The notes under the pieces: model-generated | What the model saw: the letters and a program-made list of their open reading frames with translations, nothing else | The model's database searches: none | What the model was told of the DNA's origin: nothing | Part shown: one piece after another, positions 1 to 64,000 of the stretch | How the letters are laid out: each line of letters opens with the position of its first letter | Numbering within the stretch: position 1 is the first letter of the stretch | Source: Bacteroidales bacterium | Lineage (GTDB): Bacteria; Bacteroidota; Bacteroidia; Bacteroidales; UBA3663 | Reading direction: 5' to 3' | DNA: 64,000 nucleotides | Assembly: GCA_017519885.1 (NCBI GenBank) | Contig: JAFWRO010000018.1 | Span: forward strand, 3,325 to 67,324 | Translations under genes and position numbers: made by a program

Positions 1-41
1 CATTATTTTGCTTTTTCTGTGTAAATTACATTTAAAAATAC

Positions 42-49
42 TAAATTTG
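42..49 (+). promoter_or_regulatory. Bacteroidota -7 promoter box (TAaaTTTG) upstream of mdh
   Basis: TAAATTTG matches the TAnnTTTG consensus about 60 nt upstream of ATG 112. Confidence 0.5.
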
Positions 50-111
50 CAACGTTATAATATTCCCAAGCAATAAATACAATATTCGATTATCATTAAA
101 ACAATAAAGCA

Positions 112-1113
112 ATGGCAACTTATTTGACTAACGACAAACTCGTTATTGTTGGCGCCGCAGGTATGATTGGCTCCAACATGGTACAGACCGCACTCACCAT
201 GAGATTGACCCCAAACATTTGCCTTTATGACGTTTACGCTCCCGGTCTTGAGGGCGTAGCCGAGGAAATGTTCCACTGTGGTTTCGAAGGTGCCAACATC
301 ACTTGGACTACAGACGTCAAGGAAGCCTTCACCGATGCCAAGTATATCATCTCTTCGGGTGGTGCTCCACGTAAGGCAGGCATGACCCGCGAGGATCTGC
401 TGAAGGGCAACTGTGAGATCGCACGCGGTCTTGGCGAGGACATCCAGGCATATTGCCCCGATGTAAAGCATGTTGTTATCATCTTCAACCCAGCCGACCT
501 CACCGGTCTCGTAACTCTTCTCTATTCCGGTTTGAAGCCAAGCCAGGTTACTACTCTTGCCGCCCTCGACTCTACCCGTCTGCAGAGCGCTTTGGCCAAG
601 AAGTTCCACGTACTGCAGTCGAGCATCACCGGTTGCCGCACCTTCGGTGGCCACGGTGAGCAGATGGCAGTATTCGGAAGCAAGGTGAAGATCGGCGATC
701 GCACCCTTTCTGACCTTGTCGGCACACCTGAGTTCTCGAACGAGGAGTGGGCAGAAATGAAGAAGGCTGTGACCAAGGGCGGTGCCAAGATCATTGAGCT
801 CCGCGGCCGTAGCTCGTTCCAGAGCCCATCGTACTGCGCTGTCGAAATGATTCGTTCGGTGATGGGTGGTGAGCCTTTCCGTTGGCCTGCAGGCACCTAT
901 TGCAACGATGCCAAGTACAACCACATCATGATGGCCATGGACACCACCATGGACGAGCGTGGCTGCACCTACGTCAACCCTGTAGGCACTCCTGAGGAGA
1001 TGGCCAGCCTCGATGCTTCGTACGAGCACCTCTGCAAGATGCGCGACGAGCTCGTTACCCTTGACATTGTTCCTCCAATCTCGGAGTGGAGCAAGGTCAA
1101 TCCTAACCTTTAA
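112..1113 (+). CDS. mdh: malate dehydrogenase (LDH-like MDH family)
   Basis: 333 aa with an N-terminal Rossmann motif IVGAAGMIGSN. Length and overall sequence are typical of Bacteroidota Mdh. The antisense ORF 55..1029 is treated as a shadow. Confidence 0.9.
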   Translation: MATYLTNDKLVIVGAAGMIGSNMVQTALTMRLTPNICLYDVYAPGLEGVAEEMFHCGFEGANITWTTDVKEAFTDAKYIISSGGAPRKAGMTREDLLKGNCEIARGLGEDIQAYCPDVKHVVIIFNPADLTGLVTLLYSGLKPSQVTTLAALDSTRLQSALAKKFHVLQSSITGCRTFGGHGEQMAVFGSKVKIGDRTLSDLVGTPEFSNEEWAEMKKAVTKGGAKIIELRGRSSFQSPSYCAVEMIRSVMGGEPFRWPAGTYCNDAKYNHIMMAMDTTMDERGCTYVNPVGTPEEMASLDASYEHLCKMRDELVTLDIVPPISEWSKVNPNL

Positions 1114-1135
1114 TCCTTTCTCGGATTCCCATATG

Positions 1136-1170
1136 CCCCCGCTTCAGACTCTGTGGCGGGGGTTGCTTTA
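1136..1170 (+). terminator. putative intrinsic terminator after mdh
   Basis: 7 bp GC stem CCCCCGC/GCGGGGG (1136-1142 and 1156-1162) with a 13 nt loop, followed by TTGCTTT. Confidence 0.5.
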
Positions 1171-1186
1171 CCACAACACACACATT

Positions 1187-4100
1187 ATGCGAACTATAAC
1201 CCATCTGCTGGCACTTGCCCTCTGCGTGATGTCGTCCTCACTGCAGGCCGACACCCTGCCATCGTGTCTCGACAGCAAGTCATTTGCCGCCCATTGGACC
1301 ATCGAAAGCGAGTCGCCCGACTACCGCATCCAATTCCTTGGAGACACACTCGAAGTAACTTCGCCCAAGGGAATGACAATCTGGCGCAACGAAAGGATGG
1401 AGGGGCGCACCATCATCGAATACGACGCCTGCCTGATGGACGAGGGCAGGGAAGGAGACCGCGTGAGCGACCTCAACTGCTTCTGGATGGCTACAGACCC
1501 CATGGCTAAGGACGGCTCAGTATTCACACGCATGAAGAAACGACAGGGCATCTTCAAGAACTGTTACACCCTGCAACTGTATTATCTGGGCTATGGTGGC
1601 AACTACAACAAGACGACCCGCTTCCGCCGATACCAAGGGGAGGCCAACCAAGGAGGAGAATCCTATCCCGTGCCGGCCATCCTGCAGGAATACACCGACG
1701 AGGCACATCTAAATGTGCCCAACCAGTGGCGACACATCCGCATCGAAGCCGATGGCACACGAATCCGCTACTTCATCGACGGGGAATGCCTTGTGGACTT
1801 CCGCGATCCACGACCTTTGACCAGCGGATGGTTCGGCGTGCGTACCACTTGGAGCCGTCTGCGTCTCACAAACTTCTCCTGTCATACCGAACCCCTTTCC
1901 GAATCACCAGCCACGGGAATTACCCTGCATTGGATCGAACGTCCTACCGAAGACACCATTGCCGTGCGTTTCGGCGTTCCTTTCGAAAGAGGCAAGGTGC
2001 AACCCAATGACCAGTTCCGCCTGAATGATGGTGACATCGAATGCTATCCGCTGGCCTACTGGCCCGACGGTTCGCTGAAATGGGCAGGATTCACAGGCCT
2101 TGCCACGAATGCCGAGAATTATTCGCTCCGACAATTGTCAGCACAGGAAATCAAGGCCAAGAAAAAAGACAAGCAGAAGAACGACATACAACCTGGACTG
2201 GAACTCTGCAAGACAGCAGAACAATACATTATAAAGAATGGTGACAATCTCATCTTTCTGCCAATAGGCGAAGGGAGCAACTGTATGCTCGATAGTCTGC
2301 TGTACCAAGGCAAGGTGACGTGCCAGCGTTTGCGCGTGTGTGCTGACGAAAAGGATGGACGTACTGACAGCGTCTGCATCGAGCGTCAAAGCGGGCAGCA
2401 GATTGTGGTGAAATGCTGCGGAACTGCCGACGGACTCCCTTACATCGTGCGACTCTATATCAATGCGGGGAGCCCTACCCTCCGCTTAGTGCATTCGCTC
2501 ATCTATAATCGCAACGATAAGCAACCGGCTCCGCAAAGTCTCTGCATACGTGCAGATGTTCCCCTTCGTCAACAGGCCTACAACCGCCATGTAGCGTTCA
2601 CACTCGACGAAGGCAGACTTTGGCATGAGCCTGTGCAGCCCGTCACCGGACGACGCACCCTTTCGCTCGACGGCAATGGAAGAGGCCCCGAAGAGATGTA
2701 TCACCAGCAGATGCTCGGCAAGGCTTTGCCTGAACTAGAGGCATTCGACGACCGCAACCAGGGTTATCTCCACGATTGGGCAACTTGGGACCGCTATCGA
2801 CTGTCACAACTTCTCGACGAAGGTTTTTCGATTCGCAAAAGTGCCAAGCCTGCGCCACAGACGCCTTGGATAGGCACGCTCAATGGCCGACGCAGCACGG
2901 GAGGATGTTTCGTAGGAGAAGTCGGCCGCGGCCTTGCAATGGCCATGCACGACTTCTGGCAGAGTTATCCTTCAACGCTCCTCATCGAAGGGGCGACACA
3001 ACCGCTTGCCACCATGTCACTTTACCTGTGGAGCCCAGAGGCCGAGCCGATGGACATGCGCCACTACGACACCGAAGCCCATGGCCTGGAAGCATCCTAC
3101 GAGGACATCCAGGAAGGCATGAGCACGCCCGAAGGAATAGGAAGAACTTCGACCGTGATGCTTCGTCCCACCTTGGGATACCCGGGTGACGAAGCGCTCA
3201 CTTCGCTTTTCCAGACTTTGACGCAGGAGCCGCAACTCATCTGTACACCCCAGTACCTGCATGCTCAACGCGCTTTCGGCGTTTGGAGTCTGCCTGACCC
3301 GATGTATGCCGACATCGAACAGCAACTGACCTACTGGTCGGACTTCTACGTAAACGAAGTGGAGCGGCGCCATTGGTACGGATTCTGGAACTATGGCGAC
3401 GTGATGCATGCCTACGACAACGAACGTCAGGAATGGCGCTACGACATCGGCGGCTTTGCCTGGGACAATACGGAACTGGCCTCCAACATGATGCTATGGT
3501 ACAACTTCCTGCGCACAGGGCGCGCCGACCTATGGCGAATGGCAGTTGCAATGACTCGCCACACCAGCGAGGTCGATGTCTATCACGATGGGCCGTTCAA
3601 GGGTCTCGGTTCGCGTCATAACGTCAGTCATTGGGGGTGTGGCTCAAAGGAAGCCCGCATCAGCCAAGCGCTCTGGAACCGCTTCTACTATTATCTGAGC
3701 GGGGGTGACGAACGTCTGGGCGAACTCATGTCGGCACAACGCGACCTCGACACGCTGCTCTACCGTATCGACCCGATGCGCCTGGCAGAGCCTCGCGGCA
3801 TATATCCCTGTACTGCACCAGCACGCCTGCGTATAGGTCCCGACTGGATGGCCTACGCCGCCAACTGGATGACCGAATACGAACGCACGCAGAATCCGCA
3901 CTATTGGACGAAGATGCTCAACGGCATGGAAAGTATCAGTCAGATGCCCCTTGGAATCTTCAGTGGACCGAAGGTTCTGGGTTACGACCCTGCCACCGGA
4001 CGTCTGAGTTGGGAAGGCGATCCGAAGATGGAGAATACCAACCATCTGCTTTCCCTCATGGGAGGCACCGAATTCATGGGCGAACTGCTGCTCATCGACG

Positions 4101-4420
4101 AAGTACCTGATGCCTGGCGACGCACCTGGCTCAACTATTGCACCGAGTATCGCCAACGCGCCATCAAGGGAAAACACAACGGCTATCCGATGGCACGACT
4201 GGCTGCCTATGCCCACTGGCAATCGGCTCTTGAACCGACAACGGTTTCCCGAGACGAACTCTACCAGAACACCATGGTGGAATATGAGCGAGGCATACAG
4301 ACTCCTGACCGATTCTCGACCAACGGCATATCCACCTGGGCACTCGACGCCATCTATATGCTGGAAGTTTGTCCACCCCCACTCCATAAGAGCGAGGAAA
4401 AAAGCCCTCAAAAGCTCTAA
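1187..4420 (+). CDS. large secreted protein with an N-terminal concanavalin/DUF6250-like domain fused to a ~850 aa uncharacterised glycan-active-like domain
   Basis: ATG 1187 gives the signal peptide MRTITHLLALALCVMSSSLQA. The part of the ORF upstream of it overlaps mdh and the terminator. The N-terminal ~230 aa resemble DUF6250 proteins found next to pectin loci. Family assignment of the remainder is from memory only. Confidence 0.55.
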   Translation: MRTITHLLALALCVMSSSLQADTLPSCLDSKSFAAHWTIESESPDYRIQFLGDTLEVTSPKGMTIWRNERMEGRTIIEYDACLMDEGREGDRVSDLNCFWMATDPMAKDGSVFTRMKKRQGIFKNCYTLQLYYLGYGGNYNKTTRFRRYQGEANQGGESYPVPAILQEYTDEAHLNVPNQWRHIRIEADGTRIRYFIDGECLVDFRDPRPLTSGWFGVRTTWSRLRLTNFSCHTEPLSESPATGITLHWIERPTEDTIAVRFGVPFERGKVQPNDQFRLNDGDIECYPLAYWPDGSLKWAGFTGLATNAENYSLRQLSAQEIKAKKKDKQKNDIQPGLELCKTAEQYIIKNGDNLIFLPIGEGSNCMLDSLLYQGKVTCQRLRVCADEKDGRTDSVCIERQSGQQIVVKCCGTADGLPYIVRLYINAGSPTLRLVHSLIYNRNDKQPAPQSLCIRADVPLRQQAYNRHVAFTLDEGRLWHEPVQPVTGRRTLSLDGNGRGPEEMYHQQMLGKALPELEAFDDRNQGYLHDWATWDRYRLSQLLDEGFSIRKSAKPAPQTPWIGTLNGRRSTGGCFVGEVGRGLAMAMHDFWQSYPSTLLIEGATQPLATMSLYLWSPEAEPMDMRHYDTEAHGLEASYEDIQEGMSTPEGIGRTSTVMLRPTLGYPGDEALTSLFQTLTQEPQLICTPQYLHAQRAFGVWSLPDPMYADIEQQLTYWSDFYVNEVERRHWYGFWNYGDVMHAYDNERQEWRYDIGGFAWDNTELASNMMLWYNFLRTGRADLWRMAVAMTRHTSEVDVYHDGPFKGLGSRHNVSHWGCGSKEARISQALWNRFYYYLSGGDERLGELMSAQRDLDTLLYRIDPMRLAEPRGIYPCTAPARLRIGPDWMAYAANWMTEYERTQNPHYWTKMLNGMESISQMPLGIFSGPKVLGYDPATGRLSWEGDPKMENTNHLLSLMGGTEFMGELLLIDEVPDAWRRTWLNYCTEYRQRAIKGKHNGYPMARLAAYAHWQSALEPTTVSRDELYQNTMVEYERGIQTPDRFSTNGISTWALDAIYMLEVCPPPLHKSEEKSPQKL

Positions 4421-4511
4421 GAACGACCGTAAATCTCCAAAAATGGAGGTTGATAGCCAAATTTTGTGTAAAAAGTGAACATGTTTGTGTTTTTTTTCGT
4501 ACCTTTGCCAC

Positions 4512-5096
4512 ATGAACGAAGAAGAAAAACAGAAGTTCAAGCAAGCGATTGACGAAGCTTTGAAGGTGCTCAACCGCGGAGGCGTCATCCTTTACCCCAC
4601 CGACACCGTCTGGGGACTGGGTTGTGATGCCACCAACAGCGAGGCCGTCAAAAGAATTTTCGAGATCAAGCGCCGCTCTGATTCGAAAGCTATGCTTTCG
4701 CTGGTCGATGCCGTAGGACGTGTCGACTATTATTTCTCGCGCGTACCCGAGATTGCCTGGGACCTGTGGGAAGTGGCCGACAAGCCGCTGACCCTTATCC
4801 TCCCACGGGCTCGCAACGTTGCGCCCGAACTCATTGCCGACGACGGCACGATGGGTATGCGCATCACCAACGAACCCGTCAGTCACACCATCTGCGCCCG
4901 TCTTAAACGACCGTTGGTAAGCACCAGCGCCAATATCAGCGGACAGCCAACCGCACGTTGCTTCGCCGACATCAGCGACGAAATCAAGCAGGCCGTTGAC
5001 TATATTGTTCCACTTCGTCAAGACGAGACCGCCAATCCCGCACCCTCTGGCATCATCAAGGTGGGTGACGGAGGAGAAGTACAGGTAATAAGATAA
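4512..5096 (+). CDS. tsaC: L-threonylcarbamoyladenylate synthase (YrdC/TsaC domain)
   Basis: YrdC signature LYPTDTVWGLGCDA...RIFEIKRR in a single-domain ~195 aa protein. ATG 4512 lies just after a TAccTTTG box at 4500-4507, so the exact start (4485 or 4512) is uncertain. Confidence 0.8.
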   Translation: MNEEEKQKFKQAIDEALKVLNRGGVILYPTDTVWGLGCDATNSEAVKRIFEIKRRSDSKAMLSLVDAVGRVDYYFSRVPEIAWDLWEVADKPLTLILPRARNVAPELIADDGTMGMRITNEPVSHTICARLKRPLVSTSANISGQPTARCFADISDEIKQAVDYIVPLRQDETANPAPSGIIKVGDGGEVQVIR

Positions 5097-5103
5097 TGTT
5101 ATG

Positions 5104-5225
5104 AAAGGTTCTGAAAAGTTTAGAAAAGTTCGAAAGGTTCACCCTTCAGAACATCTCAGAACCCTTCAGAACATCTCAGAACCCTTCAGAACATCTCAGA
5201 ACCCTTCAGAACATCTCAGAACCCC
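5104..5225. repeat. inverted phased-repeat element: G-rich arm (GGTTCTGAAAA GTTTAGAAAA GTTCGAAAGG) followed by four perfect 20 bp units ACCCTTCAGAACATCTCAGA
   Basis: Direct reading shows 5141-5220 is 4 x 20 bp with no mismatch. The left arm 5104-5140 is the approximate reverse complement type. Confidence 0.9.
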
Positions 5226-5232
5226 TTTAAAA

Positions 5233-6648
5233 GTGAATCAAAACGCACAACGCATCAGGTATATCATTGGCGACCTGCTGGCCACTGCAGCCGGCTGGTT
5301 GAGTTTCTACATATACCGATTTGATGTCACAGGCTTCCTTACCGTACCGACGCTTTATGAATACCTGACGTTGCCGCAAGTCGAACTCAACCTGATACTT
5401 GGTCCTTTTGCCTGGTTGGCGCTCTATGCATTTTCGGGATACTACCAGAACCCCTATTTCAAATCGCAGACCGACGAACTGCAGGTGACGTTCTGGTCGG
5501 TCATTGTCGGCACCCTGGTGGCATTCTTTGCCATGGTGATCGATGATGTGCCTTTCATCAACGACGAGGATATCGCCGTGCTGAAGATTGTCCACATCTC
5601 GCCCAAGACCTATCTGCAGATTCTACTGACTTTGTTCGGCTGCATCTTTGTCCCTGTCTACCTGGTGCGCTATCTGATCACACATCACGTCAATGGACAA
5701 ATCCAGAACGGACGTCTTGGCCTTCGAACCCTGCTCATCGGCGAGGGCAAGGCGGCACAATTGCTGCAACGGGAGCTGAAGGCTGAAAAACGGCAGAATG
5801 GTTATCTTATCATCAAGACAGTGCCCGACACAGCCAGTTACGAGGAGATACGGAAAGTGGTCGATGAAAACCACATCGAAGCCTTCCTCCTCGCCCCAGA
5901 CCAACACGATGTGCGCATCATCAACCATCGTGTCTATGAACTCCTGCCCCTCGAACTGCCCATCCGCATGAAGGCCAGCAACGAGGAGATTCTCAACGGA
6001 CAGGTTCACACTGACTCGCTGACCACCTTGCCCATGATGCAATACAGCACCGACCTGCTGAGCCCCTTCAAACGCAACCTGAAACGTCTTGCCGACATCA
6101 TCAGTGCCGTCTTGGCGCTCATCCTCCTGTCGCCGCTCTTCCTCATCGTGGCCATCATCATCCGTCGCGATTCAAAGGGCCCTGTATTCTTCAGCCAATG
6201 GCGCATCGGGCGTTCAGGCAAACCATTCCGCATCATCAAGTTCCGATCGATGCGCACCGATGCCGAGCAGGATGGTCCACGTCTCTCTTCGACCATGGAC
6301 CGACGCATCACTAAAGTGGGACGCTATCTGCGCAAATACCGCATCGACGAACTGCCGCAGTTCTGGAATGTACTGAAGGGCGATATGAGCCTCGTAGGGC
6401 CACGTCCCGAACGCGACTACTACATCCGCCAGATCATGGACATCGCCCCCTACTATTCGAAACTCCTACAGGTGCGTCCAGGCATCACTTCGTGGGGTAT
6501 GGTCAAGTACGGATATGCTTCCACGGTCTTCCAAATGGTCGAACGCATGCGCTACGACCTGATGTATATCAATAACTGCTCCTTAGCCGTCGATTTGAAG
6601 ATCCTTGGCTTCACGGTTCGCACGGTACTCACGGGGAAAGGGATCTAA
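5233..6648 (+). CDS. polyprenyl glycosylphosphotransferase (bacterial sugar transferase, WbaP/EpsB-like initiating enzyme)
   Basis: The C-terminal domain carries the sugar-transferase signature FRSMRTDAE...DELPQFWNVLKGDMSLVGPRPE, with N-terminal TM helices. The start is set at in-frame GTG 5233 (VNQNAQRIRYIIGDLL). The 44 codons from ATG 5101 are made entirely of the repeat element, which has no stop codon in any forward frame. Confidence 0.75.
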   Translation: MNQNAQRIRYIIGDLLATAAGWLSFYIYRFDVTGFLTVPTLYEYLTLPQVELNLILGPFAWLALYAFSGYYQNPYFKSQTDELQVTFWSVIVGTLVAFFAMVIDDVPFINDEDIAVLKIVHISPKTYLQILLTLFGCIFVPVYLVRYLITHHVNGQIQNGRLGLRTLLIGEGKAAQLLQRELKAEKRQNGYLIIKTVPDTASYEEIRKVVDENHIEAFLLAPDQHDVRIINHRVYELLPLELPIRMKASNEEILNGQVHTDSLTTLPMMQYSTDLLSPFKRNLKRLADIISAVLALILLSPLFLIVAIIIRRDSKGPVFFSQWRIGRSGKPFRIIKFRSMRTDAEQDGPRLSSTMDRRITKVGRYLRKYRIDELPQFWNVLKGDMSLVGPRPERDYYIRQIMDIAPYYSKLLQVRPGITSWGMVKYGYASTVFQMVERMRYDLMYINNCSLAVDLKILGFTVRTVLTGKGI

Positions 6649-6742
6649 GGGGTTCGAAGGCTTCGAGAGGTTCGAAGGGTTCGAGAGGTTCGAAGGGTTA
6701 AGAGCGGTTAAGAAGGGTTAAGAAGCAGCCATGTTTGGCTGC
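6640..6742. repeat. phased-repeat array (GGTTCGAAGG / CTTCGAGAG / GGTTAAGAAG units) ending in hairpin GCAGCC-ATGTTT-GGCTGC
   Basis: About 8 degenerate 9-11 bp units lie directly after the stop codon at 6646-6648. The 6 bp stem hairpin is at 6725-6742. Confidence 0.85.
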
Positions 6743-6770
6743 TGAAAAACGAGGCAAAGAAAGAATCGAA

Positions 6771-8588
6771 ATGTTTGGATTATTGCATAAAATGGTCGAA
6801 CGGATTGTCACTTGGCGAGAGAAGCATCTCACCGAGCAACAGTTCGTGCTGATTCTCGCCTTCTTCACCGGACTGGCAGGAGCATCGGCCGCTTTGATTC
6901 TGAAATGGCTCATCCACACCTTCCAGCACCTGCTCACGATGTATTTCGTGGTCGATGGAGCCAACTACCTCTATCTGCTCTATCCTGTGGTCGGCATCCT
7001 TATTGCCGGACTCTTCGTCCGCTATGTGGTGCGTGACGACATCGGACATGGTGTGACCAAGATCCTCTACGCCATCTCGCAACGCAAGTCGATCATCAAG
7101 GCGCACAACATGTACACCTCGGTCATCGCATCGTCTGTAACCATCGGCTTCGGTGGATCGGTGGGTGCCGAGGCACCTATCGTCCTCACGGGTTCGGCTA
7201 TCGGCTCCAACCTGGGACGACTCTTCCGCATGGACCAGCATACGTTGATGATCCTGCTGGGTTGCGGAGCCACTGCAGGTATCGCCGGCATCTTCAAGGC
7301 CCCTATCGCTGGATTGCTGTTCACCGTCGAAGTGCTGATGCTCGACTTAACTGCCTATTCCATCATGCCGCTGCTCATCTCGGCAGTGACTGCCGCCTCG
7401 GTGGCCTATATCGTCGAAGGCTCGCGTGCCCTCTTCTACTTCACCGAGACCATGGATTTCTCCATTGAGCGTCTTCCCTATGTGATTCTGCTTGGCATCT
7501 TCTGCGGCTTCGCCTCGCTCTACTTCACCCGCACCACGTTCGTAGCCGAAGATTTCTTCAAGAAGGTCACCAGTCCTTGGCAGAAATGGATTATCGGCGG
7601 ACTCTTCCTAAGCATCGTCATCTTCCTCTTCCCTCCACTCTATGGCGAAGGTTACGATGCCATCCAACACATCTACAACGGACAGTACCATGACATCACC
7701 GCAGGCTCAATCTTCTATGACCTCGACCGCATCTCGCACACTTTAGGCATTCCCAATGCTTCGTTCTGGGTGCTCTCGGGATTCATTCTCCTCGTGATGC
7801 TCACCAAGTCGTTTGCCACGGCAGCGACCAATGGTGGAGGCGGTTGCGGCGGCACGTTTGCACCATCGCTGTTCCTGGGCAACTTCGCAGGCTTCCTTTT
7901 TGCCTATATGCTCAACAAGGCAGGCATCTTCACCTTCCTCTCCGAGCAGAACTTCGCCGTGATGGGTATGGCCGCAGTGATGTCGGGCGTGATGCATGCT
8001 CCGCTTATGGGTGTCTTCCTTTCAGCCGAACTGACAGGACGTTTCGACCTCTTCCTCCCCTTGATGATTGCATCGTGCCTCTCCTACGGCACCATCCGCA
8101 TCTTCGAACCTTACTCGATCTATACCCGCCGTCTGGCACTCAAGGGAGAACTCATCACCCATCACAAGGACAAGGCCGTGCTCACGATGCTCAGCATGGA
8201 TGACCTTATCCTGCATGACTATCCAGTGCTCCATCCGCAGATGATGCTTGGCGAACTTGTCAAACTCATCTCCACGCAGGCCCACAACCACTTCCCAGTC
8301 TGCGACGAGGGCGGCACCTTTGTCGGCATCGTCACACTCAACGACCTCCGCAACATCATGTTCCAGCCGCGTCTCTACGAACGGATGAAGGTAGCCGACA
8401 TCATGATCGGACCAAAGGGAAAGATCCCCTCGGATATGAATATGGCTGAAGTGATGAACCTCTTCGACACGACAGGCGCATGGACCTTGCCTGTCATCGA
8501 CAATCAGGGCAAATATGTGGGTATGATGTCACGACAGCACCTCTATGAGACCTATCGTGCCCTTTTGAAGCAGTTCAGCGAAGATTGA
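6771..8588 (+). CDS. voltage-gated chloride channel (ClC) family protein with C-terminal CBS pair
   Basis: ClC motifs GSVGAEAP and GIFKAPIAG plus multiple TM helices. The C-terminal ~130 aa form a tandem CBS-like region. ATG 6771 was chosen over the upstream TTG. Confidence 0.85.
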   Translation: MFGLLHKMVERIVTWREKHLTEQQFVLILAFFTGLAGASAALILKWLIHTFQHLLTMYFVVDGANYLYLLYPVVGILIAGLFVRYVVRDDIGHGVTKILYAISQRKSIIKAHNMYTSVIASSVTIGFGGSVGAEAPIVLTGSAIGSNLGRLFRMDQHTLMILLGCGATAGIAGIFKAPIAGLLFTVEVLMLDLTAYSIMPLLISAVTAASVAYIVEGSRALFYFTETMDFSIERLPYVILLGIFCGFASLYFTRTTFVAEDFFKKVTSPWQKWIIGGLFLSIVIFLFPPLYGEGYDAIQHIYNGQYHDITAGSIFYDLDRISHTLGIPNASFWVLSGFILLVMLTKSFATAATNGGGGCGGTFAPSLFLGNFAGFLFAYMLNKAGIFTFLSEQNFAVMGMAAVMSGVMHAPLMGVFLSAELTGRFDLFLPLMIASCLSYGTIRIFEPYSIYTRRLALKGELITHHKDKAVLTMLSMDDLILHDYPVLHPQMMLGELVKLISTQAHNHFPVCDEGGTFVGIVTLNDLRNIMFQPRLYERMKVADIMIGPKGKIPSDMNMAEVMNLFDTTGAWTLPVIDNQGKYVGMMSRQHLYETYRALLKQFSED

Positions 8589-8696
8589 TTAACAAATTGC
8601 TCCTTGGATGAAAAAAGGCAGCGCGATTAAACCGCATCGGCTCCTTTCGGTCATAATGCTGAAAACGAAACAGAAACAATAAAACCTATTACGATT

Positions 8697-9482
8697 ATGA
8701 AAAAGACAATCACCCGCATCAGCGCAGTGCTCATCCTCCTTGCAGTGGGCATCACATCGGTCATTGCCCAACCCAGCCGTCATCATCATCGTGCAGGCTA
8801 TCGCAGCGATGGTTTCATCCGTGGCGTGCGCGACGTTCACACTGTGGCCAGTACTGCCATGTTGGGCTACGGCATCGCATCTTTGGACGACTATACGGGC
8901 ATCCGTTTCGGTTATAATGCAGCCTCGCTCCGTACCGACGGCTTCGACGACGTGTCAAGCGACGTCCAGTCGGGTGCCAGTGTCGGCATCGTCTTCGGCT
9001 GGTATCTCGGCAAAACTCCCATCATCATCGAGCCTGGCCTCTACTACTCTTTCAAAGGTGGCAAACTCGATGGCTTTGAGCGCCAATATGATTCACGTAC
9101 TCGTCTGAAGACCAATATGCATATGTTCGAAATCCCGCTCGTCTTCAAGTATGAAGTGCAGTACCACAATGCCGGTGTTTGCCTCCATCCCTTCTTCGGC
9201 GGCTTCCTGGCCTTCGGCATCGGCGGCAAAACCAAGAGTGTGGAAGGCAACTACACTGACAGTTGGGATACCTTCTCTGATGGAGCTGGCCAACTCGGAC
9301 GCACCGACGCAGGTCTCCGTATGGGATGCGGCCTCGGAGTGGATCACTTCTTCCTTGAATTGGCCTACGACTGCGGTCTTGTCAACCTGGCCAGCGACCA
9401 ATACGACTACTTCGGCTTCAACAATTACGACAGCGCCATCCGAAGCAACACCATCAGTTTCAGCTTAGGATTCAACTTCTAA
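8697..9482 (+). CDS. outer-membrane beta-barrel (porin-family) protein
   Basis: Signal peptide MKKTITRISAVLILLAVGITSVIAQ, alternating aromatic/Gly-rich strands and a C-terminal ...SFSLGFNF typical of OM beta-barrels. Confidence 0.6.
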   Translation: MKKTITRISAVLILLAVGITSVIAQPSRHHHRAGYRSDGFIRGVRDVHTVASTAMLGYGIASLDDYTGIRFGYNAASLRTDGFDDVSSDVQSGASVGIVFGWYLGKTPIIIEPGLYYSFKGGKLDGFERQYDSRTRLKTNMHMFEIPLVFKYEVQYHNAGVCLHPFFGGFLAFGIGGKTKSVEGNYTDSWDTFSDGAGQLGRTDAGLRMGCGLGVDHFFLELAYDCGLVNLASDQYDYFGFNNYDSAIRSNTISFSLGFNF

Positions 9483-9663
9483 GTTCTAAGGGATATTAAG
9501 GGATTCTAAGGGATTCTAAGAGATTTTGAGGGACAAATGTTTCTTGGCCCCCGAACTCTACAGGCGCTTCTCTCGGACGTGACCGAACGGAAACAAGGTA
9601 TCGTCCCTTAATATCCCCTAATATCCCTTGACATCCCTTCATATCCCTACTAATATCCCCTTA
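9483..9663. repeat. composite inverted-repeat element: GGGATTCTAAG-type array, ~78 bp core, inverted array (CCCTTAATATC type)
   Basis: The left arm is 9483-9533 and the right arm 9603-9663, reverse-complementary in type. Core termini GGGACAAATGTTT (9530-9542) and AGGTATCGTCCC (9596-9607) recur inverted at 62311-62358. Confidence 0.85.
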
Positions 9664-9673
9664 ACGCACAACC

Positions 9674-10426
9674 ATGATCATCTCTCTTCACGTCGAATAC
9701 AACGCACAATGGGGCGCACAACTTTATGTTACCACAGGCATCAAGCCGAAGTTTGCGCAGAAACTTCCTAAAGATGCCATCGAAATGGACAATGATGGCC
9801 GCGGCAACTGGTTTGTCGATGTCGATGCCAAACGGTTGACGAGCACGCCCTATCACTATGTGCTGGCCTATCAGCGTAGTGTAGTTCGCAACGAGTTCGG
9901 CAACGGCCACTTCATTGCAGGCATCACTGAAGCCGAAGGAGTTCCTACCCTCCGTGTCTGGGACAGTTGGCGAAGACTGCCTCAGATTCGCAGTTTTTTC
10001 TCCCTCGCCTTCCGTCCGCACAAGCGCGACAAATCGATTATGCACGACCAGCCCTTCCCTGCCGTCGATATGCTCGATCCCGATCAGTTCACCATGGTCT
10101 GTGAAGCCGGCAATCTCAAGGACGAGTGGGAACTTGCCCTCATCGGCAACGTTCCTGAACTCGGAGCCTGGCAACCCGAGAAAGCCCTGATCATGCAACA
10201 AATCAGCCGCAACCTTTGGAGCGTCAGTTTCTCACGCAATACGCTGAAGTTCCCGCTGCGCTTCAAGTTCATCGTCGTGAGTCGTCGCACCCATCAGTTT
10301 GTGGCATGGGAAGACTGCACCAACCGATTCTTCGAACCCAGTGTTCTGGATCCGGGCGACTCGCTGCTCATCTGCAACCAGCGCTTCACACGTCCCGCCT
10401 TCGATGACAAGAATGACAACCGATAA
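9674..10426 (+). CDS. stand-alone tandem CBM20-like (starch/glycogen-binding) protein with no catalytic domain
   Basis: The second half (LALIGNVPELGAWQPEKAL...LWSVSF...FKFIV) fits the CBM20 pattern. The overall layout resembles the N-terminus of Bacteroidota 4-alpha-glucanotransferases. There is no signal peptide. Confidence 0.6.
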   Translation: MIISLHVEYNAQWGAQLYVTTGIKPKFAQKLPKDAIEMDNDGRGNWFVDVDAKRLTSTPYHYVLAYQRSVVRNEFGNGHFIAGITEAEGVPTLRVWDSWRRLPQIRSFFSLAFRPHKRDKSIMHDQPFPAVDMLDPDQFTMVCEAGNLKDEWELALIGNVPELGAWQPEKALIMQQISRNLWSVSFSRNTLKFPLRFKFIVVSRRTHQFVAWEDCTNRFFEPSVLDPGDSLLICNQRFTRPAFDDKNDNR

Positions 10427-10451
10427 ACATCATCAACCAATTTATAGAACA

Positions 10452-11147
10452 ATGAAAAGAATTCTTATCGTCTGCATGATTGCTGCATCATGCATCATGG
10501 GCCAGCAAGCCAAGGCCCAATCGTTCCTCGAATCCATCCTTTCGGGCATCGCCTCAGGTAACACGTCGGGCAGCGACGCCTTAGGCGCAGTGCTCAATGG
10601 AGCCGTCACATCCACCACCTCCAACACCAAAGGCAGTAATGTAGGTAATGTTCTCGGCAACATCATTTCGAGCGTAACTGGCAGCGCCACCACCACCCAG
10701 GCCAATCTTGTCGGCACATGGAGTTACAACGAACCAGCTGTGCAGTTCGAGAGCAAGAACCTTCTCACCAAGGCCGGAGGTGCAGCTGCTGCCACCAAGG
10801 TAGAGAACAAACTTGCCTCGTTCTACAATATGATGGGCATCCGCACAGGACGTGTCAGCTTCACTTTTGACAAAGATGGAGGTGTAGTTTACAACCTCGG
10901 CTCACGCTCCTACAAGGGCACTTACACCTTCGACCAGAAGAACAAGACCGTAACGATGACCACACCCACAGGCCAGAATGTTAAGGCATATGTTACCGTC
11001 AGCGGCAACAATATGAGTCTCTGCTTCGACAGCACCAAGGCTCTCAACCTCTTCACCACCATCAGCAAGAGCTACAACTCGACCATCAGCGCCCTCGCTG
11101 GCAACTACGATGGAATGAAAACCGGATTCAAGTTCGTCAAGAAATAA
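10452..11147 (+). CDS. secreted lipocalin-like protein (DUF4923-like)
   Basis: ATG 10452 gives the signal peptide MKRILIVCMIAASCIMGQQAKAQ. A Ser/Thr/Gly-rich linker is followed by LVGTWSY...VSFTFDKDG...TYTFD. The family name is recalled from memory, not verified. Confidence 0.45.
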   Translation: MKRILIVCMIAASCIMGQQAKAQSFLESILSGIASGNTSGSDALGAVLNGAVTSTTSNTKGSNVGNVLGNIISSVTGSATTTQANLVGTWSYNEPAVQFESKNLLTKAGGAAAATKVENKLASFYNMMGIRTGRVSFTFDKDGGVVYNLGSRSYKGTYTFDQKNKTVTMTTPTGQNVKAYVTVSGNNMSLCFDSTKALNLFTTISKSYNSTISALAGNYDGMKTGFKFVKK

Positions 11148-11150
11148 GTA

Positions 11151-11199
11151 TTTCTCTAGATTATCTAGAGGCTCTAGAAAGTCTAGAACATCTAGAACC
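11151..11199. repeat. phased-repeat array of TCTAGA-type units (TTCTCTAGA TTATCTAGAG GCTCTAGAAA GTCTAGAACA TCTAGAACC)
   Basis: Five 9-10 bp units lie directly after stop codon 11145-11147. Confidence 0.85.
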
Positions 11200-11202
11200 A
11201 AC

Positions 11203-11241
11203 AAAAAAAGCTCTGAAGAAATTTCTCTTCAGAGCTTTTTG
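11203..11241. terminator. bidirectional intrinsic terminator
   Basis: 10 bp stem AGCTCTGAAG/CTTCAGAGCT (11209-11218 and 11227-11236) with an 8 nt loop, an A7 run upstream and a T5 run downstream. Confidence 0.8.
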
Positions 11242-11254
11242 TTGACCATTATCA

Positions 11255-11330
11255 TGGTCGGGGTGACCCGACTCGAACGGGCGGCCTCTACGTCCCGAAC
11301 GTAGCGCGCTACCAACTGCGCCACACCCCG
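11255..11330 (-). tRNA. tRNA-Pro (anticodon CGG), CCA encoded
   Basis: The reverse complement reads CGGGGTG-TGGCGCAGTTGGTAGCGCG-CTACG TTCGGGA CGTAG-...GTTCGAGTC...-CACCCCG-A-CCA. It has a 7 bp acceptor stem, a T-loop GTTCGAGTC and anticodon loop TT-CGG-GA. Confidence 0.9.
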
Positions 11331-11333
11331 TGG

Positions 11334-11374
11334 AAATCTACAGCCGCCTGCCTAATCGAATCGGCGACTGTAGA
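11334..11374 (-). terminator. putative terminator/processing hairpin between tsf and tRNA-Pro
   Basis: 12 bp stem with one mismatch (TCTACAGCCGCC 11337-11348 and GGCGACTGTAGA 11363-11374), followed on the minus strand by TTTCCA. Confidence 0.45.
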
Positions 11375-11381
11375 CGAAGGA

Positions 11382-12371
11382 TTAATCCTGGTTGAGGTTC
11401 ACGCGACGGAAAGCAATCACAGTGAGGCCCTTCTGAGCCTTGTCCATATACTGCTGAACGTTGATCTTAGCGTCGTTGATGAACTCCTGCTCAACAAGGC
11501 AGTTCTCCTTGAAGAACTTCTTCAGACGACCCTGTGCGATGTTTGCAATCATCTGCTCGGGCAGGTTAGCAGCCTTCTCAGCGCTAACTTTTGCACGGAT
11601 CTCACGAGCCTGTGCAGCCTGCTCAGCAGTGATCCAACCCTTAGCGGTGTTGCTATCGATATGATCCTCTGAGTCAACAAGGGCGGGGTTGATGCCAGCC
11701 TTCTTGAGGGCTACATCGACAGCCTTGGCAACCTGCTCGGCCTTGGTCTTCTCGATAGCCACAGCAAGTTCGTCGTCCTTCTTCTTCTGGGGAACCTCGT
11801 CAGCATTCACAGCAACAGGATTCATTGCAGCTACCTGAAGGGCAACCTCCTTGAGAACCTCAGCAGGACCCTCCTGGTTGTAAGCAACGATAGTAGAGAG
11901 CTTGTGGTTGAAGTGGTTGTAAGCTACAACTGAGGGACCCTCGATGTGCTCGTAGTTGCCGATCTCCATCTTCTCGCCGGTAACACCGATCTGAGCTACG
12001 ATAGAGTCCTTCACTGTACCATCCTCGGTAGGAAGAGCCAAAACGCCATCCAGATCTGCAGGCTTGTTGGCCATTACGAGATCCATGATCTTGTTGGCAA
12101 GAGCTACGAAACGCTCGTTGGTAGCAACGAAGTCGGTCTCACACTTCAGGGAGATGATAGCTGCGAAGTTGCCATCGGTACGTGCAATAACAGTACCCTC
12201 AGAAGCCTCACGGGCCTCACGCTTGGCGGCAACAGCCTGACCCTTCTTGCGAATCTCCTTCACTGCCTCCTCCATGTTACCATTGGTAACCTCAAGGGCC
12301 TTCTTGCAATCCTGCATACCGGCACCAGTCATCTCGCGGAGTTCCTTAATTTGAGCAATTGAAACTGCCAT
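11382..12371 (-). CDS. tsf: translation elongation factor Ts
   Basis: N-terminal UBA-like motif MAVSIAQIKELREMTGAGMQDCKKAL and EF-Ts dimerisation domains, located downstream of rpsB. ATG at 12371. Confidence 0.95.
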   Translation of the reverse strand: MAVSIAQIKELREMTGAGMQDCKKALEVTNGNMEEAVKEIRKKGQAVAAKREAREASEGTVIARTDGNFAAIISLKCETDFVATNERFVALANKIMDLVMANKPADLDGVLALPTEDGTVKDSIVAQIGVTGEKMEIGNYEHIEGPSVVAYNHFNHKLSTIVAYNQEGPAEVLKEVALQVAAMNPVAVNADEVPQKKKDDELAVAIEKTKAEQVAKAVDVALKKAGINPALVDSEDHIDSNTAKGWITAEQAAQAREIRAKVSAEKAANLPEQMIANIAQGRLKKFFKENCLVEQEFINDAKINVQQYMDKAQKGLTVIAFRRVNLNQD

Positions 12372-12405
12372 AATTTCTTTCAGTTTTTTAGGATTAAAAA
12401 TCAAA

Positions 12406-13188
12406 TTAGGCCTCCTCTTCTTCGGTAGCCTCTTCTACTACTGGAGCCTTCTTGCCAGCCTTGCCCGAAGCCTCAGCAGCTTCCTGGTCAGCCTTCTCCA
12501 CCTTGCGCTCCTCGATACCCTCAGCGATAGCGTCGCACATAGTGCCTACAACCACTGCGATAGACTTGGTAGCGTCGTCGTTGGCGGGGATTACATAATC
12601 CACACCCTTGGGGTTGGAGTTGGTATCAACCATTGCAAATACGGGGATACCCAGACGGATAGCCTCAGCTACTGCAATGTGCTCCTTCATAACATCTACA
12701 ACGAAGATTGCAGATGGCAGACGGGTAAGGTCTGCGATTGAACCGAGGTTCTTCTCAAGCTTCTCACGCTGGCGGCTGACCTGCAGACGCTCGCGCTTCG
12801 AAAGGTTATCATAAGTGCCGTCCTTGGTGAGTTTGTCGATGGTAGCCATCTTCTTCACAGCCTTGCGGATGGTGGTGAAGTTGGTGAGCATACCGCCTGG
12901 CCAGCGCTCGATAACGTAAGGCATGCCAACAGCCTGTGCCTTCTCGGCAATGATCTCCTTGGCCTGCTTTTTGGTTGCGACGAAAAGCACCTTCTTGCCA
13001 CTCTTGGCCAATGCCTTGAGCTGCTCAGCTGCCTCGTCGATTTTAGCAACTGTCTTATTAAGGTCTATGATATGGATGCCGTTACGCTCCATGAAGATGT
13101 ATGGAGCCATTGCTGGGTTCCACTTGCTCTTAAGGTGTCCGAAGTGAACGCCGGCTTCCAAAAGTTGATCAAAGTTTGTACGTGACAT
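12406..13188 (-). CDS. rpsB: 30S ribosomal protein S2
   Basis: LLEAGVHFGH...WNP signature, an acidic C-terminal tail and the conserved rpsB-tsf gene order. Confidence 0.95.
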   Translation of the reverse strand: MSRTNFDQLLEAGVHFGHLKSKWNPAMAPYIFMERNGIHIIDLNKTVAKIDEAAEQLKALAKSGKKVLFVATKKQAKEIIAEKAQAVGMPYVIERWPGGMLTNFTTIRKAVKKMATIDKLTKDGTYDNLSKRERLQVSRQREKLEKNLGSIADLTRLPSAIFVVDVMKEHIAVAEAIRLGIPVFAMVDTNSNPKGVDYVIPANDDATKSIAVVVGTMCDAIAEGIEERKVEKADQEAAEASGKAGKKAPVVEEATEEEEA

Positions 13189-13343
13189 AATGTCGAAAAT
13201 TGTTTTATTTGTTTACATTCTTGTTATTCAATCCGTCGGTAGTCGTCATCAGGACGGGTCCGACTGGATTTAGATACTAAACGCGTTATTTAAATAGATG
13301 TACGCACGTACTTATTTAAATTACGCTTTGCGCTAACCAAAGA

Positions 13344-13733
13344 TTAACGCTTGCTGAACTGGAAGCGACGACGAGCCTTGGGCTGACCTGGCTTCTTACG
13401 TTCAACGACACGAGGATCGCGGGTGAGGAAGCCAGCCTTGCGAAGAGCGGCCTTGTGCTCAGCATCGATCTTAACGAGTGCGCGTGCAATTGCGAGACGA
13501 GCGGCACCAGCCTGGCCATTGAAGCCACCACCCTTGAGGTTCACCTTGATATCGTACTGCTCGGCAACACCTACTTCGTTGAGAGGCTGCTTAACGACGA
13601 ACTGAAGGATCGAAGAGGGGAAATACGACTGGAGTTCCTTACTGTTGATTGTGATGTTACCAGCACCAGCCTGAACATAAACGCGGGCTACGGCGGCCTT
13701 GCGGCGGCCAATTGCATTAATTACTTCTGCCAT
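13344..13733 (-). CDS. rpsI: 30S ribosomal protein S9
   Basis: GRRKAAVARV...GGG..GQAGA...ARRRFQFSKR signature over 129 aa. Confidence 0.95.
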   Translation of the reverse strand: MAEVINAIGRRKAAVARVYVQAGAGNITINSKELQSYFPSSILQFVVKQPLNEVGVAEQYDIKVNLKGGGFNGQAGAARLAIARALVKIDAEHKAALRKAGFLTRDPRVVERKKPGQPKARRRFQFSKR

Positions 13734-13758
13734 AGTTCAATTGTTGTTTTGGTGTTGA

Positions 13759-14217
13759 TTACTTCAGTTTGTTGATGTCGATTACCTTTGGCTGCTGTGC
13801 AACCTCCTTGTACTCGCTGCCCTCATATACGCGAACGTTCTTGAGGATCTTACGGCCGAGAGGGCCCTTGGGGAGCATACCCTTGAGTACGGTGAGGAAC
13901 AGTGCCTCGTAACCCTGTTTCTTAACTACGCTAGCGGCAGTGTGTGCGCGCTGGCCACTTGGATAACCGGTGAAGGTGAGCCACTCACGCTCAGTCCACT
14001 TGTTGCCGGTCATTGTGATCTTGTCGGCGTTAATGATGATTACGTTGTCGCCGCAGTCAACGTTAGGGGTGAAGGATGGTTTGTACTTACCGCGGAGAAG
14101 CTTTGCTACCTTTGAGCAGAAGCGACCCATCACCTGGTCAGTAGCATCCACAACCACCCACTCCTTCTGTGCAGTTGCTTTGTTCACAGAAATGGTCTTA
14201 AAAGATAAAGTATCCAT
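13759..14217 (-). CDS. rplM: 50S ribosomal protein L13
   Basis: KEWVVVDA...LGR.AS.VA..LRGK pattern and the conserved rplM-rpsI order. Confidence 0.95.
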   Translation of the reverse strand: MDTLSFKTISVNKATAQKEWVVVDATDQVMGRFCSKVAKLLRGKYKPSFTPNVDCGDNVIIINADKITMTGNKWTEREWLTFTGYPSGQRAHTAASVVKKQGYEALFLTVLKGMLPKGPLGRKILKNVRVYEGSEYKEVAQQPKVIDINKLK

Positions 14218-14326
14218 TTAGTTGATTGGGATAAATTAAAAAATTAAATAAGTTAAATAGACTGGCAGCGCCTCGAATTACGGACAAGAGCTCATCGAGG
14301 ATGCCACTGACGATTAAATCAGCGCG

Positions 14327-14334
14327 CAAAGATA
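14327..14334 (-). promoter_or_regulatory. Bacteroidota -7 promoter box (TAtcTTTG on the minus strand) for rplM-rpsI
   Basis: Plus strand CAAAGATA. This implies a ~100 nt leader before ATG 14217. Confidence 0.55.
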
Positions 14335-14471
14335 ACGCTTTTATTCTAAATACGTGCATTTAAAGATGTTTTTAAAGAGTTTTCAACACTTTTTTCGCCC
14401 ACAATTCATAAATTTGGCCTATCAAGATAGCAAATTACCGCGTCAAATTTGGCTCGAAAGTGAATAATTAT

Positions 14472-14479
14472 TATCTTTG
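14472..14479 (+). promoter_or_regulatory. Bacteroidota -7 promoter box (TAtcTTTG)
   Basis: Exact TAnnTTTG match 22 nt upstream of ATG 14501. Confidence 0.6.
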
Positions 14480-14500
14480 CACCCATCATCTGACAAAACT

Positions 14501-15262
14501 ATGGACATCACCAAAGCCAACCTCGAACATCTGTATCATCACATCTTCAGCGAAGAGAGGTTTCTCGCCATCGATCCTTGCGCTGTCGTTTGGCAGCTTT
14601 CAGCCCACACCCAGCGACAACTTGACCTCGAAATTGGAGGACTCATGGTAGCTATGATTACCTGGGGAAACCGCAAGGCCATCCGTACGGCCGCCCTCCA
14701 TATGCTCTGTGATGAAATGCAATGGAACCCATCAGAGTTCATCCTCCGCCAGTTATATCTCGATAGCTATCAGAACGCCAGGAATGACTGTGTCTATCGG
14801 ACGCTCAATCGCTACAAGTTCATCGAGGTATGCGAGAACATCTATAATGCCCTTATGTTTTTTCGCCAAGCTCACCCTAATGAGGAACTGACGCTCGAGA
14901 ATTGTTTGAAGGGTTTGGATATGAAACAATGCATCGCCACGATTACTGATTGGCTGGCTCCAGCACGACTCGGCACGATAGGCAAGACTGCTTGCAAGAG
15001 GATATGTATGTTCCTGCGCTGGATGGTCCGAACCGAAACACCCGACTTCGGTCTATGGAAATCGCACAAGCCCAGCGAACTGTATGCGATTCTCGATGTC
15101 CACATCTGTCAACTCACCTTTCCCATCCTCAAGCACAAACAACCATCGTGGGCGGCTTGCGAAGAGCTCACCGAGATTTTCCGCCGATGGGACAAGGATG
15201 ATCCCTTGAAATACGACGTGGCCTTGATGACCTTGGCCGATCTTGACACGGAGAGCAGATAG
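14501..15262 (+). CDS. TIGR02757/DUF2400-family protein
   Basis: 253 aa. The segment CKRICMFLRWMVRTETPDFGLW resembles the conserved core of the DUF2400 family as I recall it. ATG 14501 was preferred over TTG 14477, which overlaps the promoter box. Confidence 0.5.
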   Translation: MDITKANLEHLYHHIFSEERFLAIDPCAVVWQLSAHTQRQLDLEIGGLMVAMITWGNRKAIRTAALHMLCDEMQWNPSEFILRQLYLDSYQNARNDCVYRTLNRYKFIEVCENIYNALMFFRQAHPNEELTLENCLKGLDMKQCIATITDWLAPARLGTIGKTACKRICMFLRWMVRTETPDFGLWKSHKPSELYAILDVHICQLTFPILKHKQPSWAACEELTEIFRRWDKDDPLKYDVALMTLADLDTESR

Positions 15263-15358
15263 GCCAATATAGCATACAAATAATTCAAATAATGATGAAA
15301 TCTGCACCGATTTCGAACCATTTCAGCATATAATTGTCCAACCAATCATTTTTTTCTT

Positions 15359-15366
15359 TATCTTTG
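15359..15366 (+). promoter_or_regulatory. Bacteroidota -7 promoter box (TAtcTTTG)
   Basis: Exact TAnnTTTG match 27 nt upstream of ATG 15393. Confidence 0.6.
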
Positions 15367-15392
15367 CAACCGATATTATAACTCACTCTAAC

Positions 15393-18050
15393 ATGAAAAA
15401 GACCCTATTCACCACGCTACTTTTGGTAGCTTCTCTATTTACCTCACTCTCGGCACAAAGCCAGGAGCAGTTACTCCTTTCCGGTTGGCGCTTCCAGAAA
15501 GGTGCCGCAGTCGGAGCCGAAGCTCCCGACTTCGACGACACCCGCTGGCAGCAGGTCACCATCCCGCACGATTGGGCCATCAGCGGTCCTTTTGACAAGG
15601 ACATCGACAAGCAGGTGGTTCGCATCGAGCAGAATGGCGAGAAGGAGGCAACCGAGAAGACAGGTCGCTCGGGCTGTCTGCCCTGGATTGGCGAAGGCTG
15701 GTACCGCACACAGTTCACCATCCCTGCTGGCTACGATTATGCCGAACTCATCTTTGATGGCGCTATGGCCGAACCGCACGTCTATGTCGATGGCAAGGAC
15801 GTAGGTTATTGGGCTTACGGATACAATACATTCAAACTGGAAATCCCTGCCGAATCAGGCGAACACACGCTTGCTGTGCATCTGCAGAACATCGAAGAGT
15901 CTTCACGCTGGTACCCCGGTGCCGGACTCTATCGCCCCGTGCGCCTCTTCCTCGCACAACGAATCAGTCTGAAGACCTGGGGCACCTTCGCCCGCACCAC
16001 CATGGTATCCTACATCTCCCCCGACTACCGTTCGGCACGTGAGGCTCGACTCACTGTTAGTTCTGAGGTTAGAGGCGATATCAGGAAGGATCAGAAACTC
16101 AAGGTTGGACATTTCCTTACCAATGAAGAGGGTGAAGTCGTTGCCGAACATTGGATGGATGTCAACGACTCAAAGATGGCAACCAACGTCCTCGTCGTCA
16201 GGAATCCTAAGCTCTGGAGCCCCGAACAACCTGCGCTCTACACACTTACCACGCGTTTGACCGAAGGTGACAAGGTATGGGACGAACAGAGCCAGAAGGT
16301 CGGCATCCGTCAGATTGAATACAATGAAGAAGGCTTCAAGCTCAATGGCGAGCTACGCAAGTTCCGTGGCGTTTGCCTCCACCACGACATGGGTCCCGTA
16401 GGTTCAGCGTTCAACAAGTCGGCTTTCCGTCGCCAGGTGGCACTCCTGAAGGAAATCGGTTGCGACGCCATCCGCACCTCGCACAATATGCCAGCACCTT
16501 GGCAGATGGACATCTGCGACGAAATGGGCATGATGGTCATGGCCGAATCGATGGACATGTGGGTCTATCCCAAGTGCAAAAATGGATATAGCCGCTTCTT
16601 CGAAAAGGTCGATGACACCTCGGTCAACCGCACAGGCGAACCTTGGTGGAAGCGCGACTTCACCAACCTCGTCCTCGTCCACCGCAACCACCCGTCCATC
16701 GTGATGTGGAGCATTGGCAACGAGATACCCGAGCAGAACAACGCTGTCGGCTACCGTTATACCCACCTCCTCCAGCAGGTAATCCACGAACTCGACGGCA
16801 CACGTCCCTGCACACAGGGTATGGACCGCGGCGAAGGCCCAATGCACAGCGGCGTATGGCAAACTACCGATATCCCAGGCTTCAACTATCGTCTCCACGT
16901 CTATCCGAAGGGCATCGAGAATTCGCCCAAGGGCATCGTCCTCGGTTCGGAGACGGCTTCCACCATCTCGAGTCGCGGCGTCTATAAGTTCCCTGTCGAG
17001 GAAGTGCACGGCACAGCCTACGACGACGGACAGATCTCCAGCTACGACCTCGAATCGTGCATCTGGAGCAATATCCCCGACGACGACTGGATGTGGCAGG
17101 ACAAGTGCCCGCAGGTCATTGGTGAATTCGTCTGGACTGGTTTTGACTACCTTGGCGAACCTACCCCCTACGACGAATACTGGCCATCACGCAGCAGTTA
17201 CTTCGGCATTTTCGACCTTGCAGGTCTTCCCAAGGATCGCGCTTACCTCTATCGCGTACACTGGGCACCCGAACAGGAGACTCTGCACCTGCTGCCCCAC
17301 TGGACATGGCCAGGACGTGAGGGTGAAGTGACTCCCGTCTTCTGCTACACCAACTATCCTGAAGCCGAACTCTTCGTCAATGGCAAGAGCCAGGGCCGTA
17401 TCAGGAAGTATGATGTCAGTCTTGAGACCTATCTCGGTCACCGTGTTTCTGAACCGATGCCGTGGGGCGGCTCCTCGATGTTTGCCGATCCCAAGACACC
17501 ATACGGAGAAAATCGTCTCGACCGTTATCGTCTGCGCTGGATGGATGTGCGCTACGAACCCGGCGAGCTCAAGGTGGTGGCCTACGATGCAATGGGCAAC
17601 AAGGCAGCCGAGCAGGTCATCCGCACCGCGGGCAAGCCCGACCACATCGAACTCTGCCTCGATGCAGCAGCCCAGGACACCGAACTCAGCGTCACGCCCG
17701 TCGATATGGATGGCAATACGCTCGACACGCCTCAGCTCGCCTTCGTCACCGCCCGCGTGGTCGATAAGGACGGCAATCTCTGTCCCGATGCCGACGTACA
17801 GCTCCAGTTCAACGTCAGCGGAAAGCCGCAGCGTGGTATCAAGGCAGCCAAGGGCGAATATGTGGCACGCTACAACTCGGCTTGCAATGGTGACGCTACC
17901 AGCGTTGAGACGTTCACCGAACCAACGATGAAGGCTTTCCACGGCGAGTGTGTCATCGTCATAGAAGCCGGCACTGTGCTCGGCGATGCCACCCTCACCG
18001 TCAGCGGCAAGGGTGTCAAGCCAGCCAGGATGAACTTCACCGTCCGATAA
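15393..18050 (+). CDS. glycoside hydrolase family 2 protein (beta-galactosidase-like), secreted
   Basis: Signal peptide followed by a GH2 sugar-binding N-domain (W..V.IPHDW). The acid/base region NHPSIVMWSIGNE is typical of GH2. Confidence 0.85.
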   Translation: MKKTLFTTLLLVASLFTSLSAQSQEQLLLSGWRFQKGAAVGAEAPDFDDTRWQQVTIPHDWAISGPFDKDIDKQVVRIEQNGEKEATEKTGRSGCLPWIGEGWYRTQFTIPAGYDYAELIFDGAMAEPHVYVDGKDVGYWAYGYNTFKLEIPAESGEHTLAVHLQNIEESSRWYPGAGLYRPVRLFLAQRISLKTWGTFARTTMVSYISPDYRSAREARLTVSSEVRGDIRKDQKLKVGHFLTNEEGEVVAEHWMDVNDSKMATNVLVVRNPKLWSPEQPALYTLTTRLTEGDKVWDEQSQKVGIRQIEYNEEGFKLNGELRKFRGVCLHHDMGPVGSAFNKSAFRRQVALLKEIGCDAIRTSHNMPAPWQMDICDEMGMMVMAESMDMWVYPKCKNGYSRFFEKVDDTSVNRTGEPWWKRDFTNLVLVHRNHPSIVMWSIGNEIPEQNNAVGYRYTHLLQQVIHELDGTRPCTQGMDRGEGPMHSGVWQTTDIPGFNYRLHVYPKGIENSPKGIVLGSETASTISSRGVYKFPVEEVHGTAYDDGQISSYDLESCIWSNIPDDDWMWQDKCPQVIGEFVWTGFDYLGEPTPYDEYWPSRSSYFGIFDLAGLPKDRAYLYRVHWAPEQETLHLLPHWTWPGREGEVTPVFCYTNYPEAELFVNGKSQGRIRKYDVSLETYLGHRVSEPMPWGGSSMFADPKTPYGENRLDRYRLRWMDVRYEPGELKVVAYDAMGNKAAEQVIRTAGKPDHIELCLDAAAQDTELSVTPVDMDGNTLDTPQLAFVTARVVDKDGNLCPDADVQLQFNVSGKPQRGIKAAKGEYVARYNSACNGDATSVETFTEPTMKAFHGECVIVIEAGTVLGDATLTVSGKGVKPARMNFTVR

Positions 18051-18077
18051 TCGTCAATCGTGCTTTATTGATTGTCC

Positions 18078-19019
18078 ATGCTCTGGCATTTGTTGGCACT
18101 TCTCGTAGCCTGTATATGGGGCAGCACCTTCGTCGCTTCGAAGGTGCTGCTCAATGCCGGATTGAACCCAGCCGAGATCATGTGCCTGCGATTCATCCTC
18201 GCATGGGTGCTGATGCTGCCGTTGTCCCTGGGCCGACGGAAACGCAGACAGCGCTCCGCCAGGGACGTGCTTTGGGACGAGTTCCTGTTCATCATCCTCG
18301 GTCTTACCGGCGGTTCGCTCTATTTTCTGTCCGAGAACACTGCCGTGAAGCTCACTTCGGCCACTTCGACAGTCGCCCTGATTGTGGGAACGACGCCCAT
18401 TGTCACTGCTCTGATGAACCGAATGGTGCATCATGACGAACATCTCTCCAACCGGTTTCTGGGTGGGTCGCTCGTGGCGGTTATCGGCGTCGCCCTGGTA
18501 GTTTTCAATGGTGTCTTCGTCCTCGACGACGACCCGCTGGTCATTCTTCTCTCGTTTGCAGCAGCAGTAAGCTGGGGCTTCTATAGCCTCGTCATCCGCA
18601 ATGTCGAGCGCCGTCACAGCTCCATCACCATCACGCGCAAGGTATTCTTCTGGGGCGTCATCACCATGCTCCCCACCTGCATCTGGAACATGTATCACAA
18701 CGAAAGCCAGCTTTGCGCACTCGGTCAGGCTGCTGGCGCTCCCGTGGCAGGCTGGTCGCTCCTGCTCCAGCCCACCGTGTTCGGCACGCTGTTCTTCCTC
18801 GGGCTCATCGCCTCGTTCGGCTGTTTCCTACTCTGGAACATTGTCCTCAGGCGCATCGGCATCATCGCAGCAGGCAATTATCTTTACTTCAATCCCGTCA
18901 CTTCACTCATCGCCGCCTATCTGGTGCTCAGCGAGCGCATCACATGGCTCGCCATCCTCGGTTGTCTGCTCACCATCGTCGGCGTTTATCTCTGTAATCA
19001 TGGCAGTACCAAGCATTAA
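18078..19019 (+). CDS. DMT-superfamily (EamA-like) transporter
   Basis: About 10 TM helices in two EamA-like halves. The N-terminus is LLALLVACIWGSTFVASK. Confidence 0.8.
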   Translation: MLWHLLALLVACIWGSTFVASKVLLNAGLNPAEIMCLRFILAWVLMLPLSLGRRKRRQRSARDVLWDEFLFIILGLTGGSLYFLSENTAVKLTSATSTVALIVGTTPIVTALMNRMVHHDEHLSNRFLGGSLVAVIGVALVVFNGVFVLDDDPLVILLSFAAAVSWGFYSLVIRNVERRHSSITITRKVFFWGVITMLPTCIWNMYHNESQLCALGQAAGAPVAGWSLLLQPTVFGTLFFLGLIASFGCFLLWNIVLRRIGIIAAGNYLYFNPVTSLIAAYLVLSERITWLAILGCLLTIVGVYLCNHGSTKH

Positions 19020-19056
19020 ATCCCTGATTGTCGATGCCCTCATTGGCAAGATAGAT

Positions 19057-19545
19057 ATGATGCGCGTAAAACGCGAGTTCATATTGGAGAAATTCATCAA
19101 GATACACAAGCCTGTAAACCTGCGCGGAATTCCGCGCAGTCACACGCCCTACGACGAATTCGTGCAGAGCCTCTATCGCCTTGGGGTGACACAGGATGAG
19201 CTTGAGCAATGGGACCAGGCTTGGGAAGAGCTGGTGCATACGTGCGAGAAGCGCGCCAAGAAGCGTGCGCTCAATGAGGTCAGCATCGAGACCCTCCTCA
19301 AGGCAAAGCTCAAGGGCACGGACATCCGCTATCACATGCGCAAGCAGCAGTATCGTGTCGCCCTCACCCTCACCATGGGCCACTACACCCAGGCAACCTT
19401 CTACATCCAGCACAGCAAGTTCCGCGAACAGCTCGACATGGTGCTACCTGCAGTCAACCAACTCAACCAGCTGATGGACGAACTTGGCCAACCCATCCGT
19501 GTCCGTAACCGCGACTATCACATCAACTGGAATGAGCCGGAATAA
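19057..19545 (+). CDS. hypothetical protein (162 aa, helical and charged)
   Basis: Only an open frame after the EamA stop supports it, and I recognise no family. An alternative ATG at 19000 would overlap the transporter gene. Confidence 0.4.
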   Translation: MMRVKREFILEKFIKIHKPVNLRGIPRSHTPYDEFVQSLYRLGVTQDELEQWDQAWEELVHTCEKRAKKRALNEVSIETLLKAKLKGTDIRYHMRKQQYRVALTLTMGHYTQATFYIQHSKFREQLDMVLPAVNQLNQLMDELGQPIRVRNRDYHINWNEPE

Positions 19546-19572
19546 ACTCGCAATACCTTTATAATATATTAA

Positions 19573-19617
19573 AGGAACAGGAATCGTCCTATACAAGAGA
19601 GGGCAATTCCTGTTCCT
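19573..19617. terminator. hairpin between convergent genes
   Basis: 12 bp stem AGGAACAGGAAT/ATTCCTGTTCCT with a 21 nt loop and A/T-rich flanks. Confidence 0.5.
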
Positions 19618-19636
19618 AAATTTATACAATTATTGA

Positions 19637-21550
19637 TTATCTGACCATGAACTTCCGTCCATCGCGAATATAGATACCTCGTGGCAAACTGCCTTCAATG
19701 GAACCAAACTTTCGTCCGCTTAAGTCAAAAATCAGGCCTTTGCCTTCATTTGTATCTGTGATGCTATGGATTCCCGCCACTTCACTGATAATCTGTGTAG
19801 GCTCGGTCTTCCCTTCCACGTAATATCCATGGTTCACAAAGGCTACGCCGTCGTAGATCTTGTTGTTGCCCCCGTTCTTCGAGATGATGAGGTACTGCGG
19901 GGCTTCGTTGACCTTGGTGATTACATATTTATATACGTAGCTGCCCGTTTCGGTTTGTCCCATCAGCGACATTCCGTCACCGGGCCACGACGTGTTGTTG
20001 CAATAGGCTTCTCCACCTCCCAGGTTGCCCCATACCCAAACGCTGTAGGCATCGGCCGAAGTGGTTTCGAAGAAGATGCTGATCTCGTCGCTGCTGTCCA
20101 ACTTGGGAGTATAGGCTTCGATGGGTGGCAGTTCCTCCTCGGAGAAGGTTCCGCGCACATACACCCGATAACCCTTGGCCTCGAGGCTGAAGGTCTGCGT
20201 GGCAGAAAGGTTCTCCTGCTTGCGGCTCGTTCCCTGTGCAATGGTCTCGCTGTTGAGCCAAAGGCTCCAAGCCCCAGCGTTGAGTCCCGTGAGGGTAGCT
20301 TGTCCGTCGGTTGTAGCCAGGTTGAGGATGACGAGCACTTCACTGTCGTTCATCTTCTTGGTATAGGCCAGGACGCTCGTGTTGTTGGTCACGGTCACCC
20401 AGTTGACCTCTACCCGGTCGCTCAACGCTTCGGACGAATGTTTCAGTGCGGACAAGGTGCGAAGGGTGTTCAGCATCTTGTTGTCGGGACTTCCCCAATT
20501 GATCTTCGTGTCGCTGAAGTAGTCGAGTATCTGATTGCCGCCCGTCTCCTGTCCGTTGTAGATGAGGGGCATACCGTAGATGGTAAAGGTCAGCACCGTG
20601 AGTGGATAACGGTTCTGTCCGTACATCTGCGTGAGCGTCTTGCCGCCATCGTTGAAGTTCTGGTCGTGATTGGTGAGATAGACCATTCGTTCGAACGACT
20701 GTGAAGCGGAATTGTTGATCAGGGTGTTCGAAAAAGCCTTCAGTCTGGCCGAAGCATTTCCCGAAGGACCGAAGTTGGCCAGATCGCTCTGGAACTTCCA
20801 GGCATAGTCGTAGTCGAAGCCTACGTCCTTGAGGCGTGTTGCATCCTGTTCGATGTCTGCTTCACCGAGGAAGGTGATGTTCTTGCCTTCCTTGTACGAC
20901 TTGATGAGAGGGATGGCCGTCTGCCAGTAGGAGGTAGGGATGCGTGGACTGCTGATGTAGTCGCAACGGTATCCGTCGATGTCGGCCTCGTCGATCCAGA
21001 ATTTCAGGCAGTCGTTCATGGCGTCCACCAGTCCGGCGTTGTTGTAGTCGAGCTGCCACACGTCGCTGTAGTTGTTCGGATGGATCATCTGTCCGCCGAT
21101 CTTGGCATAGTATTCGGGATGCGAGGTAACCCAGTCGGCATTTGTTGCCGTGTGGTTGGGCACCCAGTCGAGCCAGACTTCCATCTGCAGTTCATGGGCA
21201 CGCTGGACGAAGGCCTTAAGGTCGCTGACGCTGCCGTATTTCGGATTCACCTGCTGGAAGTTGGTGGCAGCATAAGGGCTGCCCGAGGTGCCACGCGGAT
21301 AGATGGGCATCAGCCAGACGATATCTATGCCGGTCTGCTTCAGTTCGGCAAGGCGTTCCTGTGCGGCATTCAGTGTGCCGGCTGCTGTGAACGAGCCTAC
21401 GTTCATCTCGTAGATGACGCGCCTGCCCTCGGCATTCTTTGTCGAAGCATTGTTGATGTCGTCCACATAGTCGGCAGCCTGCATCCTGCCCGCCGAAAGC
21501 ACGAGCATCAATAAGGCAGCGAATAACGTAAAGTGTCTGAATGGTTTCAT
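19637..21550 (-). CDS. GH13 alpha-amylase with a C-terminal starch-binding-like module and a T9SS-type C-terminal tail
   Basis: GH13 regions WLDWVPNHT and GYRCDY with a signal peptide. The C-terminal module is VWVWGN...SWPGDGM. The last ~40 aa (GLIFDLSGRKF...GIYIRDGRKFMV) resemble a Por/T9SS sorting domain. Confidence 0.85.
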   Translation of the reverse strand: MKPFRHFTLFAALLMLVLSAGRMQAADYVDDINNASTKNAEGRRVIYEMNVGSFTAAGTLNAAQERLAELKQTGIDIVWLMPIYPRGTSGSPYAATNFQQVNPKYGSVSDLKAFVQRAHELQMEVWLDWVPNHTATNADWVTSHPEYYAKIGGQMIHPNNYSDVWQLDYNNAGLVDAMNDCLKFWIDEADIDGYRCDYISSPRIPTSYWQTAIPLIKSYKEGKNITFLGEADIEQDATRLKDVGFDYDYAWKFQSDLANFGPSGNASARLKAFSNTLINNSASQSFERMVYLTNHDQNFNDGGKTLTQMYGQNRYPLTVLTFTIYGMPLIYNGQETGGNQILDYFSDTKINWGSPDNKMLNTLRTLSALKHSSEALSDRVEVNWVTVTNNTSVLAYTKKMNDSEVLVILNLATTDGQATLTGLNAGAWSLWLNSETIAQGTSRKQENLSATQTFSLEAKGYRVYVRGTFSEEELPPIEAYTPKLDSSDEISIFFETTSADAYSVWVWGNLGGGEAYCNNTSWPGDGMSLMGQTETGSYVYKYVITKVNEAPQYLIISKNGGNNKIYDGVAFVNHGYYVEGKTEPTQIISEVAGIHSITDTNEGKGLIFDLSGRKFGSIEGSLPRGIYIRDGRKFMVR

Positions 21551-21568
21551 AGTCGTCACCTGTTTGTT

Positions 21569-22954
21569 TTACTTTTTCTTGTAGATGGCGTAGCCTTTGG
21601 CTTCCAGTTCGATGGGTGTCGTTCCCGAGAGGGAGGTCTGTGTAAGTGCAGGGCCTTCGGCGATTGTCCGGCTGTTGAGGCAGACATCATAGTTCCCCTT
21701 CTCCAGGCTCGAAAGAGTGGTCTGCTGGTCGGTTTCGCCAAAGTTCAGTACAACCACGATGTTGCCGCGCTGGTAGGCCATCATCGATGGGTTTCCGGTC
21801 GTCAGGAACTCCACGGGCGAAGCTGCCGAGAGTGCCGTCTCTGTATGATGCAGGGCTATGAGCGAACGCACGGTGTTCAGCATCTTGGGGTCCACCTGGT
21901 CCCACTTTACCTTGGCATCGGTGAAGTAGTTCAAGGTATCGGGGTCGCCGATTTCCTGGCCCTGATAGATCAAAGGCATACCGTAGAGCGTGAACTGAAG
22001 TACGGAGAGTGCATATCGGTTGTCGCCGTAGAAGTCACGCAGCGTGTGACCACCGTCGTTGTAGTTCTGGTCGTGGTTGGTCAGATAGACCATACGCTTG
22101 TTCTTGATGGCCTTCGAGGCATCGAGGAACTGCTGGCAGATGGCTTGCAGCGAATCGGCCTGTGTGCCTTTTGCGCCAAACTTATATGCCAGGCGTCCTT
22201 GGAAGCCCCAGGCATAGTCGTAGTCGAAACCGCAGGAATCGATGCGTCGGCTATTGGGGTCGCTGATGTCTGTTTCGCTCAGGAATTCGATGGTCTTGCC
22301 CTGGCTCTTCAGTTCGGCAATGATGTCCTGCCAATAGCGAACAGGGATGGTGGGGCTCGTCACGTAGTCGCAACGATAGCCATCGACGTCGCACGAATCA
22401 ATCCAGAACTTCAGCGTGCTGTTCATCTCGTTCACCAGACCCTTGTCCTGGTAGTTCAGCTGGAAGACGTCGTTCCATCCGTGTGGATTGATCATCTTTC
22501 TCTTGGCGTCCTTCGTGAAGTACTCGGGATGTGTCTTGACCCAGGGATTCTCCACGGCAACGTGGTTGGGCACCCAGTCGAGCCACACTTTCATACCGTG
22601 CTCGTGGGCTGCTGCCACAAAAGCCTTGAGGTCGTCGATGGTTCCATAGGCGGGATTGACCTCACGGAAGTTCATCGAGGCGTAGGGACTCATCTTGGTG
22701 GCACCACGTGGATAGGTGGGCATCAGCCAGAGGATGTCAGCACCCAGTGTCTCGAGTCGTCCCAGCTGCTCCTGGGCAGCCTTGAAGGTTCCCTCGGGAG
22801 TGAAGGCTCCGATGTTCATCTGGTAGATGATGCGGTTCTCGGTCGAAACGGGCTTGGTGTTGTCTACCGTAAACTGGACTTCCCTGCTCGGGTTGCAGGC
22901 TGCCAGAAGCAGCACTGCAACGAGCATCAGGGATGAAAGGATATTCTTGCGCAT
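21569..22954 (-). CDS. GH13 alpha-amylase, lipoprotein
   Basis: Lipobox LLLAAC. GH13 regions WLDWVPNHV and GYRCDY. Confidence 0.85.
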   Translation of the reverse strand: MRKNILSSLMLVAVLLLAACNPSREVQFTVDNTKPVSTENRIIYQMNIGAFTPEGTFKAAQEQLGRLETLGADILWLMPTYPRGATKMSPYASMNFREVNPAYGTIDDLKAFVAAAHEHGMKVWLDWVPNHVAVENPWVKTHPEYFTKDAKRKMINPHGWNDVFQLNYQDKGLVNEMNSTLKFWIDSCDVDGYRCDYVTSPTIPVRYWQDIIAELKSQGKTIEFLSETDISDPNSRRIDSCGFDYDYAWGFQGRLAYKFGAKGTQADSLQAICQQFLDASKAIKNKRMVYLTNHDQNYNDGGHTLRDFYGDNRYALSVLQFTLYGMPLIYQGQEIGDPDTLNYFTDAKVKWDQVDPKMLNTVRSLIALHHTETALSAASPVEFLTTGNPSMMAYQRGNIVVVLNFGETDQQTTLSSLEKGNYDVCLNSRTIAEGPALTQTSLSGTTPIELEAKGYAIYKKK

Positions 22955-22969
22955 AGCGTTCGAAGGTTA

Positions 22970-24646
22970 TCAGTTAGCCGTGAAGGTATAGCTTTGGTTG
23001 GCCACTACTGCGGCGATGTCCTGCTGCACGCCGTCACCATCTCCATTGAGTATCAGGTTGTAGGTGCCGCCGTCGTTGGGCAATGGGAATACCAGTGTGC
23101 CGTTCTCGTTCGAAGAAGGAGTGATGCCACGCCAGCCGCCGTAGATCTCGCCGTCACCCCAGGCATAGAGGTGTGGATTGGCGTAGCCGGCATTGTTCTG
23201 GATGGTTACGGTGTTGGGCGATTCCACCCAGTCGGAGCTGACTTCGAAGAAGTGGCTGCCTGTGGTTGTCAGGGCTGGGCCATCGATCTGCTGACCTGCA
23301 CCGTTGTCGTTCAGTATGAGGTTGAAGGAGCCACCTGCCGGCAACTCGTAGAGGTTCCAACCGTTGTCGGTCACCTTGACTGGAGCTGCACCTGGCCATT
23401 CGCCACAGGCTTCGCTGTCACCGTATGCATAGAGGTGAGGCTCGTTGTAGCCGATGGTGTTCTTGATGGCAATGACAACCTTGTCGCCTGTGGGTTGTGG
23501 CTGTGGCTCGGGATCGGTTCCTGGTGTGTCGCCACCGCCCTGGTAGTCCTTGCTGATTACCTCATAGCCGCCATCGAAGATGCGCAGATAGATGTCGTGG
23601 TCGATGGTGAAGTTGAGGTCACCGCCTTCCCACTGCACGCCGCCGCCGTTGTTGTTGGGGATGAGGTTGAGGTTCAGGCCGGTGTTGGCCTCGCCAAGGT
23701 CGAAGTAGGTATACTCCAGTCCGTTGATGGTCTGTGTGCCTGTGGGTGCCATACCTGGCCAACCGCCGAAGGCTTCGGCATCGCCCCATGCATAGAGTGC
23801 CAGTTCGGCCTGGCTCGACTCGTTGAGGACGAAGAGGGCATAGCCGTCGTGCTGCACGGTAGGCTCAAGACCAATCTCCTCCACGCCGTCAGCAGTAACG
23901 AGCAGGTAGATGTCGCGGTCGATGGTGAAGTTGAAGTCGGCCAGCTGCGAACCGTTGCCACCGTTGTTGAAGATGAGGTTCTCGTTGAGGCCGGTGTTGG
24001 CAGCACCCATGTCGAAGTACTTCCATACGACGCCACCCTTCTCCCAGGTGCCTGTTGGGTTCATGCCCGGCCAGTCACCGTTGAGGTTGTTGATGTCGCC
24101 CCACATGTAGAGCGTCAGGGCATCCCAGCCCGTCTGGTCATCCACATAGACTACGAAACCGTCGTGTTCGGGCTCTGGCTTTTCGCCTCCGCTCCAGTAA
24201 TAGCTCTCCCACCGCTGTCCCCAGACATTGGCAAATGTGCCGACACCTGGATTGTCGAAATGGGTGGCAAGTTCGCCCGAAGTGGTGTATTCCATACCCT
24301 GTGTGGCGGAATAGAATCGGTAGCCGTCGGCAAGTGTCTTGCCGCCTACGAAAGTGCTCGGATTGAGATAGACGCCAAACTTCACGTCGCTTTCGGGAGC
24401 CTTGGTCAAAAGGAACTCCGGCTGTCCGATGGCTGCGCTATCGCCGTTGAATGCACCCACAATGTAGATCTCCTCGTCAACTGTGGTGCCAAAAGGCGCA
24501 ATGAACTCGAGCAGGACACGGTCGGCCTGCGTCGGGAACTGCTGACGCTCATGCGGGAACACGATCTCCTCATTGTCGGAACAACTGCTCATCATTCCGG
24601 TAAGAGCCAGCAGCGCCAATACCAGACTATATAATTTCTTATTCAT
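22970..24646 (-). CDS. SusE/SusF-like surface starch-binding lipoprotein with four repeated CBM-like modules
   Basis: Lipobox MMSSC. It lies directly downstream of susD. Four ~70-90 aa repeats carry the signature LY[AM][WY]GD....[WG]WPG. Confidence 0.7.
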   Translation of the reverse strand: MNKKLYSLVLALLALTGMMSSCSDNEEIVFPHERQQFPTQADRVLLEFIAPFGTTVDEEIYIVGAFNGDSAAIGQPEFLLTKAPESDVKFGVYLNPSTFVGGKTLADGYRFYSATQGMEYTTSGELATHFDNPGVGTFANVWGQRWESYYWSGGEKPEPEHDGFVVYVDDQTGWDALTLYMWGDINNLNGDWPGMNPTGTWEKGGVVWKYFDMGAANTGLNENLIFNNGGNGSQLADFNFTIDRDIYLLVTADGVEEIGLEPTVQHDGYALFVLNESSQAELALYAWGDAEAFGGWPGMAPTGTQTINGLEYTYFDLGEANTGLNLNLIPNNNGGGVQWEGGDLNFTIDHDIYLRIFDGGYEVISKDYQGGGDTPGTDPEPQPQPTGDKVVIAIKNTIGYNEPHLYAYGDSEACGEWPGAAPVKVTDNGWNLYELPAGGSFNLILNDNGAGQQIDGPALTTTGSHFFEVSSDWVESPNTVTIQNNAGYANPHLYAWGDGEIYGGWRGITPSSNENGTLVFPLPNDGGTYNLILNGDGDGVQQDIAAVVANQSYTFTAN

Positions 24647-24667
24647 GACTTTCAGTATTTTGATGGA

Positions 24668-26491
24668 TTAATAGTTTGGATTCTGAATAAGGCCGGGATT
24701 AACGGCGAGAGCCGACTGTGGCAGTGGATACCACTCGTACTTGCGGTCGCGCTGGGTTGGCAGGCTGACACCATCTTCGGTGGCACGGCCCCAGAACCAC
24801 CACTGGCCCTGTGTGAATTTGTCGAAACGGCGCAGGTCGGTGCGACGGCGATTGCCTTCGCCCAGATATTCCTTGCCCCACTCTGAGAGCACCCAGTCGA
24901 GGTTGAAATCGCTGAAGCCAGGACCAGGGATGCTGAGTGCACTGGCGCGGTCGCTGCTCTTGAAGTAACGTGTGCGGATGGCATCGATGTAGTTCTTTGC
25001 TTCGGCGCTGTTGCCCTTGCGCATCTCGCATTCGGCAACGTTGAGATAAGCCTCGGCCAGACGGAACTGTACATCGTCGATGCTCTTGAAGCCGCCACGG
25101 TCGTCGTTGGGGTAGAGGGGATATTTCACGAGGCGAACACCCGAGTTGGTCTCACCCCAGCGGGGGTTCATGACAACGTCAAGGTTGCGGCCCAGGTTGA
25201 GGAACGTGCCGAGCTGGTCGACATAGACAAGGTCCTGGCCATCGCGGTCGGCATCAGCCTTCAGCACATCGCCGGTTCCGAAGTTGGCACGAATGGTGCC
25301 CTTGAGGAACATGCCTGGACCATGTGTCTTGGTGTTGGCATCATATACGTAGTTCTGCTTGCGTATGTCGCGATTGTCGAAACGCTCATAGGGAGCACCC
25401 AGCTTGTCGCCGTAGGGAGCATCGAGGAAGCAGCGGCCTCCATCTGTGCCACCTGTGGGAAGAACGGTACCGTAGTTGTCGTACGAAGGAACCAGGCAGA
25501 CGCAGTTCCATGCGCCGATTCCGTCGTACGACTGTCCGAAGTAGTCGGCATAACCATACCACATGCCCACCATGGTGCGCACATTCGAAATGGCGTTGGC
25601 AGCACCTTGGCCATCCTCGGCAGCAAGTGCGAAGATCACCTCAGGGCTCTTCACGTTGTCGATGCTGTAGATGTTGCGGTAGTTGTCGTCGAGGGCGTAG
25701 TTGCCGTAGTTGCCTGCGATGATTTCCTTCGAAAGGGCCTCGCACTCATCGAAGTGTGCTTCGCCGATGAAGACCTGTGCATTGAGCAAGAGACGGGCCT
25801 TCAGCAGGCGGTTCATGCCCTGGTTGGCACGGTTCACCATCGTGTGGTTGGCATCGTCCTTGGCCAGTGAGCCGACGGTCTCGTCGAGTTCGGTGGCGAT
25901 GAAGTCGTAGATCATCTTGCACGAGGTGTTCCAGTCGGGATCGGCAGTGCCGGGCACTTCGCTCGAAGCCGATGTGTTGAGCGGAAGGGCACCACCCCAG
26001 AGCTCGAAGATGCAATAGTAGTTCCATGCACGGATGGTACGCACCTCGGCCACGTATTGCGCCAGCTTCTCGGGTGTCATGCCCAGGCTGGCTGCATCGA
26101 GGCCTTCAAGGTCGCTCAGCAGCAGGTTGGCCAGACCGACAGCGGTCCAGGCACCCGACCAGGCATTGTTGATGATGGTCGATTCGGAAGTCCAGTTGTG
26201 CCACGAAAGCACGGTCTTCATGGCCTCGTCCCATCCCCACTGTCCTCCATTCCATACACGCCAGGTGATCTGGTCGGAAGGATACTCGGAAAGGTGGAAG
26301 AAGTTCTCGCCAGCAAGGGTCGAGGATGTCTGGTTGTAGATGGCAGCTACGGCTCCCTTTACGCTGGCTTCATTCTGATAATACACACTCGCATCGATAC
26401 GGTCGTACACCTTTTCGTCGAGGTCGGTGCAGGCGGTGAGCCCGGCCAGGAGGCCTACGGCACCGCAGATAGCATATTTAAAGGTATTCAT
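24668..26491 (-). CDS. susD: RagB/SusD-family nutrient-binding outer-membrane lipoprotein
   Basis: Lipobox GLTAC with TPR-like SusD architecture. It is downstream partner of the SusC gene in a GH97/GH13 locus. Confidence 0.9.
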   Translation of the reverse strand: MNTFKYAICGAVGLLAGLTACTDLDEKVYDRIDASVYYQNEASVKGAVAAIYNQTSSTLAGENFFHLSEYPSDQITWRVWNGGQWGWDEAMKTVLSWHNWTSESTIINNAWSGAWTAVGLANLLLSDLEGLDAASLGMTPEKLAQYVAEVRTIRAWNYYCIFELWGGALPLNTSASSEVPGTADPDWNTSCKMIYDFIATELDETVGSLAKDDANHTMVNRANQGMNRLLKARLLLNAQVFIGEAHFDECEALSKEIIAGNYGNYALDDNYRNIYSIDNVKSPEVIFALAAEDGQGAANAISNVRTMVGMWYGYADYFGQSYDGIGAWNCVCLVPSYDNYGTVLPTGGTDGGRCFLDAPYGDKLGAPYERFDNRDIRKQNYVYDANTKTHGPGMFLKGTIRANFGTGDVLKADADRDGQDLVYVDQLGTFLNLGRNLDVVMNPRWGETNSGVRLVKYPLYPNDDRGGFKSIDDVQFRLAEAYLNVAECEMRKGNSAEAKNYIDAIRTRYFKSSDRASALSIPGPGFSDFNLDWVLSEWGKEYLGEGNRRRTDLRRFDKFTQGQWWFWGRATEDGVSLPTQRDRKYEWYPLPQSALAVNPGLIQNPNY

Positions 26492-26508
26492 TGTTGTAGA
26501 GTTATGAA

Positions 26509-26590
26509 TGGTTGCTCACTTCGTTGCGCGCGAGCAAAGCTCGGAGCGAAATGTTCGAAATGTTTGAAATGTTCGAAGAGTTCGAAAGGT
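26509..26590. repeat. repeat element between susC and susD: conserved core (GGTTGCTCACTTCG..GCGCGCGAGCAAAGCTCGGAGCGAA) plus TTCGAA-type phased array
   Basis: The core 26510-26550 matches 35081-35121 (24 of 25 identical in the 3' block). The array ATGTTCGAA ATGTTTGAA ATGTTCGAAG AGTTCGAAAGG occupies 26551-26590. Confidence 0.85.
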
Positions 26591-29557
26591 TTAATGGAAT
26601 CGTAGCGTTACACCAAGACTGAGCTGGGTAGCCTGTGGATAGGCACTGTTGGAATCTACACCTGGGGTGATGCCGGTCGAAGGTACAATCGAAGGATCGT
26701 TGCCCTCGTACGAGGTGAGGGTGAACAGGTTCTTGGCAGTCAGATAGACGCGAAGGCTCTCGACGATTTCGCGCTTCTTGGGGGTATAGTTGTAGCCGAT
26801 GGTCACGTTGTCGAACTTGAAGTAGTTGCCGTTCTCAAGGAAGTAGCTCGAGATGATGCCGCCGCTCGAGTGGACATCCTCATACTTGGTATAGGCTGTG
26901 CGGAGCACGTTGTCGGTGCCTGCACCCTGCAGACCCATGCCGTACTTGCGCATGTTGAAGATGTCGTAGCCCAATGTGCTGCGGAACAGCATGCTCAGAT
27001 CCCAGTTCTTGTACTTGAACGAGTTGCTCCACGAAAGGAAATGCATGGGTGCACCATTGCCGATGTGGCGCTTGTAGCTGGGGTCAGCCTGCGAGGCAGG
27101 AACCTTGTTGCCGTCGTTGTCGAAGACAAGGAGAAGGCCGTTCTCATCGATGCCGGCATGCTCATAGCCATAGAACTGGCCGATCTTGCCGCCTTCCTCC
27201 ACGCGGAAGAAGTATTCGCTCGAACCTGGTCCTGGCTTGCGGTAGAGGTCGAGGTAAGCCATCTGATAGACGTCGCTCGAAAGCTTGGTGAGCTTCGTTT
27301 CGCCCATGCTCCAGTTGATGCCGGCGGTCCATTTCACGGCTGTCTTCGAAAGCACATCGTAGTCAAGTGAAATCTCGACACCGGTGTTCTTGGTCGTGCC
27401 CACATTCACGAGGATGTTGCTGTAGATGAATGGAGGCTGGGGAGCGGTATAGCTGTAGAGAAGGTCCTGCGAACGACGGTCGAACCACTCGACGCTACCA
27501 CGCAGACGGCTGTGGAGTGCCACGAAGTCGACACCGACGTTGAAGGCGGTCGATTTCTCCCAGGCCAAGTCGGGGTTAGCATTGAGCGAAGGTGCATAGC
27601 CGTTGATCCATTCTCCGTCCACGAAGTAGGCACCATAGTTGCTGTAGGTGGCAAGCGACTGGTAGGCACCGAAGTCCGAACGTCCCGTCACACCGTAGGA
27701 GATACGGGGCTTGAGGCTCTGGAAGATCTTGCTCACGCCCTTGGCAAATGGAGTGCGGGTGATTTCCCAGGCCACCGATGCCGATGGGAAGTTACCCCAC
27801 TTGGTGTTGGCACCGAACTTGGTGCTGCCTTCACGACGCATCGAGGCCGAAAGGAAGAGCATGTCGTTGTAGTTGTAGTTCAAGCGTCCGAAGAAGCCGA
27901 TCAGGGTCGATTCCGAGGCACCTGCCCAGAGGCTTGCCTTGCCTTCCTGCAGTGCGGTACCGTTGCCGATGCCGTACCAGCCCATCGAGTCATAGACGAA
28001 GTCCTTGTTCTCGTTGCCGCTCTGCTCCCAGTTGCTGCGCTCCCACGAATAGCCGAGCACGAGCTTGATCTGGTGCTCGTCGAGGTTCAGGGCGTAGTTG
28101 GTAAGCCATTCCAGGCGGTTGGTCCACCACTTCTGGTAGTTGACGTTGGCACGTCCGTCATAGCCGTTCCAGAACGATTCGCTCGAAGTGGAGGGTGTAT
28201 AGAAGTTGCTCTTCAGGTCGTTGTATTGCAGCGCATAGCTGAGCGAGGTGTTCAGCATGTGACGCTCGGTCTGAAGGATGTTGAGCTTCACGTCGGTATT
28301 GCCCAAAAGGTAAACGCGGTCGCCTTCGTTGATGTTTTCCCTCAGGTCGTTCACCGGGTTATGGATATCTGTAGGCGAATTGGGCTGATAGTAGGTTCCG
28401 TCGGGGTTCTTGACGGGAATGGTGGGGTTCATCGTAAGGGCGGTGTCAAAAAGGCCGTCGTTGCCCCAATCCTCGTGTACCCTGCGGCCCGAGAGGGATG
28501 CATTGAACTGCAGGCGGTTGTTGAGCACGCGCTGCTCGCCCACGAAACGTGCACCGTATTCCTTGCGCCCGCTGACGATGTCCAGACCGTTGCCCTGCTT
28601 GTAGTTGAGCGAAACGCCGAAGAAGCCGTTCTTGGTCGAGCTGTCAATCGAGAGATACTGGTTGAGGTTGTAGCTTGCTGCACGGGTGATCTCGTCCCAC
28701 CAGTCGGTGTCGCCACCGTAGTCCTGTCCACGGCGAGAACGACGGAACTCCTCGGTAGTGAGGATGCCCGGCTTCGGCTTGGCAATGTTGAGGGCTACAT
28801 AGCTGTCATAGGTCACGTTGGTGACGCCTGCTGTGCCCGAACCCTTCTTGGTGGTCACGAGGATGACGCCGTTGGCACCACGTGTGCCGTAGATGGCTGC
28901 CGAACCGGCATCCTTCAGTACGGTAATCGACTCGACGTCCTGGGTGGCGATGTTGCGGAGGTCACCGCCTGCAATGCCGTCAATCACGATGAGTGGGCCG
29001 TTGGAGGCTGTCAGCGAACCTGCACCACGCACCTGGATTTCAGTGGTGGCATTCGGGTTGGCTTCGGCAGTTGCTGCAACGTTAAGACCTGTCACCTTGC
29101 CGGCAATCAGCGCCATCGGGTCGCTGGCTGCACCCTGGTTGAAGTTCTCCTTCGAGATCTGAACCACCGAGCTCGAGATCTCCTTCTTGGCCATCGAACC
29201 GTAGCCCACTACGACTACTTCGTTCAGCTGGGCAACGTCTTCGCTCAATGTAACGGTCATACCGTCCTTGGCAGGAACTTCCTGGGGGTCGAAACCGATG
29301 TAGCTGATCACAAGGGTGCTGCCCTCGTTGCACTTCAACTGGAAGTTACCGTCGAAGTCTGTCACTGTTCCGTTGGTTGTTCCTTTCACCAGGACACTTG
29401 CGCCAATGATGGTCTCGCCTGTGTCGTCAACAACCACGCCATTGATGGTGGTCTGTGCCGAAACATCCAAGGCAAAAAACACGATCGCCAGCATTAGGAC
29501 GATTCTGAGGCTTGCGCCCATTCCCAATCGACGGGAATACTCAAATGCTTTTTCCAT
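26591..29557 (-). CDS. susC: SusC/RagA-family TonB-dependent outer-membrane transporter
   Basis: N-terminal carboxypeptidase-regulatory-like domain (ING.V.D..GE.IIGASV.VKGT.NG..TD.DG.F), a plug domain and a C-terminal barrel ending ...LGVTLRFH. Confidence 0.9.
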   Translation of the reverse strand: MEKAFEYSRRLGMGASLRIVLMLAIVFFALDVSAQTTINGVVVDDTGETIIGASVLVKGTTNGTVTDFDGNFQLKCNEGSTLVISYIGFDPQEVPAKDGMTVTLSEDVAQLNEVVVVGYGSMAKKEISSSVVQISKENFNQGAASDPMALIAGKVTGLNVAATAEANPNATTEIQVRGAGSLTASNGPLIVIDGIAGGDLRNIATQDVESITVLKDAGSAAIYGTRGANGVILVTTKKGSGTAGVTNVTYDSYVALNIAKPKPGILTTEEFRRSRRGQDYGGDTDWWDEITRAASYNLNQYLSIDSSTKNGFFGVSLNYKQGNGLDIVSGRKEYGARFVGEQRVLNNRLQFNASLSGRRVHEDWGNDGLFDTALTMNPTIPVKNPDGTYYQPNSPTDIHNPVNDLRENINEGDRVYLLGNTDVKLNILQTERHMLNTSLSYALQYNDLKSNFYTPSTSSESFWNGYDGRANVNYQKWWTNRLEWLTNYALNLDEHQIKLVLGYSWERSNWEQSGNENKDFVYDSMGWYGIGNGTALQEGKASLWAGASESTLIGFFGRLNYNYNDMLFLSASMRREGSTKFGANTKWGNFPSASVAWEITRTPFAKGVSKIFQSLKPRISYGVTGRSDFGAYQSLATYSNYGAYFVDGEWINGYAPSLNANPDLAWEKSTAFNVGVDFVALHSRLRGSVEWFDRRSQDLLYSYTAPQPPFIYSNILVNVGTTKNTGVEISLDYDVLSKTAVKWTAGINWSMGETKLTKLSSDVYQMAYLDLYRKPGPGSSEYFFRVEEGGKIGQFYGYEHAGIDENGLLLVFDNDGNKVPASQADPSYKRHIGNGAPMHFLSWSNSFKYKNWDLSMLFRSTLGYDIFNMRKYGMGLQGAGTDNVLRTAYTKYEDVHSSGGIISSYFLENGNYFKFDNVTIGYNYTPKKREIVESLRVYLTAKNLFTLTSYEGNDPSIVPSTGITPGVDSNSAYPQATQLSLGVTLRFH

Positions 29558-29574
29558 TGTTTTGGGTTTTAAGT

Positions 29575-29653
29575 CAATAATAATTGTTAGTTATATGTTA
29601 TATGTCAATTATCAATTGTTAATTATCAAATGTTAATTATTTATTGTTAATTG
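29575..29653. repeat. AT-rich phased array of TTGTTAATTG-type units
   Basis: AATTGTTAG TTATATGTTA TATGTCAATT ATCAATTGTTAATT ATCAAATGTTAATT ATTTATTGTTAATTG lies between the GH97 stop and the susC start. Confidence 0.75.
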
Positions 29654-31668
29654 ATCCGTTCGATTCTGATGCCAGCTCCACCGCTGCGTGCCAGACGCAG
29701 GGTCAGTGTGGATTGGCAGGTTACCTCCTGCTGGCGGATGGTCATCTCGTAGGGATTGAGCTCGAAGTCGGCTGTGGGACCATCCTCGTAGATGACAGCA
29801 CGGTAGGTGGCACCCTCATCCAAGAAGTCGAGTCGTAGGTCCAGGGTGCGCGCCTCCTCGTTGGTGATGCTGCCCACCCACCAGTTGTCGCCACCGCGCT
29901 CCTTGCGTGCCACGGTCACGTACTTGCCGATTTCTCCATGGGGCACAAGGGTCTTGCTCCAAGTGGTCGGACAGCTCTCGATGAATGTCAGTGCAGGTTG
30001 TCCCTCGTAGTTCTCGATGGCATCGGCTGCCATCTGTAGGGGGCTGTAGATCACCACAAATTCGCCCAGTTGCTTGGCAAGGGTGGAGTGGGGGTGAGTG
30101 CCTTTCACGACTTCCGAGAAGTTGAAGATAGCAGGTGTAAAATCGGTAGGTCCTGCCAGGCAGCGCGTAAAGGGCAAGGTGACGGTATGTGCAGGTGGAT
30201 TGCCGCCCTTCACGTCCCAGGCATTGTATTCCTGTCCGCGCACGCCTTCCTGTGTCATCAGGTTGGGCAAGGTGCGTTGCAGGCCTGTCGGCATAGCTGG
30301 CTCGTGGTTGTCGATCATGATGTGATGCTTGGCTGCTGTCTCGATCACCTTGCGGTAGTGGCGGATGCCGTACTGCGACTTGGCGAGTTCCTTGCCGTCG
30401 AAGTAGTGGCCCACATATCCTGTCTTCACTGCGCGGATGCCCAGCCTGCTGAACCAGGCAAAGGCTTCGTCCATCTGCTCCTCGAGCAGGCGGGTGTTGC
30501 CCCAGGTCTCGGTGTGTCCGATGAAGCGCACGCCCTTCGAAAGGGCATAGTTGCAGACTTCTTCGATGTCGAAGTCGGGATACGACTTCAGGTAACTGAT
30601 CTGCTCGCCTTCGCCCCATCCGGGATTCCATCCTTCGGCCAGCACGCCGCTGAATCCGTGTCGTGCAGCGAAGTCGATGTAGCGCTTCACGTTCTCGGTG
30701 GTGGCTCCGTGCGTTGGTCCCATCTCCCAGGTGTTCTGCTTCTTGTGGATGCTCCACCAGATGCCGAGGTAACGGCCGGGCTCTATCCACAAGGTGTCTT
30801 CCCACTGGCAGGGCTCGTTGAGGTTGAGCATCAGGCGCGAGGTCATCAGGTCGCCCGGTCTTTTGCCGATGATGATGGTGCGCCAAGGGGTGCGTGTCTC
30901 GTCCTGGCAATACACCTTCACGCCGTTCTGCCAAGGGGTCAGGGCTGTGAGCAGGCGTATGCTGCCGTCATTTCCTGTCCGTGGAGTCAGGTTGATGCTT
31001 GCATAATCGACGAGGGCAGCCTCGTGGAGGGCCAGCAGCAGCGAATCCTCGTATTCGATGGTCAGGGGAGTGCACACCGTGTCCTTGCGGCTCAGCAGGT
31101 CGGCCTGGTAGATACCCTCGAAGTATTCCGTGCGGTTGCTGGGTATCGACCATGCCTTGGCATCGTGAGCCAGGGTAATCTCGGTCAGTTCGTCCATGAT
31201 CTGGTATTCTGCTCCCGGCTTTGTTCCAGGCAGGATGTAGCGGAAGCCCAGTCCGTCATCAAATACGCGGAACACCACCGTCATCATCCTTTTCTGTCCC
31301 GTGCGCTCCTTGAAGTTCACGGTCAATTCGTTGTAGCGGTTCACCACGGTCTCGTCCTCGCCCCAAAGCTGTGTCCACGTCTCGTCGGTCGAGGCAGTCT
31401 TGCTGCCTTTCATCTCGACGCGTTCGCCCAACGGTCCGTCGTTGAGCACGAAGCCAAGGTGCGAAGGAAGCACAAGGTCCTTCGAACCATACGTCACCTG
31501 GTAGTAGGGTTTCTCGGAGGCCACCCCGACGGAGACCTTGATTGCTCCGTCGGGTGAGGTCACCGATACACACTTTGCATGAACACTTGCAAAGTGACTA
31601 CACACACACATTATTAAACAAAAACCAAAAAACGAAAAATGATTGCGCATATAGTTTATAATATACAT
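29647..31668 (-). CDS. susB: GH97 alpha-glucosidase (SusB-like)
   Basis: Size, signal peptide and N-terminal SPDG.I.V.V pattern are typical of GH97. It is the first gene of the PUL operon. The start may be 31668 or 31650. Confidence 0.85.
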   Translation of the reverse strand: MYIINYMRNHFSFFGFCLIMCVCSHFASVHAKCVSVTSPDGAIKVSVGVASEKPYYQVTYGSKDLVLPSHLGFVLNDGPLGERVEMKGSKTASTDETWTQLWGEDETVVNRYNELTVNFKERTGQKRMMTVVFRVFDDGLGFRYILPGTKPGAEYQIMDELTEITLAHDAKAWSIPSNRTEYFEGIYQADLLSRKDTVCTPLTIEYEDSLLLALHEAALVDYASINLTPRTGNDGSIRLLTALTPWQNGVKVYCQDETRTPWRTIIIGKRPGDLMTSRLMLNLNEPCQWEDTLWIEPGRYLGIWWSIHKKQNTWEMGPTHGATTENVKRYIDFAARHGFSGVLAEGWNPGWGEGEQISYLKSYPDFDIEEVCNYALSKGVRFIGHTETWGNTRLLEEQMDEAFAWFSRLGIRAVKTGYVGHYFDGKELAKSQYGIRHYRKVIETAAKHHIMIDNHEPAMPTGLQRTLPNLMTQEGVRGQEYNAWDVKGGNPPAHTVTLPFTRCLAGPTDFTPAIFNFSEVVKGTHPHSTLAKQLGEFVVIYSPLQMAADAIENYEGQPALTFIESCPTTWSKTLVPHGEIGKYVTVARKERGGDNWWVGSITNEEARTLDLRLDFLDEGATYRAVIYEDGPTADFELNPYEMTIRQQEVTCQSTLTLRLARSGGAGIRIERIN

Positions 31669-31678
31669 GATCGATTTT

Positions 31679-31704
31679 TAATACGTGTTTTGTAATACGT
31701 GTTT
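31679..31704. promoter_or_regulatory. direct repeat TAATACGTGTTT x2 (14 bp register) in the susB leader
   Basis: Two exact 12-mers at 31679-31690 and 31693-31704 lie between the -7 box (31754-31761) and the susB start codon. Confidence 0.5.
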
Positions 31705-31753
31705 GATGAAGATAATTTGTGTTTTCACAAGCCATTGGTTGTGCTTTCGGGTG

Positions 31754-31761
31754 CAAAGATA
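31754..31761 (-). promoter_or_regulatory. Bacteroidota -7 promoter box (TAtcTTTG on the minus strand) for the PUL operon
   Basis: Plus strand CAAAGATA, about 85-100 nt upstream of the susB start. Confidence 0.55.
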
Positions 31762-31936
31762 TAGGGTTTTATGATAGCTTCCAAACGCATCAAAGTAAAA
31801 TCAAAGTAATCTGTAAATATAAACTATTGATTATCAGCATTGACAATTTATTCGTTCAAGATAAGAATCTAAATGTTTTCAATCCGTAATTCCCCTCTTT
31901 TTCGCGCTAAAATTTGGAGAATATTATTTTATTTCG

Positions 31937-31944
31937 TATCTTTG
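31937..31944 (+). promoter_or_regulatory. Bacteroidota -7 promoter box (TAtcTTTG) for the regulator gene
   Basis: Exact TAnnTTTG match 36 nt upstream of ATG 31980. Confidence 0.6.
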
Positions 31945-31979
31945 CAGCGAGAAAACAATCCATCAATCCCCTTTGTCCC

Positions 31980-33632
31980 ATGAAATGTATCGCCCTGATC
32001 GCCGGTCTCCTTTTTCTTCCCCTTTGCTGTTCCTTTGCGGCCAGCACCACCAACCAACAGCTCTATCAGACCCTCGACAGCCTGATAGAGCATCAGCAGG
32101 ACATCATTGCACAGAAGGAGGTACACATCAGCCACATCCACGAGGGCATCCATGGCCTTGCACTCACGCCCGCGCAGGAATATACTTATAATATGCGCCT
32201 GTACGACGAGTATCTGGCCTTTAATTTCGACTCAGCCTATTACTACATCGACCGCAATCTCCACCTCCCGCGTCATCCGGGCGACTATCAGCACTTCGCC
32301 CTCAGCGCCATCCGCATGGCACACATCCTCGCCGTATGCGGACTCTTTGACCACGCCTATTCCCAACTCTCTGCGATTTGTGCCGACAGTCTGACCAATC
32401 CGCTGCGCGTCGAATACTACAATCAGTGGAGCGAGATTTTTCTCTACCGTTCCGAAATGGAGCGTTACACCCCCTTCTCCAGTCAGGATACCGACAGTGC
32501 CCAGTACTATCGCCAGCTGGTCATGCAGATTGCTCCGAAGGAATCGTTCGACTACGTTTCCTGCCTCGCCAACTACACTTGTGAGAAGGGCGATGTCGAT
32601 CTGGCCATTGAGATGTATGAGAATTTTCTCCCTTCGCTTCAGCAGGGCACACGCAGCTACAGCATCGTGGCAAGTACGCTTGCCTATTTCTATTCGCGCA
32701 TCCAGAAGTACGATCAGCAGGAGCGCTATCTGCTGCTCAGTGCCATCAGCGACCTGCGGGGCGCCATTCTCGAGAATAACTCCTTCCGCGAACTCTCGTC
32801 CATCCTGCTCGAACGCAACGATACGAAGCGAGCCTATGCCTACCTCGTCCATGCCAGTAGCGATGCGCGTCGCTATGGCAGCCGCCTCCGCAGCATGCAG
32901 GCAGCCCAGATGTCACCGCTCATTCTCAAGGCCTACGACCTGGAGCGCACCCAGTCGCAGCGTCGCATCTCCATTCTGCTCATCATCGTTTCGGTCATCG
33001 CTCTTCTGCTCATCGCCACCATCGCCTTTATCTTGGTGCTGCTGCGCAAGCGCCACCTTTATACCCAGGCTGTACGCAATGCCTCCGCTCAGATTCGTGT
33101 CATGAACAAGGAACTGGCTCAGCGCAACACCGAGGTCGAGCGCATCAACCAGGATATGAAGGAGAGCATCCGCATCAAGGACGAATACATCGGCCGATTC
33201 CTCGAACTATGCAGCACCCTCATCCGTCGTGGCGAGGACCGTGCCCGTCAGCTCTATCGCCTTTCGCGCGAAAGGAATGTCACCGAACTATATGCACAAT
33301 TAAAGAGCCAGACGCTCATCAACGATGGCTATCGGCTCTTTCACCAGAATTTCGATACGGCATTTCTCAACATCTTCCCCAACTTCATCAGCGAAGTCAA
33401 TCGCCTGATGATTCCTGGCAACGAGTTCGAGGTCGGTGACGATGGCGCACGCCTCACCACCGAGCTTCGCGTCCTTGCCCTCCTGCGCCTCGGCATCACC
33501 GACAACCAGAAGATTGCCGACATCCTCCGCTCCAGCATCACCACCATCTACACCTATCGTTCCAAAATCAAGTCCCGCGCCATCGACAAGGATTCATTTG
33601 AAGACAATATTCGGAAGATAGCCACCTATTAA
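31980..33632 (+). CDS. membrane-anchored PUL regulator (DUF6377-like): periplasmic helical-repeat domain, one TM helix, coiled coil and a C-terminal LuxR-like HTH
   Basis: Signal/anchor sequence, then a TPR-like ~330 aa region. The TM helix is ISILLIIVSVIALLLIATIAFILVLL. The C-terminus is LTTELRVLALLRLGITDNQKIADILRSSITTIYTYRSKIK. It is divergent from the starch PUL. Confidence 0.6.
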   Translation: MKCIALIAGLLFLPLCCSFAASTTNQQLYQTLDSLIEHQQDIIAQKEVHISHIHEGIHGLALTPAQEYTYNMRLYDEYLAFNFDSAYYYIDRNLHLPRHPGDYQHFALSAIRMAHILAVCGLFDHAYSQLSAICADSLTNPLRVEYYNQWSEIFLYRSEMERYTPFSSQDTDSAQYYRQLVMQIAPKESFDYVSCLANYTCEKGDVDLAIEMYENFLPSLQQGTRSYSIVASTLAYFYSRIQKYDQQERYLLLSAISDLRGAILENNSFRELSSILLERNDTKRAYAYLVHASSDARRYGSRLRSMQAAQMSPLILKAYDLERTQSQRRISILLIIVSVIALLLIATIAFILVLLRKRHLYTQAVRNASAQIRVMNKELAQRNTEVERINQDMKESIRIKDEYIGRFLELCSTLIRRGEDRARQLYRLSRERNVTELYAQLKSQTLINDGYRLFHQNFDTAFLNIFPNFISEVNRLMIPGNEFEVGDDGARLTTELRVLALLRLGITDNQKIADILRSSITTIYTYRSKIKSRAIDKDSFEDNIRKIATY

Positions 33633-33668
33633 AAGAAGCTTAACACTCCATAAAACAAGAAAAACATT

Positions 33669-34307
33669 TCAAACCTGTTCCCACTCCGTCCTGCAACCTT
33701 TCTCGATGGCTGCGAGCGAAGCGGGGCTGGCTCCTACCACGATATTGCGGCCCGTGGTGTTGCTGTTGAGCAGAGGCAGATCGTCGCTGTGATCGGTGAT
33801 GACGACATCGAGCTCCGCCTTGTGCACCTGCAGCAAGCGCTGCAGGGCCTCGACCTTATGCTGCCCCACATTTTCCTTCCACTCGCCAATGACAACCTCA
33901 GAGGGAAGCAGCGTGCCGCAGCAGAGGTCCATATTGAGAAACTCGGCGATGGCGTGCGCATAGAACGCGGGTGCCGCCGTGGCGAGCACCAGCAGATGCC
34001 CTCGGTTGCGATAGGGCTCCATAAGCTGCTGCACAGGCACGTTGAGGTAAGTCATCTCCTTTTCGACGAAGTGGTCGAGACGGCTCTTCTGCGTCATAAA
34101 GGCGGCGGTGCGGTCGAGCAATGCCTGCTTCATGCGGCTGTGGCTGACGAAGCGCAGCTTCCGCAGCACGACCCACCACAAGATGCTGAAGCAGATGTCG
34201 AACTGGAAGTTATGGAGCGCAGCACTACCGCAGTAGCTGAGGTAGTCGCGAAAGGTGTTGGTGCTTAGTAGGGTGCCGTCGAGATCGATGGCGAGGGCTT
34301 TGCGCAT
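33669..34307 (-). CDS. HAD-superfamily (subfamily IB-like) hydrolase
   Basis: Motif I is AIDLDGTL at the N-terminus. The C-terminal region is ITDHSDDLPLL. Confidence 0.7.
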   Translation of the reverse strand: MRKALAIDLDGTLLSTNTFRDYLSYCGSAALHNFQFDICFSILWWVVLRKLRFVSHSRMKQALLDRTAAFMTQKSRLDHFVEKEMTYLNVPVQQLMEPYRNRGHLLVLATAAPAFYAHAIAEFLNMDLCCGTLLPSEVVIGEWKENVGQHKVEALQRLLQVHKAELDVVITDHSDDLPLLNSNTTGRNIVVGASPASLAAIEKGCRTEWEQV

Positions 34308-34360
34308 TATCGTGAATTGACTTGAATTTTATTTTTTATCAAGAATTAGAGATAGAGAAT

Positions 34361-34972
34361 TTACCGATAGTCGTTGGACCAAGGGAAACGACAGAGGGTA
34401 CGGTTGTGATAAAGACAGAAGTCGGCATCGCAGATTGGATGAGGAATAGTGACGGTGATGACTGCAACGCGAATGGTGATGTCGGGGAATTGCTTCAACA
34501 ACTGAAGACGAGCCTGTTGGATCGTAGCACCCGTGTCGATGGCATCATCGATGAGAAGGATTGAGGGGTTTGAAGGGTTTGAGAGGTTTGAGAAGTTTGA
34601 AGGGTTTGAGAGGGTTGAAGTGATATCTTGGGGCAGACGGATCGTGCCGATTCGAACGGGGTCTTTCCCCTTGCTGCGCCACTCGTTGACGCGGCTCTCG
34701 ACAATACGGAGAGTGTTGCACAACCACAGGGGCAAATGCTGCAACAGGCGATGCGCAAGCCCATTGCTCTTCTGTTCTGTACCAGGTCGCGACAAGCGCA
34801 CTTCGCAGTAAGCTGCTTCGGGGAAATCATTTCGCATCCGGCGGGCAACTTCGGCACCACCATGCTGAATGCCGATAAGGAGCGACGGAGTGAACCCTCC
34901 AGCCTTGACGCGACAGGAGAGTTGGCTACAAGCCTCAGCCAAAAGGGCAGGAGTAAAAGTTACAACAGACAC
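34361..34972 (-). CDS. type I phosphoribosyltransferase-family protein carrying an in-frame repeat insertion
   Basis: The PRPP-binding loop ILLIDDAIDTGAT is preceded by STLSNPSNFSNLSNPSNPS, which is encoded by the GGTTTGAGAG array. The start is GTG at 34972, with no in-frame ATG nearby. Confidence 0.6.
   Translation of the reverse strand: MSVVTFTPALLAEACSQLSCRVKAGGFTPSLLIGIQHGGAEVARRMRNDFPEAAYCEVRLSRPGTEQKSNGLAHRLLQHLPLWLCNTLRIVESRVNEWRSKGKDPVRIGTIRLPQDITSTLSNPSNFSNLSNPSNPSILLIDDAIDTGATIQQARLQLLKQFPDITIRVAVITVTIPHPICDADFCLYHNRTLCRFPWSNDYR
34558..34620. repeat. phased-repeat array (GGGGTTTGAAG GGTTTGAGAG GTTTGAGAA GTTTGAAGG GTTTGAGAGG GTTGAAG) inside the PRTase CDS
   Basis: Read directly from the sequence and in frame with the minus-strand CDS. 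Confidence 0.85.
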
Positions 34973-34975
34973 GGG

Positions 34976-35137
34976 AGGTGGAGGGGTTAAGAAGGGTTAG
35001 GAGGGGTTCTGAAGAGTTCTGAAAGGTTCTGAAGAGTTCTGAAAGGTTGCTCCCGTTGGTCGCGTCCGAGGGAAGCGAAAGGTTGCTTCCTTCGGGGCGC
35101 GCGAGCAGAGCTCGGAGCGAAGGGTGAAGAGGGGTTA
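34976..35137. repeat. repeat element: GGTTAAGAAG/GGTTCTGAAAG array, duplicated core, short array
   Basis: The array is 34976-35046. A core half-copy lies at 35045-35080 and the full core at 35081-35121 (GGTTGCTTCCTTCG GGGCGCGCGAGCAGAGCTCGGAGCGAA). The tail is GGGTGAAGAGGGG. Confidence 0.85.
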
Positions 35138-36088
35138 CCTCACGAGGAGGAAGGAAAAGAGGGAGGTGAGGCGATTCTTGAAGCGGGCTCGGGAATCGCG
35201 GATACTTTCGGAACGTAAGGTTTTGATGTGCTGCCAGCAACGATGGGCCATAGCCTTGTTGGCATCGGTGTGAGGCTGACGCGACAAGAGACGGAGGATG
35301 TTGAAGGCAACGCTTAGGCGACGTTCGCGGGCTGCACGAACGTATTCAGGCTGACCCGTCACCATAAATTGTGCCTCAAGGGTCTCGAGCACCTCGAAGG
35401 CGTCGTTTCGACGAATGGAGAGGCTGTTGAGCGTACCGCTATCCTGCTTGAAATAGAAATACATCGGGACATCGACCCACACCATACGCTGAATGCGAGG
35501 ATAGACCTGCGCCATAGCATACAGATCCTCATAAACGCGATAGACAAGGGGGAAACGCAGTCCTTCGAAAAGGGAACGACGGAAGAGTTTGCAGGGCGAA
35601 GAGTCGGCCATACCCTGCTGATAGAGCATACTAAGCATTGCCTGTTCGGCGGTCAGCACCTTCGTCTGATAGTCCCTTGAAAGGGATTGCCTCAGTCGAT
35701 CTTGACCATAGTCACTGCGTTTCGATTCGGGAATAATCTGATAAGGCGACTGGACGATGTCGGCCTGATGCCGAACCATTTCTCCTGCCAATACCTCAAG
35801 ATACCTCTCATGTACAACATCGTCGCAATCGATGAAGGCGATGTATTCCCCACCAGCCACCTCAAGCCCTTTGTTGCGGGCAGCCGAGGGACCTCCATTC
35901 GGCTGATGAAACACCGTGACACGCGCATCGCGGCAGGCATAGTCGTCGCAAACGTCCCCGCTCCCATCGGTCGAACCATCATCGACGACGATGACCTCGA
36001 TGTCGCGATAGGTTTGCGACAACACCGAGTCGAGGCAAGCGGGAAGGTAGGCTACCGCGTTAAATACAGGTATAATAACGGTGATCAC
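35135..36088 (-). CDS. family 2 glycosyltransferase
   Basis: N-terminal VIIPVFN......CLDSVLSQTY.DIEVIVVDDGSTDGS plus a DCDD motif. The apparent start is GTG. Confidence 0.85.
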   Translation of the reverse strand: MITVIIPVFNAVAYLPACLDSVLSQTYRDIEVIVVDDGSTDGSGDVCDDYACRDARVTVFHQPNGGPSAARNKGLEVAGGEYIAFIDCDDVVHERYLEVLAGEMVRHQADIVQSPYQIIPESKRSDYGQDRLRQSLSRDYQTKVLTAEQAMLSMLYQQGMADSSPCKLFRRSLFEGLRFPLVYRVYEDLYAMAQVYPRIQRMVWVDVPMYFYFKQDSGTLNSLSIRRNDAFEVLETLEAQFMVTGQPEYVRAARERRLSVAFNILRLLSRQPHTDANKAMAHRCWQHIKTLRSESIRDSRARFKNRLTSLFSFLLVR

Positions 36089-36139
36089 GGAATAATTATA
36101 AAATAAGTAACTATTCAGAATTAACTATACATATTTTTC

Positions 36140-36248
36140 TTTTAACACGAATTATCGCGAATTATCATAAATTTTTCAGTATGTGTCTATATATGACCCA
36201 CCTTGCATAATAATAATTCATGTCAATTCATGATAATTCGTGTTAAAA
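36140..36248. repeat. 17 bp perfect inverted repeat TTTTAACACGAATTATC / GATAATTCGTGTTAAAA flanking 75 bp
   Basis: The arms are 36140-36156 and 36232-36248. They extend imperfectly by ~10 bp (GAATTATCAT versus ATGTCAATTC). The repeat lies in the AT-rich spacer between fmt and the GT2 gene. Confidence 0.8.
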
Positions 36249-36301
36249 AACAACGCATATAATTATCGTTAATTTTGGTTACATACTTAATTATTTACGG
36301 T

Positions 36302-36335
36302 CAACTCTAAACTCTCAACTCTAAACTCTAAACCC
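36302..36335. repeat. short phased array CAACTCTAAA CTCTCAA CTCTAAA CTCTAAA CCC overlapping the fmt stop
   Basis: The reverse complement gives GGGTTTAGAG TTTAGAG TTGAGAG TTTAGAG units, the same style as the GGTTTGAGAG arrays. Confidence 0.6.
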
Positions 36336-37301
36336 ATTTAGCAAAGCACGGACATCCATACGCTTCTTGCCGGGGAGCTGGAGCTCTTCGAGCGAGAGGA
36401 TGCCGTCGGCACAGGTGATGTGGATGTAGCTGCGATTGTCGGTATCAATCCTGCCGATGGCTTCAGTGGGTTGCGGAGTTCCTTCGCTCACAATGCGGGT
36501 GCGGAACACCTTGACAGGCGAAAGTCCTGCGAGAGTGGTCCAAGCAGCTGGATAGGGCGAGAGGCCACGCACCAGGTTGTGCAAAGAGCGCACCGACTGG
36601 TCGAAATGCAATTCGCAAGTCTCCTTGAAGATCTTGGGAGCAGGACGCAGTTCGTCGATGCCGGTCGAGGCCTTCAGGTCCTGAAGGAGCGTATTCTGGT
36701 CGATGGTGGGAACGCGACTGAGTTCGCCATCAGCCTCAAGCAGCAGATCGACAGTGCGCGTAACCAACCCCTTGCCCATCTCCATCATACGATCGTGCAG
36801 CGAACCAACATTCTCCTCTGCTCCAATCTCAAGGGGTTGCTTGAGGATGATACGGCCCGTGTCAATCTGATGGTCAAGGAAGAAAGTAGTGGCACCCGTA
36901 ACCTTATCACCATTGATGACTGCCCAATTGAGGGGCGCTGCACCTCGATACTGTGGGAGAAGAGCAGCATGCAGATTGAACGTACCCAACCGCGGCATAG
37001 CCCATACCACTTCGGGCAGCATACGGAAGGCAACGACAATCTGAAGGTCAGCTCGCCAAGCACGCAATGCTTCAAGGAACGATTCGTCCTTGAGCTTTTC
37101 GGGCTGAAGGAGCGGGAGATTATGATCGAGTGCATATTGCTTGACGGGACTATACTGCACCTTGTGTCCGCGACCAGCCGGCTTGTCGGGCATTGTGATG
37201 ACACCGACAACATTATAGCCGCCTGTGACCAGCGCATCGAGTGTGGGCACCGCGAAATCGGGCGTGCCCATGAATACTATTCGGATATCCTGTTTCTGCA
37301 T
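36321..37301 (-). CDS. fmt: methionyl-tRNA formyltransferase
   Basis: IVFMGTPDFAV N-terminus, the HAALLPQYRGAAPLNWAVING formyltransferase core and a C-terminal tRNA-binding domain. Confidence 0.95.
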   Translation of the reverse strand: MQKQDIRIVFMGTPDFAVPTLDALVTGGYNVVGVITMPDKPAGRGHKVQYSPVKQYALDHNLPLLQPEKLKDESFLEALRAWRADLQIVVAFRMLPEVVWAMPRLGTFNLHAALLPQYRGAAPLNWAVINGDKVTGATTFFLDHQIDTGRIILKQPLEIGAEENVGSLHDRMMEMGKGLVTRTVDLLLEADGELSRVPTIDQNTLLQDLKASTGIDELRPAPKIFKETCELHFDQSVRSLHNLVRGLSPYPAAWTTLAGLSPVKVFRTRIVSEGTPQPTEAIGRIDTDNRSYIHITCADGILSLEELQLPGKKRMDVRALLNGFRV

Positions 37302-37353
37302 TGTTCCTATATATTATATAATGTGGCAAAAGAGAGCTTTCCCTTTGACGCGG

Positions 37354-37361
37354 CAAAGATA
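37354..37361 (-). promoter_or_regulatory. Bacteroidota -7 promoter box (TAtcTTTG on the minus strand) for fmt
   Basis: Plus strand CAAAGATA, about 53 nt upstream of ATG 37301. Confidence 0.5.
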
Positions 37362-37467
37362 CGCGTTTTGCTGCAATTTTCCAAATTTTTGAAAAGAAAA
37401 AAAATGAACCGCAACGTGGATGGCCCATCATTGCGGTTCACATTATTCAAGTCAGGAAGTAATCGAA

Positions 37468-40377
37468 TTACTTCTTGGCGACAGCCTCAGCTTTAGCCTC
37501 CTTCTTGCCCATCCAGTAATAGGCAGCAGGAACGGCGAGGAAGATGGTGGTCAATGGGTCGACTACAACACCGAGCAACATAGCGAAGATGAAGCTGCGG
37601 ATGGTAGCACCACCGAGCACGAAGATCACGATCAGTACCAAGAGGGTAGAGATGGAGGTGTTCAACGTACGTGGCATAGTGGCGTTGAGGGCCTCGTTGA
37701 CAATATTGTAGCGAGTCTTGTTGGGATAAAGGGTGCTCACCTCACGGATACGGTCGAATACGACCACGATATCGTTGATTGAGTAACCGATTACGGTCAA
37801 AATGGCTGCAATGAACGCCTGGTCGATCTCCATCGAGAATGGCATGATGGATGGGAGCAAGCAGTAAAGACCCAGGATGACGAGGGTATTGGCTGCAAGG
37901 CCCAGAATAGCGCCAATCGAGAATGCCACGTTGCGGAAACGCAAGAGGATGTAGAGGGCGATGGCGATGAGCGAGAGGATGATGGCTACGATAGCGCCGT
38001 AGGTGATATCCTCAGCAATCGAAGGACCAACCTTCTGGGTAGAAGGAATGTTATCCTCATTGTTGAATGCCTCGAAATCGGTGCTTACATAACCCAGTTC
38101 CTTACCGGCATCGTAGATGGCCTGCTTCATGATGAGGTTGGCCTGTGCATCGTCGGCAGCATTGAGGTCGTAGTTGGTGGTGATACGAACCTGGTTGTCG
38201 CGGCTGATGGTGATGACCTTGATCGAAGCATCACCCAGCGTGGCGTTGTTCTCAAGTTTCTCAGCAAGAGCCTCGTTATCGACGGCACCCACCTCGTTGA
38301 AGGCAACCACATAGTTGCGACCGCCCGTGAAGTCGATACCCTTCTCAAGGCCTGGGAAGAACATCAGGACGATAGCCAGCACAGCGATGACGGCATACAC
38401 CTTGGTGGTGAAATAACCCTTCTTCACGAAGTCGATGTGGGTAGGCTTGAGCAAACCAGAGAGTGCACCAGTGAAGGTGAGGTTCTTGAACCAGCCCTTG
38501 CCAAGAGCCCACTCGAAGAAGATACGGCTCAGGAAGACGGCGCTCACGAACGAGGTGATGATACCGATGATGAAGGTGACGGCGAAACCACGGATAGGAC
38601 CTGTACCGAAGTAGTAGAGAATGATACCGGTGATCAACGAGGTCAAGTTGGCATCGAAGATGGCGCTGAACGCATTGCGATAGGCAGCATCAACAGCCGA
38701 ACGGAGCTGCTTGCCGCTGGCAAGCTCTTCCTTGGCACGCTCGTAGATAAGTACGTTGGCATCCACAGCAATACCCATGGAGAGCACGATACCGGCGATA
38801 CCCGAAAGGGTAAGCACAGCATGGAAGCTCGAAAGGATACCGAGTGTGAAGAAGGCATTGATCAAGAGGCAGCAGTCGGCCACGAGACCTGCGGTGACGC
38901 CATAGAAGAGCACCATGTAGATGAAGAGGAGCACGAGGGCCACGATGAACGAAATCACACTGGCCTTGATTGACTCAGAACCGAGGGTAGGACCAACCAC
39001 GTCCTCAGACACGATGTTGACCTTGGCAGCCATCTTACCCGACTTGAGCACGTTGGCCAAGTCGTTGGCTTCCTCAGTGTCGAAGTTACCGGTGATCTGC
39101 GAACGGCCACCCGTAATCTCCTGGTTGACGCGAGGAGCAGAATAAACCACATCATCAAGCACGATAGCGACGCACTTGCCTACGTTCTCCTTGGTGAGCT
39201 TGGCCCAGGTGTTACCAGCCTCAGGAGTCATGGTCATGCTGACCTGATACTCGTTGTGAATCTGCTCGAAGTCGGCAGAAGCATCAACTACGATGTCGCC
39301 ACCCTTGGTTGCATCGGGAAGAGATGGATGACCGAGGTTGTCGTGTGCCTTAAGGGCATAGAGCTGATACCAGAGACCCTTGTCGTCGAACGACTTGACG
39401 CTCCAGGCAAGCTTCAGCTTACGTGGGAAGGCATCCTTGTACTGCTTCTGGTTGAAGAGGGCATTGAGGGCAGCGGTATCGCTCGACTGAGCAACGGCAA
39501 TCACCGGACCCTGGTCGCCAAACACCTGCACGCGGGCAGCAAGGCTGTTCTGCATAGCATTGGCAAGTGCAACGCTATCGACAGCGGCACTATCGCTGGC
39601 TACAGGAACGTTCTTCTGAGCCTCGGCCATAAGCATGTTCTGGAATGCGCCAGCAATCTCACCGGCCTGATAAGTCTCCCAGAACTCAAGATTGGCAGAA
39701 CCCTGAAGAAGCTTCTTCACACGTTCGGGCTCCTTCACGCCAGGCAGCTCGACAAGAATGCGGCCAGCCTGCTGGAGACGCTGGATGTTAGGAGCAACTA
39801 CACCGAAACGGTCGATACGGTTACGGAGCACATTGAACGAGTTCGAAAGAGCAGACTCCATCTCGCTCTTGATGATCGATACAACCTCAGCATCGCTGGT
39901 GCTCTTGGTGATCTTCTCCTTGAGCTGATAGGTGCTGAAGACGTCGGCCAGCTTTCCAGTTGGGTCGATCTTCTTGTAGTTGGCGGCGAAAGCATCGACA
40001 AAGTTGTCGCCGCTCTCTACCTCACCTGCATTCTGAGTTTCAGCCAGTGCCTGCACGAAAGTGGGGTTCTGGGCGTTCTCGGCAGCGAGTGACTTGAGCA
40101 CATCGGCTACAGAGATCTCAAGAATAACGTTCATACCTCCCTTCAGGTCCAGGCCGAGGCCCACCTGCATCTCCTGTGCCTGCTTGAAGGTCTTACCCAA
40201 CCAGACAGTCTCATTGGAGATGGAATCCAAGAAATACTTGGCTGAATTGCCTGTTTCTGCAGCGTATGCTTCGGCCTTCTTTTCTACACGACGCACTCCG
40301 TAGGAGAACGAGATGTAGTAGGCGCAAAGTAAAGCGAGCAAGACGGCAATCACACTTACAAATCCTTTGTTTTGCAT
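37468..40377 (-). CDS. secDF: protein translocase subunit SecDF (fused SecD-SecF)
   Basis: 969 aa with a large periplasmic loop after TM1 and two 6-TM SecD/SecF blocks (GLDLKGG, ...IDFTGG...). Confidence 0.95.
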   Translation of the reverse strand: MQNKGFVSVIAVLLALLCAYYISFSYGVRRVEKKAEAYAAETGNSAKYFLDSISNETVWLGKTFKQAQEMQVGLGLDLKGGMNVILEISVADVLKSLAAENAQNPTFVQALAETQNAGEVESGDNFVDAFAANYKKIDPTGKLADVFSTYQLKEKITKSTSDAEVVSIIKSEMESALSNSFNVLRNRIDRFGVVAPNIQRLQQAGRILVELPGVKEPERVKKLLQGSANLEFWETYQAGEIAGAFQNMLMAEAQKNVPVASDSAAVDSVALANAMQNSLAARVQVFGDQGPVIAVAQSSDTAALNALFNQKQYKDAFPRKLKLAWSVKSFDDKGLWYQLYALKAHDNLGHPSLPDATKGGDIVVDASADFEQIHNEYQVSMTMTPEAGNTWAKLTKENVGKCVAIVLDDVVYSAPRVNQEITGGRSQITGNFDTEEANDLANVLKSGKMAAKVNIVSEDVVGPTLGSESIKASVISFIVALVLLFIYMVLFYGVTAGLVADCCLLINAFFTLGILSSFHAVLTLSGIAGIVLSMGIAVDANVLIYERAKEELASGKQLRSAVDAAYRNAFSAIFDANLTSLITGIILYYFGTGPIRGFAVTFIIGIITSFVSAVFLSRIFFEWALGKGWFKNLTFTGALSGLLKPTHIDFVKKGYFTTKVYAVIAVLAIVLMFFPGLEKGIDFTGGRNYVVAFNEVGAVDNEALAEKLENNATLGDASIKVITISRDNQVRITTNYDLNAADDAQANLIMKQAIYDAGKELGYVSTDFEAFNNEDNIPSTQKVGPSIAEDITYGAIVAIILSLIAIALYILLRFRNVAFSIGAILGLAANTLVILGLYCLLPSIMPFSMEIDQAFIAAILTVIGYSINDIVVVFDRIREVSTLYPNKTRYNIVNEALNATMPRTLNTSISTLLVLIVIFVLGGATIRSFIFAMLLGVVVDPLTTIFLAVPAAYYWMGKKEAKAEAVAKK

Positions 40378-40424
40378 TGTTGAAAATATTTGATTTTACT
40401 TAATTTTTTCGCATATTTCGGGCG

Positions 40425-40432
40425 CAAAGTTA
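40425..40432 (-). promoter_or_regulatory. Bacteroidota -7 promoter box (TAacTTTG on the minus strand) for secDF
   Basis: Plus strand CAAAGTTA, about 48 nt upstream of ATG 40377. Confidence 0.5.
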
Positions 40433-40528
40433 AATAAAATAATTGAAATCACGAAAAAAAACCTAAAAAAAAGCACTTTTTTTACTCTTTTTTATGTATG
40501 TGTGACTATTTTTGTGTATCTTCGCGGC

Positions 40529-42595
40529 ATGTTTCGACACTTTTTGACAAAAAAACGTTCAAAATTAGCACCTCTTGCCGTCCTGTCGTTCGCAGGACTT
40601 TTGGGGTGTGCCAGTATCGGTTCGCCAGGTGGAGGACTCTACGACGAGACGCCTCCCGCGCTTGTGCGCAGCGAGCCCGCCGAAGCAGCGACGAGCGTCA
40701 ACAGGCAGAAGATCACGATGCGCTTCAACGAGAACATCAAGCTCGACAATGCCAACGAGAAAATGACCATCTCTCCACCGCAGGTCAAGGCGCCAACCAT
40801 CTCAAGCAATGCGAAAACGTTGACCATCGAACTGCGAGACACGCTGCAGGCCAATACTACATATACCATCGACTTGGGCGATGCTGTGCAGGACAACAAT
40901 GAAGGCAATCCGCTGGAAAACCTGTCGCTCACCTTTTCGACAGGCGACCACATCGATACGATGAAGGTGATGGGCACCTTGCTCAATGCCAAGGATCTGG
41001 AACCCGTCACCGGGGCTTTTGTTGGCATCTATGCCCTTAACGAGGATGGAATTTTTCCTGCTCGCGGTAAGGAGGGTGACTCCTTACAACTGGCCATCGA
41101 CTCCATAGTTGCCCTATATCCTGATTCCATCTTCAGCCTACGTCCCTTCGAACGTGCCGGCAAGACCGATTCCTACGGACGATTCACCATCAGCGGTGTA
41201 GGCCCTGGCAAGTATCGCATGTATGCCGTGAAGGATGGGAACACCAACTATATGTACGATGTCAACACCGAAGACATCGCCTTTGTCGATTCGCTCATTA
41301 TCCCTTCGGTCGGCAGTCATACCGCAAGCGACACCATCTGGAACCGCTTCGACAGCCTGAAGGTCGATTCCATCTACGTGCACGAGGTCACCGACTATTA
41401 TCCGAATGACCTGTGTCTGCGCATGTTCAACGAAGGTCATGTCATCCGCTATCTCGATGACATGAAATGGAAGGACAGCACCCAGATTACGCTCAACTTT
41501 GCCGCTCGGATGCCCGAACCTCCCGTCATCTCGTTGCTCGACGAAGAAGACCGTGGTCCTGCGAGATTAGACAAGGATGCCTGGCTCATCTGCGAACCCA
41601 ATCCGACCAACGACACCCTCGTCTATTGGCTGCGCGATTCGCTGGTATATCATCGCGATACGTTACACCTTACCGTGACCTATCCATTCACTCAGAATGG
41701 CATCGACATCATCCGCACCGACACAATGCACCTGGAGAAGCCTGAGATTAATGTGCCGGAAGATCAGCACCCGGAGGACAAGGACGACAAGAAGAAGAAA
41801 AAAAGACGCAAGAAAGATCAGGAAGAGGCACCCCAGGACACCCTTCCAAAGACTGTTTTCATGAGCATTAAGCTGCTCGACAGCAAAATTGACGTAGGAA
41901 AACGACCCCGCTTCGAAACTTCTGCCCCTCTCGACAGTCTAAATACCGAAGCACTCCATCTGGAGCAGCAAAAGGATACTATCTGGGTACCCCTCGATTT
42001 CGAGCTTGTGCAAGACAGCCTCCGTCTGCGTCGCTACACGCTCCATGCCAAGCCGCACTTCTCGCCAGGCCAAAACTATAGGCTCATCTGCGACTCAGCG
42101 TCGATGTTCGACATCTACGGACATCCCCTCGACTCCATCGCGATGACCTTCAGCGAGAAAAAGAGCGACGAATATGCCCACCTGCTGGTGAACGTACAGG
42201 GAGTAGAGGGCGAAGCTTTCGTCCAGCTCCTCAACGAGAAAGACAACCCCGTGCAGCAGGTAAGTGTAAAAAATGGCCAAGCCAGATTCCCACAGGCTCC
42301 CGTCGGCAAATGCTATGTCCGACTGGTGGAAGATCGCAACGGGAACGGCATCTTTGACGTAGGATCACTCGATGGCCGCATCCAGCCTGAGAACGTCTTC
42401 TATCTTCCCAAGATGCTCGAAATGCGCGAGAACTGGGACTACAGCGAGACCTGGAATGTGCGCGCCACTGAGCTTGACAAACAGAAACCTGATGAACTGA
42501 AGCAGAACAAGCCGAAGGAAAAGAAGGAAAAGAAGAGCAAGAACGAGGAATATCTCGAGAAACATCCAAACTTAAGAAAGAAACTTAACAAATAA
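40529..42595 (+). CDS. lipoprotein with an N-terminal Ig-like (SbsA/Big_5-like) domain and a Lys-rich tail
   Basis: ATG 40529 gives the lipobox LLGCAS. The segment DETPPALVRSEPAEAATSVNRQKITMRFNENI resembles Big_5 domains. KK-rich low-complexity segments are present. Confidence 0.5.
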   Translation: MFRHFLTKKRSKLAPLAVLSFAGLLGCASIGSPGGGLYDETPPALVRSEPAEAATSVNRQKITMRFNENIKLDNANEKMTISPPQVKAPTISSNAKTLTIELRDTLQANTTYTIDLGDAVQDNNEGNPLENLSLTFSTGDHIDTMKVMGTLLNAKDLEPVTGAFVGIYALNEDGIFPARGKEGDSLQLAIDSIVALYPDSIFSLRPFERAGKTDSYGRFTISGVGPGKYRMYAVKDGNTNYMYDVNTEDIAFVDSLIIPSVGSHTASDTIWNRFDSLKVDSIYVHEVTDYYPNDLCLRMFNEGHVIRYLDDMKWKDSTQITLNFAARMPEPPVISLLDEEDRGPARLDKDAWLICEPNPTNDTLVYWLRDSLVYHRDTLHLTVTYPFTQNGIDIIRTDTMHLEKPEINVPEDQHPEDKDDKKKKKRRKKDQEEAPQDTLPKTVFMSIKLLDSKIDVGKRPRFETSAPLDSLNTEALHLEQQKDTIWVPLDFELVQDSLRLRRYTLHAKPHFSPGQNYRLICDSASMFDIYGHPLDSIAMTFSEKKSDEYAHLLVNVQGVEGEAFVQLLNEKDNPVQQVSVKNGQARFPQAPVGKCYVRLVEDRNGNGIFDVGSLDGRIQPENVFYLPKMLEMRENWDYSETWNVRATELDKQKPDELKQNKPKEKKEKKSKNEEYLEKHPNLRKKLNK

Positions 42596-42609
42596 ATATC
42601 AAAAATCAG

Positions 42610-43491
42610 ATGCTACGCCGTCTCACCCTATTCCTTATTATTATCGCGTGCGCGTATGCACCAGCCATTTATTCAGCAGCCCCCATCGCTCCACAGGAGC
42701 AGGCTGCCTGGGCAGCATCCAACACTCCGGAGAATCTGGAGTACAATATCTATTTCCATATCGGACTCATCAATGCCAAGGCTGGCTTCGGCAAGTTGAG
42801 TTTCACGAAAGAGACCGACAAGAATGGACAAACCGTCTATCATAGCAAACTCGCCGGCAAGTCGCTAAGTATCGTGGAGCATATCATGAGAGTACGTGAT
42901 ACGCTCGACTGCTACTTCAACGAGGATATGGTGCCCCTGCGCTTCCGCAAAGGAACTCACGAGGGCAGCTACAATGCGCTGGCCAACTATTACTACCGTC
43001 ATCATTGGCATAACAAAAGTGCTGCCGACACGAAGAACGTTGGTTCAGCAGGGCAGCCGAACCGACGTCTCAACGACGTTGACAGCACCAGTGTAGTCCT
43101 CAAGCGTTGGCGCAAGAAAGGCAAGGAAGACGCCGTGAACCGTGAAGTGCACTTCACCAACGAAGGTCCGGCCTACGATATGCTTTCGGTATTCTATTCA
43201 GTTCGCCACCTCGACTACGAGCACATGAAGAAAGGCAAACGGATGAAGTTCGTGTGCTATGACGGTATCACCCAGCAGATCATCAATGTAGATTATTGTG
43301 GCGTCGAGAAATGCGAGATGCGCAACGGGAAGACACACAAGGCCTTCCTCATCGATCTGAATTTCGCAACCAAGGGGCAGGACAGTACACCACTCAAAGT
43401 CTGGCTTTCGACCACCCCCGATCATCGTCCCCTCAAGGCCATCATCGGACTGAAGCGCATCGGATCAATCCGATGTGAGATACAGGAATAG
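42610..43491 (+). CDS. secreted DUF3108-like protein
   Basis: It has a signal peptide. The family name is recalled from gene context and the YNIYFHIGLINAKAGFGKLSF segment, and is not verified. Confidence 0.4.
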   Translation: MLRRLTLFLIIIACAYAPAIYSAAPIAPQEQAAWAASNTPENLEYNIYFHIGLINAKAGFGKLSFTKETDKNGQTVYHSKLAGKSLSIVEHIMRVRDTLDCYFNEDMVPLRFRKGTHEGSYNALANYYYRHHWHNKSAADTKNVGSAGQPNRRLNDVDSTSVVLKRWRKKGKEDAVNREVHFTNEGPAYDMLSVFYSVRHLDYEHMKKGKRMKFVCYDGITQQIINVDYCGVEKCEMRNGKTHKAFLIDLNFATKGQDSTPLKVWLSTTPDHRPLKAIIGLKRIGSIRCEIQE

Positions 43492-43497
43492 ACTCAA

Positions 43498-44199
43498 TCA
43501 ACTGAATTCAACAATAGCACTTGCTTCCCCGTGGATATCGAGCGAAACGACTATCGTCTCGCCAATGTGATAAACCACGGGGACTAGTATATCTCCAAGT
43601 TTGGCTGGAATGCGATATTCCAGACGAAGGTTCTTCACCTCAAAGTCTGCGGGCAGTAACTCCATGGCCATGCGCACGTAATTGGCATTGTTGACATGCT
43701 TGTTGTAGTCAATATCGGCACGCAATACAGAAATCGGGTCACAAACCACTCCCCCTTCTTTGGGCAGGATGATGCGTCGTTCACCATAGTTCATTTCCAG
43801 CTGAGAATCAAGATGCATCGAAGCGATAGCATCAGCTCCCACGCGCTTCAGCTTGCCTGTCGATTTATCCACAAAGGCGCCCATACTCCACGTCTTGTAG
43901 CAAGGTTCCCCATTTGAATCATAGATGAACGTATTGCGGAATCCGAACATTGGCTTCATATCATAGACCGATGTCGTCACCGTCAGTTCTTCCTTGTAAC
44001 TGGGGACGCGGACGATTTCGACCACACGCGAAGCCAGGAGCTGGGTCATGTTCTGTTGGGTGAAAAACTGTTGGATGCCAGGTTCGCTGTCAATCCACAT
44101 CTCAGAGCAGTCCTGCATCATCTGGAGGGCTGAATATAACTTCAACCGACCTTCGCTATCGCAGGTACTGGTGGTAACCTTAAAGTGTAAACTGTACAT
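43498..44199 (-). CDS. acyl-ACP thioesterase
   Basis: Double hot-dog layout of ~230 aa. DIDYNKHVNNANYVRMAMELLP is characteristic of FatA/B-like thioesterases. Confidence 0.7.
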   Translation of the reverse strand: MYSLHFKVTTSTCDSEGRLKLYSALQMMQDCSEMWIDSEPGIQQFFTQQNMTQLLASRVVEIVRVPSYKEELTVTTSVYDMKPMFGFRNTFIYDSNGEPCYKTWSMGAFVDKSTGKLKRVGADAIASMHLDSQLEMNYGERRIILPKEGGVVCDPISVLRADIDYNKHVNNANYVRMAMELLPADFEVKNLRLEYRIPAKLGDILVPVVYHIGETIVVSLDIHGEASAIVEFS

Positions 44200-44256
44200 G
44201 TAAGATTTTTAAGTGATGAGTAATGAGTGATGAGTTTTGGGGAATAACGTCAAAAA

Positions 44257-45840
44257 TTAATTGTCTGACAAGAAAGAGTTGACCCATCCGAGTATTTCAG
44301 GCCGATACTCGAAGTGCATCGTGTCGTAGTGATACCAATGGCCACCCCAGATGAAGCCATGTCGTTCGAAGATTTCGACTATCGCTCGAGGAATCCTATT
44401 TTCGTACTTTAGCGTGTCGAGTTCGCCTGCTCCTTGGTTGGTCCAAAGCCAGTAATTTGAGTATTCTGTATTGATATCGATGGCTATGCCATAACTATGG
44501 GCACTCTGCCGCTTCGCACCGCGCACCTGACGCCAATAGAATGTGCCTGCAGATGGCAGATAAGGAGCAAGTTCAGGATGCTGGGCAAGTTCGGCTGCCA
44601 CTCTCTTGAGTTGTTCCGCCGCTCCATTGATCTTTGTAAACTTCACTTGTCCACCAAACCAATCCACTGTCACGAGGTTGTGCTTCACCTCCTCCGCCGA
44701 TGAGCCATACATCTTCTTGAAGAATGCGTCACATCGGCTTCGTCCTGCATCCGACTGATAGACTGGTGTATCCTGTCTGCAATAGGACAACCGGAACATA
44801 TCCTCCACATCTGAATAGTCGAGCAGTTGTTCGAAAGTTTTCTCATATTCGTCATCGAATGGTATCGTTGTACCATCTGGAAAGATTATCTCATTGTTCC
44901 TGTACTTCAATCGTTGCTGGGGATAAGCCTCCATCAGGGTCGCCACTTCCTTGGGAACAATGGAATCAGAGTGGACCTCTTCATAAATATTTGAATGAAG
45001 TGCTGTACTGCTTGGATCCTTGGGTGAAAAAATGGAGTTGCTGAAATGCCTCAGTTCATTGGCTTGGTATGTGGCAATGCCCAGATCCAGGGTTGAAGCA
45101 TTTTCATCCAATTCGAACCAAGGGGAAAGGACAGAATCATTTCTGTTCTTCAAAATATGGATACTGCAAGCCGGGGTACTGCCCTGCAACAGAAGAAATA
45201 TCTTGCGACCTGTCACAGGATTCCTTGCCACATCTGCCACCATAATGGCATGACCATACTTCTTGTCCTCCCTGTCTTTGGCGCAATACACAAACACATC
45301 GCCCGGTTGCATTTCGTTCAACGGACGCTGAGGCATCTCACGAATCAACGATTCGGTGTTGGCATACTTAAAGACACGCTTCAAATAGGGCACGAACTTG
45401 CTTCTCCTGCCTCCCCAATAGTACCGCATTGTGTTATATTGAGTATCCTCGAAATGGATCTTCCAGAATTGACGTGTCTGAAAAAGATATTCAGCCCATA
45501 AACGGATGCAGACATCAGCACACTGTTCGTAACGATGCAGCAAGGGCAGATTAATTACACGATAACCATAAGGAAGCAGCGAATCGGCCAACTGCCCATT
45601 TATCCTTCGCACCTGCACACTATCGGCAGCCAATGGGAGGTTGCGCAAATATGCAGCGAAGCCTGCATCAACGCCCACTCGTTCGTAACCAGCTGGCAAT
45701 TCTATTGTCCCGACTCTACCATTCGAACCATCGGTTGCCGGAAGTTTCTTGAACCACCAGGGGCCATAGAGATAGGCCAGCAATGACACGCAACCTACCA
45801 GCAATAAGACGAAGAATGCAATCAGAATTTTCTTTGTCAT
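44257..45840 (-). CDS. fusion protein: N-terminal DUF4846-like domain plus C-terminal M15 (VanY/D-Ala-D-Ala carboxypeptidase-like) metallopeptidase
   Basis: An N-terminal TM anchor is present. The C-terminus has SAHSYGIAIDIN ... GFIWGGHWYHYDTMHFEY, matching the H-x6-D ... H zinc motif of the M15 family. Confidence 0.6.
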   Translation of the reverse strand: MTKKILIAFFVLLLVGCVSLLAYLYGPWWFKKLPATDGSNGRVGTIELPAGYERVGVDAGFAAYLRNLPLAADSVQVRRINGQLADSLLPYGYRVINLPLLHRYEQCADVCIRLWAEYLFQTRQFWKIHFEDTQYNTMRYYWGGRRSKFVPYLKRVFKYANTESLIREMPQRPLNEMQPGDVFVYCAKDREDKKYGHAIMVADVARNPVTGRKIFLLLQGSTPACSIHILKNRNDSVLSPWFELDENASTLDLGIATYQANELRHFSNSIFSPKDPSSTALHSNIYEEVHSDSIVPKEVATLMEAYPQQRLKYRNNEIIFPDGTTIPFDDEYEKTFEQLLDYSDVEDMFRLSYCRQDTPVYQSDAGRSRCDAFFKKMYGSSAEEVKHNLVTVDWFGGQVKFTKINGAAEQLKRVAAELAQHPELAPYLPSAGTFYWRQVRGAKRQSAHSYGIAIDINTEYSNYWLWTNQGAGELDTLKYENRIPRAIVEIFERHGFIWGGHWYHYDTMHFEYRPEILGWVNSFLSDN

Positions 45841-45871
45841 AACGACAAAATATGTTTATAACTTGCTAAAT

Positions 45872-47089
45872 TCATCTTCCGCAGAGGATACCACTAACCC
45901 GTGGCAAAAACTTGCGAAGAATAATATAGACAAACATACAAATAGCGACGACAACCACAACTCTCAACAAGTAGTTCATGATAACGACATATGGGAAACT
46001 ATTGGCCATTTCCATCGACCTCACATCATAAAATCCTGTCAGGGCACCGCCAACCCTGTTGAGCAGCTTAAACACATCTTTAAGGATAAAAAAGTGCAGT
46101 GCAAAAATCAGGAAGGTAGCATCCTGCCACCTGATTGACCCATTCTTTATCTTTGCCCAAAAAGGACTCGAATAACTTCGTCTCACCATCCAAGCCAGCA
46201 GGTTGATCATTGTCATTACCTCAAAAACGATAAAGAAAGGATAAATCATCCTTCCTGTTCGAGAATAAAGGTAGCCACTGCAAATCATTGCAATAAATAG
46301 GATAAGCGTGATAATGGCTATAGGCCAACGCCTGGCATAAAAGACATCTGACAATTCAAATCGATTCAAGGACAAAAACGCACCCCATCCGAAAAAGAAA
46401 AATGCTTCGGCGGTAAATCCCGGAATCATAAAAGAAGTCTGCGTAAGATAAAGGAAAGCCAAAATGGTCATAGTTACAATGGCATAAGGAGAAACCTTGC
46501 CATCACGGGAACGCAAAAGGAAATGAAATAATGGTGTGAACAAGTCCACGACGATAAGATCCCTGATGAAATAGAATGGCAAGAGAATCGGCACAGTAGT
46601 ATGGGCAGGATGTCCCCATATATCCACCTGGCCTATACCCAGCGACTTAGCATTCCAATAGAGTCCAACCCAGCCGCCATGGTCATCGACCCAAGCCTTC
46701 ACCACGTACCAAGGTTTTCCATGGACCAAACAATCCCATATATCCGGGCCTATAATATATAATATGTATAACGTATTCCACAATATATAAGGGATGAGGA
46801 GCGTCCAGAACCTGCGCTTCATCTTTCGCAGCCATCCACCGCTATTCCATTCTTCCAGATGTAAAAAGAACAAATACCCTGATATAAGAAAAAACAATGC
46901 GACAACAAACAGAATGATAATTCGTGTCGATATAATAAATTCCATTGCCACATTGCTTCCCAATCCTTGCTCTGCCAACTTGTCATATTGCCACCCCTTG
47001 ATGCTGAAGAAGCAATGAATCATAACGACACTTATCGCCAAGGGGAATCGCGCAAAGCTGATTAGCTCAGACGTTACATTTTTATTCAT
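45872..47089 (-). CDS. acyltransferase-3 family membrane protein (O-acyltransferase)
   Basis: About 10 TM helices. The N-terminal segment ARFPLAISVVMIHCF fits the acyltransferase-3 pattern. Confidence 0.7.
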   Translation of the reverse strand: MNKNVTSELISFARFPLAISVVMIHCFFSIKGWQYDKLAEQGLGSNVAMEFIISTRIIILFVVALFFLISGYLFFLHLEEWNSGGWLRKMKRRFWTLLIPYILWNTLYILYIIGPDIWDCLVHGKPWYVVKAWVDDHGGWVGLYWNAKSLGIGQVDIWGHPAHTTVPILLPFYFIRDLIVVDLFTPLFHFLLRSRDGKVSPYAIVTMTILAFLYLTQTSFMIPGFTAEAFFFFGWGAFLSLNRFELSDVFYARRWPIAIITLILFIAMICSGYLYSRTGRMIYPFFIVFEVMTMINLLAWMVRRSYSSPFWAKIKNGSIRWQDATFLIFALHFFILKDVFKLLNRVGGALTGFYDVRSMEMANSFPYVVIMNYLLRVVVVVAICMFVYIILRKFLPRVSGILCGR

Positions 47090-48221
47090 TCTCAGCTTTT
47101 ACGATGTTTTTCCGCACAAAGGGCTCCTGGAAAAAATACATAAGCAGGAAGTCGAGCATAATGTTAAGCGGAAATAGCTGCATCAACCCTGAGATAGCCA
47201 GACAGAGAGCCATAGCGAGTAACAGAGGATTGCGCAGCCGTCCTATGCGATAAAGATATAGTCCATAGAGCACAAGGATCAGGGAAGCCACAATTACACC
47301 ATTCTTGACAAAAAGGCTTAGGTAAAGATTGTTAAAATAGATAGGTTCAACGCCTTCTCGAAATGCCTTTTCCCATGTTACAATGCCACAATCCTGCCCC
47401 AACCAACTTAGACCATGTCGTTCAAAAAGCAAATAAGGGATACTGAAACGGCTCGCGAAAGTCGATTCGCCTGTCGAAGGTCCGAAATAGAAAGCAAGCC
47501 CTATGGAAAGAACAGTCAGAAGCAACGGGAAAAGGGCGAGCCAGAGAGATGGAACAGTATGATGCTTGAGCCAATAATATGCAAGCGGGAAGAACAACAA
47601 CACAATAACCGAAGTTGTACTCAAGGTCATCCAACCCACCACAACTGCCGATATCCAACAGACGATCGCAACCCAAAGGAATCGTCGAATGTGCAAAATA
47701 TGAATGACCAGCAGAATGAGCATCTGCATCAGGTAAGCATAACGATTCGGATTGTAGAACCCATAGGAATGTCCCACATGGTTGTATTTATGCTTGACTA
47801 TATCCGCAGACCAATCCAGAAGCAAAGTCGCTGGCCCCAGGAACAGCATGGTCAGGAAGATGACAAGATAAATCCGAAGAATCACCTTGATGTCAGCATC
47901 CCTCGATGCGGCAACAAACATCACTGTCTTGATCAGCATATTTCCATGGCTCAGAAGATACGAATAATAGACTAATGGAATAATTACAGCACAAAGAATG
48001 ACATATCTGGGATATTTCCAACTCAGAAGGGCGATTCTAAGACAACATAGAGTCTGCCCCAGTTGCAAAAAACGCTTTGAAATCAAGCGTATCTCGCCAG
48101 GGATTTCATCGAGCCAGAACCAGGATGTGGATGTCAGCATCAGAACCAATGCCACATAGAACACCCATGCTCCATATTTCCTGTCAACTGTCTCTATGAA
48201 GTTTTTTATATTATCTACCAT
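47082..48221 (-). CDS. O-antigen polymerase/ligase-like (Wzy-type) polytopic membrane protein
   Basis: About 10 TM helices with no soluble domain, located in a polysaccharide locus. It overlaps both neighbouring genes (8 and 11 bp). Confidence 0.5.
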   Translation of the reverse strand: MVDNIKNFIETVDRKYGAWVFYVALVLMLTSTSWFWLDEIPGEIRLISKRFLQLGQTLCCLRIALLSWKYPRYVILCAVIIPLVYYSYLLSHGNMLIKTVMFVAASRDADIKVILRIYLVIFLTMLFLGPATLLLDWSADIVKHKYNHVGHSYGFYNPNRYAYLMQMLILLVIHILHIRRFLWVAIVCWISAVVVGWMTLSTTSVIVLLFFPLAYYWLKHHTVPSLWLALFPLLLTVLSIGLAFYFGPSTGESTFASRFSIPYLLFERHGLSWLGQDCGIVTWEKAFREGVEPIYFNNLYLSLFVKNGVIVASLILVLYGLYLYRIGRLRNPLLLAMALCLAISGLMQLFPLNIMLDFLLMYFFQEPFVRKNIVKAENE

Positions 48222-48582
48222 TTCGAGTCAAACGCCTCTTGAAATACTGTTGAGCTTCAAAACTACGATAAGACCTACGGGGAAAAAAGGTCAGCACACA
48301 ATAAAGCAGGATAGTCATGCATTGCGAAAACGATGAACGCCAAGCCATCTTCCACAATGTCTTGCGCATTCTTGGCATGATTGCCTTAGGCACTGCCATG
48401 ATGGTGACAAATCTGTTGATATTCGTCCAAAGGTCGCGTATCTGTCCGTCTTTGTCATCGTCACTCAAACTGCCCAATTTCTGCTTGCAATCGTCAAGCA
48501 ATTGTGTCCAGCGTTCCTCGAAAGAGATGAAGACATCAGGTTCAGCAGCTTTCGGCTTTTCGTCTATAGAATTATCGGACAT
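48211..48582 (-). CDS. hypothetical small protein (acidic N-terminus, one C-terminal TM helix)
   Basis: The open frame has an ATG and overlaps the Wzy start by 11 bp. I recognise no family. Confidence 0.35.
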   Translation of the reverse strand: MSDNSIDEKPKAAEPDVFISFEERWTQLLDDCKQKLGSLSDDDKDGQIRDLWTNINRFVTIMAVPKAIMPRMRKTLWKMAWRSSFSQCMTILLYCVLTFFPRRSYRSFEAQQYFKRRLTRNGR

Positions 48583-48647
48583 TATAATTGTTATTTGTTA
48601 ATTGTTAATTAATAATTGTTATTTGTTAATTATTAATTGTTAATTGA
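48583..48647. repeat. AT-rich phased array of TTGTTAATTG-type units
   Basis: ATAATTGTTATTTGTTAATTGTTAATTAATAATTGTTATTTGTTAATTATTAATTGTTAATTG includes an internal ~32 bp near-duplication. Confidence 0.8.
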
Positions 48648-48650
48648 ACG

Positions 48651-50093
48651 TCATTTCTTCACATCCTTGTCAAAGAGTCCGTCATGTTTGGTTACTTGTG
48701 AGGGCGCTCCGTCAATGGTGCCTCCCAGATTGCAATTGCGCAAGATGATGTCATCGGTATTCATTGATGAGAATCCTACCTTCAACTCATCTACAGTAAC
48801 ATTTTCGAAACTTACATTATAGATAGGCCTGGCTGCAGTTCCTTGCAGCACGATGCCGGCATTGCGTGCCTTGTTGGCATGGACGTCCTTCACGTGAATG
48901 TCATGAATCGAAGTGAAGTGATTGTCATCAGCACCCTCTCCCGCATACATCGACGTGATGTAGAAGAGATCCTCCACCTCGTCGAACTGGCAGTTCTGGA
49001 AATAGATGTCGTGGACGAACCCGCCGCGGTTGGGATTCGATTTTACGTAAAGTGCACGTTTGTTGTAGCCTCCATAAGTGCAATCTTCCACAAAGACATT
49101 ACGCACGCCGGCACTCATCTCCGAACCGATGACCAGTCCATGCAGGCCCTTGAAGCGACAGTTGCGAATGATGATGTTCTCCGATGGTTGTGGCTCATAA
49201 AGCGGGTCGCTGGTAGCCGAACAGTTCTTCCAACCATCGTTGTCGCGACCTGCCTTTACGGCTACGTTGTCATCTCCGTTATTGAATTCTATCTCCTCAA
49301 TCAGCAGGTTACGTGTCATCTCGGGGTCAATGCCATCGTTGTTCACCAGTTTCGCATCGTAGCGCAAACCTCGACAAATCACATTCTCGCACTTGAGAAG
49401 ATGTACACACCAGAATGGAGAATTTGTGATGAAAACATCTTCGATGGTGACATTCCTGCATCCGAAGAGCTGCACGAGGTGAGGACGAAGTTTCTGATCT
49501 ACGCCATAATTGCGCTCCTCGACGGGCACCTCCTGATGATCCTGACCGCGCAAAGCCGACTGACCAGGTTTCTGGTCAGCACGCCATTTGGGAAAAGTTT
49601 CCGCACAATTGCCGTCAATCGTTCCCCTACCCATGATGACCACGTTTTCGAGCTTGAAGCCATAAATGAGCGGAGAGATATTCTGGCAGAACGACCCCTC
49701 CCACGATGTCTGCACAGCAGGAAGATAATCGGTTGGTTCGGGCGAAAACTTCAAGTGTGCCCCTTCCTGCAATTCAAGGGTCAGGTTGCTGACCAGATGA
49801 ATCGGGCCTTTCACGAACCATTCACCGGCAGGCACCACCAGATGCAGTCCATTCTTCGAACGCGCAGCCGCCTTCATTGCCTTATCGAAGGCAGGCTTGC
49901 AGTCCTTCTCGCCATTACCCTTGGCTCCAAAAGCTGTAATCGACTTTACGGGCTGTGCCTCATACGAAGGCGCTCCGGTTATCAACGCAAGAATTGAATC
50001 GTGCCGAGCCTGGATCTTAGCATCGTAAGCCGACAGATTGGCGCTGACGCACATCGTCAAAGCCAAAATCACTAAGGTTTTCAACTGTTTCAT
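48651..50093 (-). CDS. secreted GH28-like right-handed beta-helix glycosidase
   Basis: It has a signal peptide. The GH28 signature blocks are NNDGIDP, GDDNVAVK, GLHGLVIGSE and RALYVKS. Confidence 0.75.
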   Translation of the reverse strand: MKQLKTLVILALTMCVSANLSAYDAKIQARHDSILALITGAPSYEAQPVKSITAFGAKGNGEKDCKPAFDKAMKAAARSKNGLHLVVPAGEWFVKGPIHLVSNLTLELQEGAHLKFSPEPTDYLPAVQTSWEGSFCQNISPLIYGFKLENVVIMGRGTIDGNCAETFPKWRADQKPGQSALRGQDHQEVPVEERNYGVDQKLRPHLVQLFGCRNVTIEDVFITNSPFWCVHLLKCENVICRGLRYDAKLVNNDGIDPEMTRNLLIEEIEFNNGDDNVAVKAGRDNDGWKNCSATSDPLYEPQPSENIIIRNCRFKGLHGLVIGSEMSAGVRNVFVEDCTYGGYNKRALYVKSNPNRGGFVHDIYFQNCQFDEVEDLFYITSMYAGEGADDNHFTSIHDIHVKDVHANKARNAGIVLQGTAARPIYNVSFENVTVDELKVGFSSMNTDDIILRNCNLGGTIDGAPSQVTKHDGLFDKDVKK

Positions 50094-50105
50094 ATCCTAC
50101 TTAAA

Positions 50106-51125
50106 TTATAGTAAAACATCCTTCTGTGCTGTCACGTGCGGCATATATTTTCGCATAAAGGGAATAATCACCAGATACGATGCCATCGTAAAAAGCAGAT
50201 TGAGCGACAACTCAGTCATCAACGATAGCTCAAAACGGTTCAAGACTGCCGCAATGAAATGGAAAACCGTATCATGGGTAACCAATATGATGATGGAATA
50301 TCTTCCGTAATAAGTGAGAATTGGCAATCTTTTCAGTAGCTTCGAAAGCCATATCACTCCGAGAACGCCCAATGTCCCAAAAGGATAAGCGGTCAACCAG
50401 GAATGCCCATAAAATTGATTTTCGAGGAAAGACACGTTCGGACTAACGAGATACACGAGCGCAAATGCTCCAATAATCATCAATGGCAGATAACGGTCGA
50501 AACGATTTGGCTTCAACATGTCGGTATGCCTGAATATCACGTAACCCACCGCAAAGAAAGGCAGAGCGCTCAAAGCCGTATCAAGATTAGCAGGTATATC
50601 AATACCTTTAAGGCTCAAGATGATTCCGCACAACCCGAACAATAGCGAAATCATAACAAGCACAAGCGTCCTCTTTTCGAAAATCCCTGAAAAAAGATAG
50701 ATGATATAGAAAAAGATATTGATTTCGAACAGACAAAGCAGGAACCAGATCTGCCCCGAAGGATAATACTCGTCGAGAAGTGCCGAATACATCTCACTCA
50801 TGGGCAAATATCGTATATTAACGCCATAATGAGCCAGAATATTCGGTATTATGAACGAGCATACCAAAAAGAAAAAGGCGAATGGAATCAGCAGCTTGTT
50901 GATCTTGCGCTTAACGAATCCTCCAAAGCCCTCGTATGCCTTGAAGAAGCAGCCCGACAGGAAGAAATAGAGCGGCATTCGGAATGCCTTGAAGAAGTTG
51001 TCGAACGGGAGACTCGTATCATAGAACAACGTCAAATGAAAGCACACGACCAAGGTAATACAGATTCCCTTGGCCAAATCGATGTATTCTATTCTCGGTT
51101 TCTTGATTATTGAATTCTCCGACAC
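50106..51125 (-). CDS. acyltransferase-3 family membrane protein (paralog A)
   Basis: Polytopic protein with the N-terminal pattern RIEYIDLAKGICI. The apparent start is GTG at 51125. Confidence 0.7.
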   Translation of the reverse strand: MSENSIIKKPRIEYIDLAKGICITLVVCFHLTLFYDTSLPFDNFFKAFRMPLYFFLSGCFFKAYEGFGGFVKRKINKLLIPFAFFFLVCSFIIPNILAHYGVNIRYLPMSEMYSALLDEYYPSGQIWFLLCLFEINIFFYIIYLFSGIFEKRTLVLVMISLLFGLCGIILSLKGIDIPANLDTALSALPFFAVGYVIFRHTDMLKPNRFDRYLPLMIIGAFALVYLVSPNVSFLENQFYGHSWLTAYPFGTLGVLGVIWLSKLLKRLPILTYYGRYSIIILVTHDTVFHFIAAVLNRFELSLMTELSLNLLFTMASYLVIIPFMRKYMPHVTAQKDVLL

Positions 51126-51130
51126 AATCA

Positions 51131-51180
51131 GTTGTTAATTGGTAATTATAAATTATTATTTGTTTAATTATTTATTTGTA
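51131..51180. repeat. AT-rich phased array (GTTGTTAATTGGTAATTATAAATTATTATTTGTTTAATTATTTATTTG)
   Basis: It lies between the two acyltransferase paralogs and overlaps the stop of paralog B. Confidence 0.6.
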
Positions 51181-52207
51181 TCAAATCCTTCTGCGCCGTC
51201 ACGTGTGGCATAAATTTACGCATAAAGGGGATAATCAGCAGATATGAAAGCATCATCAAAATAAAGTTTAACAAATACGTATAACCCACGGAAAGATTAA
51301 GACCCGAATACTTCAATACTGCCGCGAAAATATTAAGAACCTCAATATGTGTAACAAGGATTATAATGGAATATCTTCCAAAATAAGATATCAAAGGAAG
51401 TTTCTTTAATAGTTTAGCCAACATTATTATTCCATATGTTCCCAATAAGCCACAGGGATATACTACAAGAGCTGAATGAATTGTAAATGTATTATGCAGG
51501 AAATGTATTTTTCTATGACAAAAAATAAACACAAATGCAAAAGCCAAGACTATTAAAATAGGCAAATACTTGTCGTATTTATTTGGTTTTAAAATGTCCG
51601 TCTTTCGAAAACACATATATCCTGCCACATAAAAGGGCATCGCTGAAAAAGCCGTATCTATTGTTGCTGGAAGTTCAATTCTGTAGATGCCCAATGTTAA
51701 TCCTATTATGCCAATAGACAAAGAACCCAAACAAATAATCCAATTTGTATAGTTTTTAAATCTTTGAGCAATTGAATATATGAAATAAAAAATAATACCA
51801 ATCTCAAACAAACAGACAAGGAACCAAATCGGCTGATTAGGATATGATTCATTCAAGATGGCTGTAAATATTTCATCTCTATGCAAATAACTGGTTTTTA
51901 ACTTAAGATGAAACACTTGTATATAGGGCACAATTATAGAAGTGAGGATATAAAAGAAAAGGAATGGGATTAGCAATTTATTGATTTTTCGCTTAGTAAA
52001 ACCTCCAAATCCTTCATATGCCTTAAAGAAACACCCCGAAAGGAAAAAATATAATGGCATCCTAAATGCCTTGAAAAAAACGGGATAAGGCAGTTCATAA
52101 GTATAATAATTTGAAAGATGTCGCAATACGACTAATATAATACAAAAACCTTTTGCGAGATCTATGTATTCGATTCTTGGCTTATTAACTATAGGACTCT
52201 TTTCCAT
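51164..52207 (-). CDS. acyltransferase-3 family membrane protein (paralog B, AT-rich codons)
   Basis: It shares long identical peptide blocks with paralog A (FFKAFRMPLYFFLSGCFFKAYEGFGGF, KRKINKLLIPF, GRYSIIILVTH). Its synonymous sites are strongly A/T-shifted. Confidence 0.7.
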   Translation of the reverse strand: MEKSPIVNKPRIEYIDLAKGFCIILVVLRHLSNYYTYELPYPVFFKAFRMPLYFFLSGCFFKAYEGFGGFTKRKINKLLIPFLFFYILTSIIVPYIQVFHLKLKTSYLHRDEIFTAILNESYPNQPIWFLVCLFEIGIIFYFIYSIAQRFKNYTNWIICLGSLSIGIIGLTLGIYRIELPATIDTAFSAMPFYVAGYMCFRKTDILKPNKYDKYLPILIVLAFAFVFIFCHRKIHFLHNTFTIHSALVVYPCGLLGTYGIIMLAKLLKKLPLISYFGRYSIIILVTHIEVLNIFAAVLKYSGLNLSVGYTYLLNFILMMLSYLLIIPFMRKFMPHVTAQKDLIQINN

Positions 52208-52226
52208 AATATATTTTTAGACTCAT

Positions 52227-54722
52227 TTATTCCTGCATTTGGCTTATTTTCCTCGACAACTCTGCCGCAGGATTAATCACCTCAATCTGCATCGACTTGG
52301 GAGCCGTGTATTCTATCTTCCACTGATTGTCCTCAATCCACCAATGCACCTTCAATGGGCCTTTTGGAGTCTGGTAGCTGACGTTGCAATCGGTCACACC
52401 ACCCACGGGATACGGAGCGATAAGCACGCGCTGCCAACCCACACTGCCTTCCTGCTGACGTATGCCGCCGATGTAGCCATAGAGCCACTCCATGATGTGG
52501 CCGAGCATCAGGTGATTGTTCGACACACGCTCCAGTCCCTGCCAACTCTCGGTAAGCGTCGTTGCGCCATTCTTGAGCTGGATGCCATAGCCAGGCACAT
52601 CGTCGCGACTGTTCATGGCATAAATCACATCGTTGCGTCCAGCTTGGGCCAGAACCTGCAGTAAGTAACGATAGCCCACGTCACCTGCTGTAATCACTGT
52701 CGGCCCATTCTCGCCCCATTCATAAAGGCTGTCCACCTTGTTGTCAATGGCATAAAGCCTACCTTCCACATCTCGTACGATGTTGTCCAGCACACCAGCG
52801 CGATACGCTTCGGGCACCAGCCCCATATAGAGGCTGATGGCATTGGCCGTCTGCGAATTGCGGTCGTAACTGCACGATTCGACGTTGAAGAACTTGGCAT
52901 TGTAAGCCGTGCGTATCGAGTCAGCCAAGGCTTCATACTGGGAAGCCACCGATGGAAGTTCAAGCACACGTGCCATCTTCGCCATCAGTGTCACATCATA
53001 ATAATAGGTAGCCGTGGCCGTAACGCCCTGCGTAGTGAGCTGCGCATAACCCGGTTGCTTGGGTCCAAGGTCGTACCAGTCGCCCAATCCATAGTCCAGG
53101 ATATATCCATTCTTGCGGGCACGACGCGAAAGGTATTCAATATACTTCTGCATGGCATCGAAATGCTCGCGGAAGAGTTCATCCGAACCCGTCCACTCAT
53201 AATGGTACCACGGGCAGATGATGAAGGCCGATCCCCATTCGGGTGTATCGTCGAAGTTCCATCCGAAGTTGGTGTAATAAGGTGCGATGGTAGGTATCAT
53301 TCCCTCAAGGTCATGTCCTTCCTTGATCCAAGGTGTCGATTCTGCGCCATAGCCCAAGGTCTGTCCTTTCACGAACTGCGAAGCCGCCATATCGTTCATC
53401 AGTTTGCGATAGAGTGGAGTGAGGTTGTAGCGATAATACATCGAAGGCATCATCAGGTGATCCTGCTCCAGCCAACCCAGTTTCTCACGATGTGGACAAT
53501 CGGTGGGCACGCTCTGCAGATTCGAACGGATGGCCCAGTCGATGAACTGATGCACCTGGTTCAGGTATTCGTTGTTGCACTTGAAGGTTCCTGCCTCCTT
53601 CGAGGCACAGGCACTTGTCGTATGCTTTGCCACAAGCGTCTCTATCACCGGCAAACCCGACGGATTGGCCTCTCCTGCCGGCACTGCGCCATGCACTTGT
53701 ACATATCTGAAGCCCGTATAACTGAACTTGGGTTCCACGGTCTCCATCTGCTGATTGCGCAGCGTGACGTGATATTCCCAATCGCCCACAGGTTTGTTGT
53801 AGGCATTTCCATCCTTGTCCTTCAGTTCTGCAGGGATGAAAGCCACCTCCTGGCCTTCTGCTCCCTTCATGGTTGCTTCCATGATGCCGCTCATGTTCTG
53901 GCCAAAGTCATAGACCCAATCACCCGATGGTGTTTGCCATTTAGCCACTGGATTGAATTTGCCCCAGACGACGAGTTCCGTTCCCTTCTGTTCACGCAAA
54001 GTCGGACCATTGACACCCACGACGATGGCAGGACGCCAATTCGGGTCGATTCTCAAGTCCACATCCTCGCCTCCATAGATGCTACTAAAGGTGATCTGGC
54101 TTTCGCCCACGCTCCATTCTCCATTCGTGACGATGTTGTCGTCGCGACCTTGCGTGTATTCCAGATGTAGGCGCAGACGCAACTTCGGCGCCCCATACGT
54201 GCCGACGAGCTTGTTGTATCTTCCACGTGGAACATTGTAGAATCCGCCGCCAAGTTCCACGCGAAGCTCGTGTTCGCCTCGCTTGATGCGATGGGCAAAT
54301 TCGGCCACTACGTTGTCGGCATCTTCCTTGAACCAGCGTGTCACATCGAATATCACGTAGAGTGCCTCCTTGTCATAAAGTGTCCATCCCGGGTCGAGGA
54401 AGTGGTCACCCACCTTCTGTCCATCCAGATAGACGTTAAAGTGTCCGAGGCCACAGACGTAGAGCGTGGCTCGATAGACGTTCCTTCGCGCCTTGAATTC
54501 GCGCATGAAGACGGGCATTGTGTATTCGCCCACCTTGCGATCCCCCAGGACTTTCTTGGCAAAAGGTGCATGAATCAGAGGTGCGACCACCGTGTCAGTT
54601 TCCTCCATACTGATCCAAGCGGCAGCATCGAGCATCCCGACATCAGCCTTTGCACTGAAGCAAAAGAGCATCGCAAGCAAAGTGATGAGGAGATGAAGTT
54701 GTGTGGTGATGATTTTTTTCAT
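52227..54722 (-). CDS. GH78 alpha-L-rhamnosidase, secreted
   Basis: Signal peptide, then an N-terminal rhamnosidase domain pattern (LYVCGLGHFNVYLDGQKVGDHFLDPGWT.Y) and a (alpha/alpha)6 region with DCPHREKLGWLE. ATG 54722 forms an ATGA overlap with the upstream stop. Confidence 0.8.
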   Translation of the reverse strand: MKKIITTQLHLLITLLAMLFCFSAKADVGMLDAAAWISMEETDTVVAPLIHAPFAKKVLGDRKVGEYTMPVFMREFKARRNVYRATLYVCGLGHFNVYLDGQKVGDHFLDPGWTLYDKEALYVIFDVTRWFKEDADNVVAEFAHRIKRGEHELRVELGGGFYNVPRGRYNKLVGTYGAPKLRLRLHLEYTQGRDDNIVTNGEWSVGESQITFSSIYGGEDVDLRIDPNWRPAIVVGVNGPTLREQKGTELVVWGKFNPVAKWQTPSGDWVYDFGQNMSGIMEATMKGAEGQEVAFIPAELKDKDGNAYNKPVGDWEYHVTLRNQQMETVEPKFSYTGFRYVQVHGAVPAGEANPSGLPVIETLVAKHTTSACASKEAGTFKCNNEYLNQVHQFIDWAIRSNLQSVPTDCPHREKLGWLEQDHLMMPSMYYRYNLTPLYRKLMNDMAASQFVKGQTLGYGAESTPWIKEGHDLEGMIPTIAPYYTNFGWNFDDTPEWGSAFIICPWYHYEWTGSDELFREHFDAMQKYIEYLSRRARKNGYILDYGLGDWYDLGPKQPGYAQLTTQGVTATATYYYDVTLMAKMARVLELPSVASQYEALADSIRTAYNAKFFNVESCSYDRNSQTANAISLYMGLVPEAYRAGVLDNIVRDVEGRLYAIDNKVDSLYEWGENGPTVITAGDVGYRYLLQVLAQAGRNDVIYAMNSRDDVPGYGIQLKNGATTLTESWQGLERVSNNHLMLGHIMEWLYGYIGGIRQQEGSVGWQRVLIAPYPVGGVTDCNVSYQTPKGPLKVHWWIEDNQWKIEYTAPKSMQIEVINPAAELSRKISQMQE

Positions 54723-55876
54723 ATTTTCCAAAGATTAAAGATTCTCCAAAAGAAGTGATAGAGGCGGAACAGTGGTTCCCAAAATCCCTCGCTGGGATAA
54801 TAGCAGGCAAAGACAAAATTGCGCCTAGTTTTTCGCCAATAACGACGCATCGAAGCCTGGCGGCTCAGTTTTTCCTTGTCGTAGCGTGTGTCGAAATGCC
54901 CGAAGTTGCCGGCCTGCATGATTTCGCTGAGCAACGACAAACCTTCCTTGCGACGTGGGGCGCAGTAGAGTTCATCCTCCTTCATACCAAAAACTTCGCG
55001 CATCACATACATCACGGCACCAGCCAATGGCTCGAGCTTCAGGGTCTTGATCATTGCCAGGAGGTCATCATATCTAGATATTCTAGAGTCTCTAGATTCT
55101 CTAGAAGTTCTAGGATCTCTAGACGAAGTCTCCTTATTCAGCGCGTCCAGGACGAAATAATAGTCCATCATCTGCCTCAACCCGATTCCTTCCTCAAAGA
55201 TGTGCTTATAGATGTGGAGAAGCTGATAGAGTGCATTAAACTGGAGAGTTGGCACAGCTACCAGCTTGTCTCCCATCTTGACCTTATGCTGCATCTGCTC
55301 TTCGCGCTGCTTCTCGTACCATGCATTGAGCTTTCGATTGAGGAATGGATTGTTCAGATAGACAGGCGAAAAGTGGATCTCCACCTCTGCATCGTCGAAT
55401 AAGGGATATTCGATGTGATGGAAGCGCAGGAAAGCATTCGGGAAACGCTTTCTGACATACTCCACCACGCGGCGCTTGGGTTGGTGGGTGGGATTGTCGT
55501 GGGGCAAGGTCCAGATGTCGATATCTCCCACCTGACGTTGCGAAGATAATTCGCCATAGAGCAATGCGTTGCCCTGTCCCTTGAGCAGGCATGCATCAAA
55601 GCCCTCCTGGGCCAAGTGCTCATGGATCTGCGCACTTCGTTCCGAGAGCAATTTGTTGCGCTCGGCAATACGTTGCGATTCCCAAATCCAGTCGATCAGA
55701 TTCTGTTCATCAGGCCACTGGTCTTTGGGCAGTCGCTTTACAGCTGCATAGCATATCCCTTGCAGCGATTGCTGCTCCGACAGCTGATGCAGATGCTGCC
55801 ACTCCGATGCACTCGGCGTCATCGACAGTCGCTCGCGACGCCCCAAAGCGACCTGAAGAAGTTCGAAAATCAGCAT
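54719..55876 (-). CDS. uncharacterised nucleotidyltransferase-family protein (NTP_transf_5-like) with an in-frame repeat insertion
   Basis: The N-terminus LLQVALGRRE...EW..L...S..Q.L.G and the GDIDIW motif are typical of this capsule-locus family as I recall it. SSRDPRTSRESRDSRISR is encoded by the TCTAGA array. Confidence 0.55.
   Translation of the reverse strand: MLIFELLQVALGRRERLSMTPSASEWQHLHQLSEQQSLQGICYAAVKRLPKDQWPDEQNLIDWIWESQRIAERNKLLSERSAQIHEHLAQEGFDACLLKGQGNALLYGELSSQRQVGDIDIWTLPHDNPTHQPKRRVVEYVRKRFPNAFLRFHHIEYPLFDDAEVEIHFSPVYLNNPFLNRKLNAWYEKQREEQMQHKVKMGDKLVAVPTLQFNALYQLLHIYKHIFEEGIGLRQMMDYYFVLDALNKETSSRDPRTSRESRDSRISRYDDLLAMIKTLKLEPLAGAVMYVMREVFGMKEDELYCAPRRKEGLSLLSEIMQAGNFGHFDTRYDKEKLSRQASMRRYWRKTRRNFVFACYYPSEGFWEPLFRLYHFFWRIFNLWKI
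55071..55125. repeat. phased-repeat array of TCTAGA-type units inside a CDS
   Basis: TATCTAGA TATTCTAGA GTCTCTAGA TTCTCTAGAA GTTCTAGGA TCTCTAGAC is read in the TCT-AGA frame on the minus strand, so no TAG or TAA codon arises. Confidence 0.85.
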
Positions 55877-55880
55877 TTGG

Positions 55881-56705
55881 TTATATACTTAAAGGAATAT
55901 GGAGTCTTCGCAGAATGGCATTGATGAACTGGGGGACCTTCCAGCTCATCTTCATCAGCTTGATGAGATTGGGATGACTGAAGCCATAGTCGCCATAGAT
56001 CTTGACATCCTCCAGGAACATACGTCTGCGGTGTTTCGGATTGGTGCTCAAACCACCCATACGCATACGGATGACATTCTGGGGCAGGTAGCAGATGCGA
56101 AGAGGATATTCGTGCAGATAATAAATCAGAAATTTCGTATCAGCTGCCATGCGATACTGCTCGTCATAGAGAACTTCGGGATTCAAGGCGGCTCGACGGA
56201 TATAGACGGTGGGATGCAGAGGCAACCAGCCGAAGCGAACCTTCCATCGGCGGAACTTGCCGCTCACCCAAAGGCGCATCACTTTCTTGGGATCCTTCTC
56301 ATCGACAAATTCCCCATCGCCATAAACCAGATCTGCAGCAGTCAGGTCGAAGCATTTCACATATTCCGAGACAATCTGCTGGCTTATCAAAGTGTCGTCG
56401 CTATGCACAAGTCCTATCACGTCTCCTGTAGCACGGCGCATACCCTTGTTCAAGGCTTCGTACATTCCATGGTCAGGCTCACTAATGAAACGTGTCTCGC
56501 GGGCATGTCGTCGGATGAGTTCGGTCTTTCCTTCTGTAGCTTCATGCTGCAGCAATTCCCGAATATATTCCACCGAACCATCAGTCGATGCACCATCCAC
56601 AATCAGGTACTCGATGTCAGGATAGTCCTGCTCGAGCACGCTATGAATGGCTCCGTCAATTGTACCCTTTCGGTTATAGCAGGCTGTGATGATGGTTACT
56701 TTCAT
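55881..56705 (-). CDS. family 2 glycosyltransferase
   Basis: VTIITACYN......AI.SVLEQDYPDIEYLIVDGASTDGS. Confidence 0.85.
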   Translation of the reverse strand: MKVTIITACYNRKGTIDGAIHSVLEQDYPDIEYLIVDGASTDGSVEYIRELLQHEATEGKTELIRRHARETRFISEPDHGMYEALNKGMRRATGDVIGLVHSDDTLISQQIVSEYVKCFDLTAADLVYGDGEFVDEKDPKKVMRLWVSGKFRRWKVRFGWLPLHPTVYIRRAALNPEVLYDEQYRMAADTKFLIYYLHEYPLRICYLPQNVIRMRMGGLSTNPKHRRRMFLEDVKIYGDYGFSHPNLIKLMKMSWKVPQFINAILRRLHIPLSI

Positions 56706-56731
56706 AAAGAAAAAATCCCAACAAAATTGAT

Positions 56732-57580
56732 TTACTTATCAATATATGTATCTCCCCATATTTTCTTGACAAGCCAATCGGGGAGAAGATTGATAAAAAT
56801 GATGTTTGCGTTATAGGCGATCGCATGAAGTATACCGAAGTGCTTGCGACGAAAATAGAAATTCTTATCGAGTGGCGAGCCCAATGGTTTCCTTAAAGCC
56901 TTGAATCGTTCCGATAATGTAGTTCCCCATTTACGGATTCGGCACACATCATTCCGATAGCCTGCAGCAATAGGGCGACGTGTCGAAACAACTGCCATAC
57001 CATGTTCTTGGGCTCGCATTCCATAATCCACATCGCCAAGATCGTGGATAAAATAAGGATCGAGAAGGCCAATCTTTTCCACTACTATTTTGGGCACAAG
57101 CACCACATTCCCATTCATCCATCTGATGTTCTGTGATTGTCCTGTAGCCTGCACCAATTGTTTAGAAGCATCATATCCTCCATAGATAATCCTCGTCTTG
57201 TCAAAATCCTCAATCAATCCCGAAACGATGCAATCTCCATTTGGACAACAGGCTTTCAATTCAGTATAGAAATCGGGATAAAGCACTACATCATCATTCA
57301 GCCAAAGATACTCATCATAGTCTACTTTGACAGCTTCTTTCCATGCTGCAAGCATCCCTCGATTCCAATAAAGTGAGCCATCTCCTCGAACGATATGAAC
57401 CTTTGGGAATGTCATCTTCACCGTCTCTGCTGTTCCATCTGTACAACCATCATCCGTAAGATAAATTTCCACATTAGGAAGAATATCATAGAGAGACTTT
57501 AGACAAGCAAGCGTCTTTGTATTTCGATTATGACAAGTAAGCAGAGCTGCAGTTTTCATTTGTTTGACTTCAAAAGTCAT
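56732..57580 (-). CDS. family 2 glycosyltransferase (rhamnosyltransferase-like)
   Basis: AALLTCHNR......CL.SL.....VEIYLTDDGCTDGT. The start was chosen at the ATGA overlap (57577-57580). ATG 57559 and ATG 57592 are also possible. Confidence 0.7.
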   Translation of the reverse strand: MTFEVKQMKTAALLTCHNRNTKTLACLKSLYDILPNVEIYLTDDGCTDGTAETVKMTFPKVHIVRGDGSLYWNRGMLAAWKEAVKVDYDEYLWLNDDVVLYPDFYTELKACCPNGDCIVSGLIEDFDKTRIIYGGYDASKQLVQATGQSQNIRWMNGNVVLVPKIVVEKIGLLDPYFIHDLGDVDYGMRAQEHGMAVVSTRRPIAAGYRNDVCRIRKWGTTLSERFKALRKPLGSPLDKNFYFRRKHFGILHAIAYNANIIFINLLPDWLVKKIWGDTYIDK

Positions 57581-58575
57581 TTCCAATAGCATCCTCCCTC
57601 CACGACCTCGGAATCTTTGGGAGTATCGACATCAAGTGGGAAGCACCAATGTTCATTAAATAAACTTCGATAGTCCCAAGAAATAACAACTCCTGGACGA
57701 TATTCAAACGTCCCGACATGTTCCTCCGTCCACCGTTTCCCTTTTATACCGAATAGGAGCTGTAATCCTCCTGCTAAATGTACAGCTTGTTTTCCGAGAC
57801 GTTTCACATGGGCTGCTAATGGCATTCCATACGCACCACAACCTATCAAAGCAATATCGAAATCTATTTTTTCAATTTGGCGCTCCATAAATGCTAATGC
57901 CTCAAACCAATCTTTAAACTCCGTCTTATTCCCAGCAATTGTCTGGATAGCCTTTAAAGTAATAAGTTCAAATTCGGGAAGGATGTCCGGATTCTCGAAA
58001 AGCAATTCCCTCTTTGCATATTGCTGCTTGATGGTATTCTCGAATGGATGAATCACCAAAACCTTCTTCCCTTTCAATATCCTCGTCCATGGCCGTTCCA
58101 CGAAAAAAGGATAAAGCATCTCCAACTGTATCTTTGGGATTCCTGTTCGAAGAGGCATAAACTTCTCATAATATTGATGAGAAACCAACAAATCAATTTC
58201 TGGAATATCTTGTAGATATCGCTCTGAGAAACGCTCTGCCGTATCCTTTCCTTCAGGGAAAATTCCAGACCAAAGGTTCATAAAACGGAAATGGTCTTCA
58301 TTCCACCATGGCGTATGGGTATAATCGGTAATATAGCTAACACACTTCTTAAAAAAAGACTGACTTCTATGTACACAAAGATAATTGTTGACGCAATTAA
58401 TTTCAGTCGTTCCGAATCTCGAAATCATACATGGCTGTCCCGATGACAATAATTCATAAATCTTGTCATTAGAAGATTGGCGATTGCAGTCACATTCAGG
58501 ATTAAGGAAATGCTTTCGCGTTACCTTTCTATATCCATGCTTCAGCAAACGTATGAAAATATCCTTTAATCTCAT
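57577..58575 (-). CDS. putative GT-D fold (DUF1792-like) glycosyltransferase
   Basis: The ISRFGTTE segment is RFGDGE-like. The C-terminal segment is DIALIGCGAYGMPLAAHVKRLGKQAVHLAGGLQLLFGI. The assignment is from memory of the family pattern. Confidence 0.4.
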   Translation of the reverse strand: MRLKDIFIRLLKHGYRKVTRKHFLNPECDCNRQSSNDKIYELLSSGQPCMISRFGTTEINCVNNYLCVHRSQSFFKKCVSYITDYTHTPWWNEDHFRFMNLWSGIFPEGKDTAERFSERYLQDIPEIDLLVSHQYYEKFMPLRTGIPKIQLEMLYPFFVERPWTRILKGKKVLVIHPFENTIKQQYAKRELLFENPDILPEFELITLKAIQTIAGNKTEFKDWFEALAFMERQIEKIDFDIALIGCGAYGMPLAAHVKRLGKQAVHLAGGLQLLFGIKGKRWTEEHVGTFEYRPGVVISWDYRSLFNEHWCFPLDVDTPKDSEVVEGGCYWK

Positions 58576-58576
58576 G

Positions 58577-60199
58577 TCAATGCTTTAAGAAAGGAAGTCG
58601 CTTGACTATATTAATAGTGATAAGATATACAATGACTGTCTCCCAGAATCCCCTAAAAATAAAACGTGTCTCAAAAAGGTAGAAATGTCTATCGCTAAAT
58701 AAAGCCAAATAATCCATCATGCCTGCGAAGAAGAACAATGGAAGTATAATGCGTCCATTCTTAAATAGTATAATGGAATCCATCAGATAAAAGACAATAA
58801 GATAAAGAGGTATTAGAACGAGTGGAAACCAATAGCCAAATAACGCCAATCCCAACCCTTGCAATGAACCGATCTTGATACCACCAAGATAAGTCCTGCC
58901 ATCAACCGAAAGATAATACAACAGATCAGACAAAGAATATTGCCTTTCATCGAATGATATTCTCATTCCTATCTTGCGCTTGATAATGCCAGGTAACTGG
59001 TCAACAATCTTCTCGTAAAAACTCAGCCTCATCTTTTGCCGATCCATCTCATTCAATCTATTTGCATGGAAAATAGTCTCGTCAAGAATCTTCAAACTAC
59101 AGAAACGATTGAACAAATCACTGCTCAAATATCTTTCGTCCCATACCATAGATGAATACTCTTTCTTTATTAATTCAGATGATTCATCTTCCATTGCCCC
59201 CGTATTATTCATTGTCATTTCAATGATTTCAATCGCATTTTTTCCAGAACGATTGTCTCGAACGGAAACCATAGATTCTGATATAGATTGAAACGGACCT
59301 GCAAAAAACAAGAATAAAACACTAATTGGCACTAAATACTTAGCCTTGAAGAAAGCCTTCCTTTGTTCTGCATAGAAAAGGAAATAAAGAACCATCGAAA
59401 ACGCCGCATTTGCAAATACTGTAATGGCGGCCGTTCTCATATTGGTTCCGATACCAATAACAAATATTGCCAAAGCAAGGGTTATTATCAGTAAGTGATT
59501 AATCTTGTAAACATCTTTAATATTATTGAATTTACGAAAATAAAAAATGAATACACACTGATAATAACTCGAAAAGAATAGACTGATAGCCCATTCTGCA
59601 ACACCAAAACGTGAATTCACATTTAGACTCTCTTCTGTGTAGAGTCCTCGGGTTAACATTATGTAAGCATACCAAATAAAGGATCCTATGATTAAAAACC
59701 ATACTTCTTGGCTTGAAAGGCTTTTAAAAAATCCAAATCTATACAGATAATTCCTTACTATATTCTTGTTTTTCGCCCATTTCGTATAGACTGAATGGAT
59801 TATCAAGAGTATAACTTGGAGAAAAATCAAATAGAAGAAAGTATTATACGGATTACGCATATTATACGTAATCGGTTTCAACTCCATTAAGGTTGCAGGA
59901 AGAGGTAAAACGTCAAAGAATAGGCAAAAGAACAACAATGACGATGTAGAGACAGTATGATAAAGCAATTTGTGAGTATAACATAAGGTTTGCCTTGTCA
60001 TTAGAATTCCCAAATACGAAACAAGCAAACCGAATGCGACATCAAAGGCCGGGAAGAATATCAATTCAACAATAGACAAGACAAGATAACCCTTCAATAT
60101 CCAAAGGAAGCTTTGATTCAATCCTCTGAATATGCGAAGTCGCCATGAACGAACTTTCTTATCTGATTCTAATAAGTTTTTCTGAATATCTTGCTCCAT
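58577..60199 (-). CDS. polytopic membrane protein with a ~120 aa soluble loop (second Wzy-like polymerase candidate)
   Basis: It has more than 10 predicted TM segments and AT-rich codons, and its start overlaps the end of the upstream GT4 gene by 41 bp. Confidence 0.4.
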   Translation of the reverse strand: MEQDIQKNLLESDKKVRSWRLRIFRGLNQSFLWILKGYLVLSIVELIFFPAFDVAFGLLVSYLGILMTRQTLCYTHKLLYHTVSTSSLLFFCLFFDVLPLPATLMELKPITYNMRNPYNTFFYLIFLQVILLIIHSVYTKWAKNKNIVRNYLYRFGFFKSLSSQEVWFLIIGSFIWYAYIMLTRGLYTEESLNVNSRFGVAEWAISLFFSSYYQCVFIFYFRKFNNIKDVYKINHLLIITLALAIFVIGIGTNMRTAAITVFANAAFSMVLYFLFYAEQRKAFFKAKYLVPISVLFLFFAGPFQSISESMVSVRDNRSGKNAIEIIEMTMNNTGAMEDESSELIKKEYSSMVWDERYLSSDLFNRFCSLKILDETIFHANRLNEMDRQKMRLSFYEKIVDQLPGIIKRKIGMRISFDERQYSLSDLLYYLSVDGRTYLGGIKIGSLQGLGLALFGYWFPLVLIPLYLIVFYLMDSIILFKNGRIILPLFFFAGMMDYLALFSDRHFYLFETRFIFRGFWETVIVYLITINIVKRLPFLKH

Positions 60200-61253
60200 A
60201 GTTTTCCCACGAAAGTCGTTTCATACCTTCTCCAGCATAATTCCTTTTCCCTTGCTGCATCCGTGCTAGATTCAATCCTTTATCAACAGCATCAAGAAGA
60301 GCATCTACTGACAAATCCTCCATTTCAATAATCCATTTCTTATCTGCAAGTTGCTCTCTCAAGTCTACACCGCCTGTTTCTTTTGAACAAACAACGGGCA
60401 ATCCGCAAACAATTGCCTGAGCTTGAACTAAAGCTAAACCTTCTGCCCTCGAAGGCAACACGAAGACACGAGCCTTAGCATAATAATTGACTAGTTCTTT
60501 CTGATCTACAGGTTCTTGATGTGTCATATTTGACATCTTCGGGAAATCGAGATTCACTAAAGCTCCTACATGTAACAGTTTATAACCATATCTTTCACAT
60601 AATTCAGTCAACAAATCACAACCCTTCTCGTATCTCCATCCGCCCACATAAATCAAGTCAAACTCGTTACTGCAAGATGTAGGATGGAATTCTGACAAAT
60701 CCACGCCATAGGGATTCACGACAAGTTTACTTTCTGGAATACCATGTTTCAAAAAACTCTCTTTCACATGGGTCGCAGGAATAGAGATATAGTCACATAT
60801 ATTATATTGATGCAATTCCCTTTGAATCGTTTTAGCTGAATAATCAAAATTCTGCCCAAAATGTTTAATTTGCTCTTCTATATGTTTACTACCCCACTCT
60901 AGGATTGTCGTTGCTCCATTCTTTTTTGCCGTTTCAAAAGCCTTAATATAAACCGTTCCGATTCCCAAACACGCATCACATTTTCGCATCGTTCTACTCA
61001 CATACAAGTCTATCAATAGATTTCTATACCATACAATATTATCTTGCCAGCCTTTTGGAGTAATCTTAGCTATAACGAAGAATGGCCAAACGAGCCAAAG
61101 GAAGGAAACACATATTGATTTATCCAATCCGAACTCTGCACATCGTTTGGCCGGCACGTATGAATAGAACCGTACATCATGTCCCAGATTTGACAATTCT
61201 CTTGCCAAATCCAAAAGATGAAATCTATGAGATGCAAGAATATTGATAACCAT
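60159..61253 (-). CDS. family 4 (GT-B) glycosyltransferase
   Basis: The C-terminal motif VFVLPSRAEGLALVQAQAIVCGLPVV is the E-x7-E region of GT4 enzymes. Confidence 0.8.
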   Translation of the reverse strand: MVINILASHRFHLLDLARELSNLGHDVRFYSYVPAKRCAEFGLDKSICVSFLWLVWPFFVIAKITPKGWQDNIVWYRNLLIDLYVSRTMRKCDACLGIGTVYIKAFETAKKNGATTILEWGSKHIEEQIKHFGQNFDYSAKTIQRELHQYNICDYISIPATHVKESFLKHGIPESKLVVNPYGVDLSEFHPTSCSNEFDLIYVGGWRYEKGCDLLTELCERYGYKLLHVGALVNLDFPKMSNMTHQEPVDQKELVNYYAKARVFVLPSRAEGLALVQAQAIVCGLPVVCSKETGGVDLREQLADKKWIIEMEDLSVDALLDAVDKGLNLARMQQGKRNYAGEGMKRLSWENYGARYSEKLIRIR

Positions 61254-61292
61254 ATTTGGTCATCAGGACGACAAGTCTGTAATTATTCAATA

Positions 61293-62255
61293 TTAACTAT
61301 TTTCCATCGCCCATTTGCGATAGCGAATCCAAACGTGGAGCCAGACACGAGCTATGGAATCGATGGCATCAGACATCAACAGGGTGCAATATTCCTGGAA
61401 ACGCTTGGCTTCTCCAGTCTTTGAATAGTTTTTCCATGTCGTATCCTTGAAACCCTTGGGGAACATCTGATATGCCAACAGATAGGAATATTCGGTGATG
61501 GTGCTCATATAGGTCCAGGTGCTGGATCCTTCCTGTCCCCAGCTATAGTCAAACGGACGCTCCAGAAGCTTCTTCTCCACGGCTTCAATCATCGGTGAAA
61601 GCGTCTCCTTCATAAGAGGATAACCATCGGAATCGTAGAAGAAACGGGAGTTTCGCTTGTCAATCTCGTAGGAGGCATCGACATAATTCTCCCACTGCTT
61701 CTCCACATCGGCATGTATCTTACCCAACGAACGTGCATCACAATGAAGCGGCATATGCGCGTCGGCGATGTAGTGACTCATGATGAAGAAACGCATAGCC
61801 ATATGATTGGCCGATGGAGAAAGTGGGTTGCCTTTTTCCTCGCGTGTCAGAATCTTGAAGTTATCGACGATGGTATGAGCCATAGCCTCGCAACGGTCGC
61901 AGAGGTCACCTTTCACGATACCGAATTCCTTCTTATAAAGATCGGATTCTGCCTTCATCAGATTATAAACCTCCATGGTGTCAGGCAGAACCTTGAAGCG
62001 AAAGTCCGTTATGTCCGACTCGACGGGCTCATATTTGACGCCATGACTTTTGCCCATATCGCAAAAGACAGCATCGGGATACCATGCACCCTGCATAACG
62101 AAGTCGCGATAATTCATAAACCAGCGGACGAGGCTCTTGGCATATTCAGCGATAGGCACAGCCGATTCTCCACTTCCATAATACTCGGGAATATTTGCCT
62201 TATCGAGGCGCTTGACGGCCATAAAGGCCAACCATGCATGTGTGAACTTTTTCAT
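61293..62255 (-). CDS. cytoplasmic zinc-dependent phospholipase C / P1-nuclease superfamily-like protein
   Basis: There is no signal peptide. The N-terminal THAWLAFMA, WYPD and SHYIADAHMPLHCD segments parallel the Bacillus cereus PLC motif LHYLGDVNQPMHA. Confidence 0.55.
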   Translation of the reverse strand: MKKFTHAWLAFMAVKRLDKANIPEYYGSGESAVPIAEYAKSLVRWFMNYRDFVMQGAWYPDAVFCDMGKSHGVKYEPVESDITDFRFKVLPDTMEVYNLMKAESDLYKKEFGIVKGDLCDRCEAMAHTIVDNFKILTREEKGNPLSPSANHMAMRFFIMSHYIADAHMPLHCDARSLGKIHADVEKQWENYVDASYEIDKRNSRFFYDSDGYPLMKETLSPMIEAVEKKLLERPFDYSWGQEGSSTWTYMSTITEYSYLLAYQMFPKGFKDTTWKNYSKTGEAKRFQEYCTLLMSDAIDSIARVWLHVWIRYRKWAMENS

Positions 62256-62269
62256 AGTAGTAATAAATT

Positions 62270-62396
62270 GGGGATATTTGGGGATATTAAGGGATATTTG
62301 GGGATATTAAGGGACGATACCTATGCTTTGCCAACATGGGACTCAAAAACATTTGTCCTTTCAAATCCCTTAAAGTCCCTTAGAATCCCTTATAAT
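62270..62396. repeat. composite inverted-repeat element, second copy and opposite orientation to 9483-9663
   Basis: The left arm is (GGGATATTTGGGGATATTAA) x2. The core carries GGGACGATACCT (62311-62322) and AAACATTTGTCC (62347-62358). The right arm is TCAAATCCCTTAAAGTCCCTTAGAATCCCTTATAATC. Confidence 0.85.
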
Positions 62397-62405
62397 CATT
62401 CATTT

Positions 62406-63419
62406 TTATTCCTCTTTTTCCTCTTTTTCGTCGAAAATCTCCTTGCCGTTGTACAATTCCTGAACCTTCTTATAGGGGTTCCAGCTATGGAAGTCCATCC
62501 AGACATTGAGCCAGGCGCGAGCAATGGAGTCGATGGCATCCGACAAGATCATAACGCTGTATTCCTCGAAATGCTTCTTAAAGACATCGGTTTCCTTATA
62601 GTCCTTCCAACCCATATCTTCGAAGTCGGCAGGGACCATCTCGTAAGACATCAGATAGGAGCGTTGGGTCACAGCTCTCATATAGTCATACAGATTACTG
62701 TTTTTACTTCCCCATCCGGGGACAAACTCCCGGCTGAGTATTTCATCTTCTACCTTTCGAAGCAAACGAAAAACCCTGTCTGCCTTCTTCGGATAACCAT
62801 TACGGTCGTAGAAGAATCGCTGGTTGGGCAAATCCATCTTGTACGAACGACGAACAGCACATTCCCAAAAACTGCCGATGCAATTCTGGAGACGATGCAA
62901 CTGACGTGCATCGCAATGCATTGGCATATGGCCATCGGCAATGTAGTGCGCCATCATGAAGAAGCGCATTCCCAAATGATTGGCCGAGGGAGGAATGGGA
63001 TTGCCCTTTTCCTCACGGAACTGAATCTTAAAGTTGTCGTAGATGGTGTGATACATCGCATTGCAGCGGTCGCACAGGTTGCCCTGCACCAATGAGAAGG
63101 ACTTCTCCTTATAGAGTGTCGAGTTCTTTTTCACAAACTTATCCACTGCCATACCCTGAGGCAACGCCTTGAATGGCGAGGTTTCGCCGACCTTTTCGGT
63201 AGGGACATACTTGGCGACATGGCTCGTTTCCTGATCGTCGAACACGAGGTTGGGATACCACGCTCCTTGAATGACGAAATCGCGATAGCTCATAAACCAA
63301 TCGACGAGGCTCGAAGCTTCCTTGGCAAGTTCCGGGCCTTTTTTGCCTGTAAACAGCTCTGGCTTGCTCAGGCGCTTGATTGCCATAAAGGCCAACCAAG
63401 CCAATGTGTACTTTTTCAT
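62406..63419 (-). CDS. paralog of the PLC-like protein with two putative metal ligands substituted
   Basis: It aligns along the full length of 61293..62255 and retains AHYIADGHMPMHCD. It has TLAW in place of THAW, WYPN in place of WYPD, and an acidic C-terminal tail. Confidence 0.55.
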   Translation of the reverse strand: MKKYTLAWLAFMAIKRLSKPELFTGKKGPELAKEASSLVDWFMSYRDFVIQGAWYPNLVFDDQETSHVAKYVPTEKVGETSPFKALPQGMAVDKFVKKNSTLYKEKSFSLVQGNLCDRCNAMYHTIYDNFKIQFREEKGNPIPPSANHLGMRFFMMAHYIADGHMPMHCDARQLHRLQNCIGSFWECAVRRSYKMDLPNQRFFYDRNGYPKKADRVFRLLRKVEDEILSREFVPGWGSKNSNLYDYMRAVTQRSYLMSYEMVPADFEDMGWKDYKETDVFKKHFEEYSVMILSDAIDSIARAWLNVWMDFHSWNPYKKVQELYNGKEIFDEKEEKEE

Positions 63420-63433
63420 AATAGTATTACAAT

Positions 63434-64000
63434 TTATGGGTTATTTGGGGATATATACGACCTATTAAAAACTCTTCCTCCGACCAGCACTGAATAGAAT
63501 CGGGGGAAAAACTTCTGTAGCATCAATGCAATCACGACCAGGCATGCAATCGTGATCCAAGGGGAAACAAGGTATGCGAGCACGCAAATCCATGATGAGG
63601 GATGAACAAGCATTATCAATTTGCCCACGATAAGGAGCAAGGGCAATTGATACAGATAAATGTAAAAGGTGCCTTGGCAAATACAGTCAAGCTTCTTATG
63701 TGATGCCAGAGAGAATGTCTCGGGAACCAATTTATCATAAATTGCCCACATGCTCAAGAGTCCCAAAGCTATCATTGGAATCTCAAAATAGTTCCATACG
63801 TCATTGGGGAAAGCTATTTCGAGAAGACTTACGATCGTATAAAGCAACAATCCTATCGTTGCCCATGAACCATATTGCAACTTTGGCAAAAACCTTGCAC
63901 CAAAACAGAACCAAAAGAATGCCTTGATTGGAAGATATTTGAAGTCGAACAGCGAAACCACGAACAGCAACAGCATCAGAATCTCCCATCCGAACTTCAT
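63434..64000 (-). CDS. C-terminal part of a polytopic membrane protein (acyltransferase-3-like), 5' end truncated by the window edge
   Basis: The frame stays open to the window end and contains 5-6 TM segments. The ATG at 63998-64000 may be coincidental. Confidence 0.4.
   Translation of the reverse strand: MKFGWEILMLLLFVVSLFDFKYLPIKAFFWFCFGARFLPKLQYGSWATIGLLLYTIVSLLEIAFPNDVWNYFEIPMIALGLLSMWAIYDKLVPETFSLASHKKLDCICQGTFYIYLYQLPLLLIVGKLIMLVHPSSWICVLAYLVSPWITIACLVVIALMLQKFFPRFYSVLVGGRVFNRSYISPNNP
63438..63456. repeat. solo GGGTTATTTGGGGATATAT unit pair
   Basis: Same unit type as 62270-62314. It overlaps the last codons of the upstream ORF. Confidence 0.5.

Follow-up and report, generated by a model that had tools for sequence, protein, structure and literature searches.

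The window, a 64-kb stretch of contig JAFWRO010000018.1 from a Bacteroidales bacterium (GCA_017519885.1), an uncultured inhabitant of the rumen, carries a series of short-repeat arrays and related elements between and, in two cases, within its genes. These are as follows.

5103-5224, unstranded: foldback array E1 (A1), called by TRF, between the Sua5/YciO stop codon (5096) and the likely GTG start (5232) of a sugar transferase
5103-5140: left arm of E1, GGTTCTGAAAA-type units
5141-5224: right arm of E1, a perfect 20-mer repeated 4.2 times in the orientation opposite to the left arm
6638-6725, plus strand: direct array A2, called by TRF; GGTTCGAAG/GGTTCGAGA 9-mers, then GGTTAAGAAG 10-mers
9484-9661, plus strand: composite E3 (A3), occupying the OMP-CBM20 spacer; left arm 9484-9533 (GGGATTCTAA units), core 9531-9607 (GGACAAATGTTT...GGTATCGTCC), right arm 9604-9661, inverted
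11155-11198, unstranded: array A4, called by TRF; five TCTAGA at 9-nt spacing, with unrelated 3-nt linkers
26510-26591, minus strand: A5, occupying the susC-susD intercistronic spacer (operon promoter 31754-31785); GC-rich hairpin core 26510-26546 (..GCGCGCGAGCAAAGCTCGGAGCGAA) plus an array of five GTTCGAAAT units
29566-29652, unstranded: A+T-rich 7/14-nt array (TGTTAATTATCAAT), occupying the GH97-susC spacer
34552-34620, minus strand: array A6, period 9, within a PRTase-like CDS; encodes LSNPSNFSNLSNPSNPS immediately before the LLIDDAIDTG motif
34980-35130, minus strand: A7, called by TRF, occupying the GT2-PRTase spacer; GGTTAAGAAG/GGTTCTGAAG array 34980-35048 plus two GC-rich hairpin cores 35049-35125
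36303-36333, minus strand: array A8, GTTTAGA/GTTGAGA heptamers, taking in the last codons and stop of fmt
55073-55123, minus strand: array A9, six TCTAGA(+N3) in frame in an NTP_transf_5 gene, encoding (SRx)n
62268-62397, minus strand: composite E10 between two tandem paralogues, a homologue of E3 that runs the other way in the window; arm 62268-62314, core 62315-62362, arm 62363-62397
63438-63456, minus strand: remnant of about two units (GGGTTATTTGGGGATAT), from which the upstream gene takes its C-terminus and stop codon; copied with the upstream region of the paralogue

A2 begins at the stop codon of the transferase gene and is directly followed by a small hairpin (6725-6744); A4 sits between the DUF4923 stop codon and an intrinsic terminator (11205-11240). 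The A+T-rich array at 29566-29652, which has a second copy at 48584-48646 and identical units in L011 and L098, is a related phenomenon built from a different unit family.

TRF called an array at every place listed in the original prediction (5103-5224, 6638-6725, 9484-9533 and 9604-9661, 11155-11198, and 26547-26591 in the first half of the window; 34552-34620, 34980-35048, 36303-36333, 55073-55123, and 62268-62314 and 62363-62397 in the second). At a TRF score of at least 50, with periods of 9-11 and their multiples and with overlapping calls merged, the window holds nine arrays, compared to a mean of 0.05 and a maximum of one in 100 dinucleotide shuffles; the short-repeat arrays are thus real. 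A period of 9-11 holds for most of them, the exception being 36303-36333, where it is 7. The sequence at 63438-63456 is not a full array; it is the remnant of one, duplicated together with a gene.

Intergenic DNA makes up about 6% of the window (3.8 kb, approximately 29% of which is arrays) and yet contains 12 of the 14 arrays or elements. All of the intergenic GC-type arrays begin 0-8 nt from the upstream stop codon, and the predicted enrichment at gene boundaries is therefore borne out. Arrays are found in 10 of 40 co-oriented spacers, in one convergent spacer and in none of the three divergent ones. Confinement to boundaries is not complete, since 34552-34620 lies in frame within the PRTase-like coding sequence and 55073-55123 within that of NTP_transf_5. 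As had been proposed, the spacers of susC/susD and GT2/PRTase are intra-operonic, with Bacteroidetes-type promoter motifs upstream at 31754-31785 and 37354-37385 (both on the minus strand); arrays within operons would therefore be co-transcribed. No promoter motif of this type and no terminator motif was found inside any array of the window. The genes flanking the arrays have functions unrelated to each other.

A single loose design had been suggested for all units. We find instead three families: GTT[C/T](T)GA-type, GGGAT(A/T)(T/C)TAA, and TCTAGA+N3, the last without a G run. Each unit consists of a palindromic core of 6-7 nt (TTCGAA, TTCTGAA or TTAAGAA; ATATTAA or ATTCTAA; TCTAGA) and a 3-nt linker, giving 9 or 10 nt, and the units are homogenised within each array. 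The spacing of approximately 10 bp is therefore a by-product of core and linker length and not of helical phasing; the period is 9 in half of the arrays and 7 in one. At other Bacteroidales loci heptamer arrays are the dominant class, and the GTTYRA core occurs in their heptamer units at chance level (three observed, 2.5 expected). Stop-codon-abutting arrays of 7, 8, 11 and 22 nt are in wider excess across Bacteroidales.

The TCTAGA+N3 arrays have a character of their own. Among 33 units from five genomes the hexamer positions carry 1.6-2.0 bits and the linkers 0.2-0.3 bits. All ten TCTAGA sites of the window fall within two arrays, in a sequence where the observed/expected ratio of CTAG is 0.07 (a depletion of about 14-fold, and about 35-fold outside arrays). 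The Ser-Arg pairs of the coding arrays are written TCT AGA in 41 of 44 cases, despite the rarity of these codons (8.8% of Ser and 7.6% of Arg), and conserved Ser or Arg residues outside arrays retain their codon in only 53-62% of cases. This subclass is probably under a further constraint that acts on the nucleotides themselves, being either bound by a factor or kept by a drive towards intact palindromes.

Of the suggestion that the arrays are slippage-prone VNTRs, the VNTR behaviour is shown directly by unit-number differences between near-identical strains. In strains with 1-3 substitutions per ~9.8 kb, E1 lacks 20 or 40 nt of the stretch 5141-5180 and A2 lacks 18 nt (6651-6668); a 39-nt loss was also found at A2, and strains L004 and L007 of the fmt region lack 20 nt of A7 (35005-35024). 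In strains 99.8-100% identical outside indels, head-to-tail units vary in number and whole-unit steps of 18, 20 or 40 nt are the sole indel type, these being copy numbers from metagenome assemblies, which may collapse repeats, with equal lengths recurring across independent samples. Unit or double-unit gain and loss far outpaces point substitution. At 96% identity the changes are larger: one strain has 9-nt units in both arms of E1, compared to 10-nt units in the window (a concerted change), E3 keeps its arms around a rewritten core, and A4 has two units.

Several of the sites are empty in relatives. In L100 the genes at the E1 site overlap (ATGA), compared to a 135-nt spacer in the window, and the E3 junction is a 13-nt empty spacer as against 191 nt; the A2 junction measures 9-10 nt in L100 and L101 and 86-122 nt in the window. 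The genes at these three sites (A1-A3) are intact in L100 though the arrays are absent. The A4 site of L101 holds six TCTAGA/CCTAGA units with different linkers. An array related to A6 is present in L012 and absent from L011, L013 and L014. The GT2-PRTase spacer is 7-40 nt in L011-L014 versus 162 nt in the window, with 3-unit arrays in L011 and L012 as intermediates. At the A8 site L011 has a longer array, and in L012 the genes abut, array-free. Orthologues of A9 have 4-7 units, and E10 differs from its ortholog in L096 by 11% in the element and 3% in the flanks. At protein identities as low as 75-88%, other species still carry arrays at the GT2-PRT, DUF4923 3′ and NTP_transf_5 sites.

A likeness to REP, BIME or MITE elements, also proposed originally, holds in part. 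Inverted pairs fold better than shuffles (z -2.6 to -4.1): E1 has z -2.6 (-2.7 as DNA), and E3 a predicted energy of -59.9 kcal/mol and z -4.1. The A4 hairpin gives z -2.6 and its L101 counterpart z -5.2. The GC-rich cores at 26510-26546 and 35049-35125 are hairpins of about 35-40 nt with sequence common to both sites. An array-core-array composite is found at three loci (9484-9661, 62268-62397 and L098), in the same orientation relative to the flanking genes at all three, which hints at function or directed insertion. The E3 arms are 88% complementary over 26 nt, constituting terminal inverted repeats, and are 80-96% complementary to those of E10. Scanning metagenomes for the core gave three distinct loci in the lineage (orthologues of the two window sites, and L098), a MITE-like dispersal at low copy number; the positions, extragenic, between convergent or co-oriented genes and inside operons, are REP-like. 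Six further core matches represent one locus of another organism and are likely a chance match.

Other observations speak against that likeness. Solo arrays are mostly without predicted fold and lie in either orientation relative to transcription; the A2 fold was not significant against shuffles (z -0.7), and the mRNA strand of A6 has no predicted structure. Comparing filled sites in the window with empty sites in L100 revealed no unambiguous direct repeat as a target-site duplication at A1, A2 or A3. Of the window genes scanned or called, none has a transposase or Y1 (tyrosine HUH transposase) domain, and neither GTAG nor CGTC is seen on reading the GC-rich cores of A5 and A7. CGTC does lie where the core meets the right arm in E3, E10 and L098, and is replaced by TGTC in the 96% strains.

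A search of the window against Rfam returned only tRNA-Pro above gathering thresholds, with no array match, and nothing at E ≤ 1 at 9440-9700 and 34940-35160. The literature gave analogues only, in line with the assertion that no described element matches. REPs, BIMEs and REPINs of Enterobacteria and Pseudomonas are 20-40-nt palindromes in alternating orientation (PMC2817692, PMC3116915, PMC3733652), one end of which bears a conserved tetranucleotide, GTAG or CGTC (PMC3733652). Hundreds of copies per genome, and a cognate RAYT (Y1 HUH transposase) gene flanked by them, are typical of the class. Like these, the units here are short extragenic palindromes in lineage-specific families, mostly located after stop codons between co-oriented genes and within operons, with inverted pairs that fold. 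Unlike them, they are 9-10-nt head-to-tail units without the GTAG/CGTC head, no RAYT is present among the window genes, and hypervariable unit number and in-frame coding copies are untypical of REPs. BrickBuilt of Porphyromonas gingivalis is a modular MITE with an internal 23-nt unit and a unique leader and tail, 49-591 nt from coding sequences (PMC4596501). It shares with the present arrays a Bacteroidales host, intergenic location, a tandem unit number that varies between copies or strains, and small inverted ends; our arrays, however, themselves make up the arms on either side of a small variable core, adjoin stop codons, and are also found solo and within genes. Pneumococcal BOX elements are likewise modular MITEs with minisatellites.

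The in-frame arrays at 34552-34620 and 55073-55123, translated as an extra peptide, recall the Rickettsia palindromic elements, which are single elements of 100-150 bp inserted in frame and translated (PMC10969869); the arrays here differ in their 9-nt units and variable copy number. Heptamer direct repeats include the cyanobacterial STRR and the TAACTGA repeats found in Beggiatoaceae, Cyanobacteria and some Bacteroidetes; the TAACTGA unit is fixed at 7 nt and mostly lies just upstream of start codons, in forward orientation (PMC4679880). Both they and our arrays are short tandem intergenic units near the ends of coding sequences, missing from the corresponding spacer of close relatives, and heptamer arrays occur here too (36303-36333 and 29566-29652). 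The main units here, though, measure 9-10 nt, have a palindromic core, adjoin stop codons and lie in both orientations, and we do not assign them to this STRR/TAACTGA class. The Foldback (FB) transposons of Drosophila are eukaryotic, kilobase-sized and have a known transposase partner. Inverted arms of tandem 10-/20-nt-type subrepeats, a variable or absent centre, and arm length set by unit number would be the common traits; this resemblance is one of architecture only, with homology unsupported. As in bacterial VNTR or contingency loci, strains differ far more often in unit number than by point substitution, but the steps are of 18, 20 or 40 nt between cistrons or multiples of 9 in coding sequence, with no frame switching and no promoter spacing involved.

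The original prediction also entertained bendable or curved DNA. Selection for DNA structure, whether curvature from phased A/T tracts or G-quadruplexes from phased G runs, seems to us very improbable. All canonical G3+N1-7 motifs of the 64 kb do fall within arrays (34973; 62270-62281; 9637-9647 on the minus strand), and two A4 tracts lie 10 nt apart in the left arm of E1. This is the only arm with phased A-tracts, however; eight of ten arrays have none or one A4/T4 tract, the period-9 arrays (half of the total, with one more of period 7) are out of helical phase, a quadruplex motif is present in only three of ten arrays with a mean G4Hunter score of at most 0.94, and the TCTAGA arrays lack G runs. 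Selected cis-regulatory elements, being either arrays of protein-binding sites or stop-adjacent mRNA hairpins that tune translation, stability or operon ratios, with copy number as a contingency switch, are a possible though unlikely explanation. It would account for TCTAGA being kept at 9-nt spacing while the linkers vary freely between species, after stops and in coding sequence alike, in a genome purged of CTAG, for the persistence of three arrays at 75-88% protein identity, for the constant orientation of the composites and for hairpins that begin within 8 nt of stop codons. E. coli REPs near a stop codon have been reported to lower translation of the upstream gene. Against it, sites A1-A3 are empty beside intact genes in the close relative L100, and strains that are 96-100% identical vary in copy number and unit type, and even in the core. 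Solo arrays, mostly unfolded, face either way, the flanking genes are functionally unrelated, and promoter or terminator motifs are lacking.

It is decidedly unlikely that the arrays are ends or relics of non-autonomous transposons of MITE/REPIN type, mobilised by an enzyme encoded elsewhere and generated by transposition more than by slippage. The inverted arms, small size and nil coding capacity, the homologous composites at three loci, the filled and empty sites among related genomes, the GC-rich hairpin cores shared by 26510-26546 and 35049-35125, and the junctional CGTC of E3, E10 and L098 all fit such an origin. It is weakened by the lack of a recognisable target-site duplication between filled and empty sites and of a transposase or Y1 domain among the window genes scanned or called, by in-situ change in unit steps, by the loss of CGTC in the 96% strains, and by a metagenome scan that placed the core at only three distinct loci in the lineage.

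We consider that the arrays are probably hypermutable minisatellites and foldback elements built from palindromic units, a population peculiar to this lineage, and that any function they may have is putative. Such arrays would grow by replication slippage, aided by hairpins of the self-complementary units, and would spread to new sites by rare copying of foldback elements, via transposition or ectopic conversion. They would survive only where a compact genome tolerates them, namely after stops, between co-transcribed genes, and, if the period is 9, in in-frame protein loops. Most may be selfish or close to neutral and influence mRNA structure only incidentally. Slippage is here deduced from strain differences, in a genome sampled as 64 kb plus fragments. 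Slippage alone leaves unexplained the spread of GTTCGAA-type units to new sites, including the interior of coding sequences, and the intact TCTAGA hexamers beside randomised linkers.

As minisatellites and foldback elements, the arrays are a local new variant of known bacterial repeat DNA (REP/MITE/minisatellite) and not a new kind of system. There is an outside chance that rumen Bacteroidales possess a sequence-specific system whose candidate protein, acting by DNA or RNA binding, nicking or methyl direction, recognises short palindromes such as TCTAGA and both builds and preserves phased arrays of them, just downstream of stop codons and even within genes, in genomes otherwise purged of CTAG. 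If so, the stop-abutting arrays of other unit lengths (7, 8, 11 and 22 nt) would be the footprint of an array-building family with lineage-specific unit lengths, and the mechanism would be a form of repeat generation so far undescribed in bacteria.

Tandem Repeats Finder (periods 9-11 and multiples) returned nine merged arrays with a score of at least 50 in the window, and every array location of the original prediction was recovered. Dinucleotide shuffling (100 replicates) gave 0.05 arrays on average and never more than one. Chance and assembly artefact are ruled out by these shuffles, by the recurrence of identical arrays in assemblies made independently and by the occurrence of arrays in orthologues. 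The arrays had been described as variants of one loose design; the arrays themselves are present, but by sequence their units read as three families:

5103-5224, 6638-6725, 26547-26591, 34552-34620 and 34980-35048: family (a), GTT[C/T](T)GA-type, with units GGTTCGAAG, GGTTTGAAG, GGTTCTGAAG and GGTTAAGAAG
36303-36333: heptamer GTTTAGA, related to family (a)
9484-9661, 62268-62397 and a remnant at 63438-63456: family (b), GGGAT(A/T)(T/C)TAA
11155-11198 and 55073-55123: family (c), TCTAGA+N3

Unit logos resolve each unit into a palindromic core of 6-7 nt and a linker of 3 nt. This length gives the period of 9 or 10, helical phasing being a by-product. Units of the GGTTCGAA type resemble a tRNA T-loop, presumably by coincidence. 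A+T-rich heptamer arrays (TGTTAAT/TATTAAT) at 29566-29652 (GH97-susC) and 48584-48646 (the 48651/48582 spacer) recur in related genomes (L011 9196-9227; L098 1792-1825 and 3421-3453); they are a separate unit family with the identical positional habit of filling intra-operon spacers. The fmt-GT2 spacer (36135-36253) holds inverted A+T-rich 10-nt arrays, CGAATTATCG x2 facing AATTCATGTC x3, with arms of 42 nt that are 81% complementary; these are absent in L011 and L012.

The host is an uncultured rumen Bacteroidales whose best genome match is RUG11585 (fmt 95% identical). Gene identities come from Pfam and from the gene calls of identical metagenome contigs. Intergenic DNA is about 6% of the window; array or element DNA makes up about 29% of it and occupies 10 of 40 co-oriented spacers and none of the three divergent ones. 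As had been proposed, arrays begin near stops: all intergenic GC-type arrays start 0-8 nt from the upstream stop codon, and in several genes (fmt; the gene ending at 63434) the stop codon or last codons are supplied by the array. Two period-9 arrays lie in frame within genes. The array at 5103-5224 is an ORF continuous with the sugar transferase (window 5101-5231), which is why gene callers on identical contigs alternate between models of 471 aa (L181/L182) and 515 aa (L183/L185), the first 44 residues of the latter being array-encoded. Bacteroidetes promoter motifs (-33/-7) were located as follows:

31754-31785, - strand: Bacteroidetes promoter motif
37354-37385, - strand: Bacteroidetes promoter motif

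None lies inside any array in the window, which places the susC/susD, GH97/susC, fmt/GT2 and GT2/PRTase arrays within operons and agrees with the earlier statement on the susC/susD and GT2/PRTase spacers. A promoter or terminator role was rejected, since no array contains such a motif or an intrinsic terminator; the sole true terminator near an array (11205-11240) is downstream of the one that follows the DUF4923 stop. The conserved regulatory spacers (SecDF promoter, ClC-OMP) are without arrays. So is the 617-nt spacer between convergent genes at 19020-19636, where no gene matches Pfam and two overlapping ORFs, 18601-19545(+) and 18970-19413(-), are unassigned.

Synteny is kept in relatives, so that filled and empty sites can be compared. 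In L100 (CBM20 86% identical) the Sua5 and transferase genes overlap (ATGA), whereas the window has a spacer of 135 nt; the transferase-ClC spacer is 9 nt versus 86-122 nt, and the OMP-CBM20 spacer 13 nt versus 191 nt. The GT2-PRTase spacer measures 7-11 nt in L013/L014, 32-40 nt with three units in L011/L012, and 162 nt in the window, comprising at least 10 units and two hairpin cores. More distant relatives carry unrelated arrays or hairpins at identical junctions. In L103 (CBM20 68% identical) the two junctions (5710-6000 and 2874-2920 of that contig) hold an unrelated foldback of GATTGAACA-type units between OMP and CBM20 and heptamer arrays (GTTATTA/GTTAAGA) between transferase and ClC; the junctions in L103 and in the window were colonised independently. 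A homologue (P0064, 59-61% identical) of the protein encoded at 54719-55876 has the repeat GAAEGPRTGAGEGPKAGAAEGPRTG at the linker position of the window's (SRx)n; repeats seem to have settled in this NTP_transf_5 loop more than once.

Among conspecific contigs separated by 1-3 substitutions over about 9.8 kb, the sole further differences are losses of 20 or 40 nt at 5141-5180 and of 18 nt at 6651-6668; contigs of the fmt region show a loss of 20 nt at 35005-35024. Such steps of 18, 20 and 40 nt inside arrays of near-identical contigs bear out the suggestion that these are VNTRs. In strains of 96% identity the array at 6638-6725 is 39 nt shorter, the TCTAGA array at 11155-11198 retains two CTAGA units, and E3, the array-core-array composite of the OMP-CBM20 spacer (9484-9661), has unchanged arms and a rewritten core. 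At the 5103-5224 site of L187 both arms consist of 9-nt GGTTTGAAG-type units, those of the window being 10 nt long. These unit-step and arm-wide changes indicate hypermutable arrays whose units are homogenised at each site. Selection on E3 was considered and rejected, since its full (100%) match to a strain of 97% identity is accounted for by a low-divergence block on its right. Across 9029-9790, divergence from that strain (L094) is about 13% in the 3′ half of the OMP gene (9029-9479) and about 0.7% right of 9480, the switch coinciding exactly with the left edge of E3, which is possibly a recombination breakpoint at an array.

The proposal that the inverted pairs form hairpins is supported by folding beyond shuffles, with -59.9 kcal/mol and z -4.1 for E3, z -3.3 for its homologous composite E10 (62268-62397) and z -2.6 for the pair at 5103-5224. 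Solo arrays showed no folding (z -0.7 to +0.1). The homology of E3 and E10 covers the arms and the core ends; a metagenome scan yielded a third composite locus (L098), which again separates co-oriented genes and is oriented relative to them as the other two are, and a GC-rich hairpin core is common to 26510-26546 and 35049-35125. Six remaining matches to the E3 core (L091-type) lie in a GNAT ORF of another organism without flanking arrays and are likely due to chance (about 0.4 expected). L098, a contig of this lineage, also bears at 2172-2632 a 42-nt hairpin-type unit (ATCGAATCATGTCC...GGACATGC) repeated about 8.7 times with a higher-order period of 126 nt, resembling a BIME-like cluster. E10 separates tandem paralogous genes without Pfam match (61293-62255 and 62406-63419; 75-85% nucleotide identity), and an array remnant was duplicated with the gene.

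All 10 TCTAGA sites of the window fall within two arrays. The tetranucleotide CTAG occurs 18 times where 250 are expected (observed/expected 0.07; 0.0-0.27 in all Bacteroidales loci examined, including cultured Bacteroides), and 11 of the 18 are in arrays. Information content over 33 units from five genomes is 1.6-2.0 bits at the hexamer positions, against 0.2-0.3 bits in the linkers. The NTP_transf_5 array has 4-7 units in four orthologues (75-100% identical). Rare as the two codons are (8.8% of Ser, 7.6% of Arg), 41 of 44 array codons write Ser-Arg as TCT AGA. TCTAGA is not used for any of the 67 Ser-Arg pairs found elsewhere in the window, and outside the arrays the codon of a conserved Ser or Arg is retained in only 53-62%. 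Neutral slippage by itself does not account for such constraint on the nucleotides: TCTAGA every 9 nt in a nearly CTAG-free genome is the one feature it leaves unexplained, and its conservation offers a concrete handle for finding a candidate binding or generating factor. Viral TCTAGA-N3 arrays were rejected as the same phenomenon. Nearly all of the 74 viral stretches (L107-L180), mostly from A+T-rich giant-virus bins, have perfect arrays of TCTAGAAAA or TCTAGATTT, apparently coding repeats that read KSR in one of the frames. One viral contig (L132, 52% G+C) has at 2036-2114, upstream of a gene, GTTCTAGAT x8.8 followed by GGGGGTTTGGGGGGTTCTGGG, which resembles the window arrays.

We consider it probable that the arrays are minisatellites with palindromic units, together with foldback elements, forming a population specific to this lineage. 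Slippage would expand them, occasional array copying would carry them to new junctions, and they would persist at tolerated places. That they are instead selected regulatory arrays, for which the TCTAGA constraint is the main support, seems unlikely. Slightly less likely still is true MITE/REPIN transposition. REP/BIME/REPIN elements, minisatellite-bearing MITEs such as BrickBuilt (PMC4596501) and heptamer repeats (PMC4679880) are among the closest known kinds, but the window arrays showed neither the REP head GTAG/CGTC nor the defining feature of the heptamer family. No target-site duplication, as a MITE would have, was detected, the comparison of filled and empty sites giving none that convinced; the arrays are therefore not assigned to any of these families. 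The window genes that were scanned or called include no transposase. Rickettsia palindromic elements (PMC10969869) are similar in having in-frame copies, and Drosophila foldback elements perhaps in architecture only. Literature searches found no description of these arrays and Rfam no match to them, in 9440-9700 and 34940-35160 not even at E<=1, which rejects a known RNA family and agrees with the earlier statement that no described element corresponds. A DNA-structural role is very improbable: quadruplex motifs qualify in just 3 of 10 arrays, too few for a shared property, and phased A-tracts are confined to one arm, which also leaves the curved or bendable DNA proposed before unsupported.

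A survey of other Bacteroidales covered 80 species (loci L011-L090, 1.45 Mb). Short arrays had periods of 7 (70), 8 (19), 11 (21) and 22 (13), with 9 and 10 rare (5 and 2), the ranking being 7 >> 11, 8, 22 > 12 > 9, 10. The majority lie outside long ORFs, and 45% abut a stop codon versus 8% of random intergenic segments, about fivefold by crude gene calls. Some heptamers recur across genomes, with all rotations of AAAGGTG in six arrays and AAAGTCG in four. An order-wide unit design was rejected, as the heptamer units of the 80 loci share the GTTYRA core, stop codons and YTAR sites no more than shuffled ones; the design is thus lineage-specific, and the habit of following a stop codon order-wide. 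This excess suggests a phenomenon broader than the window and little described.

For strain typing of this uncultured rumen species the arrays offer ready-made markers, and they may mark recombination breakpoints. If the minisatellite and foldback reading is right, a compact bacterial genome has been colonised by self-expanding palindromic minisatellites, which affect roughly one quarter to one third of the intergenic DNA, including the spacers of PUL and biosynthetic operons, as well as protein loops.

Follow-up and report, generated by a model that had tools for sequence, protein, structure and literature searches.

The window analysed here (the whole 64-kb stretch of DNA) derives from an uncultured rumen Bacteroidales bacterium; its genes include SecDF, a SusC/SusD locus for starch and a polysaccharide locus, and proteins identical to those it encodes were found on ruminant gut metagenome contigs. 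Two of its spacers are occupied by opposed arrays of 10-nt units (decamers) arranged around a short core, as read directly from the sequence: copy 1 at 9483-9663 on the plus strand and copy 2 at 62268-62405 on the minus strand. Copy 1 separates an outer-membrane beta-barrel gene (OMP, 8697-9482) from the gene of a CBM20 protein, and copy 2 separates two genes of the polysaccharide locus. In both cases the flanking genes are co-oriented, as a first-pass annotation of this DNA had observed, and the polarity of the element relative to them is identical. The window holds only these two copies, and few extra ones were found in flanks.

In both copies, units of the form GGGATnnnnn on one side face nnnnnATCCC units on the other, and the core between them begins GGGACAAATGTTT and finishes AGGTATCGTCCC. 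The left arm of copy 1 (9483-9529, plus strand) lies directly 3' of the TAA stop codon of the OMP gene (9480-9482) and consists of a TTCTAAG remnant and four GGGAT-TCTAA decamers, which start at 9490, 9500, 9510 and 9520 (9490-9529; GGGATATTAA GGGATTCTAA GGGATTCTAA GAGATTTTGA). The core that follows on the same strand is of a long form (9530-9607, 78 nt; GGGACAAATGTTTCTTGG.CCCC ... AAGGTATCGTCCC) and includes a 28-nt block at 9567-9594, here called module X, that distinguishes long cores from short ones. The right arm (9603-9661, plus strand) comprises five TTAAT-ATCCC decamers, one unit being 12 nt long, and stops 12 nt short of the CBM20 start codon (ATG at 9674). Copy 2, taken in its own orientation, likewise starts directly 3' of a stop codon, that of the upstream gene (62406-62408). 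Its left arm (62355-62405, minus strand) has degenerate outer units (AAATGAATGATTATAA) and then GGGATTCTAA GGGACTTTAA GGGATTTGAA, its core is of a short form (62311-62359, minus strand, 49 nt; AGGACAAATGTTTTTGAGTCCCATGTTGGCAAAGCATAGGTATCGTCCC), and its right arm (62268-62315, minus strand) alternates TTAATATCCC and CAAATATCCC units, ending 12-15 nt from the downstream ATG (62255). By direct reading, the arrays of copy 2 span 62268-62315 and 62355-62399.

This layout agrees with the first-pass annotation, which had described opposed arrays bracketing a core at 9483-9663 and an inverted second copy near 62311-62359, with shared 12-mers at the core ends and a shorter, differing interior in the second copy. 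TRF reported period-10 arrays at 9484-9533, 9604-9661, 62268-62314 and 62363-62397, i.e., all four arms. A two-unit pattern matched 14 times in the window versus 0.59 times expected, and 13 of the 14 matches fell inside the two elements. The arms of each copy are inverted and imperfectly complementary, over 46 nt at 78% in copy 1 and over 35 nt at 74% in copy 2. The exact 12-mers GGACAAATGTTT and AGGTATCGTCCC occur twice each in the 64 kb, both times at the elements and in the same order. Together, these measures place the layout beyond chance.

Further copies, which the first-pass annotation had proposed to look for, were indeed found. A specific pattern, requiring the left and right core ends 25-55 nt apart and a single ATCCC unit after them, matched 22 loci in rumen metagenomes, corresponding to about 15 independent sites beyond the window and thus about 17 with the window included, all with the same core ends. 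In GTDB, scanned with a query of four GGGAY-N5 units whose listed matches were mostly chance ones in high-GC genomes, at least two Bacteroidales genomes carry homologous elements: L015 (Prevotellaceae RUG465) and L088 (a reindeer Bacteroidales MAG). The specific pattern had zero matches in viral contigs (IMG/VR), and blastn against INPHARED and PLSDB gave no phage or plasmid match to the element; a phage or plasmid origin was accordingly rejected. The literature searched likewise yielded no description of this family. These results support the conclusion that the two spacers are copies of a dispersed family of small non-coding mobile elements from uncultured rumen Bacteroidales, and that this family was previously undescribed.

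An alignment of 21 distinct cores separated short and long forms, measuring 45-46 and 73 nt between the arrays, respectively. Two conserved blocks, GGGAC-RAWTGTTT-YTTGGGTCCC and GCRAAGGTAWCGTCCC, flank a variable stretch, and reverse complementarity between the core ends is confined to GGGAC/GTCCC. Long cores are those that carry module X, and they were seen three times independently, in copy 1, in L133 and in L137/L151. A 50-nt core profile matched other sites down to E = 1e-16. Whole elements measure 89-201 bp, with 2-8 decamers in the left array and 2-7 in the right. The arms are polar across loci and species: left units combine GGGAT with TCTAA or TTTAA, and right units combine TTAAT or CAAAT with ATCCC, so that the right pentamer, taken as its reverse complement, reads ATTAA, ATTTG or ATTTA. 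Within one metagenome series, L141/L152 and L142/L143 have cores and inner left arms that are 100% identical and flanks that differ, one of them a tRNA gene, which indicates a recent copy event. Related structures of other kinds were also encountered. L035 has two half elements (5150-5215 and 6985-7046) directly upstream of ATG codons, each with a right core end (xGTATCGTCCC / TAACGTCCC) and an ATCCC array, the left arm being absent, and L019 (a Rikenellaceae MAG) carries a TTAGTATCCC array behind a terminator hairpin at 7119-7190.

Comparison with relatives revealed empty sites at both window positions, another check that the first-pass annotation had named. At site 1, the order CLC channel - OMP - CBM20 - DUF4923 is preserved in relatives whose CBM20 proteins are 68-86% identical. 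The OMP-CBM20 spacer is 191 nt in the window (element with long core), 163 nt in the 96.7%-identical strains L006/L008 (element with short core); in the related species L153/L154 and L160 it is empty, at only 13 and 22 nt, respectively, and in L155-L159 it comprises 78-291 nt of unrelated sequences. One of these, the spacer of L158 (2710-3000; also in L159), contains other opposed arrays, with GAACAGATTGGAGGGATTT units facing their complement, and a -7-like box of its own (GTATCTTCG), suggesting that the spacer was colonised independently by different array elements. At site 2, the spacer is filled in the window and in L148 (150 nt), and empty in L161 (98% amino acid and about 97% nucleotide identity; 15 nt, TAA-TTAAAATCTATCACT-ATG), in L162 (88%; 15 nt) and in L164 (83%; 24 nt). 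The pre-insertion spacers thus measured 13-24 nt, and at both sites the insert begins right behind the TAA stop codon and leaves intact the 12-20 nt that originally preceded the next ATG. Taken at any single site, an empty spacer may reflect loss by deletion instead of gain; against this reading, site 2 is empty in three relatives of increasing distance. Copy 1 and L148 have TAA on either side of the insert, so a 3-bp TAA target duplication is possible, though indistinguishable from the TAA that every unit also contains.

After insertion, the elements change rapidly. Between strains that are 96.7% identical, the number of differences per 100 nt rises from 0-10 to 30-54 at exactly four places, and these peaks (in the 5100s, 6600s, 9500s and 11100s) are all array-bearing spacers. 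The changes in array spacers are unit-number indels of 18, 21, 39 and 40 nt. At the copy 1 site, units are swapped and the long core gives way to the short one, module X being missing in L006/L008, while the outer arms are identical. The same switch between long and short core was seen at a second locus, in L133 versus L139, whose strains are 95.5% identical. Since both unit number and core form vary between strains, the element spacers constitute local divergence hot spots.

The other three peaks lie at arrays of different make-up. At 5103-5224, GGTTCTGAAA-type units face TTCAGAACC-type units with no core between them; the right array is 100% regular (a 20-nt unit repeated 4.2 times) and is 40 nt shorter in L003/L005/L007/L008. 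The annotated start of a 515-aa sugar transferase falls inside this array, making the start that yields 471 aa more likely. At 6638-6725, GGGTTCGAA/GGGTTAAGAA units start at the end of the sugar-transferase gene and differ among strains by indels of 18 and 39 nt, and at 11155-11198, TCTAGAnnn units with a 21-nt strain indel precede a terminator upstream of a tRNA gene. Clustered differences from L008 were also noted at 12100-12300, inside the EF-Ts gene, which is called as 230 aa plus 73 aa in L008; this cluster could be an indel or an assembly problem.

Several further spacers and genes share modules or array habits with the element. Module X occurs again at 35052-35070 (minus strand), in a spacer between GT2 and ComF-like genes (35049-35130, minus strand) that also holds GGTTCTGAAR arrays beside it and a second module, module Y (GCGCGCGAGCARAGCTCGGAGCGAA). 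Module Y has exactly two occurrences in the window, at 35097 and at 26526, the latter in the susC-susD spacer (26510-26591, minus strand) together with a CGAAATGTT array. Module X, extended to about 45 nt, was also found in frame within the gene of a hybrid two-component sensor, as a tandem pair in L137 (13075-13165) and singly in L132 (1-45), where it encodes LSLPSDATNGSNPSN / LSLPSDVTNGSNPSA in the linker between the HATPase and receiver domains. In-frame arrays of period 9 lie at 34552-34620, encoding TLSNPSNFSNLSNPSNPS just before the PRPP loop of the ComF-like phosphoribosyltransferase, and at 55073-55123, encoding SRDPRTSRESRDSRISR in an NTP_transf_5 protein; the array period is 9 within genes and mostly 10 or 7 between them. 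Arrays of 7-nt units (TAATTGT and relatives) occupy spacers between co-oriented minus-strand genes at 29558-29646, 48583-48650 and 51126-51163, and the mRNA leaders there are A-rich and unstructured, directly before start codons. The nested module X and the neighbouring mosaic spacers with modules X and Y fit the wording "BIME-like mosaic" that the first-pass annotation had used.

The position of the element among genes and its predicted folding bear on what it might do for its host. Of 16 sites, about 12 have the left arm adjoining the stop codon of a co-oriented gene, and at five of these about 12 the ORF extends 10-37 nt into the array and ends on one of the array's TAA triplets. On the right lies either a co-oriented ATG after 11-46 nt (7 sites, in the window's orientation) or the end of a convergent gene; three tandem-context sites are reversed, with the next gene start 124-267 nt away. 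For a ribosome entering the element, all reading frames are closed by a stop codon within about 49 nt (median). The window copies are predicted to fold into hairpins with z-scores of -4.0 and -3.25, and predicted fold energies across the elements range from -36 to -95 kcal/mol (z about -3 to -4). Such placement and strong predicted folds, along with the precedents that REP sequences offer for a downstream location and an RNA function (PMC3733652), speak for the main rival explanation: a host-selected RNA element of REP/BIME type, whose hairpin would shield the upstream cistron from 3' exonucleases or, by acting as a site of processing or partial termination, uncouple the expression of adjacent cistrons, its mobility being secondary. 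However, complementarity between the arms is no higher within an element (0.724) than between elements (0.737; permutation p = 0.92), indicating that its source is the shared unit rather than selection specific to an element or recent inverted duplication, and no compensatory evolution of the arms was found. Selection on a sense-strand RNA through G-U pairs was rejected, as the trend is the opposite: in 15 of 22 elements, the more stable fold is that of the antisense strand. Nor does a U-tract follow the hairpin at copies 1 and 2, and a conserved RNA structure of the core was rejected as well, RNAalifold on 16 cores yielding -2.4 kcal/mol with GGGAC/GTCCC closing pairs only and no meaningful covariation. 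Near-identical strains also live without the element. On all these grounds, we consider this explanation unlikely. Searches for a known RNA family ended in rejection too, Rfam giving nothing relevant in the whole window at gathering score and only sub-threshold hairpin look-alikes in both elements at E <= 1. A leader peptide from the conserved ATG of AAATGTTT was discarded on the grounds that several copies read TTG and that indels shift the frame between copies.

A role at the DNA level, with decamers spaced by a helical turn and core blocks forming a protein-binding platform or bent DNA, and possibly a promoter for the downstream gene, would account for the array period of exactly 10 bp, for polar arm types and for conservation that resides in sequence blocks and not in pairing, and the BrickBuilt MITE of P. 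gingivalis is known to have promoter activity (PMC4596501). The reverse strand of the core even holds AACATTTG, which matches 7 of the 8 positions of the Bacteroidetes -7 box. Yet the forward strand of the element has no TAnnTTTG box, although genuine ones (TATCTTTG) are easily recognised at other places in the window (near 14480, 15360 and 31940), and a Bacteroidetes promoter of the form TTTG-N19-21-TAnnTTTG was rejected for the element; a sigma-70 scan returned a single chance-level match. Moreover, core length at a single locus can be either 45 or 73 nt, a difference that no promoter of fixed spacing would survive, and the arrays of this genome are built from many different decamer sequences, more than a single binding protein could account for. 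Such a cassette thus appears quite improbable. Selection of the GGG-N7 tracts (four or more repeats) for a structural role on one strand, as a G-quadruplex or i-motif, is very improbable: the arrays satisfy the loosest G3N1-7 definition and enriched G-rich repeats have precedent (PMC4692102), but the loops are as long as that definition permits (7 nt), a duplex hairpin is favoured by the C-rich arm opposite, and sister array families of the same genome have no GGG runs (GGTTCTGAAG, TCTAGAACA). We give the least credence of all, and hardly any, to the proposition that there is no element and that decamers expanded locally and independently, with the 12-mers shared by chance. This genome does make many unrelated short arrays, but each exact 12-mer is confined to the two sites in the same order, the core profile reaches its 1e-16 matches elsewhere, and different loci carry identical cores.

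A family of small, polar, non-coding insertion elements that are copied by an enzyme and remodelled after landing is, in our judgement, probably the best explanation of both spacers. Directly seen are the dispersal, the presence or absence at orthologous sites, the position behind a stop codon and the fast change after insertion. The copying enzyme would be encoded elsewhere in the genome and would recognise the conserved core blocks, the helical-turn-spaced decamers or both. Unit number would change through slipped-strand mispairing, and cores could be switched by recombination between copies. The element is probably co-transcribed with its operon and may then form a long imperfect hairpin. 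Most likely it is tolerated rather than required, given that it leaves the original 12-20 nt ahead of the next ATG in place and that TAA stops are abundant in it. In agreement with the first-pass annotation, which had listed no transposase in the window, none of the window ORFs matched a transposase Pfam family, Y1_Tnp included. About 0.5 Mb of related loci contained no long element bounded by the same arrays; the sole pair of widely separated arrays, in L035, proved to be a fortuitous match within a gene, and the candidate autonomous parent was therefore rejected. A broader version is conceivable but unlikely, in which a modular system of 9-10 nt array families and hairpin modules (X and Y) is copied into operon spacers and in-frame protein linkers, the arrays acting as multi-site platforms for an unknown recombinase or transposase by a mechanism unlike terminal-inverted-repeat and REP/RAYT transposition.

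If the insertion-element explanation holds, a small mobile DNA of uncultured rumen Bacteroidales lands repeatedly inside operons, including a polysaccharide locus, with a related mosaic in the susC-susD spacer, and its family creates the fastest-evolving spots between strains that are otherwise 97-99.9% identical. The element spacers are thereby relevant to strain typing, to assembly errors and to how operon expression may be rewired, and the filled and empty pairs at about 97% identity offer clean experimental material. The polar arms of 10-nt units, the conserved core and the occurrence of module X in a sensor protein agree poorly with the definitions of MITEs or REPs and point to a mobilising enzyme or a mode of copying that has yet to be discovered.

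Set against known systems, the element resembles bacterial MITEs (e.g., Correia/NEMIS of Neisseria and BrickBuilt) in its small size, lack of coding sequence, intergenic location, multiple copies and opposed ends, and in being present or absent according to strain. It is short (89-201 bp), has stops throughout and neither an ORF nor a Pfam match, is dispersed over unrelated loci at its independent sites, and shows insertion polymorphism at both window sites. It appears to differ from MITEs in having no sharp terminal inverted repeats: the arms are 72-78% complementary, polar and of different unit consensus on the left and right, and the outer ends are fuzzy, with degenerate units in variable number. 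Thus, the MITE- or BIME-like mobile reading of the first-pass annotation was borne out with respect to dispersal, empty sites and mosaic modules, and does not extend to strict class membership. With polar non-identical arms, no provable target duplication and no cognate transposase seen, "MITE-like" is a description and not a demonstrated membership.

REP and BIME sequences of Enterobacteria, with their GTAG/CGTC-tagged REPs (PMC3733652, PMC2817692), share with the element an extragenic location downstream of coding regions or between cistrons, opposed units with other conserved motifs between them in a mosaic, and likely co-transcribed hairpins; many core ends of the window family even read CGTCCC or TGTCCC. 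A REP is a stem-loop of 20-40 nt, an imperfect palindrome with a GTAG or CGTC head, whereas the unit here is a non-palindromic 10-nt decamer, the CGTC of the core ends has no 8-9 bp stem behind it, and no RAYT was seen among the window ORFs. The element also departs from structured RNAs of Rfam, with no gathering-score match and no covarying structure, and from invertible promoters of the Bacteroides fin/Mpi type, which occur in both orientations in populations; an invertible segment was rejected here, as all nine orthologous groups with two or more assemblies show a single orientation. In the Neisseria intergenic mosaic elements (NIMEs), dRS3 repeats (ATTCCC-N8-GGGAAT) flank RS units, and the likeness lies in short repeats that flank variable spacer units of 50-150 bp, in recombination-prone mosaics and, superficially, in the repeat letters (ATCCC/GGGAT in the window versus ATTCCC/GGGAAT in dRS3). 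This is a likeness without shown homology, and dRS3 is a 20-bp palindrome and NIMEs are long alternating dRS3/RS arrays, whereas the window element has one core. BOX of Streptococcus pneumoniae (boxA-boxB(n)-boxC) is likewise modular and located in spacers, with a variable internal tandem module and partly complementary outer modules, but its variable module is central and 45 nt long, and its sequence and host are unrelated. Rickettsia palindromic elements (RPEs) are comparable for module X only, in its in-frame occurrence inside a protein-coding gene; there is no sequence relation, and the main window element was not seen inside genes. The comparison supports the conclusion that, in its behaviour, the element is akin to a MITE or a mosaic of the BIME/NIME type, without implying strict membership of the MITEs, REPs or BIMEs. 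Its nearest described relative within the same order is BrickBuilt of P. gingivalis, in which a central 23-nt minisatellite lies between a leader and a tail with short terminal inverted repeats (PMC4596501). The two share a Bacteroidales host and the combination of a variable-number tandem repeat with unique conserved segments, in an inverse layout: the window element places its repeats in the arms and its unique sequence in the centre.
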